Assembly (NCBI GenBank): GCA_963664115.2
Contig: CAXWPJ010000002.1
Coordinates: 288,001-352,000, forward strand
Direction of reading: 5' to 3'
DNA length: 64,000 bases
Source: Terriglobia bacterium
GTDB taxonomy: Bacteria; Acidobacteriota; Terriglobia; 20CM-2-55-15
In this document: in pieces, positions 1-64,000 of the stretch
Position numbering within the stretch: position 1 is the first letter of the stretch
Layout of the letters: every line of letters starts with the position of its first letter
Made by a program: the position numbers and the translations under genes
The notes under the pieces: generated by a model
The model's database searches: none
What the model was told of the DNA's origin: nothing
Seen by the model: the letters and a program-made list of their open reading frames with translations, nothing else

Positions 1-942
1 TTCCTGGACAGCCGTGAACGGTGCTGTGAAGGTCGTCGGGTCCTCTATCGTGACCTGAAACGCCAGCGTATCGGCATCGATCCGCCTGTAGCGTTCGATC
101 AAGTGCAAGTTCTCGCGCGATCCATGGAAATCCGTCTGTTGCTCAAAATTGGTAACGTCGACAACCAGGGTGTCGCCCTCCCACCGACCCCGGGCGTCGC
201 CGTAGCGCTGCCTCATGTGTTGGGGAAGATGGGGACGGTCCGTAATGGGTATAATCCGGCTGAAACCCTGCCCCTGGCCCATATCGTAATTGATCCCGAC
301 AGAGCCGGGAGACTGCACAATCCGCGCCACACCCCCAAAGGTCCCGGACTGGAGTAACACCGGCAGACTGAAGCCAAAACATCGTTCGGGCCCGCTTCGG
401 TCTTCAGGACCATCGGTGCGATTGATTCTATCGAGATTGTAATCTGGAGAAGGTTCCGATCGCCTGGGTGAGATCGGTCCGGGTCTACCCCGGTAAGTGC
501 CTTGCAGCAAGGCCTGGAGAAACTCTCGTTTCTCGGCAATTCTGATCTGGGCCTCGGATGTCAGCGGTGGAATTTTCCCGTCTGGCGGGTCGACAATCTG
601 CGAAGTGCGCGTCCCCCTCGACATGGACGGGTCACCGAACCAGTGGTCGTTGTAGGCAAGGGCGACATCCCTTTCGGTCCCCGCGGCCTCGCGGCTGTCA
701 CGACCCGGCAGTTGGGACCGCTCGACCAGTTGGGACTCGGCAGCAACGATTTCCTCTTCGGTCAGAAACTCTCTCGTGCCGAACTCTTCCGGCCGTTCCA
801 GAGGCGTAACGAAGGGGTTGTTCCAAATCCCCTGCAGATCCGGATCGCCCCACGGTGTCCGGAGTGTTTGACCCGCAGCGGGCGCCGGTGACAGCGACAG
901 GACAACGCATGCGCCGAATAACGCAAAACCAGTCATTTTCAT
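1..942 (-). CDS. Secreted uncharacterised 'RTPWGDPDLxGxW...WEGDTLVV' family protein (3' end runs off the window)
   Basis: Not in the ORF track. Manual translation gives MKMTGFALFGACVVLSLSPAPAAGQTLRTPWGDPDLQGIW...DARGRWEGDTLVVDVTNF...TIEDPTTFTAPF, with a GGAGG RBS upstream. Same motifs as the paralogs at 33-49 kb. Confidence 0.85.
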   Translation of the reverse strand, partial: MKMTGFALFGACVVLSLSPAPAAGQTLRTPWGDPDLQGIWNNPFVTPLERPEEFGTREFLTEEEIVAAESQLVERSQLPGRDSREAAGTERDVALAYNDHWFGDPSMSRGTRTSQIVDPPDGKIPPLTSEAQIRIAEKREFLQALLQGTYRGRPGPISPRRSEPSPDYNLDRINRTDGPEDRSGPERCFGFSLPVLLQSGTFGGVARIVQSPGSVGINYDMGQGQGFSRIIPITDRPHLPQHMRQRYGDARGRWEGDTLVVDVTNFEQQTDFHGSRENLHLIERYRRIDADTLAFQVTIEDPTTFTAPFTAVQE

Positions 943-1371
943 CTCATGTCCCTCCATTACAGATGGCCATCATATCACCAACTTCGGGGAAGGTATTCCC
1001 ATCCGCAGAAGTGAATGGTGACCTACTGATATGCAGGAAACGAACTTGGAACAGCAGTCGCGGATTGATCCCATCATCCTCTTACTCTGACGCCTCGGTT
1101 TCACCTCTTTCATTCTGAATACCGTCCCCCCCGCACGGGGGGACCGTGCGGGGCTTGCTGTGCTCTTTGAGAGATGTTCCGTTTTGCACTTATAGGGCCC
1201 GCGATCATGATGATCGCGGGCGTCGCCGGTCGTTCGGACAGGATGTCCGATTGAACGACCGAGCGAAATCTTCCGTGGCAGGGATATTATGTACCTACAG
1301 GAAAGCCCCCACGTTCGTCCCCAATACTGAAACAAGTTGAAAACCACAGGCGCAGACCCGACAATCACCGG

Positions 1372-2985
1372 ATGCGCTCAACCGTTTGTTTGCTTTTCCT
1401 GACTGCGTCTGCCGCTTTCACAGCTGCGTGTGGTTCGCTACCCGCCGTCCAGTTGATCGAGCTCACGCAGAGGCCGAGCCAAACGGTACCGCTGGCCGCG
1501 TTGGTCACACTGCAAACCGACCAGCCGACGACGGTATCGATCGAACTCAGTGATGGCGTACACACCTGGAATGTGGGTCAGAACACCGAGTTGGCCTCAA
1601 GACATGAAGTTCCACTACTCGGGATGCGTCCGAACCGGACACACTCTGTGACCATTCAAGTCATCGATGCGGGAGGGCGTGTTGCCTCATCGCTGCCTTT
1701 CGAAATCACCACCCCGCCTCTGCCGGAAAACTTTCCGCCTCTGGAAACCCGGATCAGCGAGCCGGAACGGATGGAACCGGGATTCACGATGTTCGACACG
1801 ACCTATCGTGGCGCGGAAGGTCCCGACGATTACGGGCCCCTGATCATCGTCGATGAAGCGGGCGAGGTGGTCTGGTATTACTGGACCGATCACGACGTCG
1901 GCGATGCCCGCAGACTTCAGAATGGAAATATCCAGTATCTGTCCGATCGTGATGGCCGTCTTTATGAAATCGACATGCTGGGTAATGTCATCTCCCAATG
2001 GAGGACCAATCGGGCCGATGCTGACAAAGTCCTTCCGGACAGTGTTGCCATTGACACGGATACTTTTCACCATGAAGCCTTCGAGACCGCATCGGGCAAC
2101 ATCCTCGCTATCGGATCAGAGCTCCGGATGTTCGACGATTATCCAACGAGCGATACGGACCCGAACGCTCCGGCGTCCACTTCGGAAGTGGTCGGTGACA
2201 TTCTCGTGGAATTCGACCGTGACGGCCGCTTGCTCCGTGAGGTCAAACTGCTCGACCTCGTCGACCCCTACCGTATCGGATACAACTCACTGGCAGGTGC
2301 GTACTGGACACCGGTCTACGGTGAACCTGGAGCTATTCCCCGCCGTGACTGGGCGCATACCAATGCGGTGGTCATGGACGCGAGCGAGCGATATGCCATT
2401 GCGTCGCTGCGACACCAGGACGCGGTCGTCAAAATCGACATGGACACTGGAGAACTGGTCTGGATCCTTGGTGATCACAGCGGATGGGGCCCCCAATGGC
2501 AGGAGTATCTGTTGGAACCCGACCCCGACCTGCTCTGGCCCTATCACCAGCACGCACCGATGATCACGCCCATGGGAACGATACTGATGTTCGACAACGG
2601 CAATCAACGCGCGCGACCATTTGAAACCGGCATGGCCGCCAGTGAGTCCTTCAGCCGGGCGGTCGAGTACCGCGTGGATGAAGAGAGCATGGAGGTCACC
2701 GAGCTCTGGTCCTACCCAGGTCCGGGTGAGGAGCAGTACTATGCGAATTTCGTCGGTGACGCCGACTGGATGACCGATACCGGCAACATACTCATTGACT
2801 TCGGCGGTCTCGTCTCGGACAACGATGGCAACTTCGTTGTCGGCAGAGGGCACAATTGGTCACGCATCGTCGAAGTCACACACGAGACGCCCGCACGGAA
2901 GGTCTTCGAACTCCTGATCGATGCCGACCGACCCGACGGCTGGTTTGCATACCGCGCCGAACGTCTTCCGAGTCTCTATCCATAG
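1372..2985 (+). CDS. Aryl-sulfate sulfotransferase (ASST family), exported, N-terminal Ig-like domain
   Basis: Motifs FHHE, DWAHTNAV, SLRHQD, YHQHAP, FDNGN and SRAVEY are typical of arylsulfotransferases; signal or lipoprotein-like N-terminus. Confidence 0.85.
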   Translation: MRSTVCLLFLTASAAFTAACGSLPAVQLIELTQRPSQTVPLAALVTLQTDQPTTVSIELSDGVHTWNVGQNTELASRHEVPLLGMRPNRTHSVTIQVIDAGGRVASSLPFEITTPPLPENFPPLETRISEPERMEPGFTMFDTTYRGAEGPDDYGPLIIVDEAGEVVWYYWTDHDVGDARRLQNGNIQYLSDRDGRLYEIDMLGNVISQWRTNRADADKVLPDSVAIDTDTFHHEAFETASGNILAIGSELRMFDDYPTSDTDPNAPASTSEVVGDILVEFDRDGRLLREVKLLDLVDPYRIGYNSLAGAYWTPVYGEPGAIPRRDWAHTNAVVMDASERYAIASLRHQDAVVKIDMDTGELVWILGDHSGWGPQWQEYLLEPDPDLLWPYHQHAPMITPMGTILMFDNGNQRARPFETGMAASESFSRAVEYRVDEESMEVTELWSYPGPGEEQYYANFVGDADWMTDTGNILIDFGGLVSDNDGNFVVGRGHNWSRIVEVTHETPARKVFELLIDADRPDGWFAYRAERLPSLYP

Positions 2986-3085
2986 ACGAATCTCGTGCTG
3001 CGCCTTGACCGTCGCGAACCCGGCTCAGGTGATCTGACGTGGTGTAGAATGTTCCCGGATCTCTTAATTTACTGGAGGAAAATCG

Positions 3086-3586
3086 ATGGCAATCAGCGCT
3101 TCTCTCTTACCTGAATTTGATCAAGAAATGGCGACATCGCGAATCGTTATTGAACGCGTTCCCGAAGACCAATACGGCTGGAAGCCTCATGAAAAGTCCA
3201 TGACGGCCGGCCGCCTTGCCTCGCATATTGCCGAGATGCCGGCATGGACCAGCGCCAGCATCGACCATGATGTTCTGGATATGGCAGCCGGCCATACACC
3301 ATTCGAGGGTAGTTCGACTGCAGAAGTTCTTGCGCGTTTTGACAAGGACGTCGCAGCGGCCCATGCGGCGATCGCCGGGTGCAGCGACGAGACGTTCATG
3401 AAGGAGTGGTCGCTGAAGAACGGCGACGATACGCTCATGACCATGCCCAAGATTGCGGTTGTCCGCACCTTCGTGATAAACCACATCATCCATCACCGGG
3501 GCCAGCTTTCGGTGTACCTGCGTTTACTCAACGAGTCGGTCCCATCGATCTACGGCCCTTCCGCAGACGAAGGCAGCATGGGCTAA
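3086..3586 (+). CDS. DinB family protein
   Basis: WKPHEKSMTAGRLASHIAE and NHIIHHRGQLSVYLR His motifs; GGAGG RBS. Confidence 0.9.
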   Translation: MAISASLLPEFDQEMATSRIVIERVPEDQYGWKPHEKSMTAGRLASHIAEMPAWTSASIDHDVLDMAAGHTPFEGSSTAEVLARFDKDVAAAHAAIAGCSDETFMKEWSLKNGDDTLMTMPKIAVVRTFVINHIIHHRGQLSVYLRLLNESVPSIYGPSADEGSMG

Positions 3587-3771
3587 GCTGCAGTCTTACA
3601 TGCTCACAGAACAGGCCGCTCCTTTTGGCGAGGACGCTTTGATCCACAGTGCCAAGAGTAAGACGCGAGCGGCCTTTGTGACCTTCCCTCTCTACCAGTG
3701 TTCGCTAGAAGGTACACGAAATTAAGTACAGCTCAGTTGCTTTTTCAGGTGGGACTGGATGACAGGTAGCG

Positions 3772-4733
3772 TCAGCCTGACGATGCCTTACCGGGCTGTT
3801 CCCAAAATTCTGAGTGCCGGAGTCTATCCATATCGTCAGGATTGATTTCGTAGCAGTATTCAGACCCTGGGAAAGATCCCGCATGGACCTCGGAGACGTA
3901 TTCCTCGACGGCCATCTGTGTCAAGGTCAGCAGCCCATCCTTGCGCTCCTCTCTTCCCATCTGGCGGACATCAGCGTAATCGGAGATGTGGCTGAGGAAC
4001 TTGGATGCGACTTGGGGGATGTAGCACTTGGCGAACTTGGGGCGAAACGGTTGATAGAATCCCAGCACGTCATGAATGATCATGAGCTGGCCATCAACCT
4101 TGTTGCCAGCCCCGATTCCGAGGACCGGGATCTCAAGCGCCCGCGCCACTTGTCCAGCCGGTTCGATGGGCATCGCTTCAAGTAGAATCGCCACGGCACC
4201 GGCCCCCTGTAATGCGAACGCGTCTTCCATCGTGGCGTCGAAGCTCTCCAGGGTCTTTCCCTGGACTCGATAACCTCCGAAGGATGTCGCACTCTGTGGA
4301 GTGAGACCCAGGTGTCCGAAGACGAGGATGCCCGCGTCTGCGAGAGCCTTGACACGCGATTCAACGCGACGGCCACCTTCCAGTTTGACCCCGTCACAGC
4401 CGGCCTCCTTAACGAAGCGCAGCGCGTTGTGGACGGCCTCCGCGTCGCTGACCTCGTAAGAACCTTGCGGCATGTCACCGACGATGAAAGTATCTGGAGC
4501 CCCACGTCGCGCCGCCTTCGAGAGCATGATCATCTCATCCATCGTTACAGGATTCGTTGTTTCGTGGCCCAGTTGCACCATGCCACCCGAATCGCCGACG
4601 AGAATCATATCGACACCCGCCTGCTCGGATACGTAGGCGAGGGGAAGGTCGTAAGCCGTAATCCAGGCAACCGGCTCACCATTCCGCTTCATTTTTTCAA
4701 CTCAAAGAGATTCAGCTTGTTCCTGCGTTTCAT
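3772..4733 (-). CDS. panB: 3-methyl-2-oxobutanoate hydroxymethyltransferase (open frame 3772-4692; first 14 codons are out of frame)
   Basis: ITAYD, ILVGDS, VGDMP, GVKLEGG, GHLGLTPQ and GIGAG motifs. ATG at 4733 encodes MKRRNKLNLFELKK then shifts frame at an A6 run. Confidence 0.9.
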
Positions 4734-5075
4734 GGGGAACTCATCCTCGACGGCATTCGAAGCCGCTTCGTGCCCTCGGCGCGAGTCAGACAGTCGAAAC
4801 GGACGGCTATCGCCTGCCGCGTTTCTTAGCTCTCTGCGGGTTCGACTCCGCAGCGCCTTTCGGTAGCGGTATATTCGGAATCAACTGCAGGGGCACAGAG
4901 TACCGGCGTTCCTGACGCTCGGAACAGCGTCCTGGACGATACCGGTCACCTCCGCTTTCATGCGGTACTTCAATTTTATATCAAAGCGGCCTTAAGGGAT
5001 TCAACCGTGTCCCAGAAAATCATCTTCGCTGACAAGACCCATCGGCGCCACTGTCGATATCTCTGTTACAGGTCA

Positions 5076-6995
5076 CTAATACGCGATCGCGTAGCAGTCT
5101 CGGCGTGGATCCGCTGCTGCCAGTCGATTCTGGGTGAGCGGATCGATCATGACGGCCGTCGCGCAGCCCGACATTCCAAAGGTACGCAGCCGGTCCACGT
5201 CATGGCCGCGGGCTCGCAACTCGTCATAGACAACATCTGGAATCGGGGTCTCGACCCTCAGCCGGTTGAAGTCAGGCGAGTGCGGCCAGAACGAACCGTA
5301 CAAGTGCAGGGTTTGCACCCGCCCTCGCTCCAGAGCCGCATGTAGATTCGGATACCAATCGTCCCAAAACTCAACGATGCTGAGAAAGGCTTGCAGAATC
5401 GTCTGTTCCTGGTTGTCACCACCGGGCGTTCCCAGAGCCATCATCGGCACGTCACCGTCGAAAACGAGAGTCGGAGTCAAGGTGTACCGTGGCCGCGCGT
5501 GTGGGCGGATCTGGTTCGCCCGCGCAGGATCCAGCCAGAATTGCTCGCCGCGGACGCTCATGCCTATTCCGGTTTCTCCGAGGATAACGGCACCACCAAT
5601 CCAACCGCCACTGGGCGTCACGTCGAAGATGTTCCCGTCTTTGTCGATGATTGCAATGTGTGTCGTGTCCTTCATGACGCCGGTAGAGTCCTGACCGAGT
5701 GAAGCCAGCCTGTTGGCAGCAGAGACTTCCAGTGCGGCGTCGCCTGCGGTGGCATCTTCGATATCGGCTTTCCAGTAGTTCCACTGGTCAACGTTCGAAT
5801 CGTATGGCAGTGGGTCGCCGGCGACAAAAGACCTGGACGCGTGCAGCGGATCGATGAGTTTCGCCCGCTCGCTGGCGTATTCTTTCGACAGCAGCCCCTC
5901 GGAAGGCACCGCCACGAATGTGGGATCTGCATAATAGGTATCCCTGTCCGCGTAAGCCAACTTCATCGCCTCGACCACGGTGTGGATATAATCTGCACTC
6001 GCATGTCCCATCGCGTTCAGGTCGAAATTCTCAAGAATGTTGAGCATTTGAAGGAGAGCGGGGCCCTGACTGCCGAAACCATGCTTGTATATGGTGTAGC
6101 CGCGGTAGGTGGTTTTCGCGGGTTCCTCAATTCTCGCAAAGAACTCGGCAAAATCGGAGTAGGCAAACGGTGCTCCGTTGTTCTGAAGGAAGCTGACCAT
6201 CTCACGGGCAACATCGCCCTTGTAGAAGAGATCGCGCGCAGCCCCAATCCCGGCAGCGCGTCCACTGGAACTCGCCGCACGCTCGGCCTCAACCATTCGC
6301 TTGAGTGTTCTGGCGAGACTCGGGAGCTTGATTGTCTCGCCGGCCTTGTAGAGTGACCCATCGGGTTTGAACCAGTACTGTTGATTGTCCGGCCAGGCCT
6401 CGAAGAATTGCAGATTGTTCTCAATCGCCCGCGCGGTGCTCGGACGGAGCGGAAAACCGTGCTCGGCGTACTCAATCCCTTGTGCGGCGACCTCTTCGAA
6501 GCTCATCGTTCCCCAGCGCTCGAGCACCGTCAACGCAGCGTGGACAGCGCCCGGCACAACTGCAGGATCGAGTCCTTCACCCTGGAGCGTCTTGTTCCTG
6601 GATCGGTACCAATCGACGCTGACCTCGCCCGGCGCCCAACCCTGACCGACCACTGAGGTCACTCTCTGGTCATCCCTCGGGTAGACCAACACCAGCGCTT
6701 CGCCTCCGAGACTGTAAAGATCCTGTTCGAGTACCCCGCCTGCAATCAAGGCTGCGACTCCAGCGTCAAACGCGTTTCCGCCCTTCAGGAGGATGGCGAA
6801 GGCCGTAGCCGTCGTCAGCGGGTGACCCGTGGATATACCACCGGACGGACCCATCACAGCGGGTCGAAGCGCAGATCCCGCGGGCTGCTGATCCTGGACG
6901 GGCACCTGTCGCGCGTCGGCGACAATTCCCATCAACCCGATTGCTAAACCGGCAATCGTCAAGACCGCCACAAAAGCACTGAGTTCACGTATCAC
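5076..6995 (-). CDS. ggt: Gamma-glutamyltransferase family (Ntn hydrolase), exported
   Basis: GGNAFDA, VPGAV, EAMKLAYADRD, nucleophile motif DTTH, GTPGGD, AADPRR. Confidence 0.9.
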   Translation of the reverse strand: MIRELSAFVAVLTIAGLAIGLMGIVADARQVPVQDQQPAGSALRPAVMGPSGGISTGHPLTTATAFAILLKGGNAFDAGVAALIAGGVLEQDLYSLGGEALVLVYPRDDQRVTSVVGQGWAPGEVSVDWYRSRNKTLQGEGLDPAVVPGAVHAALTVLERWGTMSFEEVAAQGIEYAEHGFPLRPSTARAIENNLQFFEAWPDNQQYWFKPDGSLYKAGETIKLPSLARTLKRMVEAERAASSSGRAAGIGAARDLFYKGDVAREMVSFLQNNGAPFAYSDFAEFFARIEEPAKTTYRGYTIYKHGFGSQGPALLQMLNILENFDLNAMGHASADYIHTVVEAMKLAYADRDTYYADPTFVAVPSEGLLSKEYASERAKLIDPLHASRSFVAGDPLPYDSNVDQWNYWKADIEDATAGDAALEVSAANRLASLGQDSTGVMKDTTHIAIIDKDGNIFDVTPSGGWIGGAVILGETGIGMSVRGEQFWLDPARANQIRPHARPRYTLTPTLVFDGDVPMMALGTPGGDNQEQTILQAFLSIVEFWDDWYPNLHAALERGRVQTLHLYGSFWPHSPDFNRLRVETPIPDVVYDELRARGHDVDRLRTFGMSGCATAVMIDPLTQNRLAAADPRRDCYAIAY

Positions 6996-7449
6996 CCGGC
7001 CCTCCTTTGCTGACGCACGCTAATATTCGTGTCTTTCAACGACAAGCGAAAATCGATGAGAAAATTTGGAAACAGTTCGCATTGGATGAATAAGATTGCC
7101 GGTGGAATTTGAGGTCACTCAAAGCGGCCCATGTCCAGCTTGCGGCGACACAGGCCTGGGGATTGTCGCGTGCCGATCTTCGAGAGGCTGGTCCGTCAGT
7201 GGTTCGGACGCATTCACACAACATCGAAGAAACGAATGCTTGGTCTCGAAAAGTCCAACTCCCGACAAGAGGGTTTGCCGACAGACGCTAATGGGCATAT
7301 TTCCGCGAGCGGTCCGTGTCCGGTAAAGTGACTATCGTTCTTCGAGAACCGCAAGAGGGGTGAGAATCGGAGCGTACACCACTCCCGGACTCCCGGGCTC
7401 ACTGCCTGTTCGCATCAAAATGTCTGCGTCAATGCGATCGTCAGCCCGG

Positions 7450-7842
7450 CTAGTCCCACTCCTTCTCGACTCCATGGCCGCGTGCCAGATCACCATGTAA
7501 GGGTGTCACATAGCCCAGAAGACAGCCATTGGAGCCGTCCCTGAGTCGATGACAGCGCACGCTGATCGTGTCGCCCGTTCTGACGTCTTGGCGCTGGATT
7601 TCGTTGCGTAAGAGCCCTTCGGGACCGGTGGCTTCCAGAGCCCACACTGCGCTCTGACCTGCGTCGTCCGTGATATCGAGGTAGATCCAGGAATGCGGGC
7701 GGACCAAATGCACTTCCCTGACCGTACCCTCATAAGTCGTCCACTGCGATACGTCGTAGTTGCCATGGGAATGGTGCGCTAATACCGGCATGGCTAGGAC
7801 GACTACACAAACGGCTGCAAGGCCCCATGATTTAAACTGCAT
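7450..7842 (-). CDS. DUF6152-like secreted protein
   Basis: Signal peptide then AHHS..YD, RPHSWIYLD and W.LE motifs. Confidence 0.8.
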   Translation of the reverse strand: MQFKSWGLAAVCVVVLAMPVLAHHSHGNYDVSQWTTYEGTVREVHLVRPHSWIYLDITDDAGQSAVWALEATGPEGLLRNEIQRQDVRTGDTISVRCHRLRDGSNGCLLGYVTPLHGDLARGHGVEKEWD

Positions 7843-7911
7843 CGTTACCTCCTTTTCATCAACAGAATCGGATTCAAATTTATCGCTCGCGTCATCTCGT
7901 TCTCACGACGG

Positions 7912-8553
7912 TCACCGGTCACGGGGAGGTGCTGGAAATCCGTTGGCGTAGGTCGTCGCATAGCGAATTCTTCTGCCCTCCTGATCGAGGAATCCCAGCG
8001 ATTGCTGGAACAGCATTGGCGGTGGTGCATCCGCGGGCACGGTGCCCTCCAGGATATAGAGACGGTCTTCGTGCATATTGACTGCAGCGAACGTGAGGGA
8101 TCCATCAGAGTTTTTGAGGTGAAGCGTACGTCCTGCAACGCGATCCGCTTGGTAGTACACAAAATGCGTCAGCTCAGCCTCCCTTTGAAGAAGATGCCAC
8201 GTCGCATCGTCCATCGCTGACCGCAAATCCGTGGCCGTGTGGTTGTTGCAACTGTCACCACCTCCAATGTCAGCCTGGCAGCTTACGACGAGCGCTGCGT
8301 GTCTCTCTGCGGCGTCCCCATAATTGACCACAGTGACCGAGTAGCGGCTGGGGCCATTCTGGTGGCTATAGACACGCGCCGGCAAGGTGATGAAATATGC
8401 CGTGTCATAGGTGCTGTCCTGCACCTCAGGTTCACCCGGAAAATTGATGGTGAAGAAATCCTGTTGACTGGCATACTCGATCCAGCCTTGCGCGAAGGAA
8501 GGGCACGAGCAAAACAAGATTAACGCTGCTGCGATCACTGGAATCAGGCGCAT
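7912..8553 (-). CDS. Hypothetical secreted protein
   Basis: Start at MRLIPVIAAALILF with GGAGG RBS; signal peptide ending SFA; F.INFPGEP motif. Confidence 0.65.
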   Translation of the reverse strand: MRLIPVIAAALILFCSCPSFAQGWIEYASQQDFFTINFPGEPEVQDSTYDTAYFITLPARVYSHQNGPSRYSVTVVNYGDAAERHAALVVSCQADIGGGDSCNNHTATDLRSAMDDATWHLLQREAELTHFVYYQADRVAGRTLHLKNSDGSLTFAAVNMHEDRLYILEGTVPADAPPPMLFQQSLGFLDQEGRRIRYATTYANGFPAPPRDR

Positions 8554-8805
8554 AGTTGGTCCTCCCAAAATCCCCATCCCGTCGTAGTGCTCCTCGAGTA
8601 TCTTCAGCTGTGTAGATTTTCGAATATTACACCGGCGTGCCCGGCGCGGCGAGTTTTTTCTGACCATCCCGCACCCGGACACAAAGAAAATGGTATTGGC
8701 CGGGGGCAGAGCCCGGTGGATGCTGCCCGTCTCATGTGCAGCTTCTAAGTTCTCTGCAATCCGCTCTACGCCTTACTTCCCTTTGGCCTTCGAGAACTGC
8801 ACTAG

Positions 8806-10654
8806 TCCCAAAACAAGCGCATAACCAGTCCGCCGAGGCCCAGTTCGCGCCGATAGAATTCGAGGCATAGAATCCCGTTCCCGGATGGCCTGTTCCAGGT
8901 ATCGAGTTTCTGTTGAATCTGTTTCAGTTCAGCCTCGCTGGTGTTGGACGGTTGACAGAAACCGGGACCTCGATCGCCCGGGCTCAGAGTCATGATCGGG
9001 TCAACATCGCAGAGGCTGACGCAACACATCCACCCCGCGGAACAAGACCGGCAACCACCGGTTCCAGGCCAGGATCCGGAACAGAATGCGCCGCCCGGTG
9101 CGCACGAGTTGGCACGGCACAAGCATGAAAGCGTTCAAGAAGGTTTTGAACTCCATGCGCAGCACGGTTTGCTTCTCAGCCTGATATTTTTGGCCCCAAC
9201 GTCCGGTTTCGGGAAGCAGCAATGCAAACCACGCTTTCAGTGTCCAGGCCAGTGACGCGATCACCATGTAGGCCCAGTTGCTGGTCTGATCTCCGACCGG
9301 CATCCGCAACGCCTGAACGCCGTTCTTCAACTGCTCAATGAGATTCTCCTGATTGCACCGTTGATTGGCACGCATCACAATCTGGTCGGCCGGATCCGAA
9401 CGGTTGGTAATGTAGAAGAAGTACCGGATGTCGTCAAACAACACCTGCTCTCCTTTGGCCACCGACAGATTCTTCCGCACCACGACGACACGGTAGTCCC
9501 GATCGCAGGCTCCGGGTCGATACCGAAACTCGGCCACATCCTCACCCTGCAAGCGGATATTGTCGAAACCGCGCTGCCGAACGATCTCTTCCTTCACGTT
9601 GTCGGGACGTTGGCGCGGTTCGGTCGCCACGTCGTATTTCGCGGGCCGTTCCAGGCGCTTCCACTGGCGCGGCTCCAGTTCATCGGCCCGGGCCTTCAGG
9701 TTCGCCATCGCGTCAATCCCGAATATGAAACCCACCTGCTGGTCGTCCCATCCGTCCAGATGCCGGGTCTGGCTGAAGTCCGTGTCCCCGCGCAGCAGGA
9801 TCTGGCGAAACCCCGCATGCCGGCACAATGCGATGGCTTGGTCGAACCGGACCGCGGCTCCTTCATGCGACGGCCGGTTGCCGCTACGATTGACCAGATA
9901 CAGCGGTTCGGCGGTGTTGGCCAGCGAGATCATCAGCGGGTGATATCCCCACGTCCCGTCGTAGGCCACGTCCATCCCTTGCTTGCATTCCCCCGTGGTT
10001 TCGGCCAGTGTCCCGTCCGCGTCCAACACCGCTTCTTCGAAAAACGCCGCCGGTTGCTGTCGCCAGACTCCGAGCCGGACTTGATTGGTTGCCTCCATCA
10101 GACACTCCACGTCGTCGGCCTCGAATCTCCGGCAGAAGTCTCCCGCCGTCGTCGGATCCGGAATCCGTTGCGCTCCCAGCGCATCCAGATACACCGCATC
10201 GTTGCGCCGCAGTTCGATGTCTTCCAGGCACGTTCCTCCGCTCAAGGCGTTGTAGGCGATGTTCAGCACGTGATCCGACTCGTGATACGGCAGGTGCCGC
10301 TTCAACACATGCACGCCCTTGTCGATGGCTTCGATCAGCCCGGTCCGCCGCGCCACCAGTTGCATCGTCCCGATACCACCAACCGATGTGCCCCGCGTCC
10401 GCTCTCCCATCTCGTACTGAATGTTGCTCGCCGAAAACATCGGCTCTACCTGATCCGTCCAATGCCGGTCCCCAAGCCGACGTTCGATTCGCCGCTTGCG
10501 GTTCCTCATGTTCTTGCGCGTATAATCGTTCATCTGAAATGCCTCCTTTTCCGAAGAATCTGTTCAAGGTTTTTTTCGCACGGAGAGGGGGCATTTCGGG
10601 TACTTCCGCTCTTATTGCACTATCATTTCCTCGTCAATCACGCTTGTTCAGGGA
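8806..10654 (-). mobile_element. IS1380-family insertion sequence, copy 1 (1849 bp, flanked by CTAG)
   Basis: Terminal IRs TCCC(TG/AA)AACAAGCG; CTAG on both sides; near-identical to 23313-25161. Confidence 0.9.
9001..10533 (-). CDS. IS1380-family DDE transposase
   Basis: LDADGT, GYHPL, LRGDTDF and NQRCNQENLIEQLKNG motifs. Confidence 0.9.
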   Translation of the reverse strand: MNDYTRKNMRNRKRRIERRLGDRHWTDQVEPMFSASNIQYEMGERTRGTSVGGIGTMQLVARRTGLIEAIDKGVHVLKRHLPYHESDHVLNIAYNALSGGTCLEDIELRRNDAVYLDALGAQRIPDPTTAGDFCRRFEADDVECLMEATNQVRLGVWRQQPAAFFEEAVLDADGTLAETTGECKQGMDVAYDGTWGYHPLMISLANTAEPLYLVNRSGNRPSHEGAAVRFDQAIALCRHAGFRQILLRGDTDFSQTRHLDGWDDQQVGFIFGIDAMANLKARADELEPRQWKRLERPAKYDVATEPRQRPDNVKEEIVRQRGFDNIRLQGEDVAEFRYRPGACDRDYRVVVVRKNLSVAKGEQVLFDDIRYFFYITNRSDPADQIVMRANQRCNQENLIEQLKNGVQALRMPVGDQTSNWAYMVIASLAWTLKAWFALLLPETGRWGQKYQAEKQTVLRMEFKTFLNAFMLVPCQLVRTGRRILFRILAWNRWLPVLFRGVDVLRQPLRC

Positions 10655-11118
10655 CTAGTGCTAAGACGTCCTGCCACACGAGCCGGCCGATCGGCCCCGT
10701 GCTGTAGACCCCCACCATGATTTTGCCATCGGGGGCCAGGACATATCCTGTGCCGTGGAGGATCTGGCGGCGATCTTCATAGAAGCATCCCGTCAGAGCA
10801 GACACCGCCTTGAAATCCAGGCCGTATCCCATCGGGAAAATTGATGCCGCACTCTTCGATTGTCTTTTGTGTGTTTTCCTCCGAATCCACGGAGGCGGCC
10901 ACAACTTTGATGCCTTCTTCGGCAAGCTTACGCGTCTTCGCGAAAGCGGTCAGTTGCTGACGGCAGTATGGTCACCAGTGCCCGCGATAGAAGAGAACGA
11001 CACCAAAGCTTCCCCCAAGTACATCGGGAAGACTGAGTGTGCCTCCACCGGCGCGCTGGATTTCAAGCTTCGGAAACGCATCGCCCGAATCCAATATCTT
11101 CGTGCCTTCTCTTGGCAT
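10638..11118 (-). CDS. AhpC/TSA peroxiredoxin-like protein with in-frame TGA (FYRGHW-U-PYC), probable selenoprotein; one frameshift; native C-terminus displaced by IS1380
   Basis: Reading through TGA 10974-10972 gives PYCRQQL...GIKVVAASVD. One extra base at a T4 run near 10840. Original tail VQFSKAKGK* lies at 8802-8773 beyond the IS. Confidence 0.75.
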
Positions 11119-11212
11119 TGCTAACACCTCCAAAAACATGCGTCCGGTTTGATTCGTCGCGAGTGTCCTGAATCGGAAGGACAAGAATTTATCCGACTTG
11201 ATCTACGGAATG

Positions 11213-11944
11213 CTAAAACACCACGCGCAGAAGGACGGTCATGCCGGATACGAATGACAGTCCCAAGACCATTGGACGAATGGCCCTGTCTGACATCCGG
11301 GTGCGCAGAGGCCCGCCCAGCCAAAATCCCAAGACCATGGGCGGAGCCAGAAAAACGGACAGTACGATTTCCTCTGGTCCAAAGCGGCCGACCAAGGCCA
11401 ACGCCATGAGAGAAACGATGGATCCCACGAGAAAGAAACCCGCCAGAGTTCCACGCAGGCGCGATGCACCGGCGTTTTGGTACAGCAGCGCCAGGGGCGG
11501 TCCGCCAATAGAGGAAATCGTTCCCATCAGACCCGACAATGACCCCGCGATGAGAGCATTCTTCCGGTTCGGGCGCGGCTCGAGACCTGCAGCGCTTAAG
11601 ATCACGGCGAACATGACCAGCACGGCAAAGGCCAGATCGAACGTGGCATCGGAAGCAACAAGCAGAAAGCCTGCAGCACCCACCGTCCCTATCATGCGCC
11701 CGATCAGCGAGTAGGTCAGACCGGACACATCGACGTGCTGGTGGTCCCGGATCAGGATCAGACACGTCAGTACCAATCCACCAGCCATCATGGGTCCGGG
11801 CACGAACGGTCCGTGAATCAGAAGCAAGAGCGGCGCTGAGACCAAGGCGAGTCCAAAGCCCGCCACGGATTGGACCGCGGCTGCTGAAACGGCAATCAGG
11901 AAAACGGCTATGGCTTCGACCGGGCCCAGTGGAAAGGAAAGCAT
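11213..11944 (-). CDS. Sulfite exporter TauE/SafE family membrane protein
   Basis: AVQSVAGFGLALVSAPLL and GLMGTISSIGGPP motifs; about 8 hydrophobic segments. Confidence 0.85.
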   Translation of the reverse strand: MLSFPLGPVEAIAVFLIAVSAAAVQSVAGFGLALVSAPLLLLIHGPFVPGPMMAGGLVLTCLILIRDHQHVDVSGLTYSLIGRMIGTVGAAGFLLVASDATFDLAFAVLVMFAVILSAAGLEPRPNRKNALIAGSLSGLMGTISSIGGPPLALLYQNAGASRLRGTLAGFFLVGSIVSLMALALVGRFGPEEIVLSVFLAPPMVLGFWLGGPLRTRMSDRAIRPMVLGLSFVSGMTVLLRVVF

Positions 11945-12251
11945 TAGAGATAGTTCAGTTCTATACTACGTGGATGTCCGAACTCGGACGTTATCCTGCC
12001 CGATCACTCTTGAAGAGTCCAGTGTCACTGTCGCCCAGATCTGGACAATTTGTCGCAAACCACAGCCCTTGAAGGTCACGCTGACACGAAATTTCATGTG
12101 AAGACCCTCAGCGGCTCCAGTAAGCTATTGCAATCTATGACCCAACTTTGGCACATCATTTGCAGCGACTCAATCTTGAGGTTTTGTGCCAAAGGGTCGC
12201 GCCTTGTTCGCTCAAGGGTCCCCACCTTTTGGAAAAGCAACGGGAGAAGTG

Positions 12252-14597
12252 ATGGCAATCGAACGTCGTGATTTTCTGAAATATGCCGGCGCCGGCATGG
12301 CTTTTCTGCCGGTGGAAACTCTCTGGGAATCGGGCGCGGCGCTCGCGCAAGTCGAAGCGCCGGGATTGGACCCCAGACTGACCTGGTCGAAAGCGCCCTG
12401 CCGGTTTTGTGGCGTCGGTTGCGGGGTCATGGTGGGAACCGAGGACGGAGTCGTCAGAGCTGTTGCCGGAGACGAACTCAGTCCCGTCAACCGCGGTCTC
12501 CTCTGCATTAAGGGCTACAGCCTTCCGGCCATTCTCTACGGTGAAGACCGTCTCCTGTATCCACAGATCCGCACGGCCAACGGACTCCAGAGGGCAAGTT
12601 GGGAGGAGGCGCTCGATCTGATTGCCGCTCGCTACGGGGAAACTCTGGATCAGCATGGACCCGAAGCGATCGCTGTATACGGGTCCGGTCAGTGGACAAT
12701 TTCCGACGGGTATGTCGCCAGCAAGTGGTTCCGCGCAGGCATGGGTTCCAACAATGTGGAGGCCAATGCCCGGCTGTGCATGGGCAGCGCGGTCACCGGC
12801 TTCATGACAAGTTTCGGCATGGATGAGCCCATGGGCAACTTCGACGACCTGGAAGAAGCCGACGTTCTTGTGCTCTGGGGTAACAACATGGCCGAAAACC
12901 ATCCCGTCCTGTTCTCGCGAATTATCGAATCGAAGCGCCTCAGACCGGAAGTGCAGATCATCGACATCGGGACGCGCCGTACTCCGACCACCGACTACGC
13001 CGATGAGTTTGTAGGGATACAACCGAATGGCGATCTGGCGCTGGCCAACGCGATTGCGCAAGTGATCGTCGCATCTGAAAGAGTCGATCGCGATTTCGTG
13101 GATGCCCACACAGTGTTCCGCCGTGGCCGGGAAAATATTGGATACGGCCTCGAAGACGAATTTGTCTTCGATGATCAGGCCGAGGCAATGACGCTTGAGC
13201 AATTCCGGGAATATCTGGAACCCTATGCCCCAGAACAGGCCGCGGCCTCCAGCGGTGTCGCCCCGGACCAGATCCGCCGGATCGCCGAACTCTATGCCGA
13301 ACCCTCCAAGAAGGTCGTCTCGCTCTGGTGCATGGGCATGAACCAGCACGTGCGGGGCACGTGGATCAATAATCTGGTCAACAATCTGCATCTTCTGACC
13401 GGAAAGATATCCAAACCCGGCAACAATCCTTTCTCGTTGACCGGGCAATCGAGCGCTTGCGGCACGGTGAGGGAGGTGGGCACCCTTGCCCACCGCCTGC
13501 CGTCCGATATGGTCGTTACTAATCCGGAACATCGGCAGACCGCTGCAGATATCTGGAACGTGCCCCTCAATCAGATACCGGCGATTCCCGGTCACAATAC
13601 AGTTGAGATGTTCCGCGCCCTGGACCGGGGTGACATCAGGACCCTGTGGATACAGGTGACAAATCCAATGGTGACGATGCCGCACCTGAACCGCTATCGC
13701 AATGCCGCGGAAAAGGGAGACCGATTCATCGTTGTTTCCGATGTCTACCCCACACCCACGACGGATATCGCCGACGTCATCCTGCCTTCGGCCATGTGGG
13801 TCGAACGGAGCGGTATGTTCGGAAACTCCGAACGCCGGACACAGCATTGGTCCCAGGCCGCGACCCCGCCGGGAGAAGCCCGGCCCGATGTCTGGCAACT
13901 GATGGAGGTTGCCCGCCGCATGGGATATGGCAGCCTGTTCGATTACGGTGAGGACTACGAACGAGAGATCTTCGATGAATACCGGCAGTTCACCCTGGGA
14001 CATGGACACGACCTGGCCACCTACGACGATTACGTCGAGAATCGGGGTCTGCGTTGGCCGGTTGTCGACGGCCGGGAAACGGCATACCGCTACGCCGAAG
14101 GTCACGACCCCTACGTACCGACGGGCGAGTCATTCCGTTTTTACGGCAACGACAGCGACGACGCGGGGGACGGACGCGCGGTGATCTGGGCGCGGCCTTA
14201 CGAACCGCCCGCCGAAGTCGTGGATTCGGAGTATCCCTTCTGGCTCTCTACTGGCCGGGTTCTGGAACACTGGCACACGGGCAGCATGACGCGCCGCGTC
14301 GGGCCTCTGCACAGTGCAGTCAGCGCAGCTTATGTCGAATTGAACCCGGGTGACGCGAACACCATGGGGATCCAACAGGGCAACAGCGTCCGACTGGTCA
14401 GCCGGCGCGGTGAAATTGTTCTACCGGCCGAGATCGACGGTCGGGGTCAGCCCTTGCCCGGAATGGTGTTCGTCCCCTTCTTTGACGAAAGCAAGCTCAT
14501 CAATCAATTGACGCTGGACGCGTATTGCCCGATATCGAAACAGCCCGACTATAAGAAGTGCGCTGTGAGGGTCGAAAAAGTGGAGGACCCGGCATGA
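12252..14597 (+). CDS. napA: Periplasmic nitrate reductase catalytic subunit (molybdopterin oxidoreductase)
   Basis: Tat signal ERRDFLK; [4Fe-4S] motif CRFCGVGC...LCIKG; NARLCM; SLTGQ..ACGT.REVG; TGRVLEHWHTGSMTRRV; PDYKKCAV. Confidence 0.9.
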   Translation: MAIERRDFLKYAGAGMAFLPVETLWESGAALAQVEAPGLDPRLTWSKAPCRFCGVGCGVMVGTEDGVVRAVAGDELSPVNRGLLCIKGYSLPAILYGEDRLLYPQIRTANGLQRASWEEALDLIAARYGETLDQHGPEAIAVYGSGQWTISDGYVASKWFRAGMGSNNVEANARLCMGSAVTGFMTSFGMDEPMGNFDDLEEADVLVLWGNNMAENHPVLFSRIIESKRLRPEVQIIDIGTRRTPTTDYADEFVGIQPNGDLALANAIAQVIVASERVDRDFVDAHTVFRRGRENIGYGLEDEFVFDDQAEAMTLEQFREYLEPYAPEQAAASSGVAPDQIRRIAELYAEPSKKVVSLWCMGMNQHVRGTWINNLVNNLHLLTGKISKPGNNPFSLTGQSSACGTVREVGTLAHRLPSDMVVTNPEHRQTAADIWNVPLNQIPAIPGHNTVEMFRALDRGDIRTLWIQVTNPMVTMPHLNRYRNAAEKGDRFIVVSDVYPTPTTDIADVILPSAMWVERSGMFGNSERRTQHWSQAATPPGEARPDVWQLMEVARRMGYGSLFDYGEDYEREIFDEYRQFTLGHGHDLATYDDYVENRGLRWPVVDGRETAYRYAEGHDPYVPTGESFRFYGNDSDDAGDGRAVIWARPYEPPAEVVDSEYPFWLSTGRVLEHWHTGSMTRRVGPLHSAVSAAYVELNPGDANTMGIQQGNSVRLVSRRGEIVLPAEIDGRGQPLPGMVFVPFFDESKLINQLTLDAYCPISKQPDYKKCAVRVEKVEDPA

Positions 14598-15100
14598 TCC
14601 CCCACGGTGTCATTTCAGTTGTAATCGCTTTTCTGACGCTCACCGCATCGGTGACGGCGCAGGAGACCGGAAGCGAAGACACGGCCGAACAGTCCAGCCT
14701 TCGGCCCCGCCGTCTCTACTTTGGAGCGCCTCCGGCCGCGCCGCATGAAACGGGGGGCTTCATGAGCGATTGTCTCAGCTGCCACGGCCCGGGCTCTTTC
14801 GCACCCGAATCACCGCACCCCACACGGATCGCCTGTCGGCAGTGTCACGTCAGCGCAGCAGCTCAATCGCCCCCGTTTCGCTCCAATCGTTTTGTCGGAC
14901 TCCGACGCCCGCTGCCGAGCTCTCGAACCCAGAGCAGCGTACCGCCGGCAATGGCGCATTCAGCCTTATTGCATGAGAACTGTCTTGCCTGCCATGCTCC
15001 GGGAGCGCGCGAGCAGGTCATATCGACGCCACACCCGGAGCGCAGCATGTGCCAACAGTGTCATCTGCCCCAAAGGGCAAGGACTCCGGCAGTCAGGTAG
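14594..15100 (+). CDS. napB: NapB-like cytochrome c with four CxxCH motifs
   Basis: ATGA overlap with napA; signal peptide; GAPP..PH, CLSCH, CRQCH, CLACH, CQQCH. Confidence 0.75.
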   Translation: MIPHGVISVVIAFLTLTASVTAQETGSEDTAEQSSLRPRRLYFGAPPAAPHETGGFMSDCLSCHGPGSFAPESPHPTRIACRQCHVSAAAQSPPFRSNRFVGLRRPLPSSRTQSSVPPAMAHSALLHENCLACHAPGAREQVISTPHPERSMCQQCHLPQRARTPAVR

Positions 15101-15380
15101 TGCGTCGGTTTCAGAACGCAGGTGAATTTTGAGCCGGCCAATCTCTGCGATGGCCGGATAGGGATCTACCGGTGCATAGGCTGAGGTGGTCCGTTTGAAC
15201 ATAAGAACGACTTGACCGTCACAGAAGATTTCGCTCCCTCGTTCATTCGGACATCCTGTCCGAACGAGGGGCGACGCTCGCGATCATCATGATCGCAAGC
15301 CTTATTGGGACAAGACAGACCGCGCCAAACCCCCATTCCCTTTGATCTTCTGTGCCACGTCCTATAACATTTGCGGCACT

Positions 15381-15641
15381 ATGGGTAAGACGAAAAAGCT
15401 CGTGATCGCGGTGGTCGCTACAGCTGCGGGCGCTGCGGGCGCTGGCGTATTGCTTCACAAATCGGTCCGCAGGAAAAAGGCCGGAAAGGCCGGGACGGGG
15501 CTTTACCGTGGGAGCCATAATTCAAAGACGCTCCACCAGACCGGGTGTCGATATTACGATTCGAAAAAATTGACGCTCGTGTTCGGGGACCTGCCTGAAG
15601 CGTTCGCCGCAGGGTATCGGCCTTGTAAGATCTGTATTTAG
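15381..15641 (+). CDS. Small protein with N-terminal anchor and Ada metal-binding-like domain
   Basis: G..NSK.LH..GC...F....EA.AAGYRPCKIC pattern. Confidence 0.7.
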   Translation: MGKTKKLVIAVVATAAGAAGAGVLLHKSVRRKKAGKAGTGLYRGSHNSKTLHQTGCRYYDSKKLTLVFGDLPEAFAAGYRPCKICI

Positions 15642-15743
15642 TGGACGGACACTTCAATCGACATGTGGCAGGCTGGCCCGGATCGGGAAGGGGACGGGCC
15701 ACTTCCTTGGACCGTTACCTCCAGGCAACAAACATGAGCTCTT

Positions 15744-17012
15744 TCAACGCACGAACCCGAACATGAGCTCTGAACGGCCACCAAGCTCATCGTGTGCCGC
15801 GCCGTCCTCGCGCGCTTGAACCTCGTTCCACACCAGTGCAAAGCCGTCGTCCCAACTACGGATCGCGGGTATCAGAGAAGAGGGTTCACTGTCGGTCAGT
15901 CTTTGGGCCGATCCCAAGCTCAGGCCTCGGGCATCGAAGGATTGAAAGTAAATTTCGTGCTGACCCACCGTGTCATCATTCCAGGCAAGGCCAAAGCGGG
16001 GGGCGTTCCAGGTCACGTACGCACCTATGGACTCACCCGGCGTGGTCGTAATTCGCTTCGCATTGCCCTCGAGATTTTCTTTAAGTAAATCGAATGAACC
16101 CACTGACATATATACCTCTTCGTTTCCATCCTTGCGGTCCCACCACGTGAGCGCGACCGTCTCCTCGCCGAAAGCCAAATCCGGATATTTCGAATCGAAG
16201 CCGTCGTCCATGGTCAGTTGGACGGGTGCGCTGCCCTCGACTCCGGCCTCCACAAGGAACAGTTCTTCGGCACCCGTTCCCACCTGCGCGTCGAAAACAA
16301 CCCACGGCTCTCCATCGGGTCCGAGAGTTGCGTTTAAATTCCACGTTCTCGCACTGGCCGTCCCGAGACGCCAGGGCTCGGAGACCCGCCCGCCATCGAT
16401 GTCATACCATTCGGCCCAGACTTCCAGGTTCCCCCCCCTGTCGTCCTCAAGCCAGGCGCAGAAGATTTCCGTACCGCGAGTCACGACAACCGGTATACGC
16501 CCGTTGCGCCCCGCGGTGGAAAGAGTCCGGACCCAACGCTCGGAACCGTCCCGATTCCAAAGACCCAACTTGGCTTCGTAGTTGGCCAGATTCGTTCGGT
16601 CGTACCAGACGAGCGCCACCCCATCACCGACTGCAACGACGTCGGCTTCATACGATGATTCAACATTTTCTGTCAGGCGGCGTTCAGGGCCCCGGGGCGT
16701 ACCGTCGGGATTTAGATAGCGGAGATAGATTTCCGCCTGACCGTCTCGCGTGTCATACCATGCCGCTGCAAAGCCGTCGGCCAGAGGTGTCAGGCTGGAC
16801 TCGTATGCTCCGAAACCGCTGTCGGTTATTTGAATGATTCGAGCGACCCCGCTGGCGGCAATCTGGGCGCCTGCGGCTGGTAGTTTATTGAAAACACCAC
16901 CGACCCCACTGACCAGGACAAACAGGATGGCGACAACAAGCGACGGTCGGAGGCGGGAAACAAAAAGGGAGTGGATTCGGTTCAGGTCAGCCACGGCTCC
17001 GACAATAGCCAC
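15744..17012 (-). CDS. Hypothetical secreted repeat (beta-propeller-like) protein; start uncertain
   Basis: Recurring W.D.RDG..EIY and RLT repeats; follows the CobN-like gene. Confidence 0.6.
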   Translation of the reverse strand: MAIVGAVADLNRIHSLFVSRLRPSLVVAILFVLVSGVGGVFNKLPAAGAQIAASGVARIIQITDSGFGAYESSLTPLADGFAAAWYDTRDGQAEIYLRYLNPDGTPRGPERRLTENVESSYEADVVAVGDGVALVWYDRTNLANYEAKLGLWNRDGSERWVRTLSTAGRNGRIPVVVTRGTEIFCAWLEDDRGGNLEVWAEWYDIDGGRVSEPWRLGTASARTWNLNATLGPDGEPWVVFDAQVGTGAEELFLVEAGVEGSAPVQLTMDDGFDSKYPDLAFGEETVALTWWDRKDGNEEVYMSVGSFDLLKENLEGNAKRITTTPGESIGAYVTWNAPRFGLAWNDDTVGQHEIYFQSFDARGLSLGSAQRLTDSEPSSLIPAIRSWDDGFALVWNEVQAREDGAAHDELGGRSELMFGFVR

Positions 17013-17016
17013 GATG

Positions 17017-20000
17017 TTACGAGAGGCCGCGGCGCCAGCGCCACGCGAACAGCAAACCCAGGAGAGGAAGCCCGACCCACAAGCCATCCCAATCGCCGTT
17101 GCTCAAGCCACTTGGGACAGTCTGTGGTACGGGTTGGGAGGACCGAGTTTCGTGCATCATGAAGCCTTCGACCTGTGGAACAGAAGAAATCTCTTCGGGG
17201 ACAGCACTATCTTCAAACAGGGCCTCGTTACGTCGAACAAAATCCACGGCCGCCATCGCAGCACTCGTGATCTGGACGCCAATCGCCTGTTCCATGGCTT
17301 CCTGAAAACCTTCAATTGCTGGGACCGGAATACCCAACTCTAGCGCGCGGTCGAGGACATACTGAGAAAGCCGCGGGTTGCCACAGGTGTGTGCGGCGCA
17401 TCCCACTCCGTGACGGTTCACGCTGTCGATGTATTCTTCAAGAAGCCGGGTTTCGGTTTCGATGTCGGCATCCCAGTAGTCCTTCCGGACCGTCTCAATC
17501 ATGCGTGCCGTCAGATCCTGATATGCAAAGGGTGAGTGCTCTTCAAAAAAATCTGCCATACCGAGCGCATGTTTGTCTTCGACATAGACCTCGAAGGACT
17601 CCTGCCACATAGGATCGTCGATGACATCCCGCGCCGTCGCCTCCCAACCCCACAGGTACTCGACGAACGCCCGCATCTCGCCGGCGCCGGCGTAGCCTTC
17701 CTTCTTCATGCCTTCGATCCACGTCGGGTTCACATAGCGGGAGCGAAACTCCGTACCAATGAATTCATCGATCGATGTCATTTCGGCCTTGCCGGGATCG
17801 CGTGTATTCGTCACGACCATTTCCGGCGTCGCTCCGTCGATATTCCGCACGGCCGCTGCCAGTCCGCCCATGTACATATAAAAGTCGTCGTTGTCCAACG
17901 CGCCGTAGAGCATCGTCGAACTGCTATGGACGACCTTTTCCGTGCCCGACAGCGCGAGCCGGAATACGTCTTCCATCGGCTCGCCCCAGAAGCCATTGCC
18001 AAAACCGTGACCCATTTTCATCAGGTACTCATCGGTCATGGCCCGGTCGGAATCCCAGGTTCCACTCGCAGCGATAATGTTGGAGGTATTGAGTTCAAAT
18101 GTGCCCGGAGGCTCGTCAAAGATACGGACACCTGCAAGCCGGTCGGCATCTTCCTCGGAGTATCCGCTCTCCATGAGCACCGATTTGGTTTCAAGGTAGT
18201 GATCACGGACGTAATTCTCGGCTTCTTCGATCACTTTGACCCGCTGCACCGCCTCGTCCATCAAAAGGGTGACGTTGTTGAACATACCCTCAGCCGCCGA
18301 CGCGATCACAATGTCCACCCTCGGCCGGCCGAGTCGGGCACTCGGAACCACGTCCACACCGACGACATTGCCGCGAACATCCCACACCGGCCGTGTACCG
18401 AGCAGATGAAAAATCTGCGACTCTAAGATGCCCTCGTGGCGCATGGTCTCGTCGCCCCATATGACAAACGAAACCTTCCGCGGATAGCGTCCATTCTTTT
18501 CCAGGTGATCCGCCAGCATCTGGTCGGCCAGCGCGACGCCCAGATTCCAGGCCGCCTCCTTCGGAATTTTATCCGGATCCACACCGTAGAAATTTTTTCC
18601 CGTCGGATAGGAATCAGGATTACGAATCGGTTCTCCACCCGCACCCGTGGGCACGAATCCTCCACTTAATGCCCCGAAGAGGCTCGCCAGTTCCCGTGGT
18701 CCTGAGGTCACGATGCGTTCTTCCATGTCCGCAGTCAGGACTTCAGCGTCGTTGGGCAAGAGGCTCCGATCAACGGAAACAATTGCATCGATCGTGCTGT
18801 CTCTGAGCGGCTTTTCCGGAACCCTGCCGAAGGCATGCAATCCGAAAGGAATGTTCTGGCTCCTGAGATCCACCATGTGAGCTTGAATCTCGTGGACCAT
18901 GGCGTCGTCGAGCGCACTGGCATCGGGCAGGTCGAGTCCAAGATCCTTGGCGATTCCAAGATCGATAACCTGCAGACGAATTTGGTCGGCGAAAGCGCGC
19001 GACAACTCCGGATTCTTGTGCAGGTTGTTGTCGTAGTCGTTGATGCTCTCGCTGAGAGCAGCCAGTTCGGGGTAGAGACCACCTCTCGTAAACGGCGGTA
19101 CCATGTGATCGATCAAGGTCGCCATGCCTCTTCGGCGGGCCACGAGACCTTCACCCACGACGTCCACGTTGTAAATGTAGAGATTGGGCAAATCGGCCAT
19201 CAGGGCATCGGAGGCGTCTTCCGCCGAAAGCCCCATGTCCTTCCCGTCGAGCCACTCCAGGGTGCCGTGCGTTCCCATATGCACGACGGCATCGGCACCA
19301 TAACCGTTTCGCAGCCACGCATAGGTCGCGACGTACTGATGATGGGGCGACAGGTCCTTCGCGTGGTAGAGCTTCTCATCGTCTTCACCTTTGCCACGCG
19401 CAGGTTGTGGCATCACGATGACGTTTCCGTATTGGACGGCCGGGATGACGAGGCTCGGACCATCCGGACCGTTCGTCGCCATCAGCGTCGTGTCGGCTGG
19501 ATTCCCCCAGTCGGCAATGACTTTGTCCCTGAACCCCGGTGCGTAGCCGTCCAACCAACGTTGATAGTCCGCTATGGGTGTCAGTATCGCCGTACCTTCA
19601 GCCAATAAGGCCTGCAGTTCTCCGGGCGCATAGCCGCCTACGTTTCGGGCCTTTGTCGTGATGTCTCGGAGCACTCTCTCCGGAGACAAATCGGCCAAAC
19701 CCAGATCATAGCCTTCGTCTCTCATGCCCTGAAGGACGTTGGACAAAGACTCGGCCACGTTCAAATAGCTGGCGCCAATGGAGGCCTTACCGGGAGGGTA
19801 GTTGTAGAACATCAACGCCACGCGCTTGTCGGCATTCGCTTTTACTCTGAGCGTTCCATAGCGCAGGGCACGCGCGACGGCGACCGTCACCCGAGAAGCG
19901 ATCGGGTGCCGTGTGACGATGGTCAGTCCAGTCTCTTCGTCGACACGCTTTTCGTGACTTCCGACAACTGTAGGTGCAACGGTTCCAGCGATTTCAGGAA

Positions 20001-20964
20001 CAGACACCTGGAATGTTCCTTCAAAAATCGATAGCCCCGTTTTGGACTCGCGCCATTCCACTTCGGTCCGTCCATAGAGGCTGATCATGCTGACGACCGG
20101 AATATCAAGCCGCTCTAAGGCTTTTGCGGCTTCGAAATCGGCGAAGCGGAAGAGAAATGCAAGAGAGGTGTCCGCCCTTCTCTGACCGTCAGGGTCCAAC
20201 AACAAACCCTCGAAAGCGGGGCCAGCGGGATAGCCGAATATAGGTATGGCTTCCCCGCCCTGCCGTTCGATTTCTGAGATCACGGCGTTGAGCAGCTCTG
20301 TGTCTCCACCGTAGTAGTCGGCCTTGTAGAACCCGACCGCAACCCGAAGAGCGCCGGGCTTCTTTTTACCGTTGTCGGTCCGCCAGCGGTCAAACTCTTC
20401 CCAGGTCGCAAAGACGCGGCCGCTCGGCCCGTCCGGGTAGTAATAGCCAGAATTCAGGGCCGGTTGCGGTTCGGGAACAACGAGGTCGGTGATGCCCGCG
20501 TAAACAAGGGCTTGCTTGATCAGGCCCAGTTGATTGCTGAAGCCGGAACCCGTCCAGAACGCATGCGCGCGCTCGTCCCAGACCGCGCCCTGGTCGGTGT
20601 AGTTTTCTGTAGGAAGGACTCCTACCCCGACGGTCAGCACGGTGCCGCGGGCAGCGATGTCTCGAATGAGATCGATGTCATTCGCCGTATTGAAACGGTC
20701 GAGCATTTCCTGGTTCATCACGTCCATGACAAGAACGTCGGTATCCAACAAGTCCTGAGGATTGGCTTCGTCGAAAACGGACTCCGTAAGGAAGTTGATC
20801 GAAACCTGGCCTCGCAAATCCGGCCGCTCTTCCAACAGCGCCTTAAACGCCAGGATCGTTCCGGGAATGTTGCCGTCGGAAAAGACATAGGTCACCTGTT
20901 GGGCCCAGACCGGAACCGACAGCAGTCCCGACAGTAGCGCCAGCTTAAAAACCCGTCGAATCAT
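17017..20964 (-). CDS. CobN/Mg-chelatase-like protein, exported with C-terminal membrane anchor (HmuS/BtuS-like)
   Basis: YNYPPGK, PHHQY.A.Y.WL, HMGTHGTLEWL, PTGKNFY, LGRPRVD, NPTWIEGMKKEGYAGA; signal peptide and C-terminal TM followed by RWRR. Confidence 0.9.
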   Translation of the reverse strand: MIRRVFKLALLSGLLSVPVWAQQVTYVFSDGNIPGTILAFKALLEERPDLRGQVSINFLTESVFDEANPQDLLDTDVLVMDVMNQEMLDRFNTANDIDLIRDIAARGTVLTVGVGVLPTENYTDQGAVWDERAHAFWTGSGFSNQLGLIKQALVYAGITDLVVPEPQPALNSGYYYPDGPSGRVFATWEEFDRWRTDNGKKKPGALRVAVGFYKADYYGGDTELLNAVISEIERQGGEAIPIFGYPAGPAFEGLLLDPDGQRRADTSLAFLFRFADFEAAKALERLDIPVVSMISLYGRTEVEWRESKTGLSIFEGTFQVSVPEIAGTVAPTVVGSHEKRVDEETGLTIVTRHPIASRVTVAVARALRYGTLRVKANADKRVALMFYNYPPGKASIGASYLNVAESLSNVLQGMRDEGYDLGLADLSPERVLRDITTKARNVGGYAPGELQALLAEGTAILTPIADYQRWLDGYAPGFRDKVIADWGNPADTTLMATNGPDGPSLVIPAVQYGNVIVMPQPARGKGEDDEKLYHAKDLSPHHQYVATYAWLRNGYGADAVVHMGTHGTLEWLDGKDMGLSAEDASDALMADLPNLYIYNVDVVGEGLVARRRGMATLIDHMVPPFTRGGLYPELAALSESINDYDNNLHKNPELSRAFADQIRLQVIDLGIAKDLGLDLPDASALDDAMVHEIQAHMVDLRSQNIPFGLHAFGRVPEKPLRDSTIDAIVSVDRSLLPNDAEVLTADMEERIVTSGPRELASLFGALSGGFVPTGAGGEPIRNPDSYPTGKNFYGVDPDKIPKEAAWNLGVALADQMLADHLEKNGRYPRKVSFVIWGDETMRHEGILESQIFHLLGTRPVWDVRGNVVGVDVVPSARLGRPRVDIVIASAAEGMFNNVTLLMDEAVQRVKVIEEAENYVRDHYLETKSVLMESGYSEEDADRLAGVRIFDEPPGTFELNTSNIIAASGTWDSDRAMTDEYLMKMGHGFGNGFWGEPMEDVFRLALSGTEKVVHSSSTMLYGALDNDDFYMYMGGLAAAVRNIDGATPEMVVTNTRDPGKAEMTSIDEFIGTEFRSRYVNPTWIEGMKKEGYAGAGEMRAFVEYLWGWEATARDVIDDPMWQESFEVYVEDKHALGMADFFEEHSPFAYQDLTARMIETVRKDYWDADIETETRLLEEYIDSVNRHGVGCAAHTCGNPRLSQYVLDRALELGIPVPAIEGFQEAMEQAIGVQITSAAMAAVDFVRRNEALFEDSAVPEEISSVPQVEGFMMHETRSSQPVPQTVPSGLSNGDWDGLWVGLPLLGLLFAWRWRRGLS

Positions 20965-21320
20965 TCCTGTCCCTGCCCCCCTACCTCATCGTCCGGCACG
21001 TAGATGACCTGACCATTCGCCAATCGATACGCTGTACCGAGACGCTCTCCGTCGCCACCCATGGTCTCGCCGGTCAGTTCGTAAGCATCGATTTCCGTGC
21101 CCCGCTTGACAATGATCTCTCGTAGTCCCTGGGCATCCGTTTTGACTATCGTCACTTCGGTGTTGGGATCGACCAGATCGCCCATGCGGTAGACAGAAAA
21201 CAGCGTGATCATCAACCCGACGATAAAAACCACCGACACGTCGAAGATGTTCGCCACGCCTGAGAGCGGATCCTCGTCCGGAATTTCGTCGGGCGAAGGC
21301 AAATGTAAAAAACGACCCAT
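20961..21320 (-). CDS. DUF2149 protein (HmuV-like)
   Basis: DPLSGVANIFDVSVVF and G.RLGTAYRLANGQVIYVP motifs. Confidence 0.85.
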   Translation of the reverse strand: MGRFLHLPSPDEIPDEDPLSGVANIFDVSVVFIVGLMITLFSVYRMGDLVDPNTEVTIVKTDAQGLREIIVKRGTEIDAYELTGETMGGDGERLGTAYRLANGQVIYVPDDEVGGQGQE

Positions 21321-21361
21321 AAGTCTTGTTCCTTTCTAGATGCTGCTCTTCACCAACGGCT

Positions 21362-21991
21362 TTACCGCACCGGTGAACGTTCCAGTTCCGCGGCGACTCT
21401 TTCCGCAAGGAACCGTTGTTCGCGTACTGTCTCGTTAACCCAGCCATGACGCACGACCTGCACGACGTAGGCGATGGTACCGGCAGAAAGCCCAATGATC
21501 GTTGTCGTGAAAGCGACTACCATCTGCCCCGCCATGGCCTCAATGTTGCCGGCCGTCAACGATGCTAATGCGGTACCCATCGGTATGAGCGTCCCCAACA
21601 ATCCCAGACTCGGACCCACCTTCACGAGCATTCTGGACGGTCCAAGCGTCTGCCGCACTCGATGTTCGCGCTCCAGAACAACGTGCTCCAAACCGCCGTC
21701 ATTCAGCGCGTCCTTGTCCGTCTCATCTTCTATGTTGACCAGCAAGGATCGCAGCGGCGCAGGTAGTTCTGCCTGGCGGCCTTCGGCCGCATTGAGAATC
21801 GGACCCGCCTGAAGCCAGGTATTCAAATCAAAGTGGTATCGTTCGCGGCGGCGCGCCAGAAACTCGACGACGCAGCCTGCAGCCATTCCCAGAGCTGCCG
21901 CCACGCAGATCCAGAGGAGCGTAATCACAGGTAGTCGCAGAACCTGGCTCAGAGCGAAGAGCCCGTTTTCGAGCGTGGAAAGAACGTTCAT
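21362..21991 (-). CDS. MotA/TolQ/ExbB proton channel family protein (HmuU-like)
   Basis: GPSLGLLGTLIPMG and VVAFTTTIIGL motifs; ATGA coupling with the upstream gene. Confidence 0.9.
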   Translation of the reverse strand: MNVLSTLENGLFALSQVLRLPVITLLWICVAAALGMAAGCVVEFLARRRERYHFDLNTWLQAGPILNAAEGRQAELPAPLRSLLVNIEDETDKDALNDGGLEHVVLEREHRVRQTLGPSRMLVKVGPSLGLLGTLIPMGTALASLTAGNIEAMAGQMVVAFTTTIIGLSAGTIAYVVQVVRHGWVNETVREQRFLAERVAAELERSPVR

Positions 21992-22587
21992 CTGCCTCTC
22001 CATACCAGGGAATACACGCCACCGGCAACAACGGAGCCAACTGTCACTACCAGAACCCAGGTCGCCATCTCCGTCGCCATCTCCGTCCCCATGCCCGCTT
22101 CATAATCCAAATTGATCACGCCAGCGGACTCCCACCCTGAGAAAAACGCCGGACCCATGGCTACGATCAAAGCCAGGGCAATGACCCAGAGAAGGGCCTC
22201 CTCGCCGAGCGCGAGCGGCGCGAAACCCGAACGCCGCGACGTCATAAACACAGACACGCCGGGCACCACCACAGCCAGCACGAGTGCCCCGACCAATGGG
22301 ACATCCTGTAACTGGAGGAGCGAAAACCACAGCCCGGCCAGAGCACCCGCGCAAGCTGAGGTCAGAACCTCCATTCCCGGACGCGTCAACTGGACTGCAG
22401 CGATGACAGCAACGACAAGGCCGATCAAGGAAGGGTCCAGGATGCGATCGGGACCCAGCGCAACAATCGAAATCAAAAATCCAAGACCCAAGGCAGCCAT
22501 GGCTTTGCGATTGCCTGCAGCGGCGGTGGCCAAAGTTGCCGTACCCAAACCGCAGAGCATTCCAAGAGCATGTAGGACGAAGCTCAT
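21988..22587 (-). CDS. Hypothetical integral membrane protein, first gene of the CobN-like operon
   Basis: About 7 hydrophobic segments; stop overlaps the next start. Confidence 0.65.
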   Translation of the reverse strand: MSFVLHALGMLCGLGTATLATAAAGNRKAMAALGLGFLISIVALGPDRILDPSLIGLVVAVIAAVQLTRPGMEVLTSACAGALAGLWFSLLQLQDVPLVGALVLAVVVPGVSVFMTSRRSGFAPLALGEEALLWVIALALIVAMGPAFFSGWESAGVINLDYEAGMGTEMATEMATWVLVVTVGSVVAGGVYSLVWRGR

Positions 22588-23244
22588 TTCAGATTAATCA
22601 ATACCTGTTCATGCGCAATCGGCAAGGCCCTACCAGACCTTCGCACCCAAACAGCCCCCGGGCTGGCCACCGAACTTGCTAAAGCTGTGTAGCTCTTCAG
22701 TATAGCGTACAAGAACGCTTGTGATCGCCGGAGGTATCGCTTACGCCAAAACTCATATTTAAGAATGTCCTAAGCAATAAGTTTTGTCATTTGAAGAGTT
22801 CCTGAATTTGTAGTCAGAATCGTATGCAAGGAGTCGGTACAGGTATCCAGCATTCCAAGGAATATTCTCCGAGTGAGCTTCGATAACTCTGCAATCGTGT
22901 TTAGTCCGTCGAATCTAACAATCTTTCCCTGCACCTTAGCTCAGAAGAGGGCCGCCACTCCAGATGCTCGGACAGGAGGGACCCAGCGATGTCGGGGTGT
23001 GCAATTTCCGATCGGTATCGCTCAGGCTGACACCTGCAAGATCGATGTTCTTAAAATTCATTTCCTGGGTACTTATTAGACCCGCTGGCTCAGTCATCAA
23101 GCCGACGCCATGGATAGACCCTAAATATTTATTTCAGGAAGCCCGATCACCACCCACATTCCGACCGCCGCACCTCAATTCGCCTCCGATGGCCTATATC
23201 TCCTGTTGTTTCAACGAAATGCCGCAATAGCTACGCTTCCTCAA

Positions 23245-23284
23245 TTCTCAGCGTCCGACAATGTCGTTTCTCAGGACTTGAGAA
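23245..23284 (-). repeat. 40-bp 17-6-17 palindromic site A (reverse orientation)
   Basis: TTCTCAGCGTCCGACAA-TGTCGT-TTCTCAGGACTTGAGAA. Confidence 0.85.
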
Positions 23285-23312
23285 TTTGACTTGAGAATTT
23301 AATAGCACCTAG

Positions 23313-25161
23313 TCCCTGAACAAGCGTGATTGACGAGGAAATGATAGTGCAATAAGAGCGGAAGTACCCGAAATGCCCCGTCTCCGTGCGAAAAAAACCT
23401 TGAACAGATTCTTCGGAAAAGGAGGCATTTCAGATGAACGATTATACGCGCAAGAACATGAGGAACCGCAAGCGGCGAATCGAACGTCGGCTTGGGGACC
23501 GGCATTGGACGGATCAGGTAGAGCCGATGTTTTCGGCGAGCAACATTCAGTACGAGATGGGAGAGCGGACGCGGGGCACATCGGTTGGTGGTATCGGGAC
23601 GATGCAACTGGTGGCGCGGCGGACCGGGCTGATCGAAGCCATCGACAAGGGCGTGCATGTGTTGAAGCGGCACCTGCCGTATCACGAGTCGGATCACGTG
23701 CTGAACATCGCCTACAACGCCTTGAGCGGAGGAACGTGCCTGGAAGACATCGAACTGCGGCGCAACGATGCGGTGTATCTGGATGCGCTGGGAGCGCAAC
23801 GGATTCCGGATCCGACGACGGCGGGAGACTTCTGCCGGAGATTCGAGGCCGACGACGTGGAGTGTCTGATGGAGGCAACCAATCAAGTCCGGCTCGGAGT
23901 CTGGCGACAGCAACCGGCGGCGTTTTTCGAAGAAGCGGTGTTGGACGCGGACGGGACACTGGCCGAAACCACGGGGGAATGCAAGCAAGGGATGGACGTG
24001 GCCTACGACGGGACGTGGGGATATCACCCGCTGATGATCTCGCTGGCCAACACCGCCGAACCGCTGTATCTGGTCAATCGTAGCGGCAACCGGCCGTCGC
24101 ATGAAGGAGCCGCGGTCCGGTTCGACCAAGCCATCGCATTGTGCCGGCATGCGGGGTTTCGCCAGATCCTGCTGCGCGGGGACACGGACTTCAGCCAGAC
24201 CCGGCATCTGGACGGATGGGACGACCAGCAGGTGGGTTTCATATTCGGGATTGACGCGATGGCGAACCTGAAGGCCCGGGCCGATGAACTGGAGCCGCGC
24301 CAGTGGAAGCGCCTGGAACGGCCCGCGAAATACGACGTGGCGACCGAACCGCGCCAACGTCCCGACAACGTGAAGGAAGAGATCGTTCGGCAGCGCGGTT
24401 TCGACAATATCCGCTTGCAGGGTGAGGATGTGGCCGAGTTTCGGTATCGACCCGGAGCCTGCGATCGGGACTACCGTGTCGTCGTGGTGCGGAAGAATCT
24501 GTCGGTGGCCAAAGGAGAGCAGGTGTTGTTTGACGACATCCGGTACTTCTTCTACATTACCAACCGTTCGGATCCGGCCGACCAGATTGTGATGCGTGCC
24601 AATCAACGGTGCAATCAGGAGAATCTCATTGAGCAGTTGAAGAACGGCGTTCAGGCGTTGCGGATGCCGGTCGGAGATCAGACCAGCAACTGGGCCTACA
24701 TGGTGATCGCGTCACTGGCCTGGACACTGAAAGCGTGGTTTGCATTGCTGCTTCCCGAAACCGGACGTTGGGGCCAAAAATATCAGGCTGAGAAGCAAAC
24801 CGTGCTGCGCATGGAGTTCAAAACCTTCTTGAACGCTTTCATGCTTGTGCCGTGCCAACTCGTGCGCACCGGGCGGCGCATTCTGTTCCGGATCCTGGCC
24901 TGGAACCGGTGGTTGCCGGTCTTGTTCCGCGGGGTGGATGTGTTGCGTCAGCCTCTGCGATGTTGACCCGATCATGACTCTGAGCCCGGGCGATCGAGGT
25001 CCCGGTTTCTGTCAACCGTCCAACACCAGCGAGGCTGAACTGAAACAGATTCAACAGAAACTCGATACCTGGAACAGGCCATCCGGGAACGGGATTCTAT
25101 GCCTCGAATTCTATCGGCGCGAACTGGGCCTCGGCGGACTGGTTATGCGCTTGTTTTGGGA
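23313..25161 (+). mobile_element. IS1380-family insertion sequence, copy 2 (transposase 23434-24966)
   Basis: Identical 510-aa transposase, same IRs, CTAG flanks. Confidence 0.9.
23434..24966 (+). CDS. IS1380-family DDE transposase
   Basis: Identical protein to 9001-10533. Confidence 0.9.
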   Translation: MNDYTRKNMRNRKRRIERRLGDRHWTDQVEPMFSASNIQYEMGERTRGTSVGGIGTMQLVARRTGLIEAIDKGVHVLKRHLPYHESDHVLNIAYNALSGGTCLEDIELRRNDAVYLDALGAQRIPDPTTAGDFCRRFEADDVECLMEATNQVRLGVWRQQPAAFFEEAVLDADGTLAETTGECKQGMDVAYDGTWGYHPLMISLANTAEPLYLVNRSGNRPSHEGAAVRFDQAIALCRHAGFRQILLRGDTDFSQTRHLDGWDDQQVGFIFGIDAMANLKARADELEPRQWKRLERPAKYDVATEPRQRPDNVKEEIVRQRGFDNIRLQGEDVAEFRYRPGACDRDYRVVVVRKNLSVAKGEQVLFDDIRYFFYITNRSDPADQIVMRANQRCNQENLIEQLKNGVQALRMPVGDQTSNWAYMVIASLAWTLKAWFALLLPETGRWGQKYQAEKQTVLRMEFKTFLNAFMLVPCQLVRTGRRILFRILAWNRWLPVLFRGVDVLRQPLRC

Positions 25162-25164
25162 CTA

Positions 25165-26315
25165 GTGTACCCCGCTCGAAGTAATGTAACTAAAATAGCT
25201 TTCCAACGTCCAATAGAGAATGAGGAAAGCACCGACCATTGAATTGGATGACAAGCAGCGGATGGAGTTGGAGCGACTGAGTCGAAGCCGGAGTACATCG
25301 GTCCGGTTGGCGGAACGATCCCGAATTGTATTACTGGCCGCTGAAGGTCGGAACAATTATGAGATCGCCGCCCGCTTGGAGATCACGCGCCAGAAAGCGG
25401 GCCGCTGGCGCAATCGTTTTGTGGAACAGGGCTTGGCTGGGATCGAAAAGGATGCGCCGCGAAGCGGACGGATTCCCACGATCAGTCGCCGGAAGCGAGC
25501 CCGGATCGTCAAGAAGACACTGGAAGAGAAGCCCCCGAACGCGACGCACTGGAGTCGGGCCTCGATGGCGAAGGCCGTTGGCGTGAGCGAGTCCACGGTC
25601 GGGAAAATCTGGCGGGTCCATGGACTGAAGCCTCATCTGTCACGAACCTTCAAACTATCCAACGACAAACGATTCGCCGAAAAGCTGGAGGATGTGGTCG
25701 GTCTGTATCTGAGCCCACCGGAAAACGCCATTGTCTTGTCCTGCGATGAGAAGAGCCAGATGCAGGCCCTGGACCGCACGCAACCCGGGTTACCTCTGAA
25801 GAAGGGGCGGTGTGGCACCATGACCCACGATTACAAACGTAACGGGACAACCACGCTTTTCGCCGCGCTCAACATCCTGGACGGTTCGGTCATCGGAACC
25901 TGCATGCCAAAGCATCGCCATCAGGAATGGATCCGGTTTCTGAATCAGATCAAACGCGCCATGCCGAAAGATAAGGAGATCCACATTATTTGCGACAACT
26001 ATGCGACTCACAAACATCAGAAAGTCGTCAACTGGCTCAAGCGTAACAAGCGTTTTCATGTGCACTTCACGCCAACCAGTGCGTCGTGGCTCAACATGGT
26101 CGAGCGCTTTTTCCGGGATCTGTCCGAGCAACGACTCCGGCGTGGCGTTTTCCGCTCGGTCCCCGAGTTGATCCAGGCCGTGGAGGACTACCTCGCTCGT
26201 CACAATGAAGACCCGAAACCCTTCATCTGGACTGCAACGGCTTCCGACATCCTTGCTAAAGTCCAGCGCGGCCGGCGAAATCTTGATAAGTTACAGTCTG
26301 TTTAACGGGGACCAC
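25165..26315 (+). mobile_element. IS630-family insertion sequence, copy 1 (1151 bp, TA duplication within CTAG)
   Basis: Ends GTGTACCCCG / CGGGGACCAC; abuts IS1380 copy 2; same as 35204-36354. Confidence 0.9.
25220..26305 (+). CDS. IS630-family transposase
   Basis: HTH region, SCDEKS, DYKRNGT, CDNYATHK, SWLNMVERFF. Confidence 0.95.
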   Translation: MRKAPTIELDDKQRMELERLSRSRSTSVRLAERSRIVLLAAEGRNNYEIAARLEITRQKAGRWRNRFVEQGLAGIEKDAPRSGRIPTISRRKRARIVKKTLEEKPPNATHWSRASMAKAVGVSESTVGKIWRVHGLKPHLSRTFKLSNDKRFAEKLEDVVGLYLSPPENAIVLSCDEKSQMQALDRTQPGLPLKKGRCGTMTHDYKRNGTTTLFAALNILDGSVIGTCMPKHRHQEWIRFLNQIKRAMPKDKEIHIICDNYATHKHQKVVNWLKRNKRFHVHFTPTSASWLNMVERFFRDLSEQRLRRGVFRSVPELIQAVEDYLARHNEDPKPFIWTATASDILAKVQRGRRNLDKLQSV

Positions 26316-26379
26316 TAGCTCCCTCCCTTAGTATTCTTTACCGAGATTTTCGTTGTTCTTTCGGCGACACACTTTAATC

Positions 26380-26647
26380 ATGGAATCGGGCACTCAGCTA
26401 GGTCAGTACGAGATTCTGAGCCTTCTCGGTCAGGTTGGGGAATGGGTGAGGTGTGGCGTCCAAGGGACGCCAAGCCGGGACGCGAAGTGGCCATTAAGAC
26501 TTTGCCTGAGGAGATTGCCAAGGATGCGGATCGTCTCGCACGAATTGAACGTGAAGCGAAGCTTCTGGCTTCGCTCAATCATTCAAACATCGCTGTGATC
26601 CACGGGTTTGAAGAAGACAACGGGATGCACTTCCTTAGTCTTGGAAC
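26380..26647 (+). pseudogene. Ser/Thr protein kinase 5' fragment (copy 1), frameshifted and truncated
   Basis: [17 protein letters not shown], frameshift, then [37 protein letters not shown]; unrelated sequence follows. Confidence 0.85.
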
Positions 26648-26772
26648 CAACGCGGCAGACTTTCCAGCGAGCAGGCCATCCCTCGTTTGGCGGGCGAAGA
26701 ATCCTTTGACCTCTCAGTCGTTGACCTGCTTTAAGTTGACAGCAAAGTGTCGGGACGGCTTAAATCGTTAGC

Positions 26773-29241
26773 ATGTCTGACTCGATTCCAACTTCTCTTT
26801 CATCTATCCTGGGCGCTGCCCGTTCGGCCATGCCGTCGCTGCCGGTGCTTTTCGTTCTCATGCTCCTGCCGGCGCTCTCTTTGGCTCAGGAGGGCACCGC
26901 AGTTCTGTCCGGCCGCATTTTGGACGACTCCGACGGTTCGGCGGTCGGCTTCGCGACCGTGCTGATCAAGAACACCACGGGAGAGCCTCTCTCTGGTGTC
27001 CTTGCTGGAGAGGACGGCCGCTTCCTGATCGAGGGTTTGGCGCCGGGCAACTACACCATCGCGATGTCGTTTCCCGGGTTTTTCCCTGAGGAGGCCAACG
27101 TACTTGTCTCCGAACTCAACCAGTCTTACGACCTGGGTGATATCGGCCTCGTTCGTCAGGTGGTCGAGCAGGAGATTACGGTCACGGCAGAGGCGATCCG
27201 GGTGGCCGGTATAAACACCGAGCTGTTCCGGCTCGACGAAGGGCCGACCCAGTCGACCGGATCGCTGCTCGATGCGATGCGGAATCTTCCTGGTGTGACG
27301 ATCGATCAAGAAGGCAGAGTGGCGCTTCGTGGTAGCGATCAGGTCTCCATCCTTATTGACGGCAGGCAGTCGAGCCTGACGGGATTTGGAAGTCAACGCG
27401 GCCTCGACAGCGTTTCCGCGGCCAATATAGAAGCGATCGAGATCATCCACAATCCTTCTGCGAGCTTTGACGCCGCCGGAATGGCCGGAATCATCAACAT
27501 CATCTACAAACAGGAAACGGAACTGGGCCTCTCGGGAGATCTTGGCCTGTCCGTCGGCGTCGGCCAGTTCTCCAAGCAGCAGCCCGATCTGCCGACTGAT
27601 CTCGGCAGCTTTTCGAACAACGGGAAGATCACGCCCAGCCTAAGCCTGAACTACAACACCGAGAGCGTCCGCAGCTTCGTCCAGACCGAAGTCCTCGTGC
27701 AGGACGATCTGCCAAACAACGAGTTCACGACCCGCTTCTACGACGACGGTCGCGTCATCCAGTCACAGGTGCCGGAAAACCGCGAGCAGACGCACTACAT
27801 CGTCCGGGCAGGCTCGGACATCAGCGTCGGTAGTTCCAACACGCTTTCGGTTTCAGGGATCTACGACTTCGAAACACATACCGACCGTGCGCAGGTTCCC
27901 TTCATCCTGGCGTCCACCGGTGAACGCGAGCGATTTTGGTTCTGGCAGGAAGAGGAAGATACAGGTTTCGCCAACATCAACTTCGATCTCAAGCACGAAT
28001 TCCCGACGCCCGGGCATGAGCTGAACGTCAATCTCCAATACACGCGTGGATGGGAGGACGAGGCGTACTTTCTCAACGAGGAATCAAGGGTTCGCGTGGG
28101 CACGGACATGACCCATCTTGTCGCCGAAGAGAACACTCTGCCACTGAGCATCGATTACATACGCCCGCTGTCGAGCGGTCGGTTGGAGTTGGGCACGAAG
28201 CTCCAAGCGCGCTGGCTGCCAATCACCTACACAGTCGACCGTGGCGTGCAGAGCGTGATTTATGAAGGACTCGGCGACTCTTCCGACTGGGACGAGGACA
28301 TTTACGCCGCGTACGCCAACCTGGTCCAGGTGAAGAACTCGTACTCATTTGAGGCCGGAGTCCGCATCGAGCAGACCAACGTCGCCTACACGATCCCGGA
28401 CGAGAACATCTACTACGAGGGCAGCGACGCGTACAACTACTTCGAGGTCTTTCCAAACGTCAAGTTCACCTACCGGCTGGGCGACGCGAATCAGCTGATC
28501 GCCGCGTACAACCGGCGCATCGATCGACCGGGAGAACCGGAACTGCGCATCTTTCCAAAGTACGACGATCCGGAACTGCTCAAAGTGGGCAACCCGTTTC
28601 TCCGGCCCCAGTTGACCAACGTGTTTGAGGTCGGCTTCGGACGATCGTGGGACGGCGGTTCCGTCAACACTGCCATCTACCACAGGGATCTCGCAGACGC
28701 GTTCCAGCGCGTTTTCGCCATCGACGATACCAACCCGGACTACGACATCGTAAACAGGATCTTCGAGAACGCCGGAAACTCCACCCAGACCGGAATCGAG
28801 GTGATCGTGGAACAGCAGATCGCCGCCCCATGGCGTCTGTCCGGAAGCGTCAACTGGTTCACGAACGACATCGAAGCCCTGGAAACCACCTTGCTGTTCC
28901 CGACACCGCGGCCGTTCACTCTGGCCGCTTCGAGAGACGACACCTGGGATTTCACCATCAACAACCAGTTCCGACTGCCCCGCACGGGGGAACTCCAATT
29001 GAGCTACATCTATTACGCTCGGAGGAACGTCCCCCAAGGCCGCGAGCGTGCACGCTCGTCGCTCGATCTGGCCGCCACCTGGCCCATAGTGAACGAACGC
29101 TCCGAACTGGTGTTCACCTTCAGCGATATCTTCAACGATTTTGCTGTGGAACGTGAGATCGACGGTCAAGGCTTCACGGCGATCTACCAGAACTTGTTGG
29201 AATCGCAAGTTGTCAGCGTTGGCGTAAGAACCCGGTTCTGA
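26773..29241 (+). CDS. TonB-dependent receptor / outer-membrane beta-barrel with carboxypeptidase-regulatory-like N-domain
   Basis: LPGVTID..G..LRG, IEIIHNPSA.FDAAG.AGIINI plug motifs, GNPFLRP, C-terminal F. Confidence 0.9.
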   Translation: MSDSIPTSLSSILGAARSAMPSLPVLFVLMLLPALSLAQEGTAVLSGRILDDSDGSAVGFATVLIKNTTGEPLSGVLAGEDGRFLIEGLAPGNYTIAMSFPGFFPEEANVLVSELNQSYDLGDIGLVRQVVEQEITVTAEAIRVAGINTELFRLDEGPTQSTGSLLDAMRNLPGVTIDQEGRVALRGSDQVSILIDGRQSSLTGFGSQRGLDSVSAANIEAIEIIHNPSASFDAAGMAGIINIIYKQETELGLSGDLGLSVGVGQFSKQQPDLPTDLGSFSNNGKITPSLSLNYNTESVRSFVQTEVLVQDDLPNNEFTTRFYDDGRVIQSQVPENREQTHYIVRAGSDISVGSSNTLSVSGIYDFETHTDRAQVPFILASTGERERFWFWQEEEDTGFANINFDLKHEFPTPGHELNVNLQYTRGWEDEAYFLNEESRVRVGTDMTHLVAEENTLPLSIDYIRPLSSGRLELGTKLQARWLPITYTVDRGVQSVIYEGLGDSSDWDEDIYAAYANLVQVKNSYSFEAGVRIEQTNVAYTIPDENIYYEGSDAYNYFEVFPNVKFTYRLGDANQLIAAYNRRIDRPGEPELRIFPKYDDPELLKVGNPFLRPQLTNVFEVGFGRSWDGGSVNTAIYHRDLADAFQRVFAIDDTNPDYDIVNRIFENAGNSTQTGIEVIVEQQIAAPWRLSGSVNWFTNDIEALETTLLFPTPRPFTLAASRDDTWDFTINNQFRLPRTGELQLSYIYYARRNVPQGRERARSSLDLAATWPIVNERSELVFTFSDIFNDFAVEREIDGQGFTAIYQNLLESQVVSVGVRTRF

Positions 29242-29260
29242 GGATCCAATATGCTTGTCC

Positions 29261-29300
29261 TTCTCAAGTCCTGACAAATCATCTTCTCGGACGTTGAACT
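29261..29300 (+). repeat. Palindromic site B
   Basis: TTCTCAAGTCCTGACAA-ATCATC-TTCTCGGACGTTGAACT. Confidence 0.85.
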
Positions 29301-29529
29301 TCGGGGAGAAGTGCCTAGGAACTGAAATAACGCCGGATTACTAACGATAAGTCGCCAAGGGTTTACCTATCCTGCGGAAGTGAATAGCTCTACCATTCGG
29401 CGTTGCCGAGGACGAATCGTCGCGGCCGCAGGCCGTCGCGCGACCTCTTGCTTTCATGTTTCTTTATCGAGATTTTCAAAGCCAGATTGAAAGAGTCGGT
29501 TCAGTGCCGTCCTATGAGATAGTGGCGTC

Positions 29530-29928
29530 ATGTACTGGCCGCCAACTCGGACGTTTCTGAAATACATCGTCATTCAGATTCCGGGCTGGCTCGGGCTGGT
29601 AGGCGTGCTGCTTTTGCTGTGGCGTCGAGTGGAAATGCCCGCCTGGGCCGCCGGCACGCTGCTCGGTTGCTGGGTTGTGAAAGACCTTGCTCTCTATCCG
29701 TTCCTCCGACGGTCATACGAAGAAGATCCACGGACGGGAGTTGAGCGTATGGTGGGCCTCCGTGGAGTCGTCACCACCGACCTCACGCCAAAGGGTTACG
29801 TCCGCGTGCGCGGCGAGCTGTGGCGTGCGACGGCCCCAACAGGGCCCGTGCCCAGAGGAAGCACGGTGGAAGTCGTCAGTGCTGCTGGTCGTCTTACTTT
29901 GGCGGTTGAACGGGTGCCGGTGCCCTAA
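29530..29928 (+). CDS. NfeD-family protein whose last residues (ERVPVP*) come from the kinase-tail repeat
   Basis: Two TM segments then G.ERMVG..G.V...L.P.GYVRVRGELWRA; ends GAACGGGTGCCGGTGCCCTAA. Confidence 0.8.
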   Translation: MYWPPTRTFLKYIVIQIPGWLGLVGVLLLLWRRVEMPAWAAGTLLGCWVVKDLALYPFLRRSYEEDPRTGVERMVGLRGVVTTDLTPKGYVRVRGELWRATAPTGPVPRGSTVEVVSAAGRLTLAVERVPVP

Positions 29929-29965
29929 ACGACGGTGAAAATGATTCTCAAGTCCCGAGAAATCA

Positions 29966-31214
29966 GGTGATCTCAACAGATCGATGCAACACTGTACCTA
30001 AAAGGAGGAGGTGGAGTGTATGCGTAAGAAACGACGGAAGAAACAGAGTAAAGACCGGGTGCGGCGAGGCTACACACTCGCCGATATAGACGAGGTGTGG
30101 ATTCGCTGGCAGCGGGGAGAGAGTCTGAAAGCGATCGGACGTGTGTTCGGAAAGGAGGGCTCTTCGGTTTATGGTCAGATCGCACCGTATGGTGGAATCT
30201 GTCCCAGGACACGATGCCGCTCTAAGCGGGCGCTGACCCTCGCCGAGCGTGAAGAGATTTCCCGAGGCATTGCCGCCAAGGGATCGATCCGTTCAATTGC
30301 CGAGTCGCTGTCGCGTACACCCTCCACAGTCAGTCGGGAGATCGGTCGCAATGGGGGCTATGATAACTATCGAGCGTTGGAGGCGGATGAACGCGCATGG
30401 GAACGGGCTCACCGCCCGAAGAGATGTCGACTGATCCGCTATCCCAGCTTACGCGGGATCGTCGAAGAGAAGCTCCGGGAGGATTGGGCACCGCGACAAA
30501 TTGCGGGTTGGCTGAAACGCGAATATCCAGACGACGAGTCACTTTACGTGTCACACGAAACGATCTATCGCAGCCTTTTCATCCAGGCCCGCGGGGCTCT
30601 GAAGAAAGAACTGACACAGCATCTACGGACCAAACGCACGATTCGCCGGTCCCAGCATGCCAGTCGCAAAGGCCGGGGTGGCGGGCAGATCCCGGATCTG
30701 ATATCGATCCGTGAGCGCCCGGCTTCGGTTGAAGATCGCGCGGTCCCCGGACACTGGGAAGGGGATCTCATAGCGGGTTCGAACAACACCTACATTGCGA
30801 CATTGGTCGAACGTTTCTCCCGGTACGTGATGCTGGTGAAGGTTCCGAATAAGGAAACCGAAACCGTCATCAACGCGCTGATCGAACACGCAGACAAACT
30901 CCCGACCGAACTCTATAAAACACTGACCTGGGATCGCGGATTGGAAATGGCCAATCACAAACGGTTCACTCTGGCCACCGACATTGCCGTTTACTTTTGC
31001 GATCCGAGGAGTCCCTGGCAACGGGGTTCGAACGAAAACACGAACGGTTTGCTCCGACAGTATTTCCCTAAAGGTACGGACTTGTCGGTTCACTCACAGG
31101 AGCATTTGGATATGATCGCAAGGAAGCTCAACGGGCGACCTCGTGAGACGCTGGACTTCGCTAATCCGGCAGAGACATTAAACGCAGGTGTTGCATCGAC
31201 CGGTTGATCTGAAT
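29966..31214 (+). mobile_element. IS30-family element (1249 bp) inserted in the spacer of palindromic site C (29945-29965 + 31215-31235), CA duplication
   Basis: IR cores TCGATGCAACAC / GTGTTGCATCGA; the flanks rebuild TTCTCAAGTCCCGAGAA-ATCATC-TTGTCGGACGTTGAGAA. Confidence 0.9.
30011..31207 (+). CDS. IS30-family transposase
   Basis: VSHETIY, GHWEGDL, LTWDRG.EM, PWQRGSNENTNGLLRQYFPKG. Confidence 0.95.
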   Translation: MECMRKKRRKKQSKDRVRRGYTLADIDEVWIRWQRGESLKAIGRVFGKEGSSVYGQIAPYGGICPRTRCRSKRALTLAEREEISRGIAAKGSIRSIAESLSRTPSTVSREIGRNGGYDNYRALEADERAWERAHRPKRCRLIRYPSLRGIVEEKLREDWAPRQIAGWLKREYPDDESLYVSHETIYRSLFIQARGALKKELTQHLRTKRTIRRSQHASRKGRGGGQIPDLISIRERPASVEDRAVPGHWEGDLIAGSNNTYIATLVERFSRYVMLVKVPNKETETVINALIEHADKLPTELYKTLTWDRGLEMANHKRFTLATDIAVYFCDPRSPWQRGSNENTNGLLRQYFPKGTDLSVHSQEHLDMIARKLNGRPRETLDFANPAETLNAGVASTG

Positions 31215-31278
31215 CATCTTGTCGGACGTTGAGAATTGGATGCACGGCTTACTACCATGTTCGGCGTAGAAGGACCAT

Positions 31279-31947
31279 ATGGATCGGCATTCGATAGTCC
31301 TAAGGGCCGCCAAACCCACGTTCGATGAAGGTCTGGCATTTGCCCGCTACCTTGACGAAGCAGCCGAAGGATTCTTTCGTATCATGCTCGGTCGCCGCGC
31401 CAGGTACATAGTTGCCACGGCGTTCGCCCAGCCCGACCACGACCTCTCCTACCAGTATGTGACTTGCGCAGAACGTGACAACGTCATCGTGGGAATGATC
31501 TCGGGGTTCACCGCGGAGCAGCATCGCCGTTCCTCGCGCCAACCTCTGAAGCGGGCTGCCGGAAGGCGTAATCTACGAATGAGGATCGTGCTCATACTGT
31601 TTGCTCCACTCATGCGGATTATCGATTCAATCGCCGATGGCGATTTCTACGGCCTGGCCATCGCTGTTGATAAGGAACTTCGCGGCCATGGCGTCGGCTC
31701 CCTCTTGATGAACTCCATTGAAGAGCGGGCTCGAGCGAGCGGATCGACTCGACTATCCGCCGACGTTTCAGCTAAGAATGAGGGATCTCGCCGATTCTGC
31801 GAGCGCCGCGGGATGAACGTCGAGTCGCAGTGGCCGAAGCGATGGGCTATACCGGGATTGAAGTTCTATCGAATGACAAAAGAGCTCCGAGCCTTCAACC
31901 GTGAAAATGATTCTCAAGTCCTGACAAATCATCTTCTCGGACCTTGA
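31279..31947 (+). CDS. GNAT N-acetyltransferase; C-terminus reads into palindromic site D
   Basis: AIAVDKELRGHGVGSLL acetyl-CoA motif; N..SRRF.ER.G. Confidence 0.85.
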   Translation: MDRHSIVLRAAKPTFDEGLAFARYLDEAAEGFFRIMLGRRARYIVATAFAQPDHDLSYQYVTCAERDNVIVGMISGFTAEQHRRSSRQPLKRAAGRRNLRMRIVLILFAPLMRIIDSIADGDFYGLAIAVDKELRGHGVGSLLMNSIEERARASGSTRLSADVSAKNEGSRRFCERRGMNVESQWPKRWAIPGLKFYRMTKELRAFNRENDSQVLTNHLLGP

Positions 31948-31950
31948 GAA
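31911..31950 (+). repeat. Palindromic site D
   Basis: TTCTCAAGTCCTGACAA-ATCATC-TTCTCGGACCTTGAGAA, preceded by the shared linker CCGTGAAAATGA. Confidence 0.85.
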
Positions 31951-32058
31951 TTTCAGCGAACGAAAACTCTCCTCTCGCCTGCCGTTCCTCGATTGGCTTT
32001 CAACTGGCTGTATCTCCCATTGTTTCAATGGAATGCGGCGACACGCTAAGCTTGCCAA

Positions 32059-32098
32059 TTCTCACTGTCCGACAATGTCGTTTCTCAGGACTTGAGAA
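32059..32098 (-). repeat. Palindromic site E (reverse orientation)
   Basis: TTCTCACTGTCCGACAA-TGTCGT-TTCTCAGGACTTGAGAA. Confidence 0.85.
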
Positions 32099-32188
32099 TT
32101 TAATGTTGAGAATTTAATAGCGCCTAACTCCCTGCCTTAGTATTCTTTACCGAGTTTTTCGCAGCTTTTTCAGCGACACACTTTAAAC

Positions 32189-32605
32189 ATGGAATCTGGC
32201 ACCAAACTCGGCCACTACGAGATCTCAACGCTCTTAGGTAAAGGGTGGAATGGGTGAGGTGTGGCGTGCCAAGGACACCAAACTCGGGCGTGAAGTTGCG
32301 ATCAAGACACTTCCGGAAGAGTTTGCAAAGGATGCGGATCGCCTGGCCCGGTTTGAACGTGAAGCAAAGCTGCTTGCCTCTCTGAACCATCCGAACATTG
32401 CCGCTATTCACGGGTTTGAGCAAGACGGCGAGACACACTTCCTGGTTCTTGAACTTGTTGAAGGCGACACGCTGGCGGATCAGCGAGTTGCCGGTTAGTT
32501 TCCGCGGGGGAGTTGGGCGCCGGACGACACGATCGTCCTCGGACTGGGTGCCGGAGGGCTGGCTCGCGTTCCCGGAGGCGGTGGCAATCCGGAGATTGTC
32601 GCTAC
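32189..32605 (+). pseudogene. Ser/Thr kinase-TolB 5' fragment (copy 2) fused to an internal propeller scrap
   Basis: MESGTKLGHYEISTLLGK, frameshift, MGEVWRAKD...LVEGDTLADQ, then SWAPDDTIVLGLGAGGLARVPGGGGNPE resembling the propeller blades of the full copy. Confidence 0.85.
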
Positions 32606-32684
32606 CGCGACACTGCGGAGTTCTGACGTCAAGTTGACACTGCTCTTCTAATCCCCGCCCTCCTGCATCTCAAGCTCCTCCACG

Positions 32685-33059
32685 TTACTCTTCCCAACGG
32701 CCGATCGTCGTTCCATCACCTAACTTCGCGCCGACAAAGCCGCCCAGAGGGCGGCCGCTAATATCTCGACGCAACATCATGATCACCTCATCGCCCGGGG
32801 TAAACGTTGATGGGCCATAGCCTTGACGATACAGTTGAGCGGGGATACCCCATTCTGCGCTCCACTCAACTCTCTCACCCCCCTCGTCTGTGACATACAC
32901 CTGAATCCATGAATGGGGATTCTGGTATTGGAACTCCTTTATGATGCCCTCGATTCTCGTAATCTCCTCACTACGCCTACCCACGGTCGAGTGATGGGCA
33001 GCAGCAAACTCCGCAAAAAACACCAAAGCAACCGCGCCGACAAAACCAAACTTAACCAT
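32685..33059 (-). CDS. DUF6152-like secreted protein
   Basis: AAAHHS, QNPHSWIQV, W..EW; alternative start at 33101 from a tandem duplication. Confidence 0.8.
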   Translation of the reverse strand: MVKFGFVGAVALVFFAEFAAAHHSTVGRRSEEITRIEGIIKEFQYQNPHSWIQVYVTDEGGERVEWSAEWGIPAQLYRQGYGPSTFTPGDEVIMMLRRDISGRPLGGFVGAKLGDGTTIGRWEE

Positions 33060-33130
33060 CGATCGCATTCCTCTTCTCCTTTGACAAGATAACTTAACCA
33101 TCGATCGCACTCCTCTACTCCTTTGACAAG
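33049..33130. repeat. 42-bp tandem duplication covering an RBS and start codon
   Basis: AACTTAACCATCGATCGCA(T/C)TCCTCT(T/A)CTCCTTTGACAAG twice. Confidence 0.9.
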
Positions 33131-33218
33131 GCATCGCGTAACACTGACTGCATGCCGCTATTCCACTGGAACACCTCACCGTCCGCCGCCACAGCCAAGC
33201 TTCGCCCCTCTTGATCGA

Positions 33219-34076
33219 CTAATACTCGATTGTTCTCCCCTCTTCATCGACTACCGCTCGATTGTTCTCCGCGCATACGTAGTCGAATATGCGGAACCCA
33301 TCGGGTTGCTGATAGAAGCGCTTCTCGACAACCCAGGGCCTTGTCAGAGCTTGAGGATCTTCGAGAGTTATTTCCACCAACAACACATCTTCCAGTTCCC
33401 CCTGGTCGTTTGCCTCCTGCACGCGTCGAATGCGCGTCGTACCACGCGATTCCTCGCTCAGGACGAGTCCGCTTCTGTCTAAGATACTGTCTTGGTCGCT
33501 CCAACCTTTCAAGCCGATAGTCGTAAAGACGAGAGTATCGCCCTCCCAATGACCAACGGAGTCTCCGTAGAACGTATTCCACGCATCCTCCAAGTGGGGG
33601 CGTCCGTCTGTGTAGATCCTCATGATGCCGCGAGTATGTTCGCTAAGGACCCAGACTTGTTCGGGGCGGACGATGAATTCCGCATTCATGTTCACATTGA
33701 ATATCCGCGGAAACCCGTGCGGAATGCACCTCGTGAGCGGATCGGGAAACCGTCCCTGATCCCTGAGTTCTACATGACTCTGGTAGATCGCCTCCCACTC
33801 CTCGGTATAGGGAGGATGGGCACGAGTGCCCACCGTGTTCACGCCGTATTCGCGGATGTTCGGGTCGGCAGGTTCCCCGTTCAGGGTCCAGGTCTCTTCG
33901 TCGAAAACTGGTCCGGCCCTCCTGGCCCAAACGCCACTCCAATCAGGAAGCGAATCGGAGTCTCGAAGCACCGCTTCTTGTTCCGACTCCAGCGTAGAAC
34001 CAGAAGAAATGGGAACCGCTGCGGTCACAACCGCCGTCAGCGTCAGCGCGACACAGGCCACGCGGCGAGTCAACAT
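33219..34076 (-). CDS. Secreted 'WEGDTLV' family protein
   Basis: PDWSGVW, DPLTRCIPHGFPR, GDSVGHWEGDTLV, EDP.ALTRPW, DYVCAENN. Confidence 0.85.
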   Translation of the reverse strand: MLTRRVACVALTLTAVVTAAVPISSGSTLESEQEAVLRDSDSLPDWSGVWARRAGPVFDEETWTLNGEPADPNIREYGVNTVGTRAHPPYTEEWEAIYQSHVELRDQGRFPDPLTRCIPHGFPRIFNVNMNAEFIVRPEQVWVLSEHTRGIMRIYTDGRPHLEDAWNTFYGDSVGHWEGDTLVFTTIGLKGWSDQDSILDRSGLVLSEESRGTTRIRRVQEANDQGELEDVLLVEITLEDPQALTRPWVVEKRFYQQPDGFRIFDYVCAENNRAVVDEEGRTIEY

Positions 34077-34389
34077 CTTGAATCCCCTCTCTTGCATTGC
34101 CAAATTACCTCTCTGTCTAAAATGCTTTGCTGTCCCAGTCCGATGGGCTGCATCGATTCAAAACGTCAATAACAGCGAAGATACTCATCTTGATCCTGTG
34201 GACTGATGTTCGTTGGCTCATGAACGCTCACCCCCTAAACGGGGACGTTCAATTTGGTTGCTCAGATCACATCTTTTATACACTGACACCCGCCCGACAG
34301 GCCAGATTTTTCTGTCCCCTCTGTTCCAACATCAGCGAGACGCCTGCCTGATCGATAATTAGTGAGCAGGGCGGGAAGCCTTTTCTACG

Positions 34390-34677
34390 GTGCAGATCGA
34401 AGTGATGAGCCGGACCAGCTCGCCCTCCACTGGTCGTGCGTATGGTCTGGCCCGTGTGCTGGCGGCAGAATTCGTGGCCGGCGCGCCCGATATTGTTATG
34501 CAGGGAGACTACCTCGCGCCCAACAACGGCCGTCCGTATTCCGTTTCGTCTGACGGACAAAGGTTTCTTATGATCAAGGACGCCACGATAGCAGGGGATA
34601 GTGATGTCCTCCCACCCCAGGTCAACATTGTCTTGAACTGGACGAGTGAGCTGCTCGAGCGCGTGCCGGTCCCTTAA
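34390..34677 (+). pseudogene. Ser/Thr kinase-TolB 3' fragment
   Basis: YSVSSDGQRFLMIK...QVNIVLNWTSELLERVPVP*, paralogous to the end of 36384-38822. Confidence 0.8.
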
Positions 34678-34772
34678 TTGTCTGGCAGCCTGCCCGCAGA
34701 GCTTCTTCCCTGTGCTTCAAGTCTGATTAGGTAACGAGTGGTCACGTAGTGTCTAGGAACCACTGGCACCTA

Positions 34773-34835
34773 ACGTCCCAGAAGTCACCTTATGGGAAGT
34801 CAGGTCCCGATAAATCAATTGTCGGACAGTGAGAA
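34773..34835 (+). repeat. Two adjacent dif-like sites: second class 11-6-11 (34773-34800) and palindromic site F (34803-34835)
   Basis: ACGTCCCAGAA-GTCACC-TTATGGGAAGT then GGTCCCGATAA-ATCAA-TTGTCGGACAGTGAGAA. Confidence 0.75.
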
Positions 34836-35203
34836 TTGGATGAGATCCGCCAGCTCACAACTTTCTTGCTTATAACCCATACCTGTAGTTAGATTTATCC
34901 AACTTTTTCACGTTTCGTTTCGGCACACACTAATTTATGGAATCTGGCACCAAACTCGGCCACTACGAGATCTCAACGCTCCTTGGAAAAGGAGGCATGG
35001 GGGAAGTGTGGCGTGCCCGGGACACGAAACTGGGGCGTGAAGTTGCGATCAAAACCCTGCCAGAAGAGTTTGCTAAAGATGCTGATCGGTTGGCACGCTT
35101 TGAACGTGAAGCCAAACTTCTGGCGTCGCTGAATCACCCAAACATTGCAGCCATCCACGGGTTTGAAGAGGACAACGGAACGCACTTCCTTGTGCTGGAA
35201 CTA

Positions 35204-36354
35204 GTGGTCCCCGTTAAACAGACTGTAACTTATCAAGATTTCGCCGGCCGCGCTGGACTTTAGCAAGGATGTCGGAAGCCGTTGCAGTCCAGATGAAGGG
35301 TTTCGGGTCTTCATTGTGACGAGCGAGGTAGTCCTCCACGGCCTGGATCAACTCGGGGACCGAGCGGAAAACGCCACGCCGGAGTCGTTGCTCGGACAGA
35401 TCCCGGAAAAAGCGCTCGACCATGTTGAGCCACGACGCACTGGTTGGCGTGAAGTGCACATGAAAACGCTTGTTACGCTTGAGCCAGTTGACGACTTTCT
35501 GATGTTTGTGAGTCGCATAGTTGTCGCAAATAATGTGGATCTCCTTATCTTTCGGCATGGCGCGTTTGATCTGATTCAGAAACCGGATCCATTCCTGATG
35601 GCGATGCTTTGGCATGCAGGTTCCGATGACCGAACCGTCCAGGATGTTGAGCGCGGCGAAAAGCGTGGTTGTCCCGTTACGTTTGTAATCGTGGGTCATG
35701 GTGCCACACCGCCCCTTCTTCAGAGGTAACCCGGGTTGCGTGCGGTCCAGGGCCTGCATCTGGCTCTTCTCATCGCAGGACAAGACAATGGCGTTTTCCG
35801 GTGGGCTCAGATACAGACCGACCACATCCTCCAGCTTTTCGGCGAATCGTTTGTCGTTGGATAGTTTGAAGGTTCGTGACAGATGAGGCTTCAGTCCATG
35901 GACCCGCCAGATTTTCCCGACCGTGGACTCGCTCACGCCAACGGCCTTCGCCATCGAGGCCCGACTCCAGTGCGTCGCGTTCGGGGGCTTCTCTTCCAGT
36001 GTCTTCTTGACGATCCGGGCTCGCTTCCGGCGACTGATCGTGGGAATCCGTCCGCTTCGCGGCGCATCCTTTTCGATCCCAGCCAAGCCCTGTTCCACAA
36101 AACGATTGCGCCAGCGGCCCGCTTTCTGGCGCGTGATCTCCAAGCGGGCGGCGATCTCATAATTGTTCCGACCTTCAGCGGCCAGTAATACAATTCGGGA
36201 TCGTTCCGCCAACCGGACCGATGTACTCCGGCTTCGACTCAGTCGCTCCAACTCCATCCGCTGCTTGTCATCCAATTCAATGGTCGGTGCTTTCCTCATT
36301 CTCTATTGGACGTTGGAAAGCTATTTTAGTTACATTACTTCGAGCGGGGTACAC
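35204..36354 (-). mobile_element. IS630-family insertion sequence, copy 2 (transposase 35214-36299)
   Basis: Identical protein to copy 1; TA duplication in CTAG. Confidence 0.9.
35214..36299 (-). CDS. IS630-family transposase
   Basis: Identical to 25220-26305. Confidence 0.95.
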   Translation of the reverse strand: MRKAPTIELDDKQRMELERLSRSRSTSVRLAERSRIVLLAAEGRNNYEIAARLEITRQKAGRWRNRFVEQGLAGIEKDAPRSGRIPTISRRKRARIVKKTLEEKPPNATHWSRASMAKAVGVSESTVGKIWRVHGLKPHLSRTFKLSNDKRFAEKLEDVVGLYLSPPENAIVLSCDEKSQMQALDRTQPGLPLKKGRCGTMTHDYKRNGTTTLFAALNILDGSVIGTCMPKHRHQEWIRFLNQIKRAMPKDKEIHIICDNYATHKHQKVVNWLKRNKRFHVHFTPTSASWLNMVERFFRDLSEQRLRRGVFRSVPELIQAVEDYLARHNEDPKPFIWTATASDILAKVQRGRRNLDKLQSV

Positions 36355-38838
36355 TAGTAGAAGGCGACACGCTTGCGGATCAGTTGAAGCGTGGTGCCAT
36401 TCCTGTCGAAGAATCACTGAAGCTAGCCTTACAAATCGCGGAGGCTTTGGAGGCCGCGCATGAAAAAGGGGTCATCCACCGTGACCTGAAACCAGCGAAC
36501 GTCAAGGTCACACCAGACGGGAAAGTGAAGGTGTTGGATTTCGGCCTCGCAAAAGCCTTTGACGGGGGCGCCGCTGACGCAAACGTATCGAACTCTCCCA
36601 CGCTCAGCATGGCCGCGACACAGCAGGGTGTCATCCTCGGGACAGCGGCGTACATGTCGCCGGAGCAAGCCCGAGGTGAGAACGCTGACCAGAGGGTCGA
36701 TGTATGGGCTTTCGGAGTGGTTCTGTTTGAGATGCTGACCGGTCGCGGGACGTTTGATGGACACACAGTTTCTGATGTTCTGGCTGCCGTTCTTGCCAGA
36801 GACCCGGATTGGAATAGCCTTCCCCACAACCTACACGCGCAACTGCGGCGACTCCTTGAACGATGCCTATCGAAAGAGTTGAAAGACCGATACCACGGCA
36901 TTGCTGATGCGCGGGTGGATATTGAGAGCGTATTGGCTGATCCCAACGGTGTGATTGCGCAGCCAGTCGCTCAAGTTGTTCAGGCCACCCCGCCGAGACT
37001 CCACGTGGTGGCCGCAATCGCTCTGGCCGCCATGGTTGCCGGTGTGAGTGTCTGGACTCTGAAACCAACCGACCCTCGCCCGGTCAGCCGCCTTGAATAC
37101 AACCTGCCAGAGGGACTCGCTGTACTGGTTCCTAACGGGCGGCCTGCAGTCGCCATTTCACCCAACGGGGAGCAGTTCGTATACTACGCTAACAGTATTG
37201 GGGATAGTGAAGAAGGGCTCTACGTTCGCTCGATGGATGAACTTGAAGCCCGCATTATTCCGGGCGCGGAAAATCCGGAGAACCTCGTCTTCTCACCCGA
37301 CGGGCAGGAAATTGCCTACTACCAAGGAGCGGCGCCCGGGCGATTGATGAAGATCGCAGTTAGTGGTGGTGCACCTGTGACTCTTTCGGAACCAATTGGG
37401 AATCCTTTTGGCGTGAGCTGGGAGTCAGACGGCACGATTCTTTTCGGGCAATCAGATGGGATCTGGAGCGTGTCGGAAAGCGGTGGTGAACCAGACCATT
37501 TGATAGTAACAGAACCGGGTGAACAGGTTCACGGGCCGCAGCTTCTGCCCGGGGGAGAATGGATTCTGTTCACGCTTACTGGTGAGACTGGAGACAGCCG
37601 TTGGGACGAAGCCAACATCGTTGTCGAGTCGCTTTCCTCCGGCGAGCGTCGAGTATTGCGACAGGGCGGCAGCGACGCTCGTTATGTTCCGACTGGACAT
37701 CTCGTCTATGCTTTCGGAGATGGGCTCTTCGCCTTGCCCTTCGATGTGGACAGTCTGGAACTCAGTGGGGGACCCACATCGATACTTCAAGGTGTTCGAC
37801 GGGCCTTTGCCCCAGGACTCCAGACCGGCGTAGCGTATTATGGCTTTTCCAACAACGGGACGCTCGTTTATCTTCCCGCACCTCCTCCTTACGGTGTGTC
37901 CACGCTGGTCACAGTGGATCGTAGTGGGAACCCCCAGTCCTTCACCGGCGAAGCGCGCAACTATACCCGACCCCGGGTCTCACCCGACGGCAGCCGCGTT
38001 GCCGTAGAGGCCACCGAGACAGGCGGAGCTACACCTACCCACATTTGGATCGTGGATATTGAAACCGGGAATGGCACGCAACTGACGTTTGAAGGATCGC
38101 AGAATGAGTTTCCTGTGTGGGCGCCCGATAGTCAGACGGTCGTCTTCAGGTCTGACAGATCCGGGAGGATGGCGCTTTACACGAAGTCGGCGGCTGGCAG
38201 CGGAGAGGCTGAATTAGTGTTTGAAGGAAGCGGCACGCTGGTTGCCACCGACGTGCTACCCGATGGGACCCTGCTCTTGCAGGAGTCCAACGGTGACAAC
38301 GATGACATCTGGACACTGCCTTTAGACGGCGACGGCTCTCCCTCGGAGTTCCTGGCGACACCGGCCAATGAGCGGAGTGCACGCTTCTCTCCCGACGGCA
38401 GATGGATCGCATACATTTCCGACGAGTCCGGCCAGTTTCATGTCTACGTGCGACCCTACCCTAGGTCGAACGGAGGGCAGAGGCGCGTTTCAGAAAGTGG
38501 GTTTGGGAACTATGCGCCGGTCTGGTCTCCCGATGGGGGCCAGCTATACTATGTCGCGGGACCTCCAGAGATTCTGATGAACGTCCCGATACAGACAGAC
38601 CCCAACCTGCTGCCTGGCCGCCCACAAGAATTGTTCCCGATCGATGGAGCATTTCAGGCCGACGCGCGGACAACATTTGTCCCACTCTGGGGTCTCACTC
38701 CCGATGGGACACAATTCGTATTCGTCCAAGCGGCAGCGCGGGACAACCCCGACGTACCCACGCAATTCAACGTCGTCCTGAACTGGTTTGAAGAACTGAA
38801 AGAACGGGTGCCGGTGCCATAGATGACCGTGAAAATGA

Positions 38839-38878
38839 TTCTCAAGTCCTGAGAAATCATCTTGTCGGACATTGAGAA
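38839..38878 (+). repeat. Palindromic site G (best copy)
   Basis: TTCTCAAGTCCTGAGAA-ATCATC-TTGTCGGACATTGAGAA, 16 bp after the kinase stop. Confidence 0.9.
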
Positions 38879-39035
38879 TTCTTGAACATAGGTGCCGAGT
38901 CACGAAAAGTCCGGAGACGCCGTAAATGAAGCCGAAAAGCATGAACTTCCACTCAACTGTAAATTGCCTGCTCGTAGTGGCTGTTGCCATCGGGATGGAG
39001 GCCGCGTTCTGCGGTACTAACGCGGGGGGGGCGAT

Positions 39036-40559
39036 ATGAATCGACGAGAGTTCATTGGCAGTGCGACGGGCTTGGGTGCGGCATTGGCATTCCCCGCCGG
39101 GCGTTCAAGTAGACTCATGGCGATTCAACTGCCAACCGACATCGTCGGCTTCACTGCGTCGCAACTGTCGACGGCTATCCAACAAAGACAAGTTAGTTGC
39201 GTCGAAGTGATGGAAGCCTATCTACAACAGATTCACCGTTACAATCCAGTCTATAACGCCATCGTCAGCATGGCCGATGACGATCTGCTAATCAGCCAGG
39301 CGGAACTCGCCGATCAAGCCTTGGCCCGCGGCGAATATCGGGGTTGGATGCACGGAATGCCTCATGCCGTCAAGGACCTGTACGATGCGGAAGGCTTTCC
39401 AACAAGCAGGGGCTCTACCATCTACGCGGGAACCGTGGCGGAACAAGATAGTTTCATGATCGGCAGAATCCGTAGCCAGGGCGCGATCTTCATAGGAAAG
39501 ACGAATGTGCCTGAATTTGGTATGGGTTCGCAATCATACAACCCTGTATTCGGTGCCACGGGCAGCGCGTACAATCCGGCACTGACGGCAGGTGGTAGCA
39601 GTGGTGGCGCCGCAAGTGGTCTTGGGACCCACATGCTTCCGGTGGCTGACGGTGGTGACTTGATGGGGTCGCTTCGCAATCCAGGCGCCTTCAATAACGT
39701 GATCGGATTTAGGCCTAGTCAGGGGCGAGTGCCGGGCGGTGGCGGGGGCGACCTGTTTTACCAGCAGATGTCCACAGGTGGTCCGATGGGGCGTAACAGT
39801 GAAGATACGATTCGCCTTCTGCACAGTATCGCCGGCTACGACTCCGGCCAACCGCTGACCCTCAGGGGTGAAATACCGCCCTATGAGGAGTTCAGGGCGC
39901 GTGATCTACGGGACCTCAAAATCGGGTGGATGGAAAATTATGAAGGCTATCTCAACATCGAACCTGGCATTCTTGAACTCTGTGAAGCCAGCCTCGGTGG
40001 TCTCACAAGAGAGGGCGCGATTGTCGAGTCGTGCAGGCCACAGTACGACATGGACCGGCTTTGGCAGACTTGGCTGACGTTACGCCACTGGACCCGTCAC
40101 GGAACTAGGGCGCTCTACGACGATCCCGACACTCGAAAGCTGTTAAAGCCGGAAGCCATCTGGGAGATCGAAGGCTCGTTCGACGCTTCGGGGGCGGATA
40201 TATACGAGGCAGGAATCGCCCGTGCAGACTGGTTCCGTGCTTTGGATTCTCTGTTTGATGAGTACGACTTCTTGGTCTTGCCAACTGCTCAGGTATTTCC
40301 TTTCTCAAAGGAGATTCATTGGCCCGAGTCCATCAACGGCGTTCGGATGGACACCTATCATCGCTGGATGGAGGTAGTAATTGGGGGGACATTGGCTGGC
40401 CTCCCAGTGGTCAACGTACCCGTGGGGTTCGATCAGCGGGGCCGACCCATGGGCATGCAAGTCATGGGACGGTTCGGGGAGGATCAGAGGATTCTGGAAT
40501 TTGCCATGGCCTACGAACGAGTTACGGATCACCTAGACCTGCGTCCAGAATTGGTTTAA
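39036..40559 (+). CDS. Amidase signature family enzyme, Tat-exported
   Basis: NRREF Tat motif; AVKD, GKTNVPEF, GGSSGG, DGGDLMGSLRNP. Confidence 0.9.
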   Translation: MNRREFIGSATGLGAALAFPAGRSSRLMAIQLPTDIVGFTASQLSTAIQQRQVSCVEVMEAYLQQIHRYNPVYNAIVSMADDDLLISQAELADQALARGEYRGWMHGMPHAVKDLYDAEGFPTSRGSTIYAGTVAEQDSFMIGRIRSQGAIFIGKTNVPEFGMGSQSYNPVFGATGSAYNPALTAGGSSGGAASGLGTHMLPVADGGDLMGSLRNPGAFNNVIGFRPSQGRVPGGGGGDLFYQQMSTGGPMGRNSEDTIRLLHSIAGYDSGQPLTLRGEIPPYEEFRARDLRDLKIGWMENYEGYLNIEPGILELCEASLGGLTREGAIVESCRPQYDMDRLWQTWLTLRHWTRHGTRALYDDPDTRKLLKPEAIWEIEGSFDASGADIYEAGIARADWFRALDSLFDEYDFLVLPTAQVFPFSKEIHWPESINGVRMDTYHRWMEVVIGGTLAGLPVVNVPVGFDQRGRPMGMQVMGRFGEDQRILEFAMAYERVTDHLDLRPELV

Positions 40560-40743
40560 AGAACTGAAGGAACGGGTGCCGGTGCCGTGATCGGTTTGCA
40601 TTTCCTACTCACCACTCGACCAGCGTCTCTTCCGTAATCGCCGCCCCGCAGCCATCGAAACGAACCCTGCGCTTCATTGACAGTGCCATTCGCAAACTCT
40701 ACAATTCGCTGAAAACTGCTCCGCATTACAAGAGGTGACTCCA

Positions 40744-41724
40744 ATGAAACGAGCTATGGTATATGTGGCGTCGGGCGCGGTGTGCGCTATTCTTTCCTGC
40801 GGTTCCGCCTTTTCCCAGGAAGCTATTCCGACTGGAGGCCCGATTCCCGACATACGCGGATTCACCAGCCGGCTCAACGATCCCGAGGCGGTTGCGGCGA
40901 TCGAGGTAGTTGTCCGCCATGTTGCCGGGCAGGTGTACGTGATTGCGGGCGCAGGTGGGAATGTGACGGTCATGGCGGGCGATGATGGCATTTTCATCGT
41001 CGACACGAATTACCCCGCTTTCTACGACCAGATCATAGCCGCAATTCGACGCATCTCGGACGGGCCCATCCGCTTCGTGGTCAACACGCACTCTCACCTA
41101 GACCACAGCGGCAACAACGAAAGCTTTGCCAGGGAGGGCGCGGTGATCATCACTCAGCCCAACCTGCGCCGGGCGTTGATAGGAGATCGCAGCGGTTCGG
41201 ATCTTCCGGGCGGATTGCCTGTGATCACATCGACGGAACCGATGTCGTTTCACTTCAACGGGGAGGAAGTTCTCTTCGTGCCGTTGAAGCCCTCGCACAC
41301 GGACGGAGACGCGGCGGTGTACTTCAGCGGTTCCGACGTGTGGTCCTTTGGTGACGTGTACCGGACGGACTATCCGTCCTTGAATCCCTCCGTTGGTGGC
41401 ACGATTGAGAATTTCGTTGATATTTACAGCATGGCGCTTGATATGACGACGCCGGCCACGATTTTTGTCCCCGGCCACGGCCAACTCTCGCCCAGAGAGG
41501 AGCTGAGCGGAGTGCTTGACGCCGTGATCACGATTCAGGGTCGTTTCCGCGACATGGTGGCACGGGGCATGACGCTCGACGAGATCATGGAGGCACGTCC
41601 GTCAAGGGAGTTCGATGCTCGCTTCTCCAGCGAATCCAAATCGCCCACCACGGGCAATACGGTAGAGCGCGTTTACACTCGCTTTTACGAAGATGTTTCA
41701 CGGGAGCTGGCGGAACAACAGTGA
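40744..41724 (+). CDS. MBL-fold metallo-hydrolase (cyclase-like), exported
   Basis: NTHSHLDHSGNN, SHTDGD, FGD, VPGHG. Confidence 0.9.
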   Translation: MKRAMVYVASGAVCAILSCGSAFSQEAIPTGGPIPDIRGFTSRLNDPEAVAAIEVVVRHVAGQVYVIAGAGGNVTVMAGDDGIFIVDTNYPAFYDQIIAAIRRISDGPIRFVVNTHSHLDHSGNNESFAREGAVIITQPNLRRALIGDRSGSDLPGGLPVITSTEPMSFHFNGEEVLFVPLKPSHTDGDAAVYFSGSDVWSFGDVYRTDYPSLNPSVGGTIENFVDIYSMALDMTTPATIFVPGHGQLSPREELSGVLDAVITIQGRFRDMVARGMTLDEIMEARPSREFDARFSSESKSPTTGNTVERVYTRFYEDVSRELAEQQ

Positions 41725-42006
41725 AGGACTTCCCCGGATGGGTCCTGTCATGTTAGCTGGAATTCGTTCTGTTTCGAGGAGAAATCGATTCTAGCCAGGC
41801 CAGGAATCATCAACTTAGCTGGCATTGCGATCAGTGAAATCTTCATTTGATCGGTTTACTTGGCAACCCCTTTCTGTAGGACCGTCTTCTCTACACATGG
41901 TGGCCGCTAGAAAATCAACATCGTCCTGAACTGCTTGAAGAACTGAAGGAACGGGTGCCGGTTCCTTAGACGACCGTGAAAATGATTGTCAACGCCCGAT
42001 AAATCA

Positions 42007-42082
42007 ATTCGGATCAACCGGTCGATGCAACACTTTACTGAAAAGGAGAGGTCAAGTGTTGCATCGATCTATTGAGACCACC
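42007..42082. mobile_element. 76-bp IS30-type MITE inserted in the spacer of palindromic site H (41986-42006 + 42083-42103), CA duplication
   Basis: ATTCGGATCAACCGGTCGATGCAACAC...GTGTTGCATCGATCTATTGAGACCACC closely match both ends of the IS30 at 29966-31214. Confidence 0.85.
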
Positions 42083-42490
42083 CATCTTCGCGGACGTTGA
42101 GAATGCGTCGATTCCAATCATTGCTTCCAACCCACTCGTTCTAAAGCATAGGACTGGTTGCCCTAAGCCGACTCCTGGGGCGTTGAATTTGGATCGGTAA
42201 ACGAAACGGCGTTACTCGCGAGTAATCGTCGTTGATACCGCACGTCCTCAACCGCCGCGGACTGGGTGTCCGCAGCCCTTTCGACACTCTTGAACCTATA
42301 GTCGCTGTGCAAATCATCGAAAGATGGGGGTATGCGGTCATCTAGGTCTACAATGAGAGAAATCGGGATGGTAGCACTCCTCCATTAGCACCCACCGCAT
42401 CTGCTCTGCGAAGTCATCCTGTGCTGGTCCGGCCGTCCAAACCGAGGCACTGGATCGACGCTCCAAAACCTGTCGGTCACCCGGAGAACC

Positions 42491-44179
42491 ATGGAACTCG
42501 AAGAGAAATCTAATGAAGTGCAGAATCTCATCGCTAGGGGGAAGGAAAAGGGCTACTTGCTCTACGAGGACGTGAGCGATCTCCTGCCGCCCCAGATGAC
42601 GGCTTCGGCCGAGGCTCTCGAGGACCTGTTTTCTGCTTTCGACGCGGCCGGAATCGAGGTGATTGAGACCGAGGATCAGTCCTTTGCGACCGAGAAGCTG
42701 ACCCCATCGAAGAGACCCACTGCGGCGACGCGCACGAATGAAGTGACGTCGGACCTCACTCCGGGCGCTCGGGACAGGACGAATGACCCGATCCGCATGT
42801 ACCTGCGTGAGATGGGCACGGTTCCCCTCTTGACGCGTGCTGGCGAAGTACAGATTGCCAAGAGGATCGAACGGGGGCAGTTGCGGGTGCAGCAGTCGCT
42901 CTCTCGCTCCCCGCTGGTAATCCAGAAGATTCTGGCTGCAGGCGAGGCGTTGAAGAAGGATCCCAGCGTCATCAAAAACCTCGCGCAATTCACCCAAGAT
43001 GATCTGACTGAGGAGAGGATCGAAGAGATCCACGGCAACGTGGTTGAGACCATTGCTCAGATCAAGAGACTCAACCGCCGAGTGGGCACGCTCCAGACGA
43101 AACTGGTATCGATTCCGAGGTCTCGAAAGGCGAGGGAGCATCATAAGGCACGCTGGAAATTGGGTCGGAAACGAGTCGAACTCTCCAGGCTTGTCCGATC
43201 TTTGGATTATTCGGCAACGGAAAAGATGGCCTTGATTCTGCTCGTGCGCGAAGCTATCAGCATCATTCGACCGTTGGAGAAACAATTGGCCCATCTGGAG
43301 CGCAGTAAGGGCCACACGAGGAAGGAATACAGGAAGAACGTCCAGAAAGAAATCCGTGCGGTCAAGCGGAAGATCAAGGCTTTCGAACAAGAGCACGATA
43401 CGACCGCCCTGGAACTACGTCGCACGCTGCAGTCGATCGTGCGCGGCCAGAACCAGGCCGAAAACGCAAAGCGGGAACTCGTAGAAGCAAACTTGCGTTT
43501 GGTCGTTTCGATCGCTAAGAAGTACTCGAATCGAGGCTTGCAGTTGCTCGACATGATCCAGGAAGGCAACGTCGGCCTGATGAGGGCTACCGATAAGTTT
43601 GAGTACCGAAGAGGGTATAAGTTTTCGACCTACGCGACCTGGTGGATCCGGCAGGGGATTACGCGGGCGATCTCCGATCAGGCAAGAACAATCCGTGTTC
43701 CGGTCCACATGATGGAGATGATTAACAAAATGATACGGACTTCCCGGATGCTGGTTCACGAATTGGGGCATGAGCCGACCAACGACGAAATTGCAGAGAA
43801 GATGGGGATCCCCGTAGGGAAGGTCCGGAAAATCATGAAGGTCGCTCAGCAACCGATCTCACTGGAAACGCCGATCGGAGAAGAGGACGATTCCCATTTG
43901 GGGGATTTTATCGAGGACCCAGGCGCGGTCTCCCCTTCCGATGCGGTGGTCAAGCTGAACCTCAATGAGATGACCGAGCAGGTCCTGAACACGCTGACGC
44001 CTCGTGAGGAGCGCATCATCAAGATGAGATTTGGCTTGGAGGACGGCAGCGAACACACCTTAGAAGAAGTTGGACAGATCTTTGGCGTGACCCGAGAGAG
44101 GATCCGTCAGATTGAAGCGAAGGCTCTCAAAAGGCTGCGCCACCCGACGAAGAGTTCGCGCCTCAGGGGCCTTTTGTGA
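42491..44179 (+). CDS. rpoD: RNA polymerase sigma-70 factor, RpoD type
   Basis: Region 1.1 GKEKGYL, 1.2 [11 protein letters not shown], 2 [15 protein letters not shown] and YATWWIRQ, 4 [22 protein letters not shown]. Confidence 0.9.
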
Positions 44180-44243
44180 CGGCACGGGGCTCGACTGATT
44201 TATCTTAAAATTGAAGGAACGGGTGCCGGTGCCCTGATTTCCA

Positions 44244-44456
44244 AGTTCAAGTCCTGTTGAGATCACACCCGTTGTCGGACGTTGACCTTCGCGGAAAAGT
44301 GTCTAGGACCTGGAGTAACGCCGGATTAGTAACGATAAGTCGCCTAGCGTTTAGGAATCGGGGGCATTAACGACCCAGAAGTCGGCTTAGGGGAAGTTGG
44401 CGGAGACAGAGATGACGGCTCAAGTCCTGAGAAATCATCTTCTCGGACATTGAGAG
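44244..44456 (+). repeat. Site cluster: degenerate site I (44244-44287), second-class site (44370-44397), site J (44417-44456)
   Basis: TCAAGTCCTG...TTGTCGGACGTTGA; ACGACCCAGAA-GTCGGC-TTAGGGGAAGT; CTCAAGTCCTGAGAA-ATCATC-TTCTCGGACATTGAGA. Confidence 0.8.
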
Positions 44457-44535
44457 TCGAAGCTACAACTTTCCGATAGGCCGACTGGAGTCTATGTATG
44501 CCGTCGAACCGGCATCAACACACGAAAGGATAGGG

Positions 44536-44970
44536 ATGGTTCCCTCGGAGAAAGAAATAACTGCACAAGAGTTCGAAAAGCGACTGGCGGCGCTCTGTCG
44601 CGGCACGAATTCCGGTCTGCCTAGAAAACATCGGGATCGTCACATCATATTCAGAAGTATCGTTCAGACACTCGACGCAAAGGTCATGTATTCCGAGCAA
44701 TCGCTCAACGAGGGCTTGAAGGCATGGGTGTCTGAAGTCGGCATGGGAATTGCGGTCGATCACGTAACACTTAGGCGCTATTTGGTCGATGCAGGGTATC
44801 TATGTCGTGATCGCCAAGGGACTAACTATCGGGTACAAATTGGTGGGGCTGGAGAGGTGAGATTCGAACCCTCGGTAGGCAGCGTAGATTCAGCCGCTGT
44901 CATTCATTCGGCGCGTGAGCAGGCAGCCATTCGGAAGCGCGATCGATCCGTACAATCTCCGCAGAACTGA
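44536..44970 (+). CDS. DUF2087 domain protein
   Basis: YSE..LNE.L..W and DHVTLRRYLVD.GYL.RD motifs; stop lies inside a kinase-tail repeat. Confidence 0.75.
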   Translation: MVPSEKEITAQEFEKRLAALCRGTNSGLPRKHRDRHIIFRSIVQTLDAKVMYSEQSLNEGLKAWVSEVGMGIAVDHVTLRRYLVDAGYLCRDRQGTNYRVQIGGAGEVRFEPSVGSVDSAAVIHSAREQAAIRKRDRSVQSPQN

Positions 44971-45051
44971 AGGAACGGGTCCCGACCCCCTGATTCTTGA
45001 GTTCAGGTCCTTCCAGCATTTGACACCTGGGTGTGTTGACCTGTCGCATGG

Positions 45052-45456
45052 CTATCGCTGTCGAGCTCGGGGATTGGGACCCGCGAAGAGCCTGCGGCCG
45101 TCATCAAATGTCACCGTGGAAATATTCGCTGTCGGGCTGCCGTTGCGGGCCTGCCAGCCCTCGATCTTGAGAATGGTGCCCGTCGGTAAATCTTCCTTAC
45201 GCCAGCCACTCCGAATCAGGCCATTGGCCCCGCGAGTCTCAAGCGCCCAGTTCACTACATTACCGGTCTCATCTTCCACTTCGATGTAGATCCAGGCGTG
45301 CGGGTTCGACCATTTCATCTCGATGACTCGACCCGTCAATTCAACGGGTCTGTCGATATCGAATTCGGCCGAAAACGAGTGGTGCGCGATGGCGGTTCCA
45401 GCCAATATCGTGACGCTTAAGCTGGTGGCGAGCACTGAGATGAGTATGCGATTCAT
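45052..45456 (-). CDS. DUF6152-like secreted protein
   Basis: AIAHHSFSAEFD, WSNPHAWIYIEV, W.LE. Confidence 0.85.
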   Translation of the reverse strand: MNRILISVLATSLSVTILAGTAIAHHSFSAEFDIDRPVELTGRVIEMKWSNPHAWIYIEVEDETGNVVNWALETRGANGLIRSGWRKEDLPTGTILKIEGWQARNGSPTANISTVTFDDGRRLFAGPNPRARQR

Positions 45457-45460
45457 GATC

Positions 45461-47008
45461 CTACTCCTCCGGGTTCAGACTTGATCGGTATTCGTCGCGG
45501 ACGTCCTTCAAAATTTGAAGATCGCCGTTGTCCTCTAAACAGGCGACTTCGAGCAACTCGTCCTCGGCCCGATTGAAAGGCATCTCGATGGTCCACGGCC
45601 GCGTGTATGGAATCGGGTCCGCAACCGTCGCACGGTAAACGATCTGTGTCGGGCTGACTGGCGTAAATGTCTCGACGACGGTCTGCATGTGGCTGACGAC
45701 ATCACCGGCCTCGTTGAGCCAGGCCTTGCCATTGAAATTCTTAGACTCGACAACGAGCGTATCGCCTTCCCAACGGCCAATCGAATCCCCCATCCAAAGC
45801 CGCAGTTGATCCGGCAGTGGGGGGCGCCCATCGAGCGAAATTTGCCGCCAGGACATGCGCTCGTGCAGCACCACAACGTACCCGGGAGGTTGCAAAATAT
45901 AAAACGGTGCCGGCACATAGTGCGAACGCGGCACACCTCCCACAAAACAGTGCGCTGTCGGGTCGTCGTAACCGCGATGCGGGCGCAGGCGGTCGTTCAG
46001 CTCGGAACGCGCCCAGGTTTGATATGGCAACCGACCCTCCGGTGGATCGATGACTTGACCGCGACTTGCAGGCAGCAAGAAGTCTCGCTCGTGTTCCTCG
46101 AGCCCGTAGTTCGCGCCGCCTGCGTCTGCCATGAAGTAGCCGGATATGTCGGGCGTACCGTCCCTAAGGCGCGGAATATCCTCCGACGCTTCAGGCAACG
46201 GCAGCTCGACACCCGCATCGGCATCGAAAGGCTCGTTGTCGACTGGGACCGCTGCCGGGTACCAGTTCCTGACATCACGCTCGAAAGCGCCGTTCGCCTC
46301 CTCCTTCTCTGCCTGACATTGATATTCGAGAATGCGATCCATGCCGGCCTGACGATAGAAAGCCATTCGAATCGTCCAGGGACGTGTAAACACGTTGGGG
46401 TCTTCGATTGTTGCTTCATAGTCGATCGTGTCCCCATCCCTCATGTGGTAACGCTCGGTCACACGCAGCGCGCTGCTGTGAAAATTACCGGCCGCATCGA
46501 ACCAGGTTTGATCGTTGTGATCCGTTATTTCAACGACGAGCATGTCGCCTTCCCAGCGCCCGCGTGAATTGCCCATCCACGATTCGATGCCGCCATAAAG
46601 TGGCGGCTGACCATTCGTATAAATAAGCCGGTGGACCTGCTGCCACTCGAACGTGATCGCCACATGCTCGTCCGTCTGAAAGATGTGAAACGGCCAATCC
46701 ATGTACATGACGCGCGGGGTTCCCGGCAGGAAGCAGTTGTTGAGCGGATCGGCCGTCGAGCGGTTCTCAAAATTGACCTGCCGCTCGGAGGCGGCCCAAG
46801 GCTGGTAAGGAATCGTGCCACCCTCGACGATGCTGCGGCCAGCCGGCATCGCGTTCCGCGCGACATGATCCTCGAGGTTGTAGGATGCGCGATTGGCCAC
46901 CTGCCAAATGCCCTGCAGGTTGGGCCGGCCTTCGGGGGTGCGCGGCAAGGTCTGTGCGGATGCAGAGCCCACGACGAACGCAAGCGCGATCACGGAATAA
47001 AATCGCAT
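45461..47008 (-). CDS. Secreted protein with two tandem 'WEGDTLV' domains
   Basis: PRTPEGRPNLQGIW...WEGDMLVV...LEYQC, then PRLRDGTPDISG...WEGDTLVV...LEVACLEDN. Confidence 0.85.
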   Translation of the reverse strand: MRFYSVIALAFVVGSASAQTLPRTPEGRPNLQGIWQVANRASYNLEDHVARNAMPAGRSIVEGGTIPYQPWAASERQVNFENRSTADPLNNCFLPGTPRVMYMDWPFHIFQTDEHVAITFEWQQVHRLIYTNGQPPLYGGIESWMGNSRGRWEGDMLVVEITDHNDQTWFDAAGNFHSSALRVTERYHMRDGDTIDYEATIEDPNVFTRPWTIRMAFYRQAGMDRILEYQCQAEKEEANGAFERDVRNWYPAAVPVDNEPFDADAGVELPLPEASEDIPRLRDGTPDISGYFMADAGGANYGLEEHERDFLLPASRGQVIDPPEGRLPYQTWARSELNDRLRPHRGYDDPTAHCFVGGVPRSHYVPAPFYILQPPGYVVVLHERMSWRQISLDGRPPLPDQLRLWMGDSIGRWEGDTLVVESKNFNGKAWLNEAGDVVSHMQTVVETFTPVSPTQIVYRATVADPIPYTRPWTIEMPFNRAEDELLEVACLEDNGDLQILKDVRDEYRSSLNPEE

Positions 47009-47526
47009 GATGTTCTCCGATCGTTCAATCCTACTCTCGACCACGAACGCCGCTCGTCGTTCAAGGGTTTCCCTTCAGAAAACACAGCTACCTGAAGCGT
47101 TCACGATCGAGCGTGATGATTCCCGAAACAGCATAGACGAAAAAGGACCCTTATCTCAATTACCGACAGGTACTCGAAGAGAGGTCCGAGGTGCAGAGGG
47201 TGGGAAGTCGCACGGCGGGAATGTCGCAGGTGGGGTGTGATGTTGAGCCGCACGAGGCAGGACGGCGGAATCAAGATGGTCAATCGCGCCTGGGCCGAAT
47301 CACATGGCCACATGGTATGGATGTGACCGCATCGTGGATTGGAAAATAGCACCAACGGTCCGGCCGACGCGGGTCACGAACCGGCCCGAAGGTGCCGGGA
47401 AGGTTTGTTGACAGTGATCGATTCCTTATGAGAGATTAGGCTTGCCAAAATCCTACAGGGTGCGTACATACTGAGGTCGGAGCGCAGGGAGTCCTGCGAT
47501 TGGCTCTGGGAACGGAGAGGTCTTTA

Positions 47527-48432
47527 ATGCACAGCGGGTTGAAAGTCGTAACCGTAGCTGTGGTGACGATCACCGTCATCGCTATCGTCTCTCCGGCGGT
47601 CGCGACCGCAGGCCAGACGCCGTCGGATGAGTTGTTTCCGCCCTACACGACCCCACGTACGGCGGACGGCAGACCCGACCTCGGCGGGATCTGGCAATCA
47701 TTCACCACAGCGAACCGGAATATTCTGGCGCATTCGGCGGAGCCGGGAGCACATCCCGAACTCCTGGGCGCGTGGGGCGCGAGTCGAGGGGCACTCAGCA
47801 TCGTCGAGGGCAATGAGCTGCCCTACCAGCCGTGGGCAGCAGCCCAGCAGATAGAGAATTACGAAAACCGAACCCTCGTCCAGGTCACGAACGACCCCAG
47901 TCGCTTCGACACGGGCGACCCGGAAATTCAGTGTTACCGGGCCGGCGTGCCACGCGCCAACTACATGCCGTATCCGTTTCAGATCTTTCAGACGCCAGAG
48001 CAGATTCTAATCGTGTACGAGTACAAGGGTGCGTCCCGCACCATTAACATGGATTCTGAACAGGGCGCGCCCGGTGATACGTGGATGGGTTGGTCGAATG
48101 GGCATTGGGAGGGCGACACGCTGGTCGTCGACGTAACGGGATTCAACGGCCACACCTGGTTCGATCGGGCCGGGAATTTCCATAGCGACGCCCTGCACGT
48201 GGTCGAGCGCTGGACGCGGGTCAGTGCCTACCACATGCGATATGAAGCGACCATCGAGGATCCGAATGTCTTCACGCGACCCTGGAAGATGAGCTTCCTG
48301 CTCTATCGACAGGTGGAAGAGAATGCCCGACTGATCGAGTTCAATTGCATACCTTTCGTAGAAGAGCTCATGTACGGGCCGCTCGGTTTTTTGGGCAGGC
48401 AAGAAGCAGAAAATCAAGAACCGGACGATTAG
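47527..48432 (+). CDS. Secreted 'WEGDTLV' family protein
   Basis: PRTADGRPDLGGIW, DPEIQCYRAGVPR, GHWEGDTLVV, IEFNC. Confidence 0.85.
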   Translation: MHSGLKVVTVAVVTITVIAIVSPAVATAGQTPSDELFPPYTTPRTADGRPDLGGIWQSFTTANRNILAHSAEPGAHPELLGAWGASRGALSIVEGNELPYQPWAAAQQIENYENRTLVQVTNDPSRFDTGDPEIQCYRAGVPRANYMPYPFQIFQTPEQILIVYEYKGASRTINMDSEQGAPGDTWMGWSNGHWEGDTLVVDVTGFNGHTWFDRAGNFHSDALHVVERWTRVSAYHMRYEATIEDPNVFTRPWKMSFLLYRQVEENARLIEFNCIPFVEELMYGPLGFLGRQEAENQEPDD

Positions 48433-48444
48433 GAGGGGTATGAG

Positions 48445-49563
48445 ATGGGTACTGTAGCATGGGCGCCACGGCGTGTTTCGATGCTCTTGCTGGCGGTGAT
48501 GTTGTGGGCGTCGATCCCGGTCACGGGCCAAGCCCCGCCGTCCGCGCTCATCAACCAGCGGTCAGAAGAAACCGTCGAGGCAGCCCGAGAGGCTTCTCCG
48601 CGCACTCCGGAAGAAACATTTGCGTACTTCGAGGATGAGGTCGACGAGGCGCTCGCACAAGCAATCCGGCAGGTGTGGGATCCCACCCGGATTCGACCGA
48701 ACTCCCCACGTACCCCGTGGGGCGACCCGGACCTCGGGGGATACTGGTTGAACGCGGCCTATACGCCCTTGGAACGGCCCGACGAGCTCGCAGGAAAGCC
48801 GCTGTATACGATAGAAGAAGCGATCGAAGCGTTCCGGGGATACGTCACCCGGGATGCATCCGTCGATCCGGCAACGGTGCATTATGATTGGACGGAGTTC
48901 GGGATGGACATCTGGCAGAGCCCGGTTCGACCGAACCGCCGCACGGCGCTGATCGTGGATCCGCCGGACGGGAAGCTTCCCGCTCTGACGCCTGAGGGGC
49001 GGGAACGATTACAAACGCAGGCCAGGCTGGACACACTCGAATCCCGGAGCCTGTATGAGCGCTGCATCTCCGGGAACCAGGGCCCGCCAGGGATTCCTTT
49101 CACCCAGCAAACCGGTGAGGCTCAGATTATCCAGACGCCGGACCACGTGGTACTCACCATGCAGTCGAATAGTGATGTGCGCATCATCCCCCTGGATGGA
49201 CGCCCGCGCCCTCCAGACAGCATTCGAGCTTGGTTGGGCGATGCACGCGGCCGCTGGGAGGGTGATACGCTCGTCGTTGAGACGACGAACTTCCATGAGG
49301 AGCGCAAGTGGAGAGGAGCTGCGGACAACCTGCACCTCGAGGAACGCTTCACACGAATCGACGAGGTCACACTTCTTTACGAAGCCACGATCACCGATCC
49401 GACGACGTGGGAGGCGCCCTGGACAGTGGAGTTTCCCTGGCCGAAATTGGAACCGCCGGGGCTGTTTGAGTTCGCGTGCCACGAGCAGAATTATGGCATC
49501 ATTAACGTCATGCGAGGCGTACAGGCTCGGGCAGCCGAATACGAAGCCGCGTTGGAGAGGTAA
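48445..49563 (+). CDS. Secreted 'WEGDTLV' family protein
   Basis: RTPWGDPDLGGYW, IVDPPDGKLP, YERC, GRWEGDTLVV, FEFACHEQN. Confidence 0.85.
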   Translation: MGTVAWAPRRVSMLLLAVMLWASIPVTGQAPPSALINQRSEETVEAAREASPRTPEETFAYFEDEVDEALAQAIRQVWDPTRIRPNSPRTPWGDPDLGGYWLNAAYTPLERPDELAGKPLYTIEEAIEAFRGYVTRDASVDPATVHYDWTEFGMDIWQSPVRPNRRTALIVDPPDGKLPALTPEGRERLQTQARLDTLESRSLYERCISGNQGPPGIPFTQQTGEAQIIQTPDHVVLTMQSNSDVRIIPLDGRPRPPDSIRAWLGDARGRWEGDTLVVETTNFHEERKWRGAADNLHLEERFTRIDEVTLLYEATITDPTTWEAPWTVEFPWPKLEPPGLFEFACHEQNYGIINVMRGVQARAAEYEAALER

Positions 49564-49632
49564 TCCTCAAGGAGACCTATATATCTTCGAATGGCCCAGA
49601 GCCGAAGCAGGCTTAGGGCAACGGGAGCCGCC

Positions 49633-50061
49633 ATGCGGAATGCAATCACGATAGTTTGCACGGTTGTCGCGGGTGCTGCGTTACTGTTCTCAGCGCCAGT
49701 TTCTGCACATCATTCGTTTGCAGCAGCGTACGACGAGAGTAAGCCGGTAAACCTGCAGGGAGTAGTCACTCAGGTGGAATTGGTCAACCCGCACTCCTGG
49801 ATCTGGATGGATGTGACCCAAGAAGACGGTACCGTGACCAACTGGGGGCTGGAAGGGGGTCCACCGATTAACCTCTTCAGGAACGGTGTAACGAAAGACA
49901 CCCTGCCGGTAGGGTCCGAGATCACGGTCTTTGCGTATCAGGCCAAGAGCGGAGAAAGCAAAGGCGTCGCGGTGTTCTTCGAGTATCTGGATGGACGAAA
50001 GGTGTTCATGGGCGGTTCTGCCCCGGGCGCTGATGGTAATCCAAGCCCTCGTACTCGGTAG
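49633..50061 (+). CDS. DUF6152-like secreted protein
   Basis: VSAHHSFAAAYD, VNPHSWIWMDV, WGLE. Confidence 0.85.
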   Translation: MRNAITIVCTVVAGAALLFSAPVSAHHSFAAAYDESKPVNLQGVVTQVELVNPHSWIWMDVTQEDGTVTNWGLEGGPPINLFRNGVTKDTLPVGSEITVFAYQAKSGESKGVAVFFEYLDGRKVFMGGSAPGADGNPSPRTR

Positions 50062-50120
50062 AGTTTCGGCCGGACAAGACCCACCCGCCTTGGGTGGGTG
50101 AGTGCCCACGGTGCCTTGAG

Positions 50121-50624
50121 ATGTCACTCCTCAGCTTCTGCGAATGGCTGGCGGCCACGCCGCCAAGCATCGCACTCCACGAGTCCCACTACATGTTCCT
50201 GATCGTCTTGACCGTACACGTGCTGACCCTGTGCGTGTTTGTAGGGACGGCCGTAATGATCGACCTGCGTCTTCTCGGCCTCACAATGCTACACGTGCCA
50301 GCATCGGAGGTTGTCCGACGGCTTGTCCCTTGGGCCGGCGGAGGCTTTCTGGTGATGGTTATCTCAGGATTGCTACTGTTCTATGCGGCGCCAGTGGACA
50401 GGTACGAAAATCTCTTCTTTCGGGCCAAGATGGCGATGCTGGTGCTCGCCGGTGTCAATGCGTGGGTGTTCCACAAGAAAGTGTATCGCAGCATCGCAGA
50501 ATGGGATCTGGATCCGGTCCCCCCACCGGGGGCCCGGCTGGCCGGCGGTTTGGCTTTGGCGTTGTGGGCTGGCCTTATCCTGGCGGGGCGCATGATTCCC
50601 TACCAACTCTATTGGTTTGGCTAG
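50121..50624 (+). CDS. DUF6644-like 4-TM membrane protein
   Basis: VHVL...DLRLLG, SG.LLF, F..KM, GR.IPY. Confidence 0.8.
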   Translation: MSLLSFCEWLAATPPSIALHESHYMFLIVLTVHVLTLCVFVGTAVMIDLRLLGLTMLHVPASEVVRRLVPWAGGGFLVMVISGLLLFYAAPVDRYENLFFRAKMAMLVLAGVNAWVFHKKVYRSIAEWDLDPVPPPGARLAGGLALALWAGLILAGRMIPYQLYWFG

Positions 50625-50629
50625 TGTCA

Positions 50630-51100
50630 ATGTTGGAATTCTTCGAATGGCTCCAATACTCCTCCCTGCTGGTCGCGATGCGCGGCTCGCCGTGGCTCTT
50701 TCCAATCATTGCAAGCATGCATCTGCTGGGCTTGGCCCTCCTCGGCGGAGCCGTTCTGGTGGTTGACCTGCGCCTCCTGGGGCTGGGCTTGTCGCGCCAG
50801 CCTGTCGCCAGACTTGCGCGTGACGCCGAGCGATGGTTGCTCGCCAGTCTTGCCGTAATGTTGCCGACCGGGACCCTGCTGTTCATGTGTTTCGCAACGA
50901 AGTACTACTACCTGACAGCCTTCTGGGTAAAGGTAATCTCCCTCCTCGCAGTGCTCGCCTTTACTTTCTCCGTCCGCCGCCGAGTGATCATGGCCGATGA
51001 GCGGAACATGAGCGCTATCGGGAGCAAGTTGGTAGCCCTGGCCTCACTCTCGCTGTGGACAGCCGTGGCGTTGGCGGGACGATTGATCGGGTTTCCGTAA
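50630..51100 (+). CDS. DUF6644-like 4-TM membrane protein
   Basis: MHLLG...VDLRLLG, TG.LLF, FWVK, AGRLIGF; true start inside the longer ORF. Confidence 0.8.
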   Translation: MLEFFEWLQYSSLLVAMRGSPWLFPIIASMHLLGLALLGGAVLVVDLRLLGLGLSRQPVARLARDAERWLLASLAVMLPTGTLLFMCFATKYYYLTAFWVKVISLLAVLAFTFSVRRRVIMADERNMSAIGSKLVALASLSLWTAVALAGRLIGFP

Positions 51101-51240
51101 CAGGCTTTATTGAATTCATGTCCGCGCACTCTCGTGTGGACATCGGGGCCTCGGCCCGTCAGCCGCTTTGGGGGAAGTTGATAAACCCTGCGATTGCGGT
51201 ATCTGGCGTCGACCCTTTCAATAAACTGTGGGCGGATTGC

Positions 51241-51279
51241 CCTCGAGACCTGGCAAATCATCTTCTCCGAAGTTGAGAA
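51241..51279 (+). repeat. Degenerate palindromic site K
   Basis: CCTCGAGACCTGGCAA-ATCATC-TTCTCCGAAGTTGAGAA. Confidence 0.55.
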
Positions 51280-51298
51280 CAGCCCCAGCCTCCGCGCA

Positions 51299-52813
51299 TC
51301 ACTGCGCGTCGCTCATGAACTCAACGAACTGGGACATCGGAGCTGGATTCCCGTGAATACCCACGATCGTTGTCACATCCAGGTTCAAGCGCTGCAGGTT
51401 TTCATACAAAGTCCGGTTGCTGGCGTTGGGGGCTGAAGCCCGCGGATTGTAAAGGTCAGCCTGCACAACGATTTGTTCCCTCGGGAAATATGCGATCAGC
51501 ATACCCGCAGCATGGGCGAGGCCCTGGACGTTGTAGAGTTCGACCGTTCTCGTGGCATCGGCGAGGACGTACTTCTCTCGCATTGTCTCGAAAATGTAGC
51601 CCTCCGACCACTCCTCGGGTGGGTACAGCGAAAATCGGTCCGGCTGCAGGGACCACGGCCCCGCCCGCAAAATTTCCTGGTAGTACGGGCGGTTTCCTTC
51701 ATGGGTGATGACGGTCGCGCCTTCGTGGACATACGTACGGATTCCCCCAAGATGGTCCCAGTGGTGATGCGTATTTACGATGAACCGGATCGGCTTGTTA
51801 GCAACGAGCCTGTTCACTTCGGCGATCACAGCAAGCGACCGTTCTTCATTCAAAGGCGTCTCGATAAGGACCACATGGTCAAGGAACTCGATCACCACGC
51901 TGTTGTGGGAGCCTCCTCCGATCAACCACAGGCCTTCACCCAGCGACTGTGACTCCACGCGGACAGGCGCCGGGGTAGCGTTCCGTACTTCGACTGGAAC
52001 CGTAAGTGCGGCGTTCACTACGTTCACCTGAACGTCCGAAACGGTTTCCAGGCCAAAGGCATGGTCGCCGCCACTGACATTCGGCAGGTGCGCGCCGTCG
52101 TCGAAATCCTGATGCTGATGGAACCGGGGAAACTGTACACCGCCCATGTCCCGGTAATTGGTGTAGACGTTTTCGTAGTACAGGTCGCCGACGACGGGAT
52201 TGGGAATCCAGGTCTGCACCCGCTGGACCAGATTCTGAGTGTTGATCGTGCCGTTGACCCGGTATTTGCCGAACGCGACAAACGAGACTACGCTGACCCT
52301 GCCTTCATACTCATTGCGCGTGACCATCGTCGGGTTGGCGCCAGCCGCCATCGCGCCCTTGAGGAACCCCCAGGGCGTAAGAAAGATTTCGAGCCGACCG
52401 AGCTCAGCGGTGGCGGGCCGCGGAACGGGCTCTCCTTGCGCGTTCAATGTCCAGGCATAGTCGCCGCTGACCAGACTGGTGACCCGCTGTTCGGCAAGGA
52501 AAGGGAACCCGGCGCCACCGCCTTGGAGCGGATTGTCGCCTTGTTCTCGGACGTATTCCTCTCTTGAGGACATCGTATTGAAATCGATGGTCCGCGTATA
52601 GCGCGTCAGATCCACTCGCGGCCAATCCCGATCCGGAGCGAAATTCTGCCCGACCATGCCTTGCCAGCCGGTCCCGGAGTATTGTATGGACTCCATGTTT
52701 TCTATGCCCATCGCGGTCGTGGCGGTCCTCAAGACGCTTTCTACATCCTGCGCCGCCGCTAATCCTGCCATCAGAGCGGCAAGGCCCAATGACAGCCAAA
52801 TTCGCTTAACCAT
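51299..52813 (-). CDS. Exported MBL-fold metallo-hydrolase with N-terminal extension
   Basis: VNTHHHWDHLGG, AHA.GML, QADLY, GIHG. Confidence 0.85.
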   Translation of the reverse strand: MVKRIWLSLGLAALMAGLAAAQDVESVLRTATTAMGIENMESIQYSGTGWQGMVGQNFAPDRDWPRVDLTRYTRTIDFNTMSSREEYVREQGDNPLQGGGAGFPFLAEQRVTSLVSGDYAWTLNAQGEPVPRPATAELGRLEIFLTPWGFLKGAMAAGANPTMVTRNEYEGRVSVVSFVAFGKYRVNGTINTQNLVQRVQTWIPNPVVGDLYYENVYTNYRDMGGVQFPRFHQHQDFDDGAHLPNVSGGDHAFGLETVSDVQVNVVNAALTVPVEVRNATPAPVRVESQSLGEGLWLIGGGSHNSVVIEFLDHVVLIETPLNEERSLAVIAEVNRLVANKPIRFIVNTHHHWDHLGGIRTYVHEGATVITHEGNRPYYQEILRAGPWSLQPDRFSLYPPEEWSEGYIFETMREKYVLADATRTVELYNVQGLAHAAGMLIAYFPREQIVVQADLYNPRASAPNASNRTLYENLQRLNLDVTTIVGIHGNPAPMSQFVEFMSDAQ

Positions 52814-53497
52814 GATTCGTCCTCCGGTGTGACTCTGCTCACTCACACCAAGCCTTGCAGTGCTTCCAGATGCGATCCCAGGCCCGATGCCAGTTTGCAG
52901 GGACCCCGAGCTGCGAAGACAACAAAGGGGTCATTGAAGCTGAGACGGTTGTTCCGCCGAAGAGACCCGATCAAAAGGCCCGCATTCGTTAACCCAGGCC
53001 CGGGTTATCATTCAGAAGGCGTTCCACATCCGGCAACGGGGCGGAGAGCGCAATAGACAAGGTCCGACAACCGATACGCAGTCTTCCCGCCTTCATTAGG
53101 GTCACCATCGCCTGTAATTGAGTTCGATCGGTGAATCTTATCATCCTGATTAAAGTTCTGCCGGATGATTCCCAGATGATGCCCGGAGAGGGGGATGGTT
53201 AGGACCCGGTGTCGCCTGCAAACCAGTCCGGCTGGGTCGCGCTCTTCCTCTCTCCCCAGTCTAAACTTCTTGTTAAATCTGATCGTCGCAACACATAGAC
53301 CGAACACTTTACGGACAATGAAGGAAAGGCGACGTATCGATAGCTTGAGGCAGCTCGTATGTCAGGCCTTGAAACTTTGATTGCTTCTAAAATCCTCCTC
53401 TAGTATTTTTTAGCAAGTTTTTCGCGGTGCACCGTGGAAGACGCTACGGCGATAAAATCAGGACACCACCTGCCACAGAATCCCCGGAGGGACACCG

Positions 53498-54871
53498 ATG
53501 TCACGGTATACGACTCTTTCCTGCCTACTCTTGTGTTGTGTCGCGGCTTGTGCACCGGGCGGGGAAGCCCCCCAGGCGTCGGGAGATGCGATGTGGTTCG
53601 AAGGCGCCCGATTGATCGTGGGAGACGGGGGCGCACCCATCGAGAACTCGGCCTTCCTCGTCGAGGGCAATACCTTCAGTTGGGTGGGGCGACAGGGTGA
53701 GGCAGAGCCACCGGAAGGGGCGGTGCGGGTGGATCTGACCGGTAAGACAGTGATCCCGGCACTGCTCGACGCTCACCAGCACATTGGGCTCACTAACATC
53801 AAGGATGGAACGAACACCCGGGAAAATTACACGCGCGAAAACCTCGTGGAGCATCTCGAACGAACCGCCTACCACGGCGGGGCGGCCACGATGAGCCTCG
53901 GGCTCGAGTTCGACGAGTCGCTCGCGTTCGCTCAGCGGGAGCAAGTGACCCCGAACGCCGCGCGCTTCCTCACTTCGGGTCGCGGCATCGCGGCCACACC
54001 CATTGCGGGGCCGCAATCGGAACACCTCCTCGGGATTCCACGTGGCGCGATCAACGAGGAAGAAGGAAGGGCGGCCATACAGGAGCTCAACGGCTACGGC
54101 GTGGAGCTCGTGAAGATTTGGGTCGACGGTCGCAGCGGCTCGGTGCCCAAGATCGGACCTGAGGTGTACCGTGCGATCATCGACGAAGCGCACTCCCATG
54201 GAATGCGGGTGGTCGCACACGTGGGAACGACGAGCGCCCTGGCCGATGCGAAGGACCTCTTTCGGGCAGGAATAGACGGCTTCGCACATACGGTCCGCGA
54301 CCGGGACGTGGACGAGGAGTACCTGGAGTTGGTCCGGGAATACCCAGAGGTCTGGACCATTCCGAACCTTCCGGGGAACCTTCCTACAATCGACGATCTG
54401 TCCTGGCTCGGCGAAACGCTACCACCCTTCGAAATCGAAAGGTTGCGCGAGCAGATCCTCCTCGATCAGGCTTCAGGCCCCCCCGATCCAAACTCGTTGT
54501 TCCCGCTTCAGTGCCGTAACCTCGGGAAGAATCACGAGGCCGGAATGATTATCGGCATGGGAACGGATTCTGGAGGAGTGACAATTCCCTTCAGCGTCGC
54601 CTGGACCGCGCACACGGAGATGCGAGACATGGTCAGGTGCGGGCTCAGCCCGATGGAGGCGATCATGGCGGCAACGAGCGTGAACGCTGAGATCCTCGGG
54701 CAGGAGGATCTCGGGACCATAAGCGAGGGGAAAAACGCTTCGTTCGTGGTGCTCGACATGAACCCCCTGGTCGACATCAACAACACCAGGCGAATCTCAA
54801 AAGTCTATCTGCGGGGTACGGAAGTCGATCGTGAAGCGCTGCGGGCCAAGTTCATGGATGGTGTGCTGTGA
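53498..54871 (+). CDS. Amidohydrolase family lipoprotein
   Basis: Lipobox AAC; DLTGKTVIPALLDAHQH, VKIW, AH, GTDSG, GTI.EGK.A.FVVL. Confidence 0.9.
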   Translation: MSRYTTLSCLLLCCVAACAPGGEAPQASGDAMWFEGARLIVGDGGAPIENSAFLVEGNTFSWVGRQGEAEPPEGAVRVDLTGKTVIPALLDAHQHIGLTNIKDGTNTRENYTRENLVEHLERTAYHGGAATMSLGLEFDESLAFAQREQVTPNAARFLTSGRGIAATPIAGPQSEHLLGIPRGAINEEEGRAAIQELNGYGVELVKIWVDGRSGSVPKIGPEVYRAIIDEAHSHGMRVVAHVGTTSALADAKDLFRAGIDGFAHTVRDRDVDEEYLELVREYPEVWTIPNLPGNLPTIDDLSWLGETLPPFEIERLREQILLDQASGPPDPNSLFPLQCRNLGKNHEAGMIIGMGTDSGGVTIPFSVAWTAHTEMRDMVRCGLSPMEAIMAATSVNAEILGQEDLGTISEGKNASFVVLDMNPLVDINNTRRISKVYLRGTEVDREALRAKFMDGVL

Positions 54872-54994
54872 GAGAGAGAGTAAAGACAGGAGAGTTAAGA
54901 AAAACTCCGGCACCGATCAGGTGAGGGTTGGTCGAAAAGATCTGGACCGAAACGAAAGGACTCTCACTCCCACCATGTCTGTGATCTCAAAACA

Positions 54995-56365
54995 CTAATT
55001 CCCAGTTTCACCGGACCACATCGTCCGCAGTCTCGCCCGATCAACCTGATGGCCTCTGAGGTACACGCGGTCAATGTTGCGTGAGTTGGTGATCTCGTCG
55101 AGCGGGTTTTGGTTGAGCACGATGAAATCGGCGCTCTTGCCGACGGTGATCGTCCCCAGGTCACTTTCGAGACCGAGGATCTCGGCACCATTCTTGGTCC
55201 CGGCTACGATCGCCTCGGCCGGCGTCATCCCCGCCGCAACCATGTTCTCCAACTCTGTATGCGCCGTGAAGCCGATAAAACGATCACCGCCCTGACCGCC
55301 CCCATCACTCCCGATGCCAATTCGGACCCCTGCCGTATGGAGCTTCATGATGTTGCTTGCCGTATCCTCCCACGCCTGACGCGCCCGCTCAAGCGCTTCG
55401 GGTGCAGTGTTCGCGACTCTGTCTCGAAGCCGATTGATTTGCGCGGGTGTAACCGTCTCGAGCAACAGTGGCTCAGGCGGATCGAGATACGGCGAGTAGA
55501 TCGTCCGACGCCCGACCTGCGCCAGCAGGACGCTTGCCTCGGGTCGTTCCCTGAACAACTCTAGAAGCTCGTCGTCCACCTCTGTGATCATGTGCGCAAA
55601 CACATCGATGTCCGCCCTCAGCAGGTCCTTGGCTTCCTCCAGGCCAGTGGCATGCACCGCGACCCTCATATCGTTGCTGTGCGCTTCGTCGATAATCGCC
55701 CGATACAGGTTCGGTGCCAGCGGCTCGACGTTGCCGCCACGGGGGTCCACCCAGGTCTTGACGAGTGTCACCCCACGGGAGGCCAGTTCACGAACGTTTG
55801 CGCGGGCGCCCTCTTCGGTCGTGACCACGTAGGCCGCGTGCCGCATGTTGTCTGGGCTCAATTCGCTGAGCGGCGACAGCCCCCGGCCCGCAGTGAGGAA
55901 CCGCGCCGCGTCGGGGTACTCACCCGCCAGGATTGCGTCCCTCAACTGGAACGGCATCACTCCGAAGTCGGATCCCATAGCCTGGCTCACCGCGACCCCG
56001 TGATAGGCGAACCGATACATGTGGTCCAGAATGTGTTCGCGTGTGTAGTTCTCCGGCCCGCTCGTCAGGTCCTTCATGTAACCGATGTGGGAATGTGCGT
56101 CGACCAACGCCGGTATGACCGTCTTTCCCGTCAGGTCGATCCTCACCGCACCTGCCGGGACCTGGAACTCTCCCACGCGGCCAACCTGGCCGAACCTGTC
56201 TCCTTCGATTGAAAAAACCGAGTCTTCGATGGGTGGGCTGCCGTCGCCCACGATCAGACGCGCCCCTTCGAATACGGTCACCGCTTGGGGGGTCTGGTTT
56301 GTAGTTTGAGCGGAACACGCCGCGGTGACACAGAGCCAAGCAACCAAGAGAATCCTCGAACCCAT
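54995..56365 (-). CDS. Amidohydrolase family lipoprotein (paralog of the neighbour)
   Basis: Lipobox AAC; DLTGKTVIPALVDAHSH, VKTW, GSDGG, GKSADFIVL. Confidence 0.9.
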   Translation of the reverse strand: MGSRILLVAWLCVTAACSAQTTNQTPQAVTVFEGARLIVGDGSPPIEDSVFSIEGDRFGQVGRVGEFQVPAGAVRIDLTGKTVIPALVDAHSHIGYMKDLTSGPENYTREHILDHMYRFAYHGVAVSQAMGSDFGVMPFQLRDAILAGEYPDAARFLTAGRGLSPLSELSPDNMRHAAYVVTTEEGARANVRELASRGVTLVKTWVDPRGGNVEPLAPNLYRAIIDEAHSNDMRVAVHATGLEEAKDLLRADIDVFAHMITEVDDELLELFRERPEASVLLAQVGRRTIYSPYLDPPEPLLLETVTPAQINRLRDRVANTAPEALERARQAWEDTASNIMKLHTAGVRIGIGSDGGGQGGDRFIGFTAHTELENMVAAGMTPAEAIVAGTKNGAEILGLESDLGTITVGKSADFIVLNQNPLDEITNSRNIDRVYLRGHQVDRARLRTMWSGETGN

Positions 56366-56596
56366 GTTCCCTCCTCCAGTACGCGGGCATGAGCACACCT
56401 ACCCCGGCGCCTCGATGACAGGTCGATGCCCCACCTCGCTGTGTGGGTACTCAGGGCATTATATGAGGAATGTGCGGTTTTGTCGCTGTAAGCTGCCGAC
56501 GTCGTAGAGCCTCCCCCGCGCCGCATTATCGTCCCGATTCCCAAAACCTCCGCCACGGACTTCAGAGATGCGCTGTGGGTGGCTCATGGCGAATCC

Positions 56597-57981
56597 GAGT
56601 TATTGTCAAAAGTGGTGTTTAGGAGATTGATTCAAGCGGCGGCCTGATCGACTTGTGTCGCTTCGACACCATCGTTGAATTTCACTCCGATGATTACCTT
56701 GCTCAGATCATCGAATCCTCGTAATCGTCGCCAATTGTTCTCAGCGCACTGGCCCAGTTTGAACATCATGTGCAGCATGCCATCCCGTGTCAGGCAACCT
56801 CTGGATCGCTTCGTTCGGTGTCGAATGGTGGCAAAGGTCGACTCAATGGGATTCGTCGTTCTGATGCTCTGCCAGTGCTTGGCCGGAAAGTCGTAAAAGG
56901 CCAGCAGTTCCTCTCTGTCTTTCTGCAGGCAGAGTGTGGCTTTCGGATACTTCGGTTCATAGGTTTCAATGAACAAGTCGAATGCCTTCTCGGCGTCTGC
57001 CTTCGTCTCGGCCTGCCAGATCGAGTGCAGGGCCTGTTTCGCCTTCGCCTGGACCGACTTGGGCAGGCAGTTGAGGACGTTCATGACTTTGTGCATCCAG
57101 CAACGTTGTTGACGTGTCTCGGGATAGATTTCCTCCAGTGCGGCCCAGAACCCCATCGCACCGTCACCGATGGCCAACTTCGGAACATTCATCCCACGGG
57201 ACTTCAGCTTCAACAAGACCTCGCGCCAACTCTGTGTCGATTCCCGTACACCGTCTTCGATCGCCAGGAAACGCTTCTCTCCGCGTTCATTCACGCCGAT
57301 CACGACCAATGCACACAACTTGGTTTGTTCCGCCCGAAGTCCGCTGTAGATGCCGTCGGCCCAGACATAGACCCAGCGATCTGCATCCAAACGCTCCTCG
57401 CATCCGAGGCGGTACTGTTCGCCCCAAACCTGTTTCAACCGCGATACCGTGCTCGCCGACAGACCCTGCGCCTGGGGACCGACAAGAACTTTTAGGGCCT
57501 CACCCATCTCGCCGCTGGAAACGCCTTTCAAATACAACCACGGCACCGCTGCTTCCAGCGACTTCGTCTTCCGAATGTACGGTGGTACCAGGGCCGATCG
57601 GAACGTCACAGCTTCGCCCGTCTTGGCACGGACCTTCGGGATTTGGACTGTTACCGGACCCAATCCCGTCTGCAGTTCGCGTTCCGGCAGATAACCGTTG
57701 CGTACCACCCCGGCGTTTCCTGTCTCAGTTCGCCGGCCACCGTGCTGGGATAGCAGCTCTGCCAATTCGGCTTCCACTGCGCGTTGGATCAGTTGCTGTG
57801 CCCCAACTCGTAGTAGTTCTGTTACTGGATCCTCAATCGTTTCTCGACCTTCCGGTCCATTCACGTTACTCTTGCTCACAGTGGCGTATCTCCTATGGTT
57901 GCTTTGAAGTTTTGTCACAACAAATCAACCAGATACGCCGCTCTTATTCAATCCCTCAAACACCAGATTCGGTTATAACTC
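56597..57981 (-). mobile_element. IS256-family insertion sequence with 9-bp target duplication GGCGAATCC
   Basis: IRs GAGTTAT...TGGTGTTT at both ends; GGCGAATCC at 56588-56596 and 57982-57990. Confidence 0.9.
56632..57879 (-). CDS. IS256-family transposase
   Basis: RNGY..R.LQT..G, YVWADG, AIGDGAMG, QRCW.HK, RTTNPIES; probable GTG start after GGAGA. Confidence 0.95.
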   Translation of the reverse strand: MSKSNVNGPEGRETIEDPVTELLRVGAQQLIQRAVEAELAELLSQHGGRRTETGNAGVVRNGYLPERELQTGLGPVTVQIPKVRAKTGEAVTFRSALVPPYIRKTKSLEAAVPWLYLKGVSSGEMGEALKVLVGPQAQGLSASTVSRLKQVWGEQYRLGCEERLDADRWVYVWADGIYSGLRAEQTKLCALVVIGVNERGEKRFLAIEDGVRESTQSWREVLLKLKSRGMNVPKLAIGDGAMGFWAALEEIYPETRQQRCWMHKVMNVLNCLPKSVQAKAKQALHSIWQAETKADAEKAFDLFIETYEPKYPKATLCLQKDREELLAFYDFPAKHWQSIRTTNPIESTFATIRHRTKRSRGCLTRDGMLHMMFKLGQCAENNWRRLRGFDDLSKVIIGVKFNDGVEATQVDQAAA

Positions 57982-58143
57982 GGCGAATCCGACGTGTAAT
58001 TCGTTGATATTTCAAGTCTTGTTTTCCTGAAAACGATCGCTATAATCGCCCGGTGCACGATCTGATCATCCTGCCCCTTCACTCCAGTGCGACGCGCGCC
58101 CGCTACCTGGGACCGGGCGGGCTGCGTGATGGGCAGTGCTAGC

Positions 58144-60570
58144 ATGAACGTGATGCGTCCTGCCTTGATTTGTATCTTGTTCGCCAGCGCTGCCTATGGG
58201 CAACTGACGGCACGCAATCCCGTCGACGAACTGAAAGACCAGGTGAGCGAAGCCCTGGCACTGGCCGGCGTGCCTTTCACCGCCGATCAGGAACGGCAGT
58301 TGGCCCTGCTGATTGAAGATGACCGGCAGGCTGCGGAAAACCTGTTTGGCGCAACCTGGGATTTCAGTCAGGGACCGCCTCAGGGCGAGCAGCAGGATCA
58401 GGCTCTGGCCGGCATCCGCTTTATGTATGACGAATTGCGTAGCAAGCTTCCCGCTTACATGACCGCGGTGCAGAGACGCGCCTGGGAGAACTACCAGAGT
58501 GAACAGGACGTGGCTTTTTATGAGGAGGATTCCTCAGACAACGGTGCCGGGAGCGGAAGAATTCAACAGATCCGCGTGACGAATAACGCTTTCAATGTCG
58601 AAACCGCCACCGCTAACGGAAGTCGGGGCCTGCATGAAGGCGGCGCGAGAACCGAAGTAATCGAGCGCGGCGGCGGCGGCGCCTTTCACGGCAATTTCGC
58701 GGCAACCTTCCAGGACGAGGCCCTGAACGCCCGAAATCCCTTCGCGGACAATAAACCGCCCTACTATGAACGGACCCTCAACGGCGACATCAGCGGTCCC
58801 GTCATTCAAGATCGCCTCTCACTGAACTTCGCCCTCAGGGACAACAGACGGGAAAATGTCGGCACCGTGAAGGCCGAAACACCGGACGGACCTTTTTCGC
58901 TCGGCGTCACCCGGCCCGTGTTGTTCCGGTCCTACGACACCCGGGGCGTGCTGCAGATTGCGGACGCACATTCGCTGCACATGCGTTTCCAGTACGCCAC
59001 CCACGACATCGAGAACGATAACGTGGGCAATTTCAGCCTGCCCGAACGCGCTTCCCACACTGAGACCCAAGACCATGTCGTCGATCTTCGCGCAGTCTCC
59101 ATTCTTTCCGAGCGCACCGTGCACGATCTCCACTTCATCTGGCGTAAAAATCGCAACGAGACCACGCCCCTAAGCAATGCCCTGGGGATTGTTGTCAAGG
59201 ACGCCTTCACCGGAGGGGGCTCACAGAACCGGGACCTGATCAACGGAAACGAATACGAACTGAACAACCTGATTTACTATGCCGGTCAAACTTTCACGAT
59301 GAGAAGCGGGTTTCGGGGCTGGCGCCGGAGCGAACATTCGGTTTTGGAAGACAATTTCTTTGGCGAATTCACGTTTTCGGATCTGGAAAGCTACCGGGCC
59401 AGAACACCGCTCAAGTACAGGATCAAATGCTGCGACCCCTCGTTTGACATGAGCCAGACGCACCTTGCTTTGTTCTCCCAGAACGATTTCAAACTCACGC
59501 CGACCTTCACCCTGATGCTGGGCATACGCTATTTCGTGCAAACGAACCTCGGTGACCGGAATAACGTGGACCCACGCATCGGTTTTGCATATGCGATTGG
59601 CAACTCGACGGTTATCCGCGGCGGTGCCGCTATCTTCACGCAAACGGCAAATTTCAGACAAATGAAGATTTCTAGAAGGTTGGACGGAGAACGGCTGTAC
59701 GAGATCCAGATCGACAATCCGGGTTGGCCCGACCCGTTCTCATCCGGCAGCCTCAGGCCCCGATCCCGCAACGTGATCGCGCCTGACTTGAGAAATCCGT
59801 ATTACGCGGTGACACAAGTGCAAGTGGAGCAGAGCCTGCCGCATAATCTTTTCGTGACGGTGGCTTACGACGTGAGCCGTGGGATCAAACCCCTCCGTCT
59901 CCGGGACCTCAACGCGCCGTTTCCGGAAACCGGCCTCCGACCGTTTCCTGATGAGGGTCAGATTATCCAACTCGAAAGTGGCCTGTCGACGCACCAACAT
60001 TTCAAGACCACCATGCGGCAGCGCATCAGCGTCTTCAATATCACCGCGGACTATCAATATTACCACGGCGTCAGCGATGGGCCTGGCACGGGCGGTTTTC
60101 AATCGTTGCCGGTCGATAGCCGTGACGTCCTGGGTAAGGAGTGGGGACGAACCGTCAACCCCGTGCATACCTTCAACACGAGCGTCAATTCGCGGTTGCC
60201 ACTGGACGTGTACCTGACGACGGTCATCGGGGCACGCAGCGGCAGGCGCTATACGATCACCACGGGTCGGGACGATAACGGCGATGGTGTGAGTAACGAT
60301 CGACCTGAGGGCGTCGTCAAGAACAGCGAAATCGGACCGAAGTATTTCGATATCAGCTTCAATATCTCAAAAGCCATTGAATTCAGACGCGACGGCTCGA
60401 GCGCCGCAGGCACCGGACCCAGAATGAATGTCTTCGCGAATCTCAGCAACGCCTTCAACATGACACACCTGGGAACACCCAGCGGTGTCCTGACGTCTCC
60501 TTTCTTTGGAAGATCTTTCAACGCGACGTCACCGCGGCAAATCGAGGTTGGAATGAGATTTCAGTTCTGA
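58144..60570 (+). CDS. TonB-dependent-receptor-like (Oar-type) beta-barrel with atypical helical N-terminus
   Basis: ALNARNPFA, FSQNDFKL.P.FTL.LG.RY, PRIGFAY, PRQIEVGMRFQF terminus. Confidence 0.8.
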   Translation: MNVMRPALICILFASAAYGQLTARNPVDELKDQVSEALALAGVPFTADQERQLALLIEDDRQAAENLFGATWDFSQGPPQGEQQDQALAGIRFMYDELRSKLPAYMTAVQRRAWENYQSEQDVAFYEEDSSDNGAGSGRIQQIRVTNNAFNVETATANGSRGLHEGGARTEVIERGGGGAFHGNFAATFQDEALNARNPFADNKPPYYERTLNGDISGPVIQDRLSLNFALRDNRRENVGTVKAETPDGPFSLGVTRPVLFRSYDTRGVLQIADAHSLHMRFQYATHDIENDNVGNFSLPERASHTETQDHVVDLRAVSILSERTVHDLHFIWRKNRNETTPLSNALGIVVKDAFTGGGSQNRDLINGNEYELNNLIYYAGQTFTMRSGFRGWRRSEHSVLEDNFFGEFTFSDLESYRARTPLKYRIKCCDPSFDMSQTHLALFSQNDFKLTPTFTLMLGIRYFVQTNLGDRNNVDPRIGFAYAIGNSTVIRGGAAIFTQTANFRQMKISRRLDGERLYEIQIDNPGWPDPFSSGSLRPRSRNVIAPDLRNPYYAVTQVQVEQSLPHNLFVTVAYDVSRGIKPLRLRDLNAPFPETGLRPFPDEGQIIQLESGLSTHQHFKTTMRQRISVFNITADYQYYHGVSDGPGTGGFQSLPVDSRDVLGKEWGRTVNPVHTFNTSVNSRLPLDVYLTTVIGARSGRRYTITTGRDDNGDGVSNDRPEGVVKNSEIGPKYFDISFNISKAIEFRRDGSSAAGTGPRMNVFANLSNAFNMTHLGTPSGVLTSPFFGRSFNATSPRQIEVGMRFQF

Positions 60571-60741
60571 TCGAGGTGGCGCACCCGGAACTGGATGGTT
60601 TCCCCCACCCCGACGCACATCGTCGTCGTGAATACCATCGTCACAATTGAGGTCGAAAAATCGGCACATATGACCCGTCGCGGCACGCGCGATGGCTTCA
60701 TTTGTCGCTCGGGTTCTGGCCGCCCTTCCTAACCGCTAAAG

Positions 60742-61788
60742 TCAGTTACTTGAGCGCCACGCCAACTGAGCATCCATGCATTCGGAAACCAGCGTTAGAT
60801 ACCGCCCGGTCGCTGTCTCGCTGACAAGGGTATGCGGATCGTCCGGCCCACGAAAATTCAAAGCGTGAAGCTTATCCAATGTCTTGTCCCAACTATGATG
60901 CAGCGAAAGAAAGGCGTCCGCGCCGGCACTGTCGGCAAGACTCTTAAACCGCTTGAGCGACGTGCTCCAGAGTCGCATACTTTCGATTTCAGTCGGGTAA
61001 TACTGGACTCCGTTTTGCAGCTGGGCCCCCCCGGCACCCCGGCCGCCAACCACGCTGCCCACATGCCTTTGGTTTCCGTCCTTCAGCGGTGAGACCAGAA
61101 GCGAAACGCTACCTGGAGTGTGGCCCGGGGTCACATAGAGGGTCACAGTGACATCACCCAGCGTCAGTTCCTGACCGTCCGTGATGACCATGTCTTTCCT
61201 TGGCTTGGTTTCGGCTCCTACATTCGACCTGGCGATCACATCCCAATCCGCCTCGGATATCAGGACGCGCGCTTCGTAACGGTCCTGGAGAAGTTTGGAT
61301 CCCCCGTAAAACTGAGGCTCGCCTTCATTCACGATGACATATTTGATCTGTCCCGGATCGAGACCCAGTTTCTCCAGCCCGTTCACAATCAATTCCTCAA
61401 CGTTGTAGTCGTGACCCGAATTGATCAGAATAATGCCCTCCGAGGTCGTCACCGCCCAGACATTAAAATTGTCGTCCCTGGAGCCACCGACATAGTACAG
61501 GTTGTCGAACACCTTCACCGGGTCGGTGTACCACTCGGAACGGGGCGGTATCGTTCGTGTGGCGACGGGCGCAGCGGTGGGCACGGCTGCGGGCCGGGCA
61601 GCGGCCGGATTGGGTTCGGCGCAAAGGTCAAAAGGGCTCCCGGTAAAATCGTGCCCTGGCTCGTAGGCCACAGCCCTGGCTGCGGCCACATGATCTTGAG
61701 CATCCCCGACCTGGGCGTTGGCTTCGGTCGCACCCCAACCCGTCAAAAGCAAAGCACTGCAAAATACCGATGCCAAATAGCACTTCAT
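60742..61788 (-). CDS. Exported subclass-B3-like MBL-fold protein lacking the HxHxDH motif
   Basis: PVKVFDNLYYVG, TSEGIILI, KLGLDP.QIKYV, TPGHTPG; NEGEPQF stands where HxHxDH is expected. Confidence 0.8.
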   Translation of the reverse strand: MKCYLASVFCSALLLTGWGATEANAQVGDAQDHVAAARAVAYEPGHDFTGSPFDLCAEPNPAAARPAAVPTAAPVATRTIPPRSEWYTDPVKVFDNLYYVGGSRDDNFNVWAVTTSEGIILINSGHDYNVEELIVNGLEKLGLDPGQIKYVIVNEGEPQFYGGSKLLQDRYEARVLISEADWDVIARSNVGAETKPRKDMVITDGQELTLGDVTVTLYVTPGHTPGSVSLLVSPLKDGNQRHVGSVVGGRGAGGAQLQNGVQYYPTEIESMRLWSTSLKRFKSLADSAGADAFLSLHHSWDKTLDKLHALNFRGPDDPHTLVSETATGRYLTLVSECMDAQLAWRSSN

Positions 61789-61871
61789 GGTCCGTCTCCT
61801 TTGACTGTGAATCACCGTCTGATATCGAATCGGGCACACACGATCACATCTGCATTTCGTGTCTTTCTGGA

Positions 61872-62840
61872 TCATCTCAAAGACTCCTCGGCAAACGGCA
61901 GGTAGCGGCCAAGGACAATGACCGCCAACCACAGAAACATCGAACTCGCCGCAATAAACTTAGCGAAGAGGGGTGCGTCGTCTCCGGGTCCCAGATGCGC
62001 CCAGGCGCGGAAAGCACCGGTGCAGTAGAACAGCAAAAGATTGGCTCCCGCAATCAAAATGGCCAACATCTTGAGGTGCACGTTGATGTTGAAAACATAG
62101 AAGTAGGGCATGCTCACAAAGAAGAGAAAGCCAGTGCTAACATTAATAATGAATCCGACGATACCCCAGGGCAGAAACCGGTGCAGGGGAGCGACGGGCA
62201 ACTGCTTCAAGAATCCCAGCAGGCGGAGATTGAGCACTCCAACTGCAGCCACAATCAGTATCAAGCCGAGAAAGTGAAGCGTCTCCAGAATTGGCCAGAC
62301 CCACCGGGAATAACCGGTCACCCAATATCCGATCCACGGAATAATGGCGGAGCCTAGGGTCCCTGTAATCGATTCTGATTCCGGGCCGGACAGAATTTCC
62401 GGATGGCGGATCCCGCCACCCGTGTTCCCGGTGATTGTCATGAGGCCCACCGTCACGATCGAAAAAAACACGACCGCTGACACGTTCCATCGCGCAAGCG
62501 GCCCCGGGGCCGGGTTCGAGATCCGACTGAACTGCCACAGTCCAAGCAAAGCGACGGCGCCAGTGATCTCCATGAACACGAATGCCAGCAGCGCCGCGCC
62601 CTGGTGCGTTTGAATCGAGGCTTCTGACACACCCGGGGATCCTCTAAGCACCTCCTGCGCCACATTGCCGCTCATATAAGTGGGAATCGCCAGAAGAGCC
62701 ATGAGCGAGAGAAGTGCAAGACTGGCTTGCTTCAGGTCGTCGCTATTCGCAAGCAGGGAGACAAGGAGAAGGCCAAGCCCGATGAAAGAGCCGATGATAG
62801 GCCAGTGATTCAATAAAAGGTGTATGTGCTCCAAATACAC
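61872..62840 (-). CDS. Membrane protein: DUF2231-like domain fused to a DUF6644-like domain
   Basis: HLLLNHWP...H...TG..GG.IRHPE, then LETLHFLG...NLRLLG...GRYLPF. Confidence 0.7.
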   Translation of the reverse strand: MYLEHIHLLLNHWPIIGSFIGLGLLLVSLLANSDDLKQASLALLSLMALLAIPTYMSGNVAQEVLRGSPGVSEASIQTHQGAALLAFVFMEITGAVALLGLWQFSRISNPAPGPLARWNVSAVVFFSIVTVGLMTITGNTGGGIRHPEILSGPESESITGTLGSAIIPWIGYWVTGYSRWVWPILETLHFLGLILIVAAVGVLNLRLLGFLKQLPVAPLHRFLPWGIVGFIINVSTGFLFFVSMPYFYVFNINVHLKMLAILIAGANLLLFYCTGAFRAWAHLGPGDDAPLFAKFIAASSMFLWLAVIVLGRYLPFAEESLR

Positions 62841-62852
62841 GAGTGCATCCTC

Positions 62853-63359
62853 TTAACCGAGGTAGCTCACATAGCTGTACGTATAAGCCAGCAAGCGGCC
62901 CGACGAGACGGCCCCAATCCAAAAAATGAGGGACCATGCCGCAAAGAGCTTGCCCTTCGTCATCATGGCGGTGTCACTCAAGCCAGGGTCGCTGAACACA
63001 CGACTCTTAAGCATCTGCATCGTCGTCACGGCTAAGCCGATCAAAGCCAGCTTGATATAAAAATCCGGATTCGTAAGGGATTTGGTCGGATAAGCGATCA
63101 GAAGGAGTATGCCGGATGCGACCTGTATCCAGAAGCCGGCCCATATGATGCGGTACAAGCCCTTGAGGGGCGCCAGAGGCAGGTCCGGTGCCACGCCAAG
63201 AATGCGCAATGCAATTACGGCACTTGCGCCGACGAGTAACCCCATGCCGATCGCGTGAAAGGAAAGAACAAACCAGAATCCGAACAGCGACGTGGATTCG
63301 CGAAGCCATATGCTCAGACCACTTTCTTCGATCACCTCAAAAAACAGTGGTAGCTCCAA
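62853..63359 (-). CDS. DUF6644-like membrane protein
   Basis: FHAIGMGLLVG..LRILG, SG.LL, FYIKL, GRLLAY; probable TTG start after AAGGAGG. Confidence 0.75.
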   Translation of the reverse strand: MELPLFFEVIEESGLSIWLRESTSLFGFWFVLSFHAIGMGLLVGASAVIALRILGVAPDLPLAPLKGLYRIIWAGFWIQVASGILLLIAYPTKSLTNPDFYIKLALIGLAVTTMQMLKSRVFSDPGLSDTAMMTKGKLFAAWSLIFWIGAVSSGRLLAYTYSYVSYLG

Positions 63360-63620
63360 GTTTGCCTCCTTGTCGGGTCTGCCGGCAACCAACCGAAACA
63401 ACCCGCCCCAAAACCAAAAACTTAGACAGGGGCCGTAATGTGTCATAGCCTCAACCGCTCGTCAAGCAGCGGTTCGACTCACAGGCAGTCATTGAAACGC
63501 GGTCACTGGGACGAAAATCGTCCACCCGCATGACACGCGTACGGTAGACTTGCCGCAACAACGGCGTCCGAAGAAATGCCGCGGGCAATCGAAGAACTGA
63601 ATGAACTGAGGAGAGCTGCG

Positions 63621-64000
63621 ATGGGGCGAATTTTGCTGAAGGGTCTGGCTGCATCCGTCCTGGTCGCCGTTGTAGTCACACTCGTCATGAACCCACGAAT
63701 GCTGGGCAGGTCTGGGGGCGCGCAGGGTTCACTTCAGATGCCGTTATTCCAGGTCGACCCTGCCTGGCTCAAGCTTCCCCAAAACTGGGTATTGGGCCAG
63801 GGCTCCGCGGTCGCCGTTGATAAGCACGATCATGTATGGATACTGCACCGTCCCCGCTATGTGGGCGCTCTCTACGAGCAACCGGCCGGCAAGACTGCCG
63901 CGCCTCCCGTTCTGGAATTCGACGCGACCGGTAAGTTTGTTCAAGCGTGGGGCGGACCGGGCATCGGATATGACTGGCCCGATCAGGAGCACGGAATTTA
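63621..64000 (+). CDS. NHL-repeat secreted protein (PAL-like), runs off the window
   Basis: Manual translation: MGRILLKGL...FQVDPAWLKLPQNWVLGQGSAVAVDKHDHVWILHRP...PPVLEFDATGKFVQAWGGPG.GYDWPDQEHGI. Confidence 0.8.
   Translation, partial: MGRILLKGLAASVLVAVVVTLVMNPRMLGRSGGAQGSLQMPLFQVDPAWLKLPQNWVLGQGSAVAVDKHDHVWILHRPRYVGALYEQPAGKTAAPPVLEFDATGKFVQAWGGPGIGYDWPDQEHGI

What the first reader, a model, noticed from the sequence alone, without database searches (positions are those of the whole stretch)
23195..45010. Candidate new cassette system: dif-like sites plus hollowed-out kinase-TolB units carrying unrelated cargo genes
Seen: over about 22 kb a unit recurs as [palindromic site]-[kinase leader and head]...[kinase tail ELKERVPVP*]-[linker]-[palindromic site]. 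Only one copy (34937-38822) holds the whole kinase. In the other intervals, with head and/or tail scraps surviving to varying degrees, sit unrelated genes: TonB receptor, NfeD, GNAT, a DUF6152 pair, amidase, MBL hydrolase, RpoD and DUF2087. No recombinase gene is in the window. Known parallels: integron arrays without integrase (CALINs) and Acinetobacter pdif modules moved by host XerC/D. Inference: a gene-capture array assembled by a trans-acting tyrosine recombinase, with the multi-copy kinase gene as scaffold or landing pad.
Basis: partly seen in the sequence, partly recalled or inferred. Interest (0 to 1): 0.9.

Follow-up and report, generated by a model that had tools for sequence, protein, structure and literature searches.

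The report
Genome-wide kinase-scaffold gene cassette system
About a tenth of this uncultured acidobacterium's chromosome is built of gene units bounded by one 42-letter repeat; the same units sit next to different neighbours within and between species, so they likely move by a still unidentified site-specific recombinase, and they appear to be born when a foreign gene replaces the middle of a kinase gene.

Summary
The pattern is real and genome-wide: 171 whole and 66 split or degenerate copies of a 42-bp symmetric site; 27 arrays cover about 10% of a Terriglobia genome. Corrections: the "whole" kinase is interrupted by IS630, and the site is not dif-like in sequence (TTAT in 0 of 170; the genome has its own canonical dif).

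Units move site to site. Copies of the window's NfeD, GNAT, DUF6152 and DUF2087 units lie elsewhere in this genome or in congeners, with breakpoints in the site. None of 31 shared-cassette pairs keeps its upstream neighbour, and 23 share no flanking homology, which favours site-specific recombination over RecA.

Cassette birth is separate. Amidase and NfeD join the kinase tail at 6–10 bp microhomologies, and site-free genera also carry hollowed kinase units. No dedicated recombinase was found: XerC/XerD are shared but fit the site poorly, and IntI has its own attC sites. Three IS types and a group II intron target the site.

It works like pdif modules or integron arrays but fails their membership tests.

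The parts
23244..23285 (-). Site, second class (spacer ACGACA), reversed, in front of a kinase promoter-leader
23303..25167 (+). IS1380 copy inserted in the kinase leader
25161..26322 (+). IS630 copy inserted at the end of the IS1380
26315..26647 (+). Rest of the leader and frameshifted kinase head scrap
26773..29241 (+). Cargo: TonB-dependent receptor; 92% amino-acid paralogue at C5:328440
29260..29301 (+). Site, main class (spacer ATCATC); entry of the NfeD unit
29530..29928 (+). Cargo: NfeD-like gene fused to the kinase tail (ends ERVPVP) at a GAACGG microhomology; unit duplicated at C12:161923-161223, 99.3%
29944..31236 (+). Site split at its centre by an IS30 (29966-31214, CA duplicated)
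31279..31947 (+). Cargo: GNAT gene, reading into the exit site; unit also at C12 (91%) and in G001 (94.6%, site to site)
31910..31951 (+). Site, main class
32058..32099 (-). Site, second class, facing the previous site across a recurring filler of about 105 bp
32100..32483 (+). Kinase promoter-leader and frameshifted head scrap (about 100 codons)
32685..34103 (-). Cargo: DUF6152 gene and 294-aa partner; whole unit in G002 at 94-96%
34390..34677 (+). Long kinase tail scrap
34796..34836 (+). Degenerate site (5-bp spacer)
34937..38822 (+). Full-length Ser/Thr kinase - membrane segment - PD40/TolB propeller gene, interrupted by IS630
35197..36358 (-). IS630 copy inside the kinase gene
38838..38879 (+). 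Site, main class
39036..40559 (+). Cargo: amidase, last codons lost at a microhomology joint with the tail
40542..40589 (+). Tail scrap without a site; homology to the G001 MBL unit starts inside it
40735..41724 (+). Cargo: metallo-beta-lactamase-fold hydrolase
41912..41969 (+). Tail scrap
41985..42104 (+). Site split by a 76-bp miniature IS30 derivative (42007-42082)
42491..44179 (+). Cargo: second RpoD-type sigma factor, 71% identical to the copy at C10:157945
44205..44289 (+). Tail scrap followed by a damaged site (44243-44289) with an IS30-end-like remnant in its centre
44290..44415 (+). Recurring non-coding unit of about 125 bp between two sites
44416..44457 (+). Site, main class
44494..45011 (+). 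Cargo: DUF2087 gene, tail scrap and left half-site (44999-45011); unit in G002 at 92%
51239..51280 (+).

Best explanation
This is one of 27 chromosomal arrays of site-bounded gene cassettes that change neighbours at a 42-bp symmetric site, likely by site-specific recombination through an unidentified trans-acting, probably tyrosine-type, recombinase, while new cassettes are likely born when a foreign gene replaces the body of a kinase-propeller gene by homology-anchored illegitimate recombination. Step 1 (shown in relatives): the kinase family forms tandem arrays with a conserved tail-head junction. Step 2 (shown): in two genera the site is present, and in genus g1 it sits in that junction, between tail and promoter. 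Step 3 (junctions shown, mechanism inferred): incoming DNA anchors on tail or head homology and joins at a few bases of microhomology, leaving scraps around the cargo. Step 4 (outcome shown, enzyme inferred): units are exchanged at the site, independent of flanking homology, within and between species. Step 5 (shown): IS elements and an intron use the site as a target.
For: Near-identical units at different loci, with identity starting and ending in sites once inserted IS copies are discounted, six in G000. 35 of 166 cross-species alignments end at a site in both genomes, against 2.4% chance per end. Of 31 pairs (22 families) sharing the downstream cassette, 0 share the upstream unit; 8 are tail-tail (25% expected by chance) and 23 share nothing beyond the site. 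No sites at the syntenic locus in G002 and G003. Contigs from 3 other studies carry the NfeD unit from 29261 with about 1,070 other letters upstream, and a metagenome contig joins two separate G000 regions at the site. Site layout: AA-N6-TT in 155 of 170 copies, degenerate positions mirror-symmetric, no hairpin covariation. Two spacer classes with fixed orientation rules: 110 direct main-main intervals, 37 inverted mixed, 2 direct mixed, of 168. Other spacers in G004, G047 and G048. Microhomology joints for amidase (5 site-free relatives) and NfeD (1 relative). Hollowed kinase units without sites in other genera.
Against: No dedicated recombinase was found: among the 30 of 49 PF00589 loci fetched from G002-G004, the only close orthologues shared by G000, G002 and G003 are XerC and XerD, and the site matches the host dif arms at only about 5 of 11 positions. 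Arm alleles are not inherited with their flank as a single central crossover predicts: columns 15-16 differ as often as at random in 16 left-sharing pairs, column 27 in 17 right-sharing pairs, column 34 in 6 of 17. This needs gene conversion, branch migration or dispersed crossovers. Some exchanges fall inside a tail with no site. No excised circle was seen, and only contigs could be laid. Only two capture junctions could be mapped.
Confidence: 0.6

Rival explanations
1. No dedicated recombinase: ordinary homologous recombination and gene conversion among about 200 copies of tail, site and head shuffle the units, and the site is a hitch-hiking protein-binding sequence such as an operator next to the kinase promoter.
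For: Dispersed inheritance of arm alleles. Hollowed units and tandem arrays in site-free genera. Breakpoints inside tails. The site abuts a -35/-10-like leader in the kinase units (promoter read by eye). No recombinase found. Precedent for integrase-free arrays: Vibrio T6SS immunity arrays (PMC5361080, passages).
Against: Extra tail homology gives no excess of exchanges (8 of 31 against 25% expected), and 23 of 31 exchanges used no more than the 42-bp site with its mismatches. 66 of 143 main-class sites have no tail and most have no head.
Confidence: 0.2
2. The units are chromosomal pdif-like modules moved by the host's XerC/XerD (or XerC alone) acting on a strongly diverged site. This is the special case of the best explanation in which the enzyme is already known.
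For: 11-6-11 core with AA/TT next to the spacer; the reverse complement of the right arm matches the host XerC arm at 7 of 11 on average. XerC and XerD are the only shared tyrosine recombinases found. Inverted site pairs with different spacers exist, as in xrs cassettes (PMC11705084, passages).
Against: TTAT in 0 of 170, ATAA in 35 of 170. The inner positions that are best conserved in dif (PMC2731167, passages) include the most variable ones here. A canonical dif exists separately. Genera with no site were not shown to lack Xer genes, and G004 has XerC/D with few sites.
Confidence: 0.2
3. The IS elements and the intron that target the site centre drive the shuffling: their insertion and excision, or breaks they make, join sites to one another, and the site needs no recombinase of its own.
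For: IS30 7 of 7 copies, one IS110-type element 7 of 7 and another 9 of 9 have at least one end in a site; 3 group II intron copies likewise. Allele uncoupling is strongest near the centre.
Against: Most moved units have intact sites with no IS remnant at either end. The IS110b cluster had no G003 member among ORFs near sites. Specialised targeting is what an abundant older site attracts (compare IS1202 at xrs, 10.1101/2022.12.17.520857, passages).
Confidence: 0.1
4. The arrays are CALINs or REP/RAYT products acted on as single-strand hairpins by the genome's IntI or Y1 transposase.
For: The site can fold (mean -5.6 against -2.3 kcal/mol shuffled). An IntI and two Y1 genes are in the genome, one Y1 gene about 300 bp from a site.
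Against: attC boxes are not met (R'' 0 of 170, R' 9 of 170), there is no compensatory covariation in 10 tested pairs, and both strands fold alike. IntI has its own canonical attC sites and no copy of this site in 18 kb. No IntI-like hit among G003's fetched loci.
Confidence: 0.04

Closest known systems
pdif/xrs modules and chromosomal dif-module islands of Acinetobacter (PMC11705084 passages; PMC12907356 abstract)
   Same: One or a few genes between short two-armed sites with a 6-bp centre; no recombinase gene nearby; clustered multi-module arrays; exchange between strains; specialised IS targeting.
   Different: Arms are about 18 bp and do not follow the dif consensus; most adjacent sites are direct repeats with one spacer; about 200 sites per chromosome; kinase scaffold with its own promoter.
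Integron cassette arrays and CALINs (10.1101/030866 passages)
   Same: Co-oriented, directly repeated sites; unrelated cargo; order not conserved; group II intron and IS110-type elements in the site.
   Different: 42-bp site without attC boxes or hairpin covariation; cargo keeps upstream DNA and occurs in both orientations (82 with, 40 against); many arrays per genome in both orientations; IntI has separate attC sites.
Orphan arrays built by homology-facilitated illegitimate recombination (Vibrio T6SS immunity arrays, Rhs/CDI; PMC5361080 passages)
   Same: A conserved gene end serves as anchor, the other joint is illegitimate, and scraps of the displaced gene pile up in arrays.
   Different: Cargo is unrelated to the scaffold, and a separate palindromic site bounds the units and is the main exchange point.
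REP/REPIN-RAYT repeats (features recalled)
   Same: Hundreds of short imperfect palindromes, some as inverted doublets; IS110-type targets.
   Different: Sites are confined to arrays of variable genes and mark the breakpoints of moved units; symmetry fits double-stranded binding.
difH/difSL single-recombinase sites (PMC2731167 passages)
   Same: Inner TGARAA-N6-TTYTC geometry of the commonest allele resembles the difH consensus.
   Different: No XerS hit above cut-off among 25 tyrosine recombinases scanned (no XerH model was seen in the output); multi-copy, no adjacent recombinase gene.

Membership tests
pdif/xrs modules (XerC/D) | 11-6-11 two-armed core | tested here: met
   AA-N6-TT in 155 of 170 sites
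pdif/xrs modules (XerC/D) | ATAA-centre-TTAT motif and conserved XerD arm like the host dif | tested here: not met
   TTAT 0 of 170, ATAA 35 of 170, mean 5.2 of 11 matches to either host arm; host dif at C2:108118-108145
pdif/xrs modules (XerC/D) | Modules mostly flanked by inverted sites with different centres | tested here: not met
   110 of 168 intervals are direct with the same class; 37 are inverted mixed
pdif/xrs modules (XerC/D) | Host encodes XerC and XerD | tested here: met
   TIGR02224 and TIGR02225 above cut-off
pdif/xrs modules (XerC/D) | Binding and cleavage by XerC/D | not testable with these tools
   needs biochemistry
Integron array / CALIN | attC R'' (RYYYAAC) and R' (GTTRRRY) boxes; consensus recalled, seen in the genome's own attC sites | tested here: not met
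   0 of 170 and 9 of 170; canonical sites beside IntI
Integron array / CALIN | Single-strand hairpin maintained by covariation, one strand favoured | tested here: not met
   10 column pairs, p 0.12-1.0; top and bottom strands fold equally
Integron array / CALIN | Directly repeated sites with mobile, re-ordered cassettes | tested here: met
Integron array / CALIN | IntegronFinder attC model hit | not testable with these tools
   program and model not available
REP/REPIN-RAYT | Dispersed through intergenic DNA, not tied to variable genes | tested here: not met
   210 of 237 sites in 27 arrays; 89% have a neighbour within 5 kb against 38% at random
REP/REPIN-RAYT | RAYT gene flanked by the repeat | tested here: inconclusive
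   one site about 300 bp from a Y1 gene, none on its other side within the 14 kb read
Homology-facilitated capture arrays | Homologous anchor at one end, microhomology at the other | tested here: met
   amidase and NfeD junctions, 2 of 2 that could be mapped
Composite transposon / MITE | Both sites travel whole, with a target duplication outside them | tested here: not met
   identity breaks inside the sites

The most novel reading that the evidence does not exclude
A third, independent bacterial gene-cassette system beside integrons and pdif modules: its own 42-bp site and its own as yet unrecognised recombinase, grafted onto a tandem receptor-kinase family that supplies promoter and capture anchors, so that cassette birth and cassette movement are both visible and about 10% of the chromosome is a gene pool shared across species.
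Probability: 0.4. Interest if true: 0.92.

Novelty: new variant of a known kind. Interest (0 to 1): 0.8.

Why it matters
How gene cassettes are first made is an open question for integrons and pdif modules (my background knowledge). Here intermediate stages are readable: intact kinase, hollowed unit, microhomology joint, bare cassette. The system moves transporters, hydrolases and even a second RpoD between species of a little-studied phylum. A compact 42-bp site with spacer classes is directly testable in a reporter, and either outcome is informative: a new recombinase-site pair, or XerC/D or RecA doing something unexpected.

Tried and rejected
Recombinase candidates. The 321-aa tyrosine recombinase between two second-class sites on C5 was not found in G002 or G003, so it is treated as cargo. 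The integrase plus IS91-type element has no close match among G003's fetched loci. IntI is rejected. No large serine recombinase domain in G000-G003. Resolvases are present in all five congeners; their orthology was not tested. Clustering 1,422 ORFs near sites gave no recognisable recombinase among the clusters with 3 or more genomes or 5 or more members, judged by eye from N-termini.

Reads. Eight runs were laid as contigs; listed joints had sides under 40 letters and say nothing about circles. No RNA holder was listed. Depth was not used as copy number.

Other searches. No Rfam family in the window. No site in viral contigs. A strand bias by replichore was not evident by eye and was not tested formally. 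Junctions of TonB, MBL and RpoD could not be mapped, because the other copies are too diverged. Only 24 of 38 ORFs after head scraps are co-oriented, 3 fused in frame, so the portable-promoter idea has weak support.

Rows dropped. Sites with both flanks at least 95-97% identical (long duplications such as C2 start/C2:161-167k, C6/C11, C5/C9, possibly assembly overlaps) were collapsed; sites followed by kinase heads were left out; multi-copy IS regions were masked.

Literature. Searches found no description of this site or system; the library lacks most subscription papers, and no supplements were read.
Full report
OBSERVATION. The window is G000:C2:288001-352000; relatives that share the site are labelled Terriglobia. 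Between 23244 and 45011 I find six intact copies of a 42-bp imperfect palindrome, two more split by IS30-type DNA, two damaged copies and one half-site, with a further copy at 51239. The one full-length kinase-propeller gene is split by IS630, so the window holds no intact copy. The genome has four intact full-length ORFs in the cluster, plus a fifth full-length match at C5:155791.

SCALE. A matrix from seven window sites gave 208 genome hits and none in shuffled DNA. After merging there are 171 whole and 66 half, split or degenerate sites. 210 of these 237 lie in 27 arrays that span 482,595 bp, about 10% of the genome; 89% have a neighbour within 5 kb against 38% at random. The genome has 53 kinase heads and 136 tail motifs, 82 of them followed by a scored site. 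Scraps are mostly short: 41 of 53 heads stop by residue 90, and 69 of 88 tails before a site cover 30 residues or fewer. The tail figure may be an underestimate of length, because 51 were seen by motif only and the propeller is divergent. Among 35 genomes of the order, a loose pattern hits 5 of 5 in the genus (142, 92, 56, 12, 2 copies), 4 of 5 in one other genus (1-3 copies) and 0 of the other 25, several of them incomplete. It was not found in 16 genomes of other families or in viral contigs, and was found in 14 metagenome contigs.

THE SITE. The consensus is an 18-bp left arm, a 6-bp asymmetric centre and an 18-bp right arm; each arm is itself two inverted hexamers. The variable positions (9-10, 15-16, 27-28, 33-34) mirror each other about the centre (rho 0.57, p 0.03, best of nine registers, so modest evidence), and no pair covaries as a hairpin would. 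I read this as a double-stranded protein-binding site. Two centre classes exist. The main class (143 of 171) follows tails in 77 cases; the second (23 of 171) is reversed and precedes a kinase leader and head in 15 cases. Adjacent sites are mostly direct repeats of the main class (110 of 168 intervals); mixed pairs are nearly always inverted (37 against 2). G004, G047 and G048 use other centres. The genome has a separate canonical dif. The site lacks TTAT in all 170 copies tested and matches the host dif arms at about 5 of 11 positions, whereas ATAA-centre-TTAT determines Xer binding and cutting (PMC11705084, passages) and the inner arm is the best conserved part of dif (PMC2731167, passages).

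UNITS MOVE AT THE SITE. Six units occur twice in G000 with identity beginning and ending in sites once inserted IS copies are discounted, among them the window's NfeD unit (99.3%) and GNAT unit (91%). The GNAT unit is in G001 at 94.6% from site to site, the DUF6152 unit in G002 at 94-96%, and the DUF2087 unit in G002 at 92%; syntenic core DNA is about 80-88% identical between G000 and G002. In the array regions fetched from G001-G003, 35 of 166 alignments to G000 end at a site in both genomes. Many of the other ends are IS insertions, and a few lie inside tails. Of 31 pairs sharing a downstream cassette, 23 of them between species, none shares the upstream unit; 8 are tail-tail, as chance predicts, and 23 share only the site (long two-sided duplications and head-followed sites were removed first). 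G002 and G003 have no site in 34-40 kb around the syntenic locus, where the cobN-type operon adjoins what is C2:84 kb in G000; G000 has an oppositely oriented array there, which suggests an inversion between arrays (the second junction was not checked). Contigs from three other studies carry the NfeD unit from 29261 with about 1,070 unrelated letters upstream, and metagenome contig L204 joins C2:258 kb to C9:1144 kb sequence at a site.

RESULT AGAINST A SIMPLE CROSSOVER. Columns 1-13 follow the left flank and 39-43 the right flank, but 15-16 and 27 follow neither, and column 34 differs in 6 of 17 right-sharing pairs. A single exchange in the 6-bp centre does not give this. Conversion among about 200 copies, branch migration after a first strand exchange, or dispersed homologous crossovers would. 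With 16 and 17 non-independent pairs I cannot separate these.

HOW CASSETTES ARE BORN. In five relatives the amidase has no site next to it and ends with several more codons; in the window it switches to the kinase tail at a shared stretch of about 8-10 bases. The NfeD gene of G003 likewise continues where the window copy switches to the tail at GAACGG. The MBL unit is shared with G001 from inside a tail that has no site. In genera with few or no sites the kinase family forms head-to-tail arrays with overlapping stop and start codons, and isolated head and tail scraps with other DNA between them occur there too. So hollowing and capture are older than the site and do not need it. The joints fit homology-facilitated illegitimate recombination, proposed for Vibrio T6SS immunity arrays (PMC5361080, passages). 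Only two joints were mapped.

THE ENZYME. G000 has 27 PF00589 hits, including XerD, XerC, an IntI, IS91-linked integrases and phage-type integrases. Of these only XerC and XerD have close orthologues in both G002 and G003 among the 30 of 49 loci fetched. IntI has three canonical attC sites of its own (consensus recalled). The recombinase gene flanked by two sites on C5 was not found in G002 or G003. I infer a tyrosine-type enzyme from the site layout, the centre classes and the independence from flanking homology; it is not identified. The best explanation (0.6) includes the XerC/D case (0.2).

PARASITES. All 7 copies of an IS30, all 7 of one IS110-type element (family recognised by eye) and all 9 of another (NF033542) have at least one end in a site, as do 3 copies of an ORF-less group II intron. 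IS630 (29 copies) and IS1380 (79) insert at CTAG elsewhere in the 14 copies shown of each. This parallels IS1202 targeting of xrs sites (10.1101/2022.12.17.520857, passages).

COMPARISON AND VERDICT. It works like pdif modules, including their chromosomal islands (PMC12907356, abstract), and like integron arrays without an adjacent integrase (10.1101/030866, passages), but fails the defining site tests of both. Four literature searches and three look-ups in the scan's notes found no description of it. I class it as a new variant of recombinase-moved cassette arrays, with a 0.4 chance that it is an independent system with its own enzyme. Interest 0.8.

Noticed in passing
G000:C2:108118-108145 and about C2:111514-111541: Canonical dif with a second, degenerate dif-like copy 3.4 kb away, possibly an element integrated at dif.
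   Followed up: no
L003:4480-9760 (G000:C9:710-716 kb): A conventional integron: IntI above the TIGR02249 cut-off with three canonical attC sites, cassette genes on the same strand as intI.
   Followed up: partly
G000:C5:52058-53271: A 321-aa tyrosine recombinase gene between two inverted second-class sites, each leading outward into a kinase head; not found in G002 or G003.
   Followed up: partly
L141:560-1250 and 3680-4390: ORF-less group II intron of about 690 nt inserted between site columns 28 and 29; three copies.
   Followed up: partly
window 42007-42082: 76-bp miniature IS30 derivative, two ends with a short spacer, in the site centre.
   Followed up: no
window 42491-44179: Second RpoD, about 72% identical in DNA to the best copy in each of 34 relatives searched that had a match, so its donor is not among them.
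   Followed up: partly
L144, L146, L152, L157: Tandem arrays of full-length kinase-propeller genes, several with overlapping stop and start codons, in genus g4; similar arrays in g10 (L148, L149, L151).
   Followed up: partly
G000:C2:84125 to C2:310820: Probable 226-kb inversion relative to G002 and G003 with oppositely oriented arrays at both ends; it includes dif.
   Followed up: partly
window 31902-31916, 38830-38844 and similar: A subset of sites has a left extension forming a 7-1-7 palindrome that resembles a Fur box (motif recalled, untested).
   Followed up: no
L004:6040-6819 and 8650-9159: Two Y1 (RAYT-like) genes, one about 300 bp from a site.
   Followed up: partly
L111:686-831: Site plus kinase leader on a 2.8-kb contig labelled Dehalococcoidia; misbinning or transfer, untested.
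   Followed up: no
G000:C2:764779-766452 and C5:211377-213101: Kinase head scraps fused in frame to unrelated cargo.
   Followed up: no
whole genome; window 8800-10663, 23303-25167, 56632-57918: Heavy IS load: 79 IS1380 and 29 IS630 matches, nearly identical, plus IS256.
   Followed up: no
G000:C6 upstream of 39773 (also C11): An attC-like sequence (judged by eye) lies just upstream of a site, suggesting an integron cassette captured into this system.
   Followed up: no

Follow-up and report, generated by a model that had tools for sequence, protein, structure and literature searches.

Forty-base-pair repeats bound gene cassettes in a Terriglobia genome and are likely sites of a shuffling system that probably has a roaming recombinase of its own

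What are the roughly eleven 40-bp imperfect palindromes that recur between positions 23245 and 51279 of the window, the 64,000-nt stretch of a Terriglobia genome (Acidobacteriota; G000) analyzed here? The sequence-only reading had described a family with 17-6-17 architecture and likened it to tyrosine recombinase sites. The motif was found at all 11 listed places, and intact 17-6-17 sites began exactly where predicted at six of them. Two of the six, on the minus strand (23245..23284 and 32059..32098), have the spacer ACGACA and face kinase heads, as had been claimed. The first points its left arm toward a promoter-like stretch and a kinase head, separated here by two insertion sequences, and behind the second lie a promoter-like stretch and, at 32189, the truncated head of a kinase. 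The other four (29261..29300, 31911..31950, the consensus-like 38839..38878, and 44417..44456) lie on the plus strand and have the spacer ATCATC. The two copies described as split were confirmed, both plus-strand ATCATC sites interrupted at the dyad centre: that at 29945..31235 (right arm, 31219-31235) by an IS30 element at 29966-31214 that has duplicated 2 bp of its target (CA) and that at 41986..42103 (right arm, 42087-42103) by a 76-bp IS30-derived miniature element (42007-42082). Three plus-strand copies were real and needed correction. The copy placed at 51241 starts at 51240 (51240..51279) and is worn, its spacer being intact; 34803 is the start of an 11-bp core inside a worn site at 34797..34835 with a 5-base spacer; and the copy at 44244..44288 is damaged, its 11-base centre, a likely scar, looking like the end of an IS30 element. 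A third, minor site type (9 genome copies) is also present on the plus strand, at 34773..34800 (spacer GTCACC) and 44370..44397 (GTCGGC).

The window copies are part of a much larger family. A matrix built from seven of them detected 175 copies in the 4.89-Mb genome at a score of at least 22, compared to zero hits at a score of 15 or above in two shuffled genomes. In all, the genome holds about 180 copies (175 to 179 intact sites), most of them direct repeats, plus 120 half-site hits. The sites are confined to islands that span ~9% of the genome, and they are a target of IS30, of two IS110 elements, and of a group II intron. Two spacer classes were apparent, A (ATCATC, in 133 of the 175 sites) and B (ACGAC[A/C]). 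The 11-6-11 geometry with inward AA..TT is present; the conserved stretch reaches three bases past the 11-bp arm, and the left and right arms are asymmetric, shifted by one base.

The sites are laid out in a fixed order: a reverse B site, a promoter and kinase, and then A sites in direct repeat. Neighboring A sites are on the same strand in 93 of 98 pairs and neighboring A and B sites on opposite strands in 38 of 41, and genes in A-to-A modules are mostly co-oriented (231 of 351). The claim that forward copies follow gene ends holds for most A sites. A promoter-like match lies behind 17 of 24 B sites, the pattern having been fitted to those sites; a generic promoter scan did not list the B-linked promoter. 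Kinase heads and tails are highly repeated in the genome (130 tails). In the window, the B-linked promoter is occupied by an IS1380-type element (23309..25165, plus strand), of which only 3 of 75 near-full genome copies are near a site, so this type is not site targeted. Then follow, all on the plus strand, a truncated Ser/Thr kinase head, the remnant of a carrier cassette (26380..26640); a TonB-dependent receptor, the cargo of a B-to-A module (26773..29241); an NfeD cassette (29301..29944) whose gene (29530-29928) ends in a kinase-tail peptide; and a GNAT acetyltransferase cassette (31236..31910). A 108-bp linker (31951..32058) has facing A and B sites on either side; of 16 such linkers in the genome, 4 are 108 bp and 7 are 18 to 19 bp long. 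Beyond it, again on the plus strand, is a Ser/Thr kinase with a PD40 propeller (34937..38822), split by an IS630 element (coding sequence, 35214-36299). This kinase is the carrier gene, and its head and tail recur in other cassettes. Amidase and metallo-beta-lactamase-fold cargo (39036..41724) and a full-length sigma-70 factor, regions 1.1 to 4 (42491..44179), come next, with kinase-tail remnants at 40553, 41932, and 44204. New cargo would arrive when the middle of a kinase cassette is replaced by a process that is not site specific, leaving stumps of the head and tail.

The repeats are cassette boundaries where gene blocks meet new neighbors. Near-identical cassettes recur beside different neighbors, and identity stops at the site. 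Good examples are the two window cassettes named above. The NfeD unit has a 99% copy at C12:161223-161923, with sites at both ends, and the GNAT unit has site-to-site copies at C12:516495-517235 (91%) and in a related genome, G001 (95%), all with different neighbors. Similarly, a site in G002 precedes a 92% copy of the DUF2087 cassette that lies behind the 44417 site. In sequencing run X14, one contig carries the NfeD cassette with different DNA attached upstream, the joint falling exactly at 29261; read joints at 97% identity, which mostly extended fewer than 30 letters on one side and came from other site copies, were left out, as were uncovered stretches. Among 21 site pairs that share one flank at 90% identity or more and differ in the other, there were no spacer mismatches, and the identity ended between site positions -9 and +48 in 17. 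Sites make up 0.4% of the genome and account for 30 of 136 ends of low-copy duplications, a count that takes in 3 intron ends and, for some pairs, includes each direction separately; several of the duplicated blocks, on C6 and C11, may be strain variants within one assembly and thus not independent. Arm variants (positions 12-15, 26-27, and 32-33) are not strictly tied to the adjacent flank (16 and 10 shared-side mismatches), and a clean crossover confined to the spacer therefore does not fit.

Spacers are uniform inside one genome and differ between genomes, whereas the arms are conserved across families, which is the pattern expected of tyrosine recombinase sites. For instance, ATCCGG is the spacer in 8 of 14 sites of G004, and in family f6, with the same arms, GTC.. 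and ACG.. spacers account for 21 and 20 of 45 hits. The proposed kinship with such sites thus gained support both from the neighbor swaps and from the spacers. Two relatives are rich in sites (G002, 115 matches; G003, 64), and upkeep is about equal in G002 and G000 (0.91 versus 0.75 mismatches). Sites occur without any kinase in family f6 and at locus L397. In genus g4, kinases are arrayed tail to head and sites are few. Among 52 loci of kinase homologues examined in other taxa (75 fetched), one had a site, and that one came from G001. No match was found in viral contigs, and no description of the site or of the enzyme family considered below was found in the open-access literature.

Which enzyme acts on the repeats? 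The best candidate is a 316-aa Xer-like tyrosine recombinase encoded at C5:52189-53139, between two inverted B sites located 131 bp upstream and ~90 bp downstream. Its catalytic motifs are intact, and it falls below the cut-offs for XerC, XerD, and XerS (for XerS, a score of 60 against 267). Close relatives of the enzyme family in the database number at least 7,999. In G000, and at loci L308 and L397 in other Acidobacteria contigs, inverted sites of the same class lie on both sides of the gene, and at L303 and L309 a site precedes it. Overall, a site lies within ~300 bp upstream or 600 bp downstream at 17 of 52 family loci, compared to 6 of 260 shuffled flanks, 11 of those 17 sites having themselves seeded the matrices. 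No site was found at the other 35 loci or beside the enzyme copies of G007 and G001. Where the predicted recognition helix has K, as in the G000 and L303 enzymes, the clades are found beside this arm type, and clades with N, such as the L357 and L360 enzymes, beside a different one; however, a quick tree places the G000 enzyme outside the clade with the same arm type, which counts against it as the cognate enzyme. The enzyme was not found in the site-rich G002 and G003 or in G004 and G029, and only a fragment was found in G026. Of 51 f6 genomes, only 3 carry it, and these copies have no strong adjacent site; the five genomes listed as site positive are not among the 3. A sensitive HMM search of G000 revealed no further intact tyrosine recombinase. 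A tyrosine recombinase of 293 aa (6 identical copies plus 2 relatives, all near a site or half-site) was rejected; it comes with an IS91-like transposase as part of an element of its own and was not seen in G003. That element is inserted 25 to 32 bp from a site or at the spacer edge, and we regard it as a passenger associated with the sites. Near C10:200280, a 73% match proved to be an antisense insertion sequence frame. The genome also has three serine resolvase genes.

On balance, we consider it somewhat better than an even bet that the repeats, besides bounding cassettes, are crossover sites of this dedicated, mobile 316-aa recombinase. Four subunits of the one enzyme would engage a pair of sites, and strand exchange would span the 6-bp spacer; only like spacers would then react. 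Crossover between directly repeated A sites would excise and reinsert circles, inverted A sites would invert or rejoin blocks, a double crossover would exchange B...A units, and a B-by-B reaction would flip the recombinase gene itself. Migration of the Holliday junction, or gene conversion, within a 34-bp core would re-assort arm variants while spacers stay uniform. Genomes that lack the enzyme would be orphan arrays, visited by it from time to time.

The most serious competitor is that host XerC, with or without XerD, recombines the sites as dif-like modules, comparable to an IMEX attP with a degenerate XerD arm, the 316-aa enzyme being mere cargo. It remains a real rival because that enzyme is missing from several site-rich genomes. 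Apart from XerC and XerD, no tyrosine recombinase was found to be shared by G000 and G003. In G107, which has sites, two of only three tyrosine recombinases are XerC/D-like and are likely the only candidates. Read inwards, the right arm matches XerC arms at 7.1 of 11 positions for its own genome and 8.8 of 11 for the predicted Koribacter arm. Sites with divergent XerD arms are known from TLC and GGI (PMC5357621), and chromosomal dif-module islands are described for Acinetobacter (PMC12907356). The repeats themselves are not the chromosomal dif, since they have no XerD arm and a canonical dif exists separately at C2:~108123, at a GC-skew change ~42 kb from xerD; G001 to G004 and G007 have one canonical dif each. 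However, the left arm matches XerD arms at only 5.1 to 6.0 of 11 positions and lacks TTATGT, and conservation runs three bases beyond the 11-bp arm. Moreover, most sites stand in direct repeat and keep one fixed spacer, whereas pdif sites alternate and have poorly conserved centres, and direct-repeat sites persist within 20 to 60 kb of dif. Finally, families f1 and f6 share the site arms but not the dif XerC arms or the XerD helix. The earlier analogy with pdif modules thus stands as far as cassettes exchange neighbors at sites and is not supported as plain pdif/XerCD. Recombination by host XerC is unlikely in our estimate, and a separate Xer-like family is the more likely source of the enzyme.

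Much less probable is that the sites are protein-bound repeats, such as paired operators in which each arm forms a TTCTCA-N5-TGAGAA dyad, spread with kinase modules and shuffled by RecA-type recombination over the 40-bp repeat and the kinase heads and tails. The abundance of these heads and tails, the re-assortment of arm variants on either side of the spacer, the tail-to-head arrays of g4, and one kinase open reading frame swapped between promoters, with the switch point at its ATG, all favor such a process. It leaves unexplained, however, the two non-mixing spacer classes kept in kind across families, the fixed-geometry sites around the recombinase gene, and the kinase-free sites of f6 and L397, and the location of most A sites after gene ends also counts against it.

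Very improbable is a single-strand hairpin substrate, whether one for an integron integrase, as attC is, or one for a RAYT transposase, in the manner of REP sequences. The arrays of direct repeats with mostly co-oriented genes would suit it, as would the weak hairpins that form at sites (z-scores of +0.2 to -3.4 in 8 folds), the intI gene of G000, and the targeting of the site by two IS110 elements and one group II intron, as IS110/IS1111-type elements and introns target attC (PMC3001079). But the bases that would pair in the hairpin do not covary (positions 15/26, P = 0.49), which argues against the attC analogy drawn from the sequence; the unpaired base in each arm was clean in the 44417 copy only; and the would-be loop is the best-conserved part of the site. 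RYYYAAC/GTTRRRY boxes are absent, and an Rfam search of the window gave no hit. Neither enzyme is linked to the sites: intI lies 196 kb from the nearest one and was not found in G003 or G004, and no site in relatives adjoins intI or RAYT-like genes (0 of 7 Y1-domain loci). One G000 site is ~300 bp away from a gene with a Y1 domain, a tRNA-end duplication separating the two. That the sites are intrinsic terminators or RNA stabilizers is hardly credible: many A sites are close behind a stop codon, but none of 10 terminator-like hits in 28500-45500 is a site, U-tracts are absent, stems are AT rich, and spacer classes and neighbor exchange would go unexplained.

If the dedicated-recombinase reading is true, Acidobacteria, abundant and poorly cultured, build much of their accessory genome with cassettes missed by integron and pdif finders. 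The repeats would form a natural orthogonal set of recombinase sites with a simple rule: same arms, lineage-specific spacers, two classes. They would also supply a mechanism by which kinase paralogs have expanded, as reported, in Acidobacteria (such paralogs are listed in PMC3174227, the available portion of which does not mention these sites). Targeting of the sites by IS30, IS110, and group II introns would be a new case of convergence on one recombination site.

Set beside known systems, this is likely a gene-shuffling system that matches neither integrons nor known dif modules, with the repeats as its cutting sites, and a roaming recombinase of its own probably drives it. The chance that it is a third class of bacterial gene cassette, with a mobile Xer-like enzyme, double-stranded sites, and two lineage-private spacer addresses, we put slightly short of even. 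Such a class would combine natural heterospecific cassette exchange with excision and insertion, flip its own enzyme gene, use a protein kinase gene as carrier cassette, have built about a tenth of the chromosome, and be old and stable enough for four unrelated mobile elements to specialize on its site. In engineered recombinase-mediated cassette exchange with heterospecific lox or FRT sites, the same arms with two incompatible spacers bound an exchangeable segment; here the system is natural and has added strings of direct-repeat sites. As in XerS/difSL and XerH/difH (PMC5357621), one Xer-like enzyme stands beside a site with imperfect arms and one extra base; unlike those single terminus sites for dimer resolution, the site here is multiplied into arrays, and normal dif, XerC, and XerD are kept. 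Sedentary integrons and CALINs share co-oriented arrays led by a site that bears a promoter, the occurrence of orphan arrays that lack an enzyme, and colonization of sites by IS1111-type elements and group II introns (PMC3001079). Unlike integrons, the present sites have a conserved central spacer and neither attC boxes nor hairpin covariation, the cassettes have their own promoters and often several genes, and the enzyme is not IntI. The Acinetobacter dif modules (pdif and chromosomal islands, served by XerC/XerD) are likewise enzyme-free gene modules between dif-like 11-6-11 sites, form multimodule islands, and are targeted by insertion sequences (PMC12907356, PMC9455709, and bioRxiv 2022.12.17.520857). 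In contrast to these and their variable centres, the Terriglobia sites have no XerD arm, longer conserved arms, a mostly direct orientation, two fixed spacer classes, ~180 chromosomal copies, and a candidate enzyme of their own.

The 40-bp repeats, of 17-6-17 architecture, are very probably recombinase sites that bound mobile cassettes. A scan of the 4.89-Mb genome with a matrix built from seven window copies found 175 copies, and no copy was found in two shuffled genomes at a lower cut-off. Positions 4-17 and 24-37 of these copies were mostly invariant (exceptions, 15, 26, 27, and 33), and the spacer was ATCATC in 133 and ACGACA or ACGACC in 21. Separate matrices for the two classes (A, with ATCATC; B, with ACGACA or ACGACC) gave 179 intact sites plus 120 additional half-site matches. 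The motif was present at all eleven window places named by the sequence-only reading, but only six were intact, the others being worn, split, or altered in the spacer. One worn site begins one base ahead of its first assigned start, and IS30-family DNA interrupts two more at the dyad center. Of the remaining two, one has only 5 spacer bases and the other a center of 11. A third site type (spacer GTCGGC or GTCACC; 9 copies in the genome, including window 34773-34800 and 44370-44397) is similar to a site upstream of the recombinase in locus L051. Where cassette heads are otherwise related, the first 15 to 20 bases behind many A sites are far more variable than what follows, and at times they resemble a third, worn arm.

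The site islands together cover 438 kb, or 9% of the genome, and some regularities were apparent. First, 93 of 98 pairs of adjacent A sites shared a strand, and 38 of 41 pairs of adjacent A and B sites were split between the two strands. Second, the repeating unit runs from a reverse B site through a promoter-like stretch and a Ser/Thr kinase start to one or more forward A sites, often closing with a linker of 18 to 19 or 108 bp before the following reverse B. This unit occurs twice in the window. The promoter-like flank also accompanies a B-type site on a short contig classified as Dehalococcoidia (L342), reflecting transfer or misbinning. Third, the cargo is diverse: of 535 genes predicted in the modules of four genomes, 226 were singletons, and none of the 535 was a recombinase common to all arrays. 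The largest cargo cluster has 51 members, among them window gene 45461-47044. Finally, a kinase 3′-end stump was present in 52 of the 101 modules that end at an A site in this genome, fused to unrelated DNA at scattered points. New cargo would come in by replacement of the kinase cassette interior.

The window cargo includes a full-length sigma-70 gene, with region 1.1, between two sites (42491-44179); three DUF6152 genes (45052-45456, 49591-50061, and 32685-33179), each adjoining an unannotated secreted-type gene; and a GNAT frame without a stop (31279-31947) that runs on through an A site, its copy in a second genome (G001) ending ahead of the site. At C2:771581, C6:39774, and C11:7894 in this genome, cargo terminates in what may be the beginning of an integron attC site, which suggests integron cassettes as one source of cargo. 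Three other genomes (G026, G029, and G007; loci L221-L249) carry tandem arrays in which the stop of one kinase overlaps the start of the following one; cargo is captured between head and tail, and 40-bp sites are few. These arrays are a possible homology-driven, site-free version of the system.

Cassette movement was evident from neighbor swaps. Among 169 sites compared, 21 pairs had one flank at least 90% identical and the other flank different; none had a spacer mismatch, and in 17 of the 21 the identity broke off between site positions -9 and +48. Sites make up 0.4% of the genome, and 30 of 136 low-copy duplication ends fell at them, a count that takes in reciprocal hits and three intron ends. 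Strain variation inside one assembly may account for the large C6/C11 duplications. Contigs of this genome also have 7- to 16-kb blocks in common, which may likewise be strain variants. A 99% copy of the window NfeD cassette lies on contig C12 with a site at either end, copies of the GNAT cassette run from site to site on C12 and in G001, and a copy of the DUF2087 cassette lies behind a site in G002. A contig from a separate study (run X14) aligns to window 29261-29924 only from its base 1073 onward, meaning that a different neighbor is joined at the site in that strain. Arm variants were not strictly linked to the adjacent flank in the swap pairs; exchange would therefore need conversion or branch migration within the site besides a spacer crossover.

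Several mobile elements also single out the site. IS30 is inserted precisely at the dyad center of sites of both spacer classes and makes a 2-bp duplication there, in 6 of 6 near-full copies and 2 of 2 IS30-derived miniature elements. The distant locus L397, with a different spacer, shows the same IS30 insertion. Two IS110-family elements (Pfam) occupy the site, one in 7 of 7 copies and the other in 6 of 8, an arm being discernible by eye in the remaining two, and all 3 copies of an ORF-less group II intron (Rfam) lie within the right arm. Elements taken as controls were near a site in 0/31, 3/75, 5/55, 1/19, and 1/8 copies. The genome is heavily IS loaded, with ∼75 IS1380-type, ∼55 presumably IS256-like, and ∼31 IS630-type copies. 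A 2.4-kb element, which encodes an IS91-like transposase together with a tyrosine recombinase of 293 aa, is inserted 25 to 32 bp away from a site or on the edge of the spacer (C1:92965, C1:107675, C2:196490, C12:35350, C12:158198, C12:487026, C12:569262, and C3:2990), and its right end contains an XerC-arm-like stretch. These targeting habits parallel those of IS1111-attC elements and IIC-attC introns (PMC3001079) and those of the IS1202 group at Xer sites (bioRxiv 2022.12.17.520857).

With the spacer left free, sites were found in 10 of 61 related genomes (G000, which holds the window, 160 matches; G002, 115; G003, 64; G001, 18; G004, 8; five others, 1 to 6 each). In 14 fetched regions of G004 the same arms are retained, and the spacer is ATCCGG in 8 of 14 sites. 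Across the class, 22 of 301 genomes contained a match to a variant pattern, including 16 of 50 in family f6, where the 45 hits have the same arms, spacers beginning GTC in 21 and ACG in 20, and facing pairs. Strand exchange by tyrosine recombinases requires matching spacers. Arms kept between lineages with uniform spacers within a lineage are what such sites predict, and they back the tyrosine-recombinase reading first drawn from the geometry of the inner core.

As to the enzyme, we lean toward a dedicated 316-aa Xer-like recombinase. Its catalytic motifs are intact, it scores under the XerC, XerD, and XerS cut-offs, and its closest solved structure is archaeal XerA. In 7 of 32 contigs recovered by a metagenome scan, the site directly adjoins a gene of this family (five of the seven being one element). 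The G000 member (C5:52189-53139) sits between two inverted B sites, and in loci L308 and L397 the gene likewise lies between inverted same-class sites, with four further sites close by in L397. A site was nearby at 17 of 52 family loci versus 6 of 260 shuffled flanks, 11 of those sites being matrix seeds. In the predicted recognition helix, N clades lie beside a different arm type than K clades; in a quick tree, the G000 enzyme falls outside the clade that has its arm type. The family is present in 3 of 51 f6 genomes, with no strong adjacent site there. It was not found in site-bearing G002, G003, and G004, nor in G029, and G107 has sites with little besides XerC and XerD; these observations, like the tree placement, speak against the dedicated enzyme and leave host XerC/D as a serious, though less probable, candidate. 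In family f1, XerD (L001, L066, L078, L080, L082, and L084) has G or A in the recognition helix instead of the usual Q, the E. coli residue.

The sites are distinct from chromosomal dif, of which a canonical copy lies elsewhere (C2:∼108123) and one apiece was found in five relatives. The right arm partly matches an XerC arm (7.1/11 to the genome's own, 8.8/11 to the predicted Koribacter arm of PMC3025954), and the left arm is a poor match to the XerD arm. The attC analogy drawn from the folded arms is not supported, since the covariation expected of a hairpin substrate is absent and intI is unlinked (nearest site 196 kb away in G000; gene not found in G003 or G004). No linkage of RAYT-like genes to the sites was found.

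We found no published account of the site or the enzyme family in the open-access literature. The system is real and of the recombinase-driven gene-cassette kind, in a new form. In its workings it resembles both dif modules and integron arrays, yet defining tests of each came out negative, and it possibly forms a class of its own.

Follow-up and report, generated by a model that had tools for sequence, protein, structure and literature searches.

Kinase-gene remnants and a 38-bp palindromic site delimit gene modules in an uncultured acidobacterium: a cassette platform not described before, with integron-like effect

Why do unrelated genes in one stretch of an acidobacterial chromosome end in the same piece of a kinase gene? 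A first-pass annotation of this 64,000-nt window of the source genome (G000) had counted seven copies of the kinase C-terminal tail and proposed that incoming genes were joined at or near it, the tail serving as a recombination junction. All seven copies were recovered, ending at 29928, 34677, 38822, 40590, 41969, 44237 and 44993, and four of the seven match the tail 26-mer with at most two mismatches (0 expected in 100 shuffles). Here, coordinates without a contig prefix are window positions, G001, G002 and so on are other genomes, tail denotes a remnant of the C-terminal end of the kinase gene, P a palindromic 38-bp site and P* its inverted partner site.

The window's seven tails are just a few members of a system that extends over the whole genome. 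We found 151 tails and 242 P in the genome (E<=0.1), against a best E of 0.41-0.48 on the reversed genome. Of these elements, 372 of 393 fall inside 33 arrays, which cover 638 kb of 4.9 Mb, about 13% of the genome, at positions that are not conserved. A P lies within 100 bp of 83 of the 151 tails, and 51 of 120 distinct P have no tail remnant at all. Tails divide 82 to 61 between the replication strands, but the skew is noisy and no bias is claimed. An Rfam search of 22000-52000 returned nothing at E<=1, and viral contigs held no exact match to P or tail. A strict pattern of the relatives' form of the site matched 0 of 301 genomes across the phylum, a sample without family members and a pattern that scores 0 in G000 as well.

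The array in the window is read here from left to right, on the plus strand unless marked. Its left end is a P* with the core variant ACGACA (23243..23285, minus), separated by two insertion sequences (IS) from a remnant of the kinase promoter and N-terminus (26315..26650). The first passenger is a TonB-dependent receptor (26773..29241) with a 92% paralogue elsewhere, the homology ending at the stop codon, and a tail-less P follows (29262..29299). The NfeD passenger (29530..29928) takes its last residues in frame from a tail remnant (29908-29928) and ends ERVPVP, as had been annotated; the core of the next P (29946..31234) is split by an IS30-family element (about 29966-31211). A GNAT passenger (31279..31947), whose module is also found on contig C12 and in G001, reads through the linker and a P that lacks a tail (31912..31949). 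The linker between tail and palindrome, GAC(C/G)GTGAAAATGA, is present at three copies, in agreement with the annotation. A P* (32057..32099, minus) then opens a kinase shell in which a promoter and N-terminal remnant (32124..32490) and a C-terminal remnant with divergent tail (34390..34677) enclose two passengers in antisense orientation, one of them DUF6152 and the other a protein of 294 aa (32685..34103, minus), common to G002 up to P; a degenerate P follows (34798..34835). The palindrome occurs both without a tail (29262, 31912, 44418) and inverted (23243, 32057).

The copy at 38822, described as native, does terminate a kinase gene, encoding a Ser/Thr kinase with a TolB-like propeller (34937..38822; tail 38767-38822), but the gene is not intact, being split by an IS630 (35197-36358). 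Behind it lies a P with a 16-bp arm, the core ATCATC and a second 16-bp arm (38840..38877). The amidase passenger (39036..40559) runs into a tail remnant (40542..40590) with no P behind it, the next 65 bp being common to G004. There follow a passenger with a metallo-beta-lactamase fold (40735..41724), which has paralogues in other arrays, a tail remnant (41921..41969) and a P split by an IS30 of which an internal deletion has left the two ends (41987..42102). A second rpoD (42491..44198), 71% identical to the native gene and frameshifted near its end, precedes a tail remnant and P bearing an IS30-like scar (44209..44286). After a tail-less P (44418..44455) the array closes with a DUF2087 passenger and its tail remnant (44494..44993; tail 44963-44993), next to a degenerate P; this module also occurs in G002, there with another upstream neighbour. 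The description of tails as 3' ends of unrelated genes therefore fails for two copies: that at 34677 closes a remnant of the kinase C-terminus, and that at 41969, about 210 bp past the metallo-beta-lactamase-fold gene, ends no gene.

The modules are hollowed kinase cassettes, in which leader and tail remnants have been kept and a passenger gene stands in place of the middle. The common anatomy is P, leader remnant, passenger, tail remnant, P, and intact cassettes, hollowed shells and trimmed modules coexist in the genome, where kinase fragments number about 100 and full kinase genes are few. Five families of right flank account for 64 of 168 P and include members that run into a kinase start. 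Alignment with donors locates several joins. NfeD meets the tail at five shared bases, and 118 of 120 homologues lack its VPVP ending; the amidase is three codons short at its end, cut where it shares a short homology with the tail, and its orthologues end otherwise in 5 of 5 cases. The stop codons of the amidase and DUF2087 fall inside the tail, as reported. The gap of about 30 bp after rpoD is correct as read but arises from a +1 frameshift near the gene end; by comparison with orthologues the ancestral stop (44196-44198) lies only about 10 bp before the tail. The DUF2087 join could not be mapped, its non-cassette homologues being just 43-62% identical. Tail codons are conserved beyond what the protein would need (0.68 versus 0.37-0.48). 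Because of these mapped joins and this conservation, we regard the tail as the junction of capture and P as the likely site of exchange. Joining inside or just before the tail is thus upheld; the tail as a sharp exchange point is not, since its 5' edge is ragged, many P are tail-less and changes of neighbour fall at the palindrome.

Modules bounded by P, including those of NfeD, GNAT and DUF2087, are found with other neighbours both here and in a sister species, and the NfeD module is duplicated at C12:161236-161927 with 99.7% identity. Among 136 segments common to G000 and G002, 17 stop at P in both genomes and none has both ends at P. Site pairs share only the downstream side in 19 cases and only the upstream side in 14, the switch falling inside the 34 bp; variable positions within P follow neither flank, and no single crossover point is visible. 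No excised circles were seen among the contigs. The site itself is a dyad of 16-bp arm, 6-bp core and 16-bp arm, which agrees with the general form of tyrosine-recombinase sites, dyad arms around an asymmetric core of 6-8 bp. In relatives there is a homologous 38-bp dyad whose outer arms are altered on both sides, and the arms covary across genera. In G000 the cores comprise about 22 P* versus 124 P, most modules lying between direct sites. Helical phasing from tail to P (R 0.38, p 0.03, 24 distinct distances) is not significant on 12 merged classes and is not claimed.

Our main reading, to which we assign a probability of about 0.5, is that the tails were left by kinase cassettes in which unrelated genes, joined at short homologies, took the place of the middle, and that P likely serves a tyrosine recombinase as the site where whole modules are swapped, likely through an IS91-borne integrase (Int) acting in trans. 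A founding cassette would have been a kinase gene flanked by P and P*, subsequently multiplied. Foreign or paralogous DNA would enter by illegitimate end-joining at microhomologies of 5-17 bp and would then be trimmed toward the passenger stop codon; the tail offers stops in all three frames. Modules would excise and insert at P, and the tail core, apparently kept all-or-none, is probably an accessory protein site or extra homology. A fuller version, which we hold more tentatively, makes this a platform of new design: the kinase would be a blank cassette, its interior replaced by genes of related bacteria via microhomology, the tail codons would double as an accessory element in recombination, and modules would be shuffled at double-stranded P by a relative of IntI that IS91 elements carry.

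Among possible enzymes, the strongest candidate is the IntI-like recombinase that the IS91-type elements encode, represented in G000 by a 293-aa Int (C1:92965-93846). Of the eight IS91-Int modules in G000, seven are inserted where core and arm meet in a P-type site or half-site. In G001 and G017 such modules have 29 distinct targets, most of which are no P sites; these targets agree with the inner P arm at 4.03 of 7 positions versus 1.88 (maximum 2.69 in 2000 draws), and with the other arm at just 2.76 of 7, so that one arm alone fits well. These elements may simply exploit a site belonging to some other protein, a behaviour seen in three or four further elements. G003 has 43 P, yet no IS91 transposase was found there, and G018 has an IS91-type element with neither tail nor P. 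Other candidates were set aside. A lone IntI (TIGR02249, 439 bits) has its nearest P about 190 kb away and was not found in G003, G004 or G007; a C5 integrase between two P* was likewise not found in G002, G003 or G004; small resolvases showed no pattern; and a RAYT-like gene scores 56 bits, below the cut-off of 80, with one P, upstream only. Searches of the carrier genomes for integrases and recombinases tied no such gene to the arrays.

That lack of a linked recombinase gene also favours the strongest alternative, which is possible though clearly less probable than our main reading: host homologous or short-homology recombination between joint blocks of 100-400 bp (tail, spacer, P, leader) in tandem kinase arrays, with P an operator or REP-like rider. 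Crossovers are not fixed within P, many tails in the genera g4 and g10 abut the next kinase start without P, and homogenisation of tails would explain their codon conservation. Against this, tail-less P-only modules with unrelated spacers, which therefore retain just 34-44 bp of homology, still gain new neighbours; the dyad holds its 16+6+16 geometry while the arms change; and the target consensus of a tyrosine recombinase fits a P arm, with insertion at the core edge.

Islands such as SCC at rlmH, or those at tRNA and tmRNA genes, duplicate the 3' end of their target gene as a sharp direct repeat and encode their own serine or tyrosine integrase. Here too a coding 3' end is repeated between tandem units, and the tail might be the attachment core, restoring a gene 3' end, with P the adjoining end of the element. 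The tail is the more widespread at the nucleotide level (11 of 41 genomes versus 6 for P) and sharp at its 3' edge, with 1 of 120 joins in its 3' 12-23 nt. We consider this unlikely: the 5' edge ranges from 14 to over 56 nt, 51 of 120 P have no tail, the repeat restores nothing, no element-encoded integrase was found, large serine recombinases (PF07508) are absent from G000, G002 and G003, and a tRNA lies inside just 2 of 33 arrays, being otherwise 2-260 kb away.

Capture from RNA, in which a reverse transcriptase would copy P and tail and switch onto mRNA 3' ends, is improbable. The genome has five reverse transcriptase genes, and no more than 60 bp from truncated tails lie 21 sense and 0 antisense gene ends (control 21% and 20%), an asymmetry expected because antisense genes need promoter room; however, antisense genes make up 25 of 67 nearest genes and, with a rough gene caller, 69 of 187 between P (118 sense), and the median module is 2.1 kb. 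Diversity-generating retroelements pair a template and a variable repeat (TR/VR) with adenine-specific changes; the tails, adenine-rich and conserved, show no such variation. Assembly chimeras, conceivable in an IS-rich metagenome assembly with some long near-identical duplicates between contigs, are refuted for the NfeD, rpoD and DUF2087 joins, the first two bridged in contigs of four independent runs and the third in three, one bridging run being a diverged strain, and the same joins recur in other species.

How does this system compare with described ones? REP, BIME and REPIN sequences are dispersed extragenic hairpins, with RAYT genes flanked by them. They share with P the occurrence of short palindromes by the hundred close to gene ends, the inverted pairs and the targeting by IS, but P is confined to arrays, shows no hairpin in relatives (folding z -2.2 for the G000 type, -0.2 for the homologous type), and the RAYT-like genes fall below cut-off without a flanking P pair. 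Closer are integrons, which likewise string modules together in tandem, mostly in one orientation, with a repeated site closing each module and stop codons often at that site (parts of PMC5371416); the site is also a target of specialised IS and a group II intron (parts of PMC3001079), and the candidate Int belongs to an integron-like subgroup, sharing the N-terminal domain of IntI (parts of 10.1101/542381). The attC site, however, spans 57-141 bp with YAAC/GTTR pairing (parts of PMC5371416), whereas P, at 38-44 bp, lacks this pairing: the base before TTGA is G in 76, A in 42, C in 31 and T in 2 of 151 P, with the left arm mostly CAAG. P was accordingly rejected as attC. With regard to recognition as a folded single strand, the G000 type folds and the relatives' type does not. 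IntI next to attI and array is absent from these roughly 33 scattered arrays, and modules are often multi-gene and antisense, a single gene being present in 25 of 75 intervals, with ends that are kinase-gene remnants. The pdif (XerCD-dif) modules of Acinetobacter, similar in having gene modules between double-stranded dyads of 6-bp core, inverted partner sites and a recombinase in trans (parts of PMC9771954), differ in that P arms are 16 bp, unlike dif and the XerC/XerD 11+6+11 consensus, and the arrays are chromosomal, mostly direct in orientation and kinase-derived at their ends; a dif scan missed P and found a separate canonical candidate on C2. IS91-family elements with a tyrosine recombinase have eight copies here, but the passage in 10.1101/542381 mentions neither a target site nor a part in cassettes for them, and the modules carry neither enzyme. 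Full-text searches of openly accessible main texts returned no account of this system. We judge it a cassette platform not described before, resembling an integron in its effect without being one.

How integron cassettes arise de novo is, according to parts of PMC5371416, largely unknown. Because intermediate stages coexist here and donor sequences align at single-base resolution, a route by which cassettes originate would become readable from orthologues and testable by plasmid assay. If our reading is right, some 30 arrays over an eighth of the chromosome would be shuffled by an IS91-borne IntI relative; such relatives would gain a function and a target, and multi-kilobase modules a new recombinase/site pair. 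The arrays would then offer a rare direct view of new gene cassettes being made in an uncultured acidobacterium.

The sequence coding for the kinase C-terminus (ELKERVPVP-stop, the tail) is present seven times in the window, at the ends reported by the first-pass annotation, and a 26-mer is found in four copies at two mismatches or fewer, where chance would give none. Pfam upheld the gene labels of that annotation. Its view that tails form the 3' ends of unrelated genes fails for two copies, those at 34677, which ends a kinase remnant, and 41969, which lies 210 bp 3' of a gene for a metallo-beta-lactamase-fold protein; the kinase that it took to be native is not intact, being interrupted by IS630. 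Profiles of the tail and of P, a 38-bp palindromic dyad beside tails, were made from the window copies and at E ≤ 0.1 matched, genome-wide, 151 tails and 242 P in the source genome, G000 (best E in the reversed genome, 0.48 for the tail and 0.41 for P). A same-strand P lies within 100 bp of 83 of the 151 tails, with one spacing in 59 and another in 11. Clusters of these elements (arrays) number 33, contain 372 of 393 elements over 638 kb, or ~13% of G000, and are mostly co-oriented internally, with no tie to tRNAs. Among 41 genomes, the P pattern was found in six (G000, 132; G002, 91; G003, 43; G001, 10; G007 and G017, 1 each) and the tail pattern in 11, from four genera. In the species collection 24 loci matched the tail exactly, of which 23 bear the title Terriglobia and the other Acidobacteria; the viral contigs searched gave none. 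Array positions are not conserved, because in G002 and G003 the orthologues of genes left of the window array lead on into different DNA.

The modules, or P-to-P units, are hollowed kinase cassettes. One family of Ser/Thr kinases with a TolB-like propeller is represented in G000 by ~100 fragments, mostly short N- or C-terminal remnants. The 168 right flanks of P group into leader families; families with members running into a kinase start account for 64, and 50 are singletons. On the left of 120 distinct P, 25 flanks have no kinase-end remnant and 26 have spacer only, and the tail is kept over ≤11 nt in 8, 12–23 nt in 1, 24–47 nt in 26 and ≥48 nt in 34, length classes from which we conclude that the tail core is usually either kept whole or lost. 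Every hollowing stage occurs in the window, where a shell with both kinase remnants encloses two antisense genes (32124–34677). A 42-bp tandem duplication lies at the DUF6152 start (33049–33130), with one copy fewer in sequencing run X8. At four loci (L021, L028, L034, L043) tandem kinases have a stop that overlaps the next start codon immediately 3' of the tail, and at three others (L039, L042, L051; G013 and G021) GTAG-type REP/BIME-like repeats replace P between a kinase tail and the next kinase start.

Genes unrelated to the kinase (passengers) were joined within the tail or shortly ahead of it. All five amidase orthologues (87–92%) extend three codons beyond the window copy, which changes over to the tail within ~17 bp of gene-end/tail resemblance and takes its stop codon from the tail; in the G002 orthologue the tail lies ~80 bp 3' of the natural stop, a different join. 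NfeD homologues often end in VER, and the join falls on those shared bases; a VPVP ending is seen in just two of 120, which both resemble the present cassette. The cassette rpoD is 71% identical to the native gene, and its homology extends as far as the ancestral stop, which falls 10 bp short of the tail. This second rpoD (42491–44198) carries a +1 frameshift that drops its last residues, and contigs agree without differences. Such joins would be made by homology-facilitated or microhomology end-joining. They are not an assembly artefact: contigs bridge the NfeD and rpoD joins in runs from four studies and the DUF2087 join in three, the amidase join being absent from the pieces listed. The closest runs could come from the source sample itself; one run, X12, is a diverged strain. 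Across the genome, 67 tails are truncated; the genes whose ends lie no more than 60 bp from one are sense in 21 cases, a few of them duplicates, and antisense in none (control, 21% and 20%). Yet the nearest gene is antisense at 25 of the 67, and a rough gene caller places 187 genes between P sites, 69 of them antisense. This frequency of antisense genes, despite sense-only ends, points to capture at the DNA level with trimming rather than to mRNA copying. Passengers are 85–92% identical to copies in related genomes, which identifies the donors as kin.

In a test suggested by the first-pass annotation, nucleotide conservation of the tail exceeds the protein-level expectation. Identical tail residues share a codon at 0.68 (1211 distant pairs from 52 kinase C-terminal frames, picked via the nucleotide profile and hence biased). 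Codon usage predicts 0.40, and the propeller gives 0.37 and the kinase domain 0.43–0.48; the tail's final two codons are free of the conservation. A protein-based search of G000 gave 17 intact kinase ends, 16 already in the profile-found list. The pattern would fit constraint or homogenisation, which are indistinguishable here.

P consists of a 6-bp core between 16-bp arms. In G000 the core is ATCATC in 124 of 171 sites (reversed control, 0), and the inverted partner site P*, located before kinase promoters, has ACGACA or ACGACC (20 sites). Relatives carry a homologous 38-mer 3' of the same tail, with core GTCGCC and outer arms that differ on both sides, CAC...GTG in place of CAA...TTG (81 strand hits, against none in the reversed control); hybrid sites combine one arm of each type. 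Since the relatives' type has no folding signal (z = -0.2), even though the G000 type folds (z = -2.2), we read P as a double-stranded protein site rather than a hairpin. P does not fit the definition of attC given in PMC5371416, and dif was ruled out; a separate, canonical-looking dif site is present at ~108,120–108,146 (minus strand) of contig C2. P is crowded with insertions of other elements, among which only the IS30 label has domain-scan support: three unclassified elements begin after the third core base (8 of 8 copies), begin after the left arm (12 of 12) or lie at P (3 of 3), IS30 ends fall there in ~21 of 24 cases and a group II-like start in 1 of 5. The P at 41987–42102 holds an IS30 shrunk to its two ends (~80 bp), and similar mini forms occur in relatives. 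High-copy IS make up ~7% of G000; a 1.86-kb DDE_Tnp_1_4 element (8800–10658 and 23309–25167) has dozens of near-identical copies.

Modules recur beside new neighbours. The NfeD unit (29262–29961) has a copy on C12 (99.7%) with a different upstream neighbour, the GNAT unit is found again on C12 and in G001, and the DUF2087 unit in G002, after a different neighbour. When 342 kb of G002 array DNA was compared with IS-masked G000, 17 of 136 shared segments of ≥450 bp ended at a P in both genomes, and none did so at both ends. Across 210 distinct P sites, 19 pairs have only the downstream side in common and 14 only the upstream side, with identity switching across the site, yet six variable positions within P track neither flank in two analyses. 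Exchange thus maps to P, not to a single bond, and the lack of such a bond is the main weakness of a site-specific reading. Two genes whose operon lies at 48445–50061 of the window have been captured in G002 as a P-to-P module (L167, C1:1800983–1802614) in which the signal-peptide start is replaced.

We put at about 0.5 the probability that modules are swapped at P with an IS91-borne tyrosine recombinase (Int) as the candidate enzyme. Eight IS91-Int elements of G000 pair a 293-aa-type recombinase, bearing IntI's SAM domain, with an IS91 transposase; recombinases of this kind form an integron-like subgroup without IntI's insertion, according to 10.1101/542381. With both ends mapped, five of six rebuild a site having at least one strong arm, the remaining two come after a P or P* half-site, and all are inserted at the core's edge. 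Most targets in G001 and G017 are not P dyads. Even so, for 29 distinct right flanks there the agreement with the inner part of P's left arm averages 4.03 positions out of 7; the control gives 1.88, with 2.69 the highest of 2000 draws, and the other arm scores 2.76. The core that is preferred has CGT at its end, like P*, so Int's own target preference fits P. Against Int, this transposase was not found in G003, G023 or G038, and G018 has the element and no tails; IS91-Int elements may instead exploit a site belonging to another protein. As the P enzyme, the lone IntI of G000, the C5 integrase, large serine recombinases and RAYT were rejected or unsupported. The IntI is a complete integron integrase (C9:714590–715759; L001:14591–15760, minus strand; TIGR02249 above cut-off) without P nearby. 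The C5 integrase (C5:52189–53139; L084) is a tyrosine recombinase of 316 aa, flanked by a pair of P*-kinase starts that face outward, and a relative in G007 likewise lies within an array region. Two RAYT-like Y1 genes (L002:6040–6816 and 8650–9159) adjoin a tRNA-end fragment and two paired genes, labelled by eye as nucleotidyltransferase/antitoxin-like.

The arrays resemble integrons and pdif arrays in effect and belong to neither. No description of such a system was found among the freely readable full texts searched; the system is an undescribed variant, integron- or pdif-like in its working.
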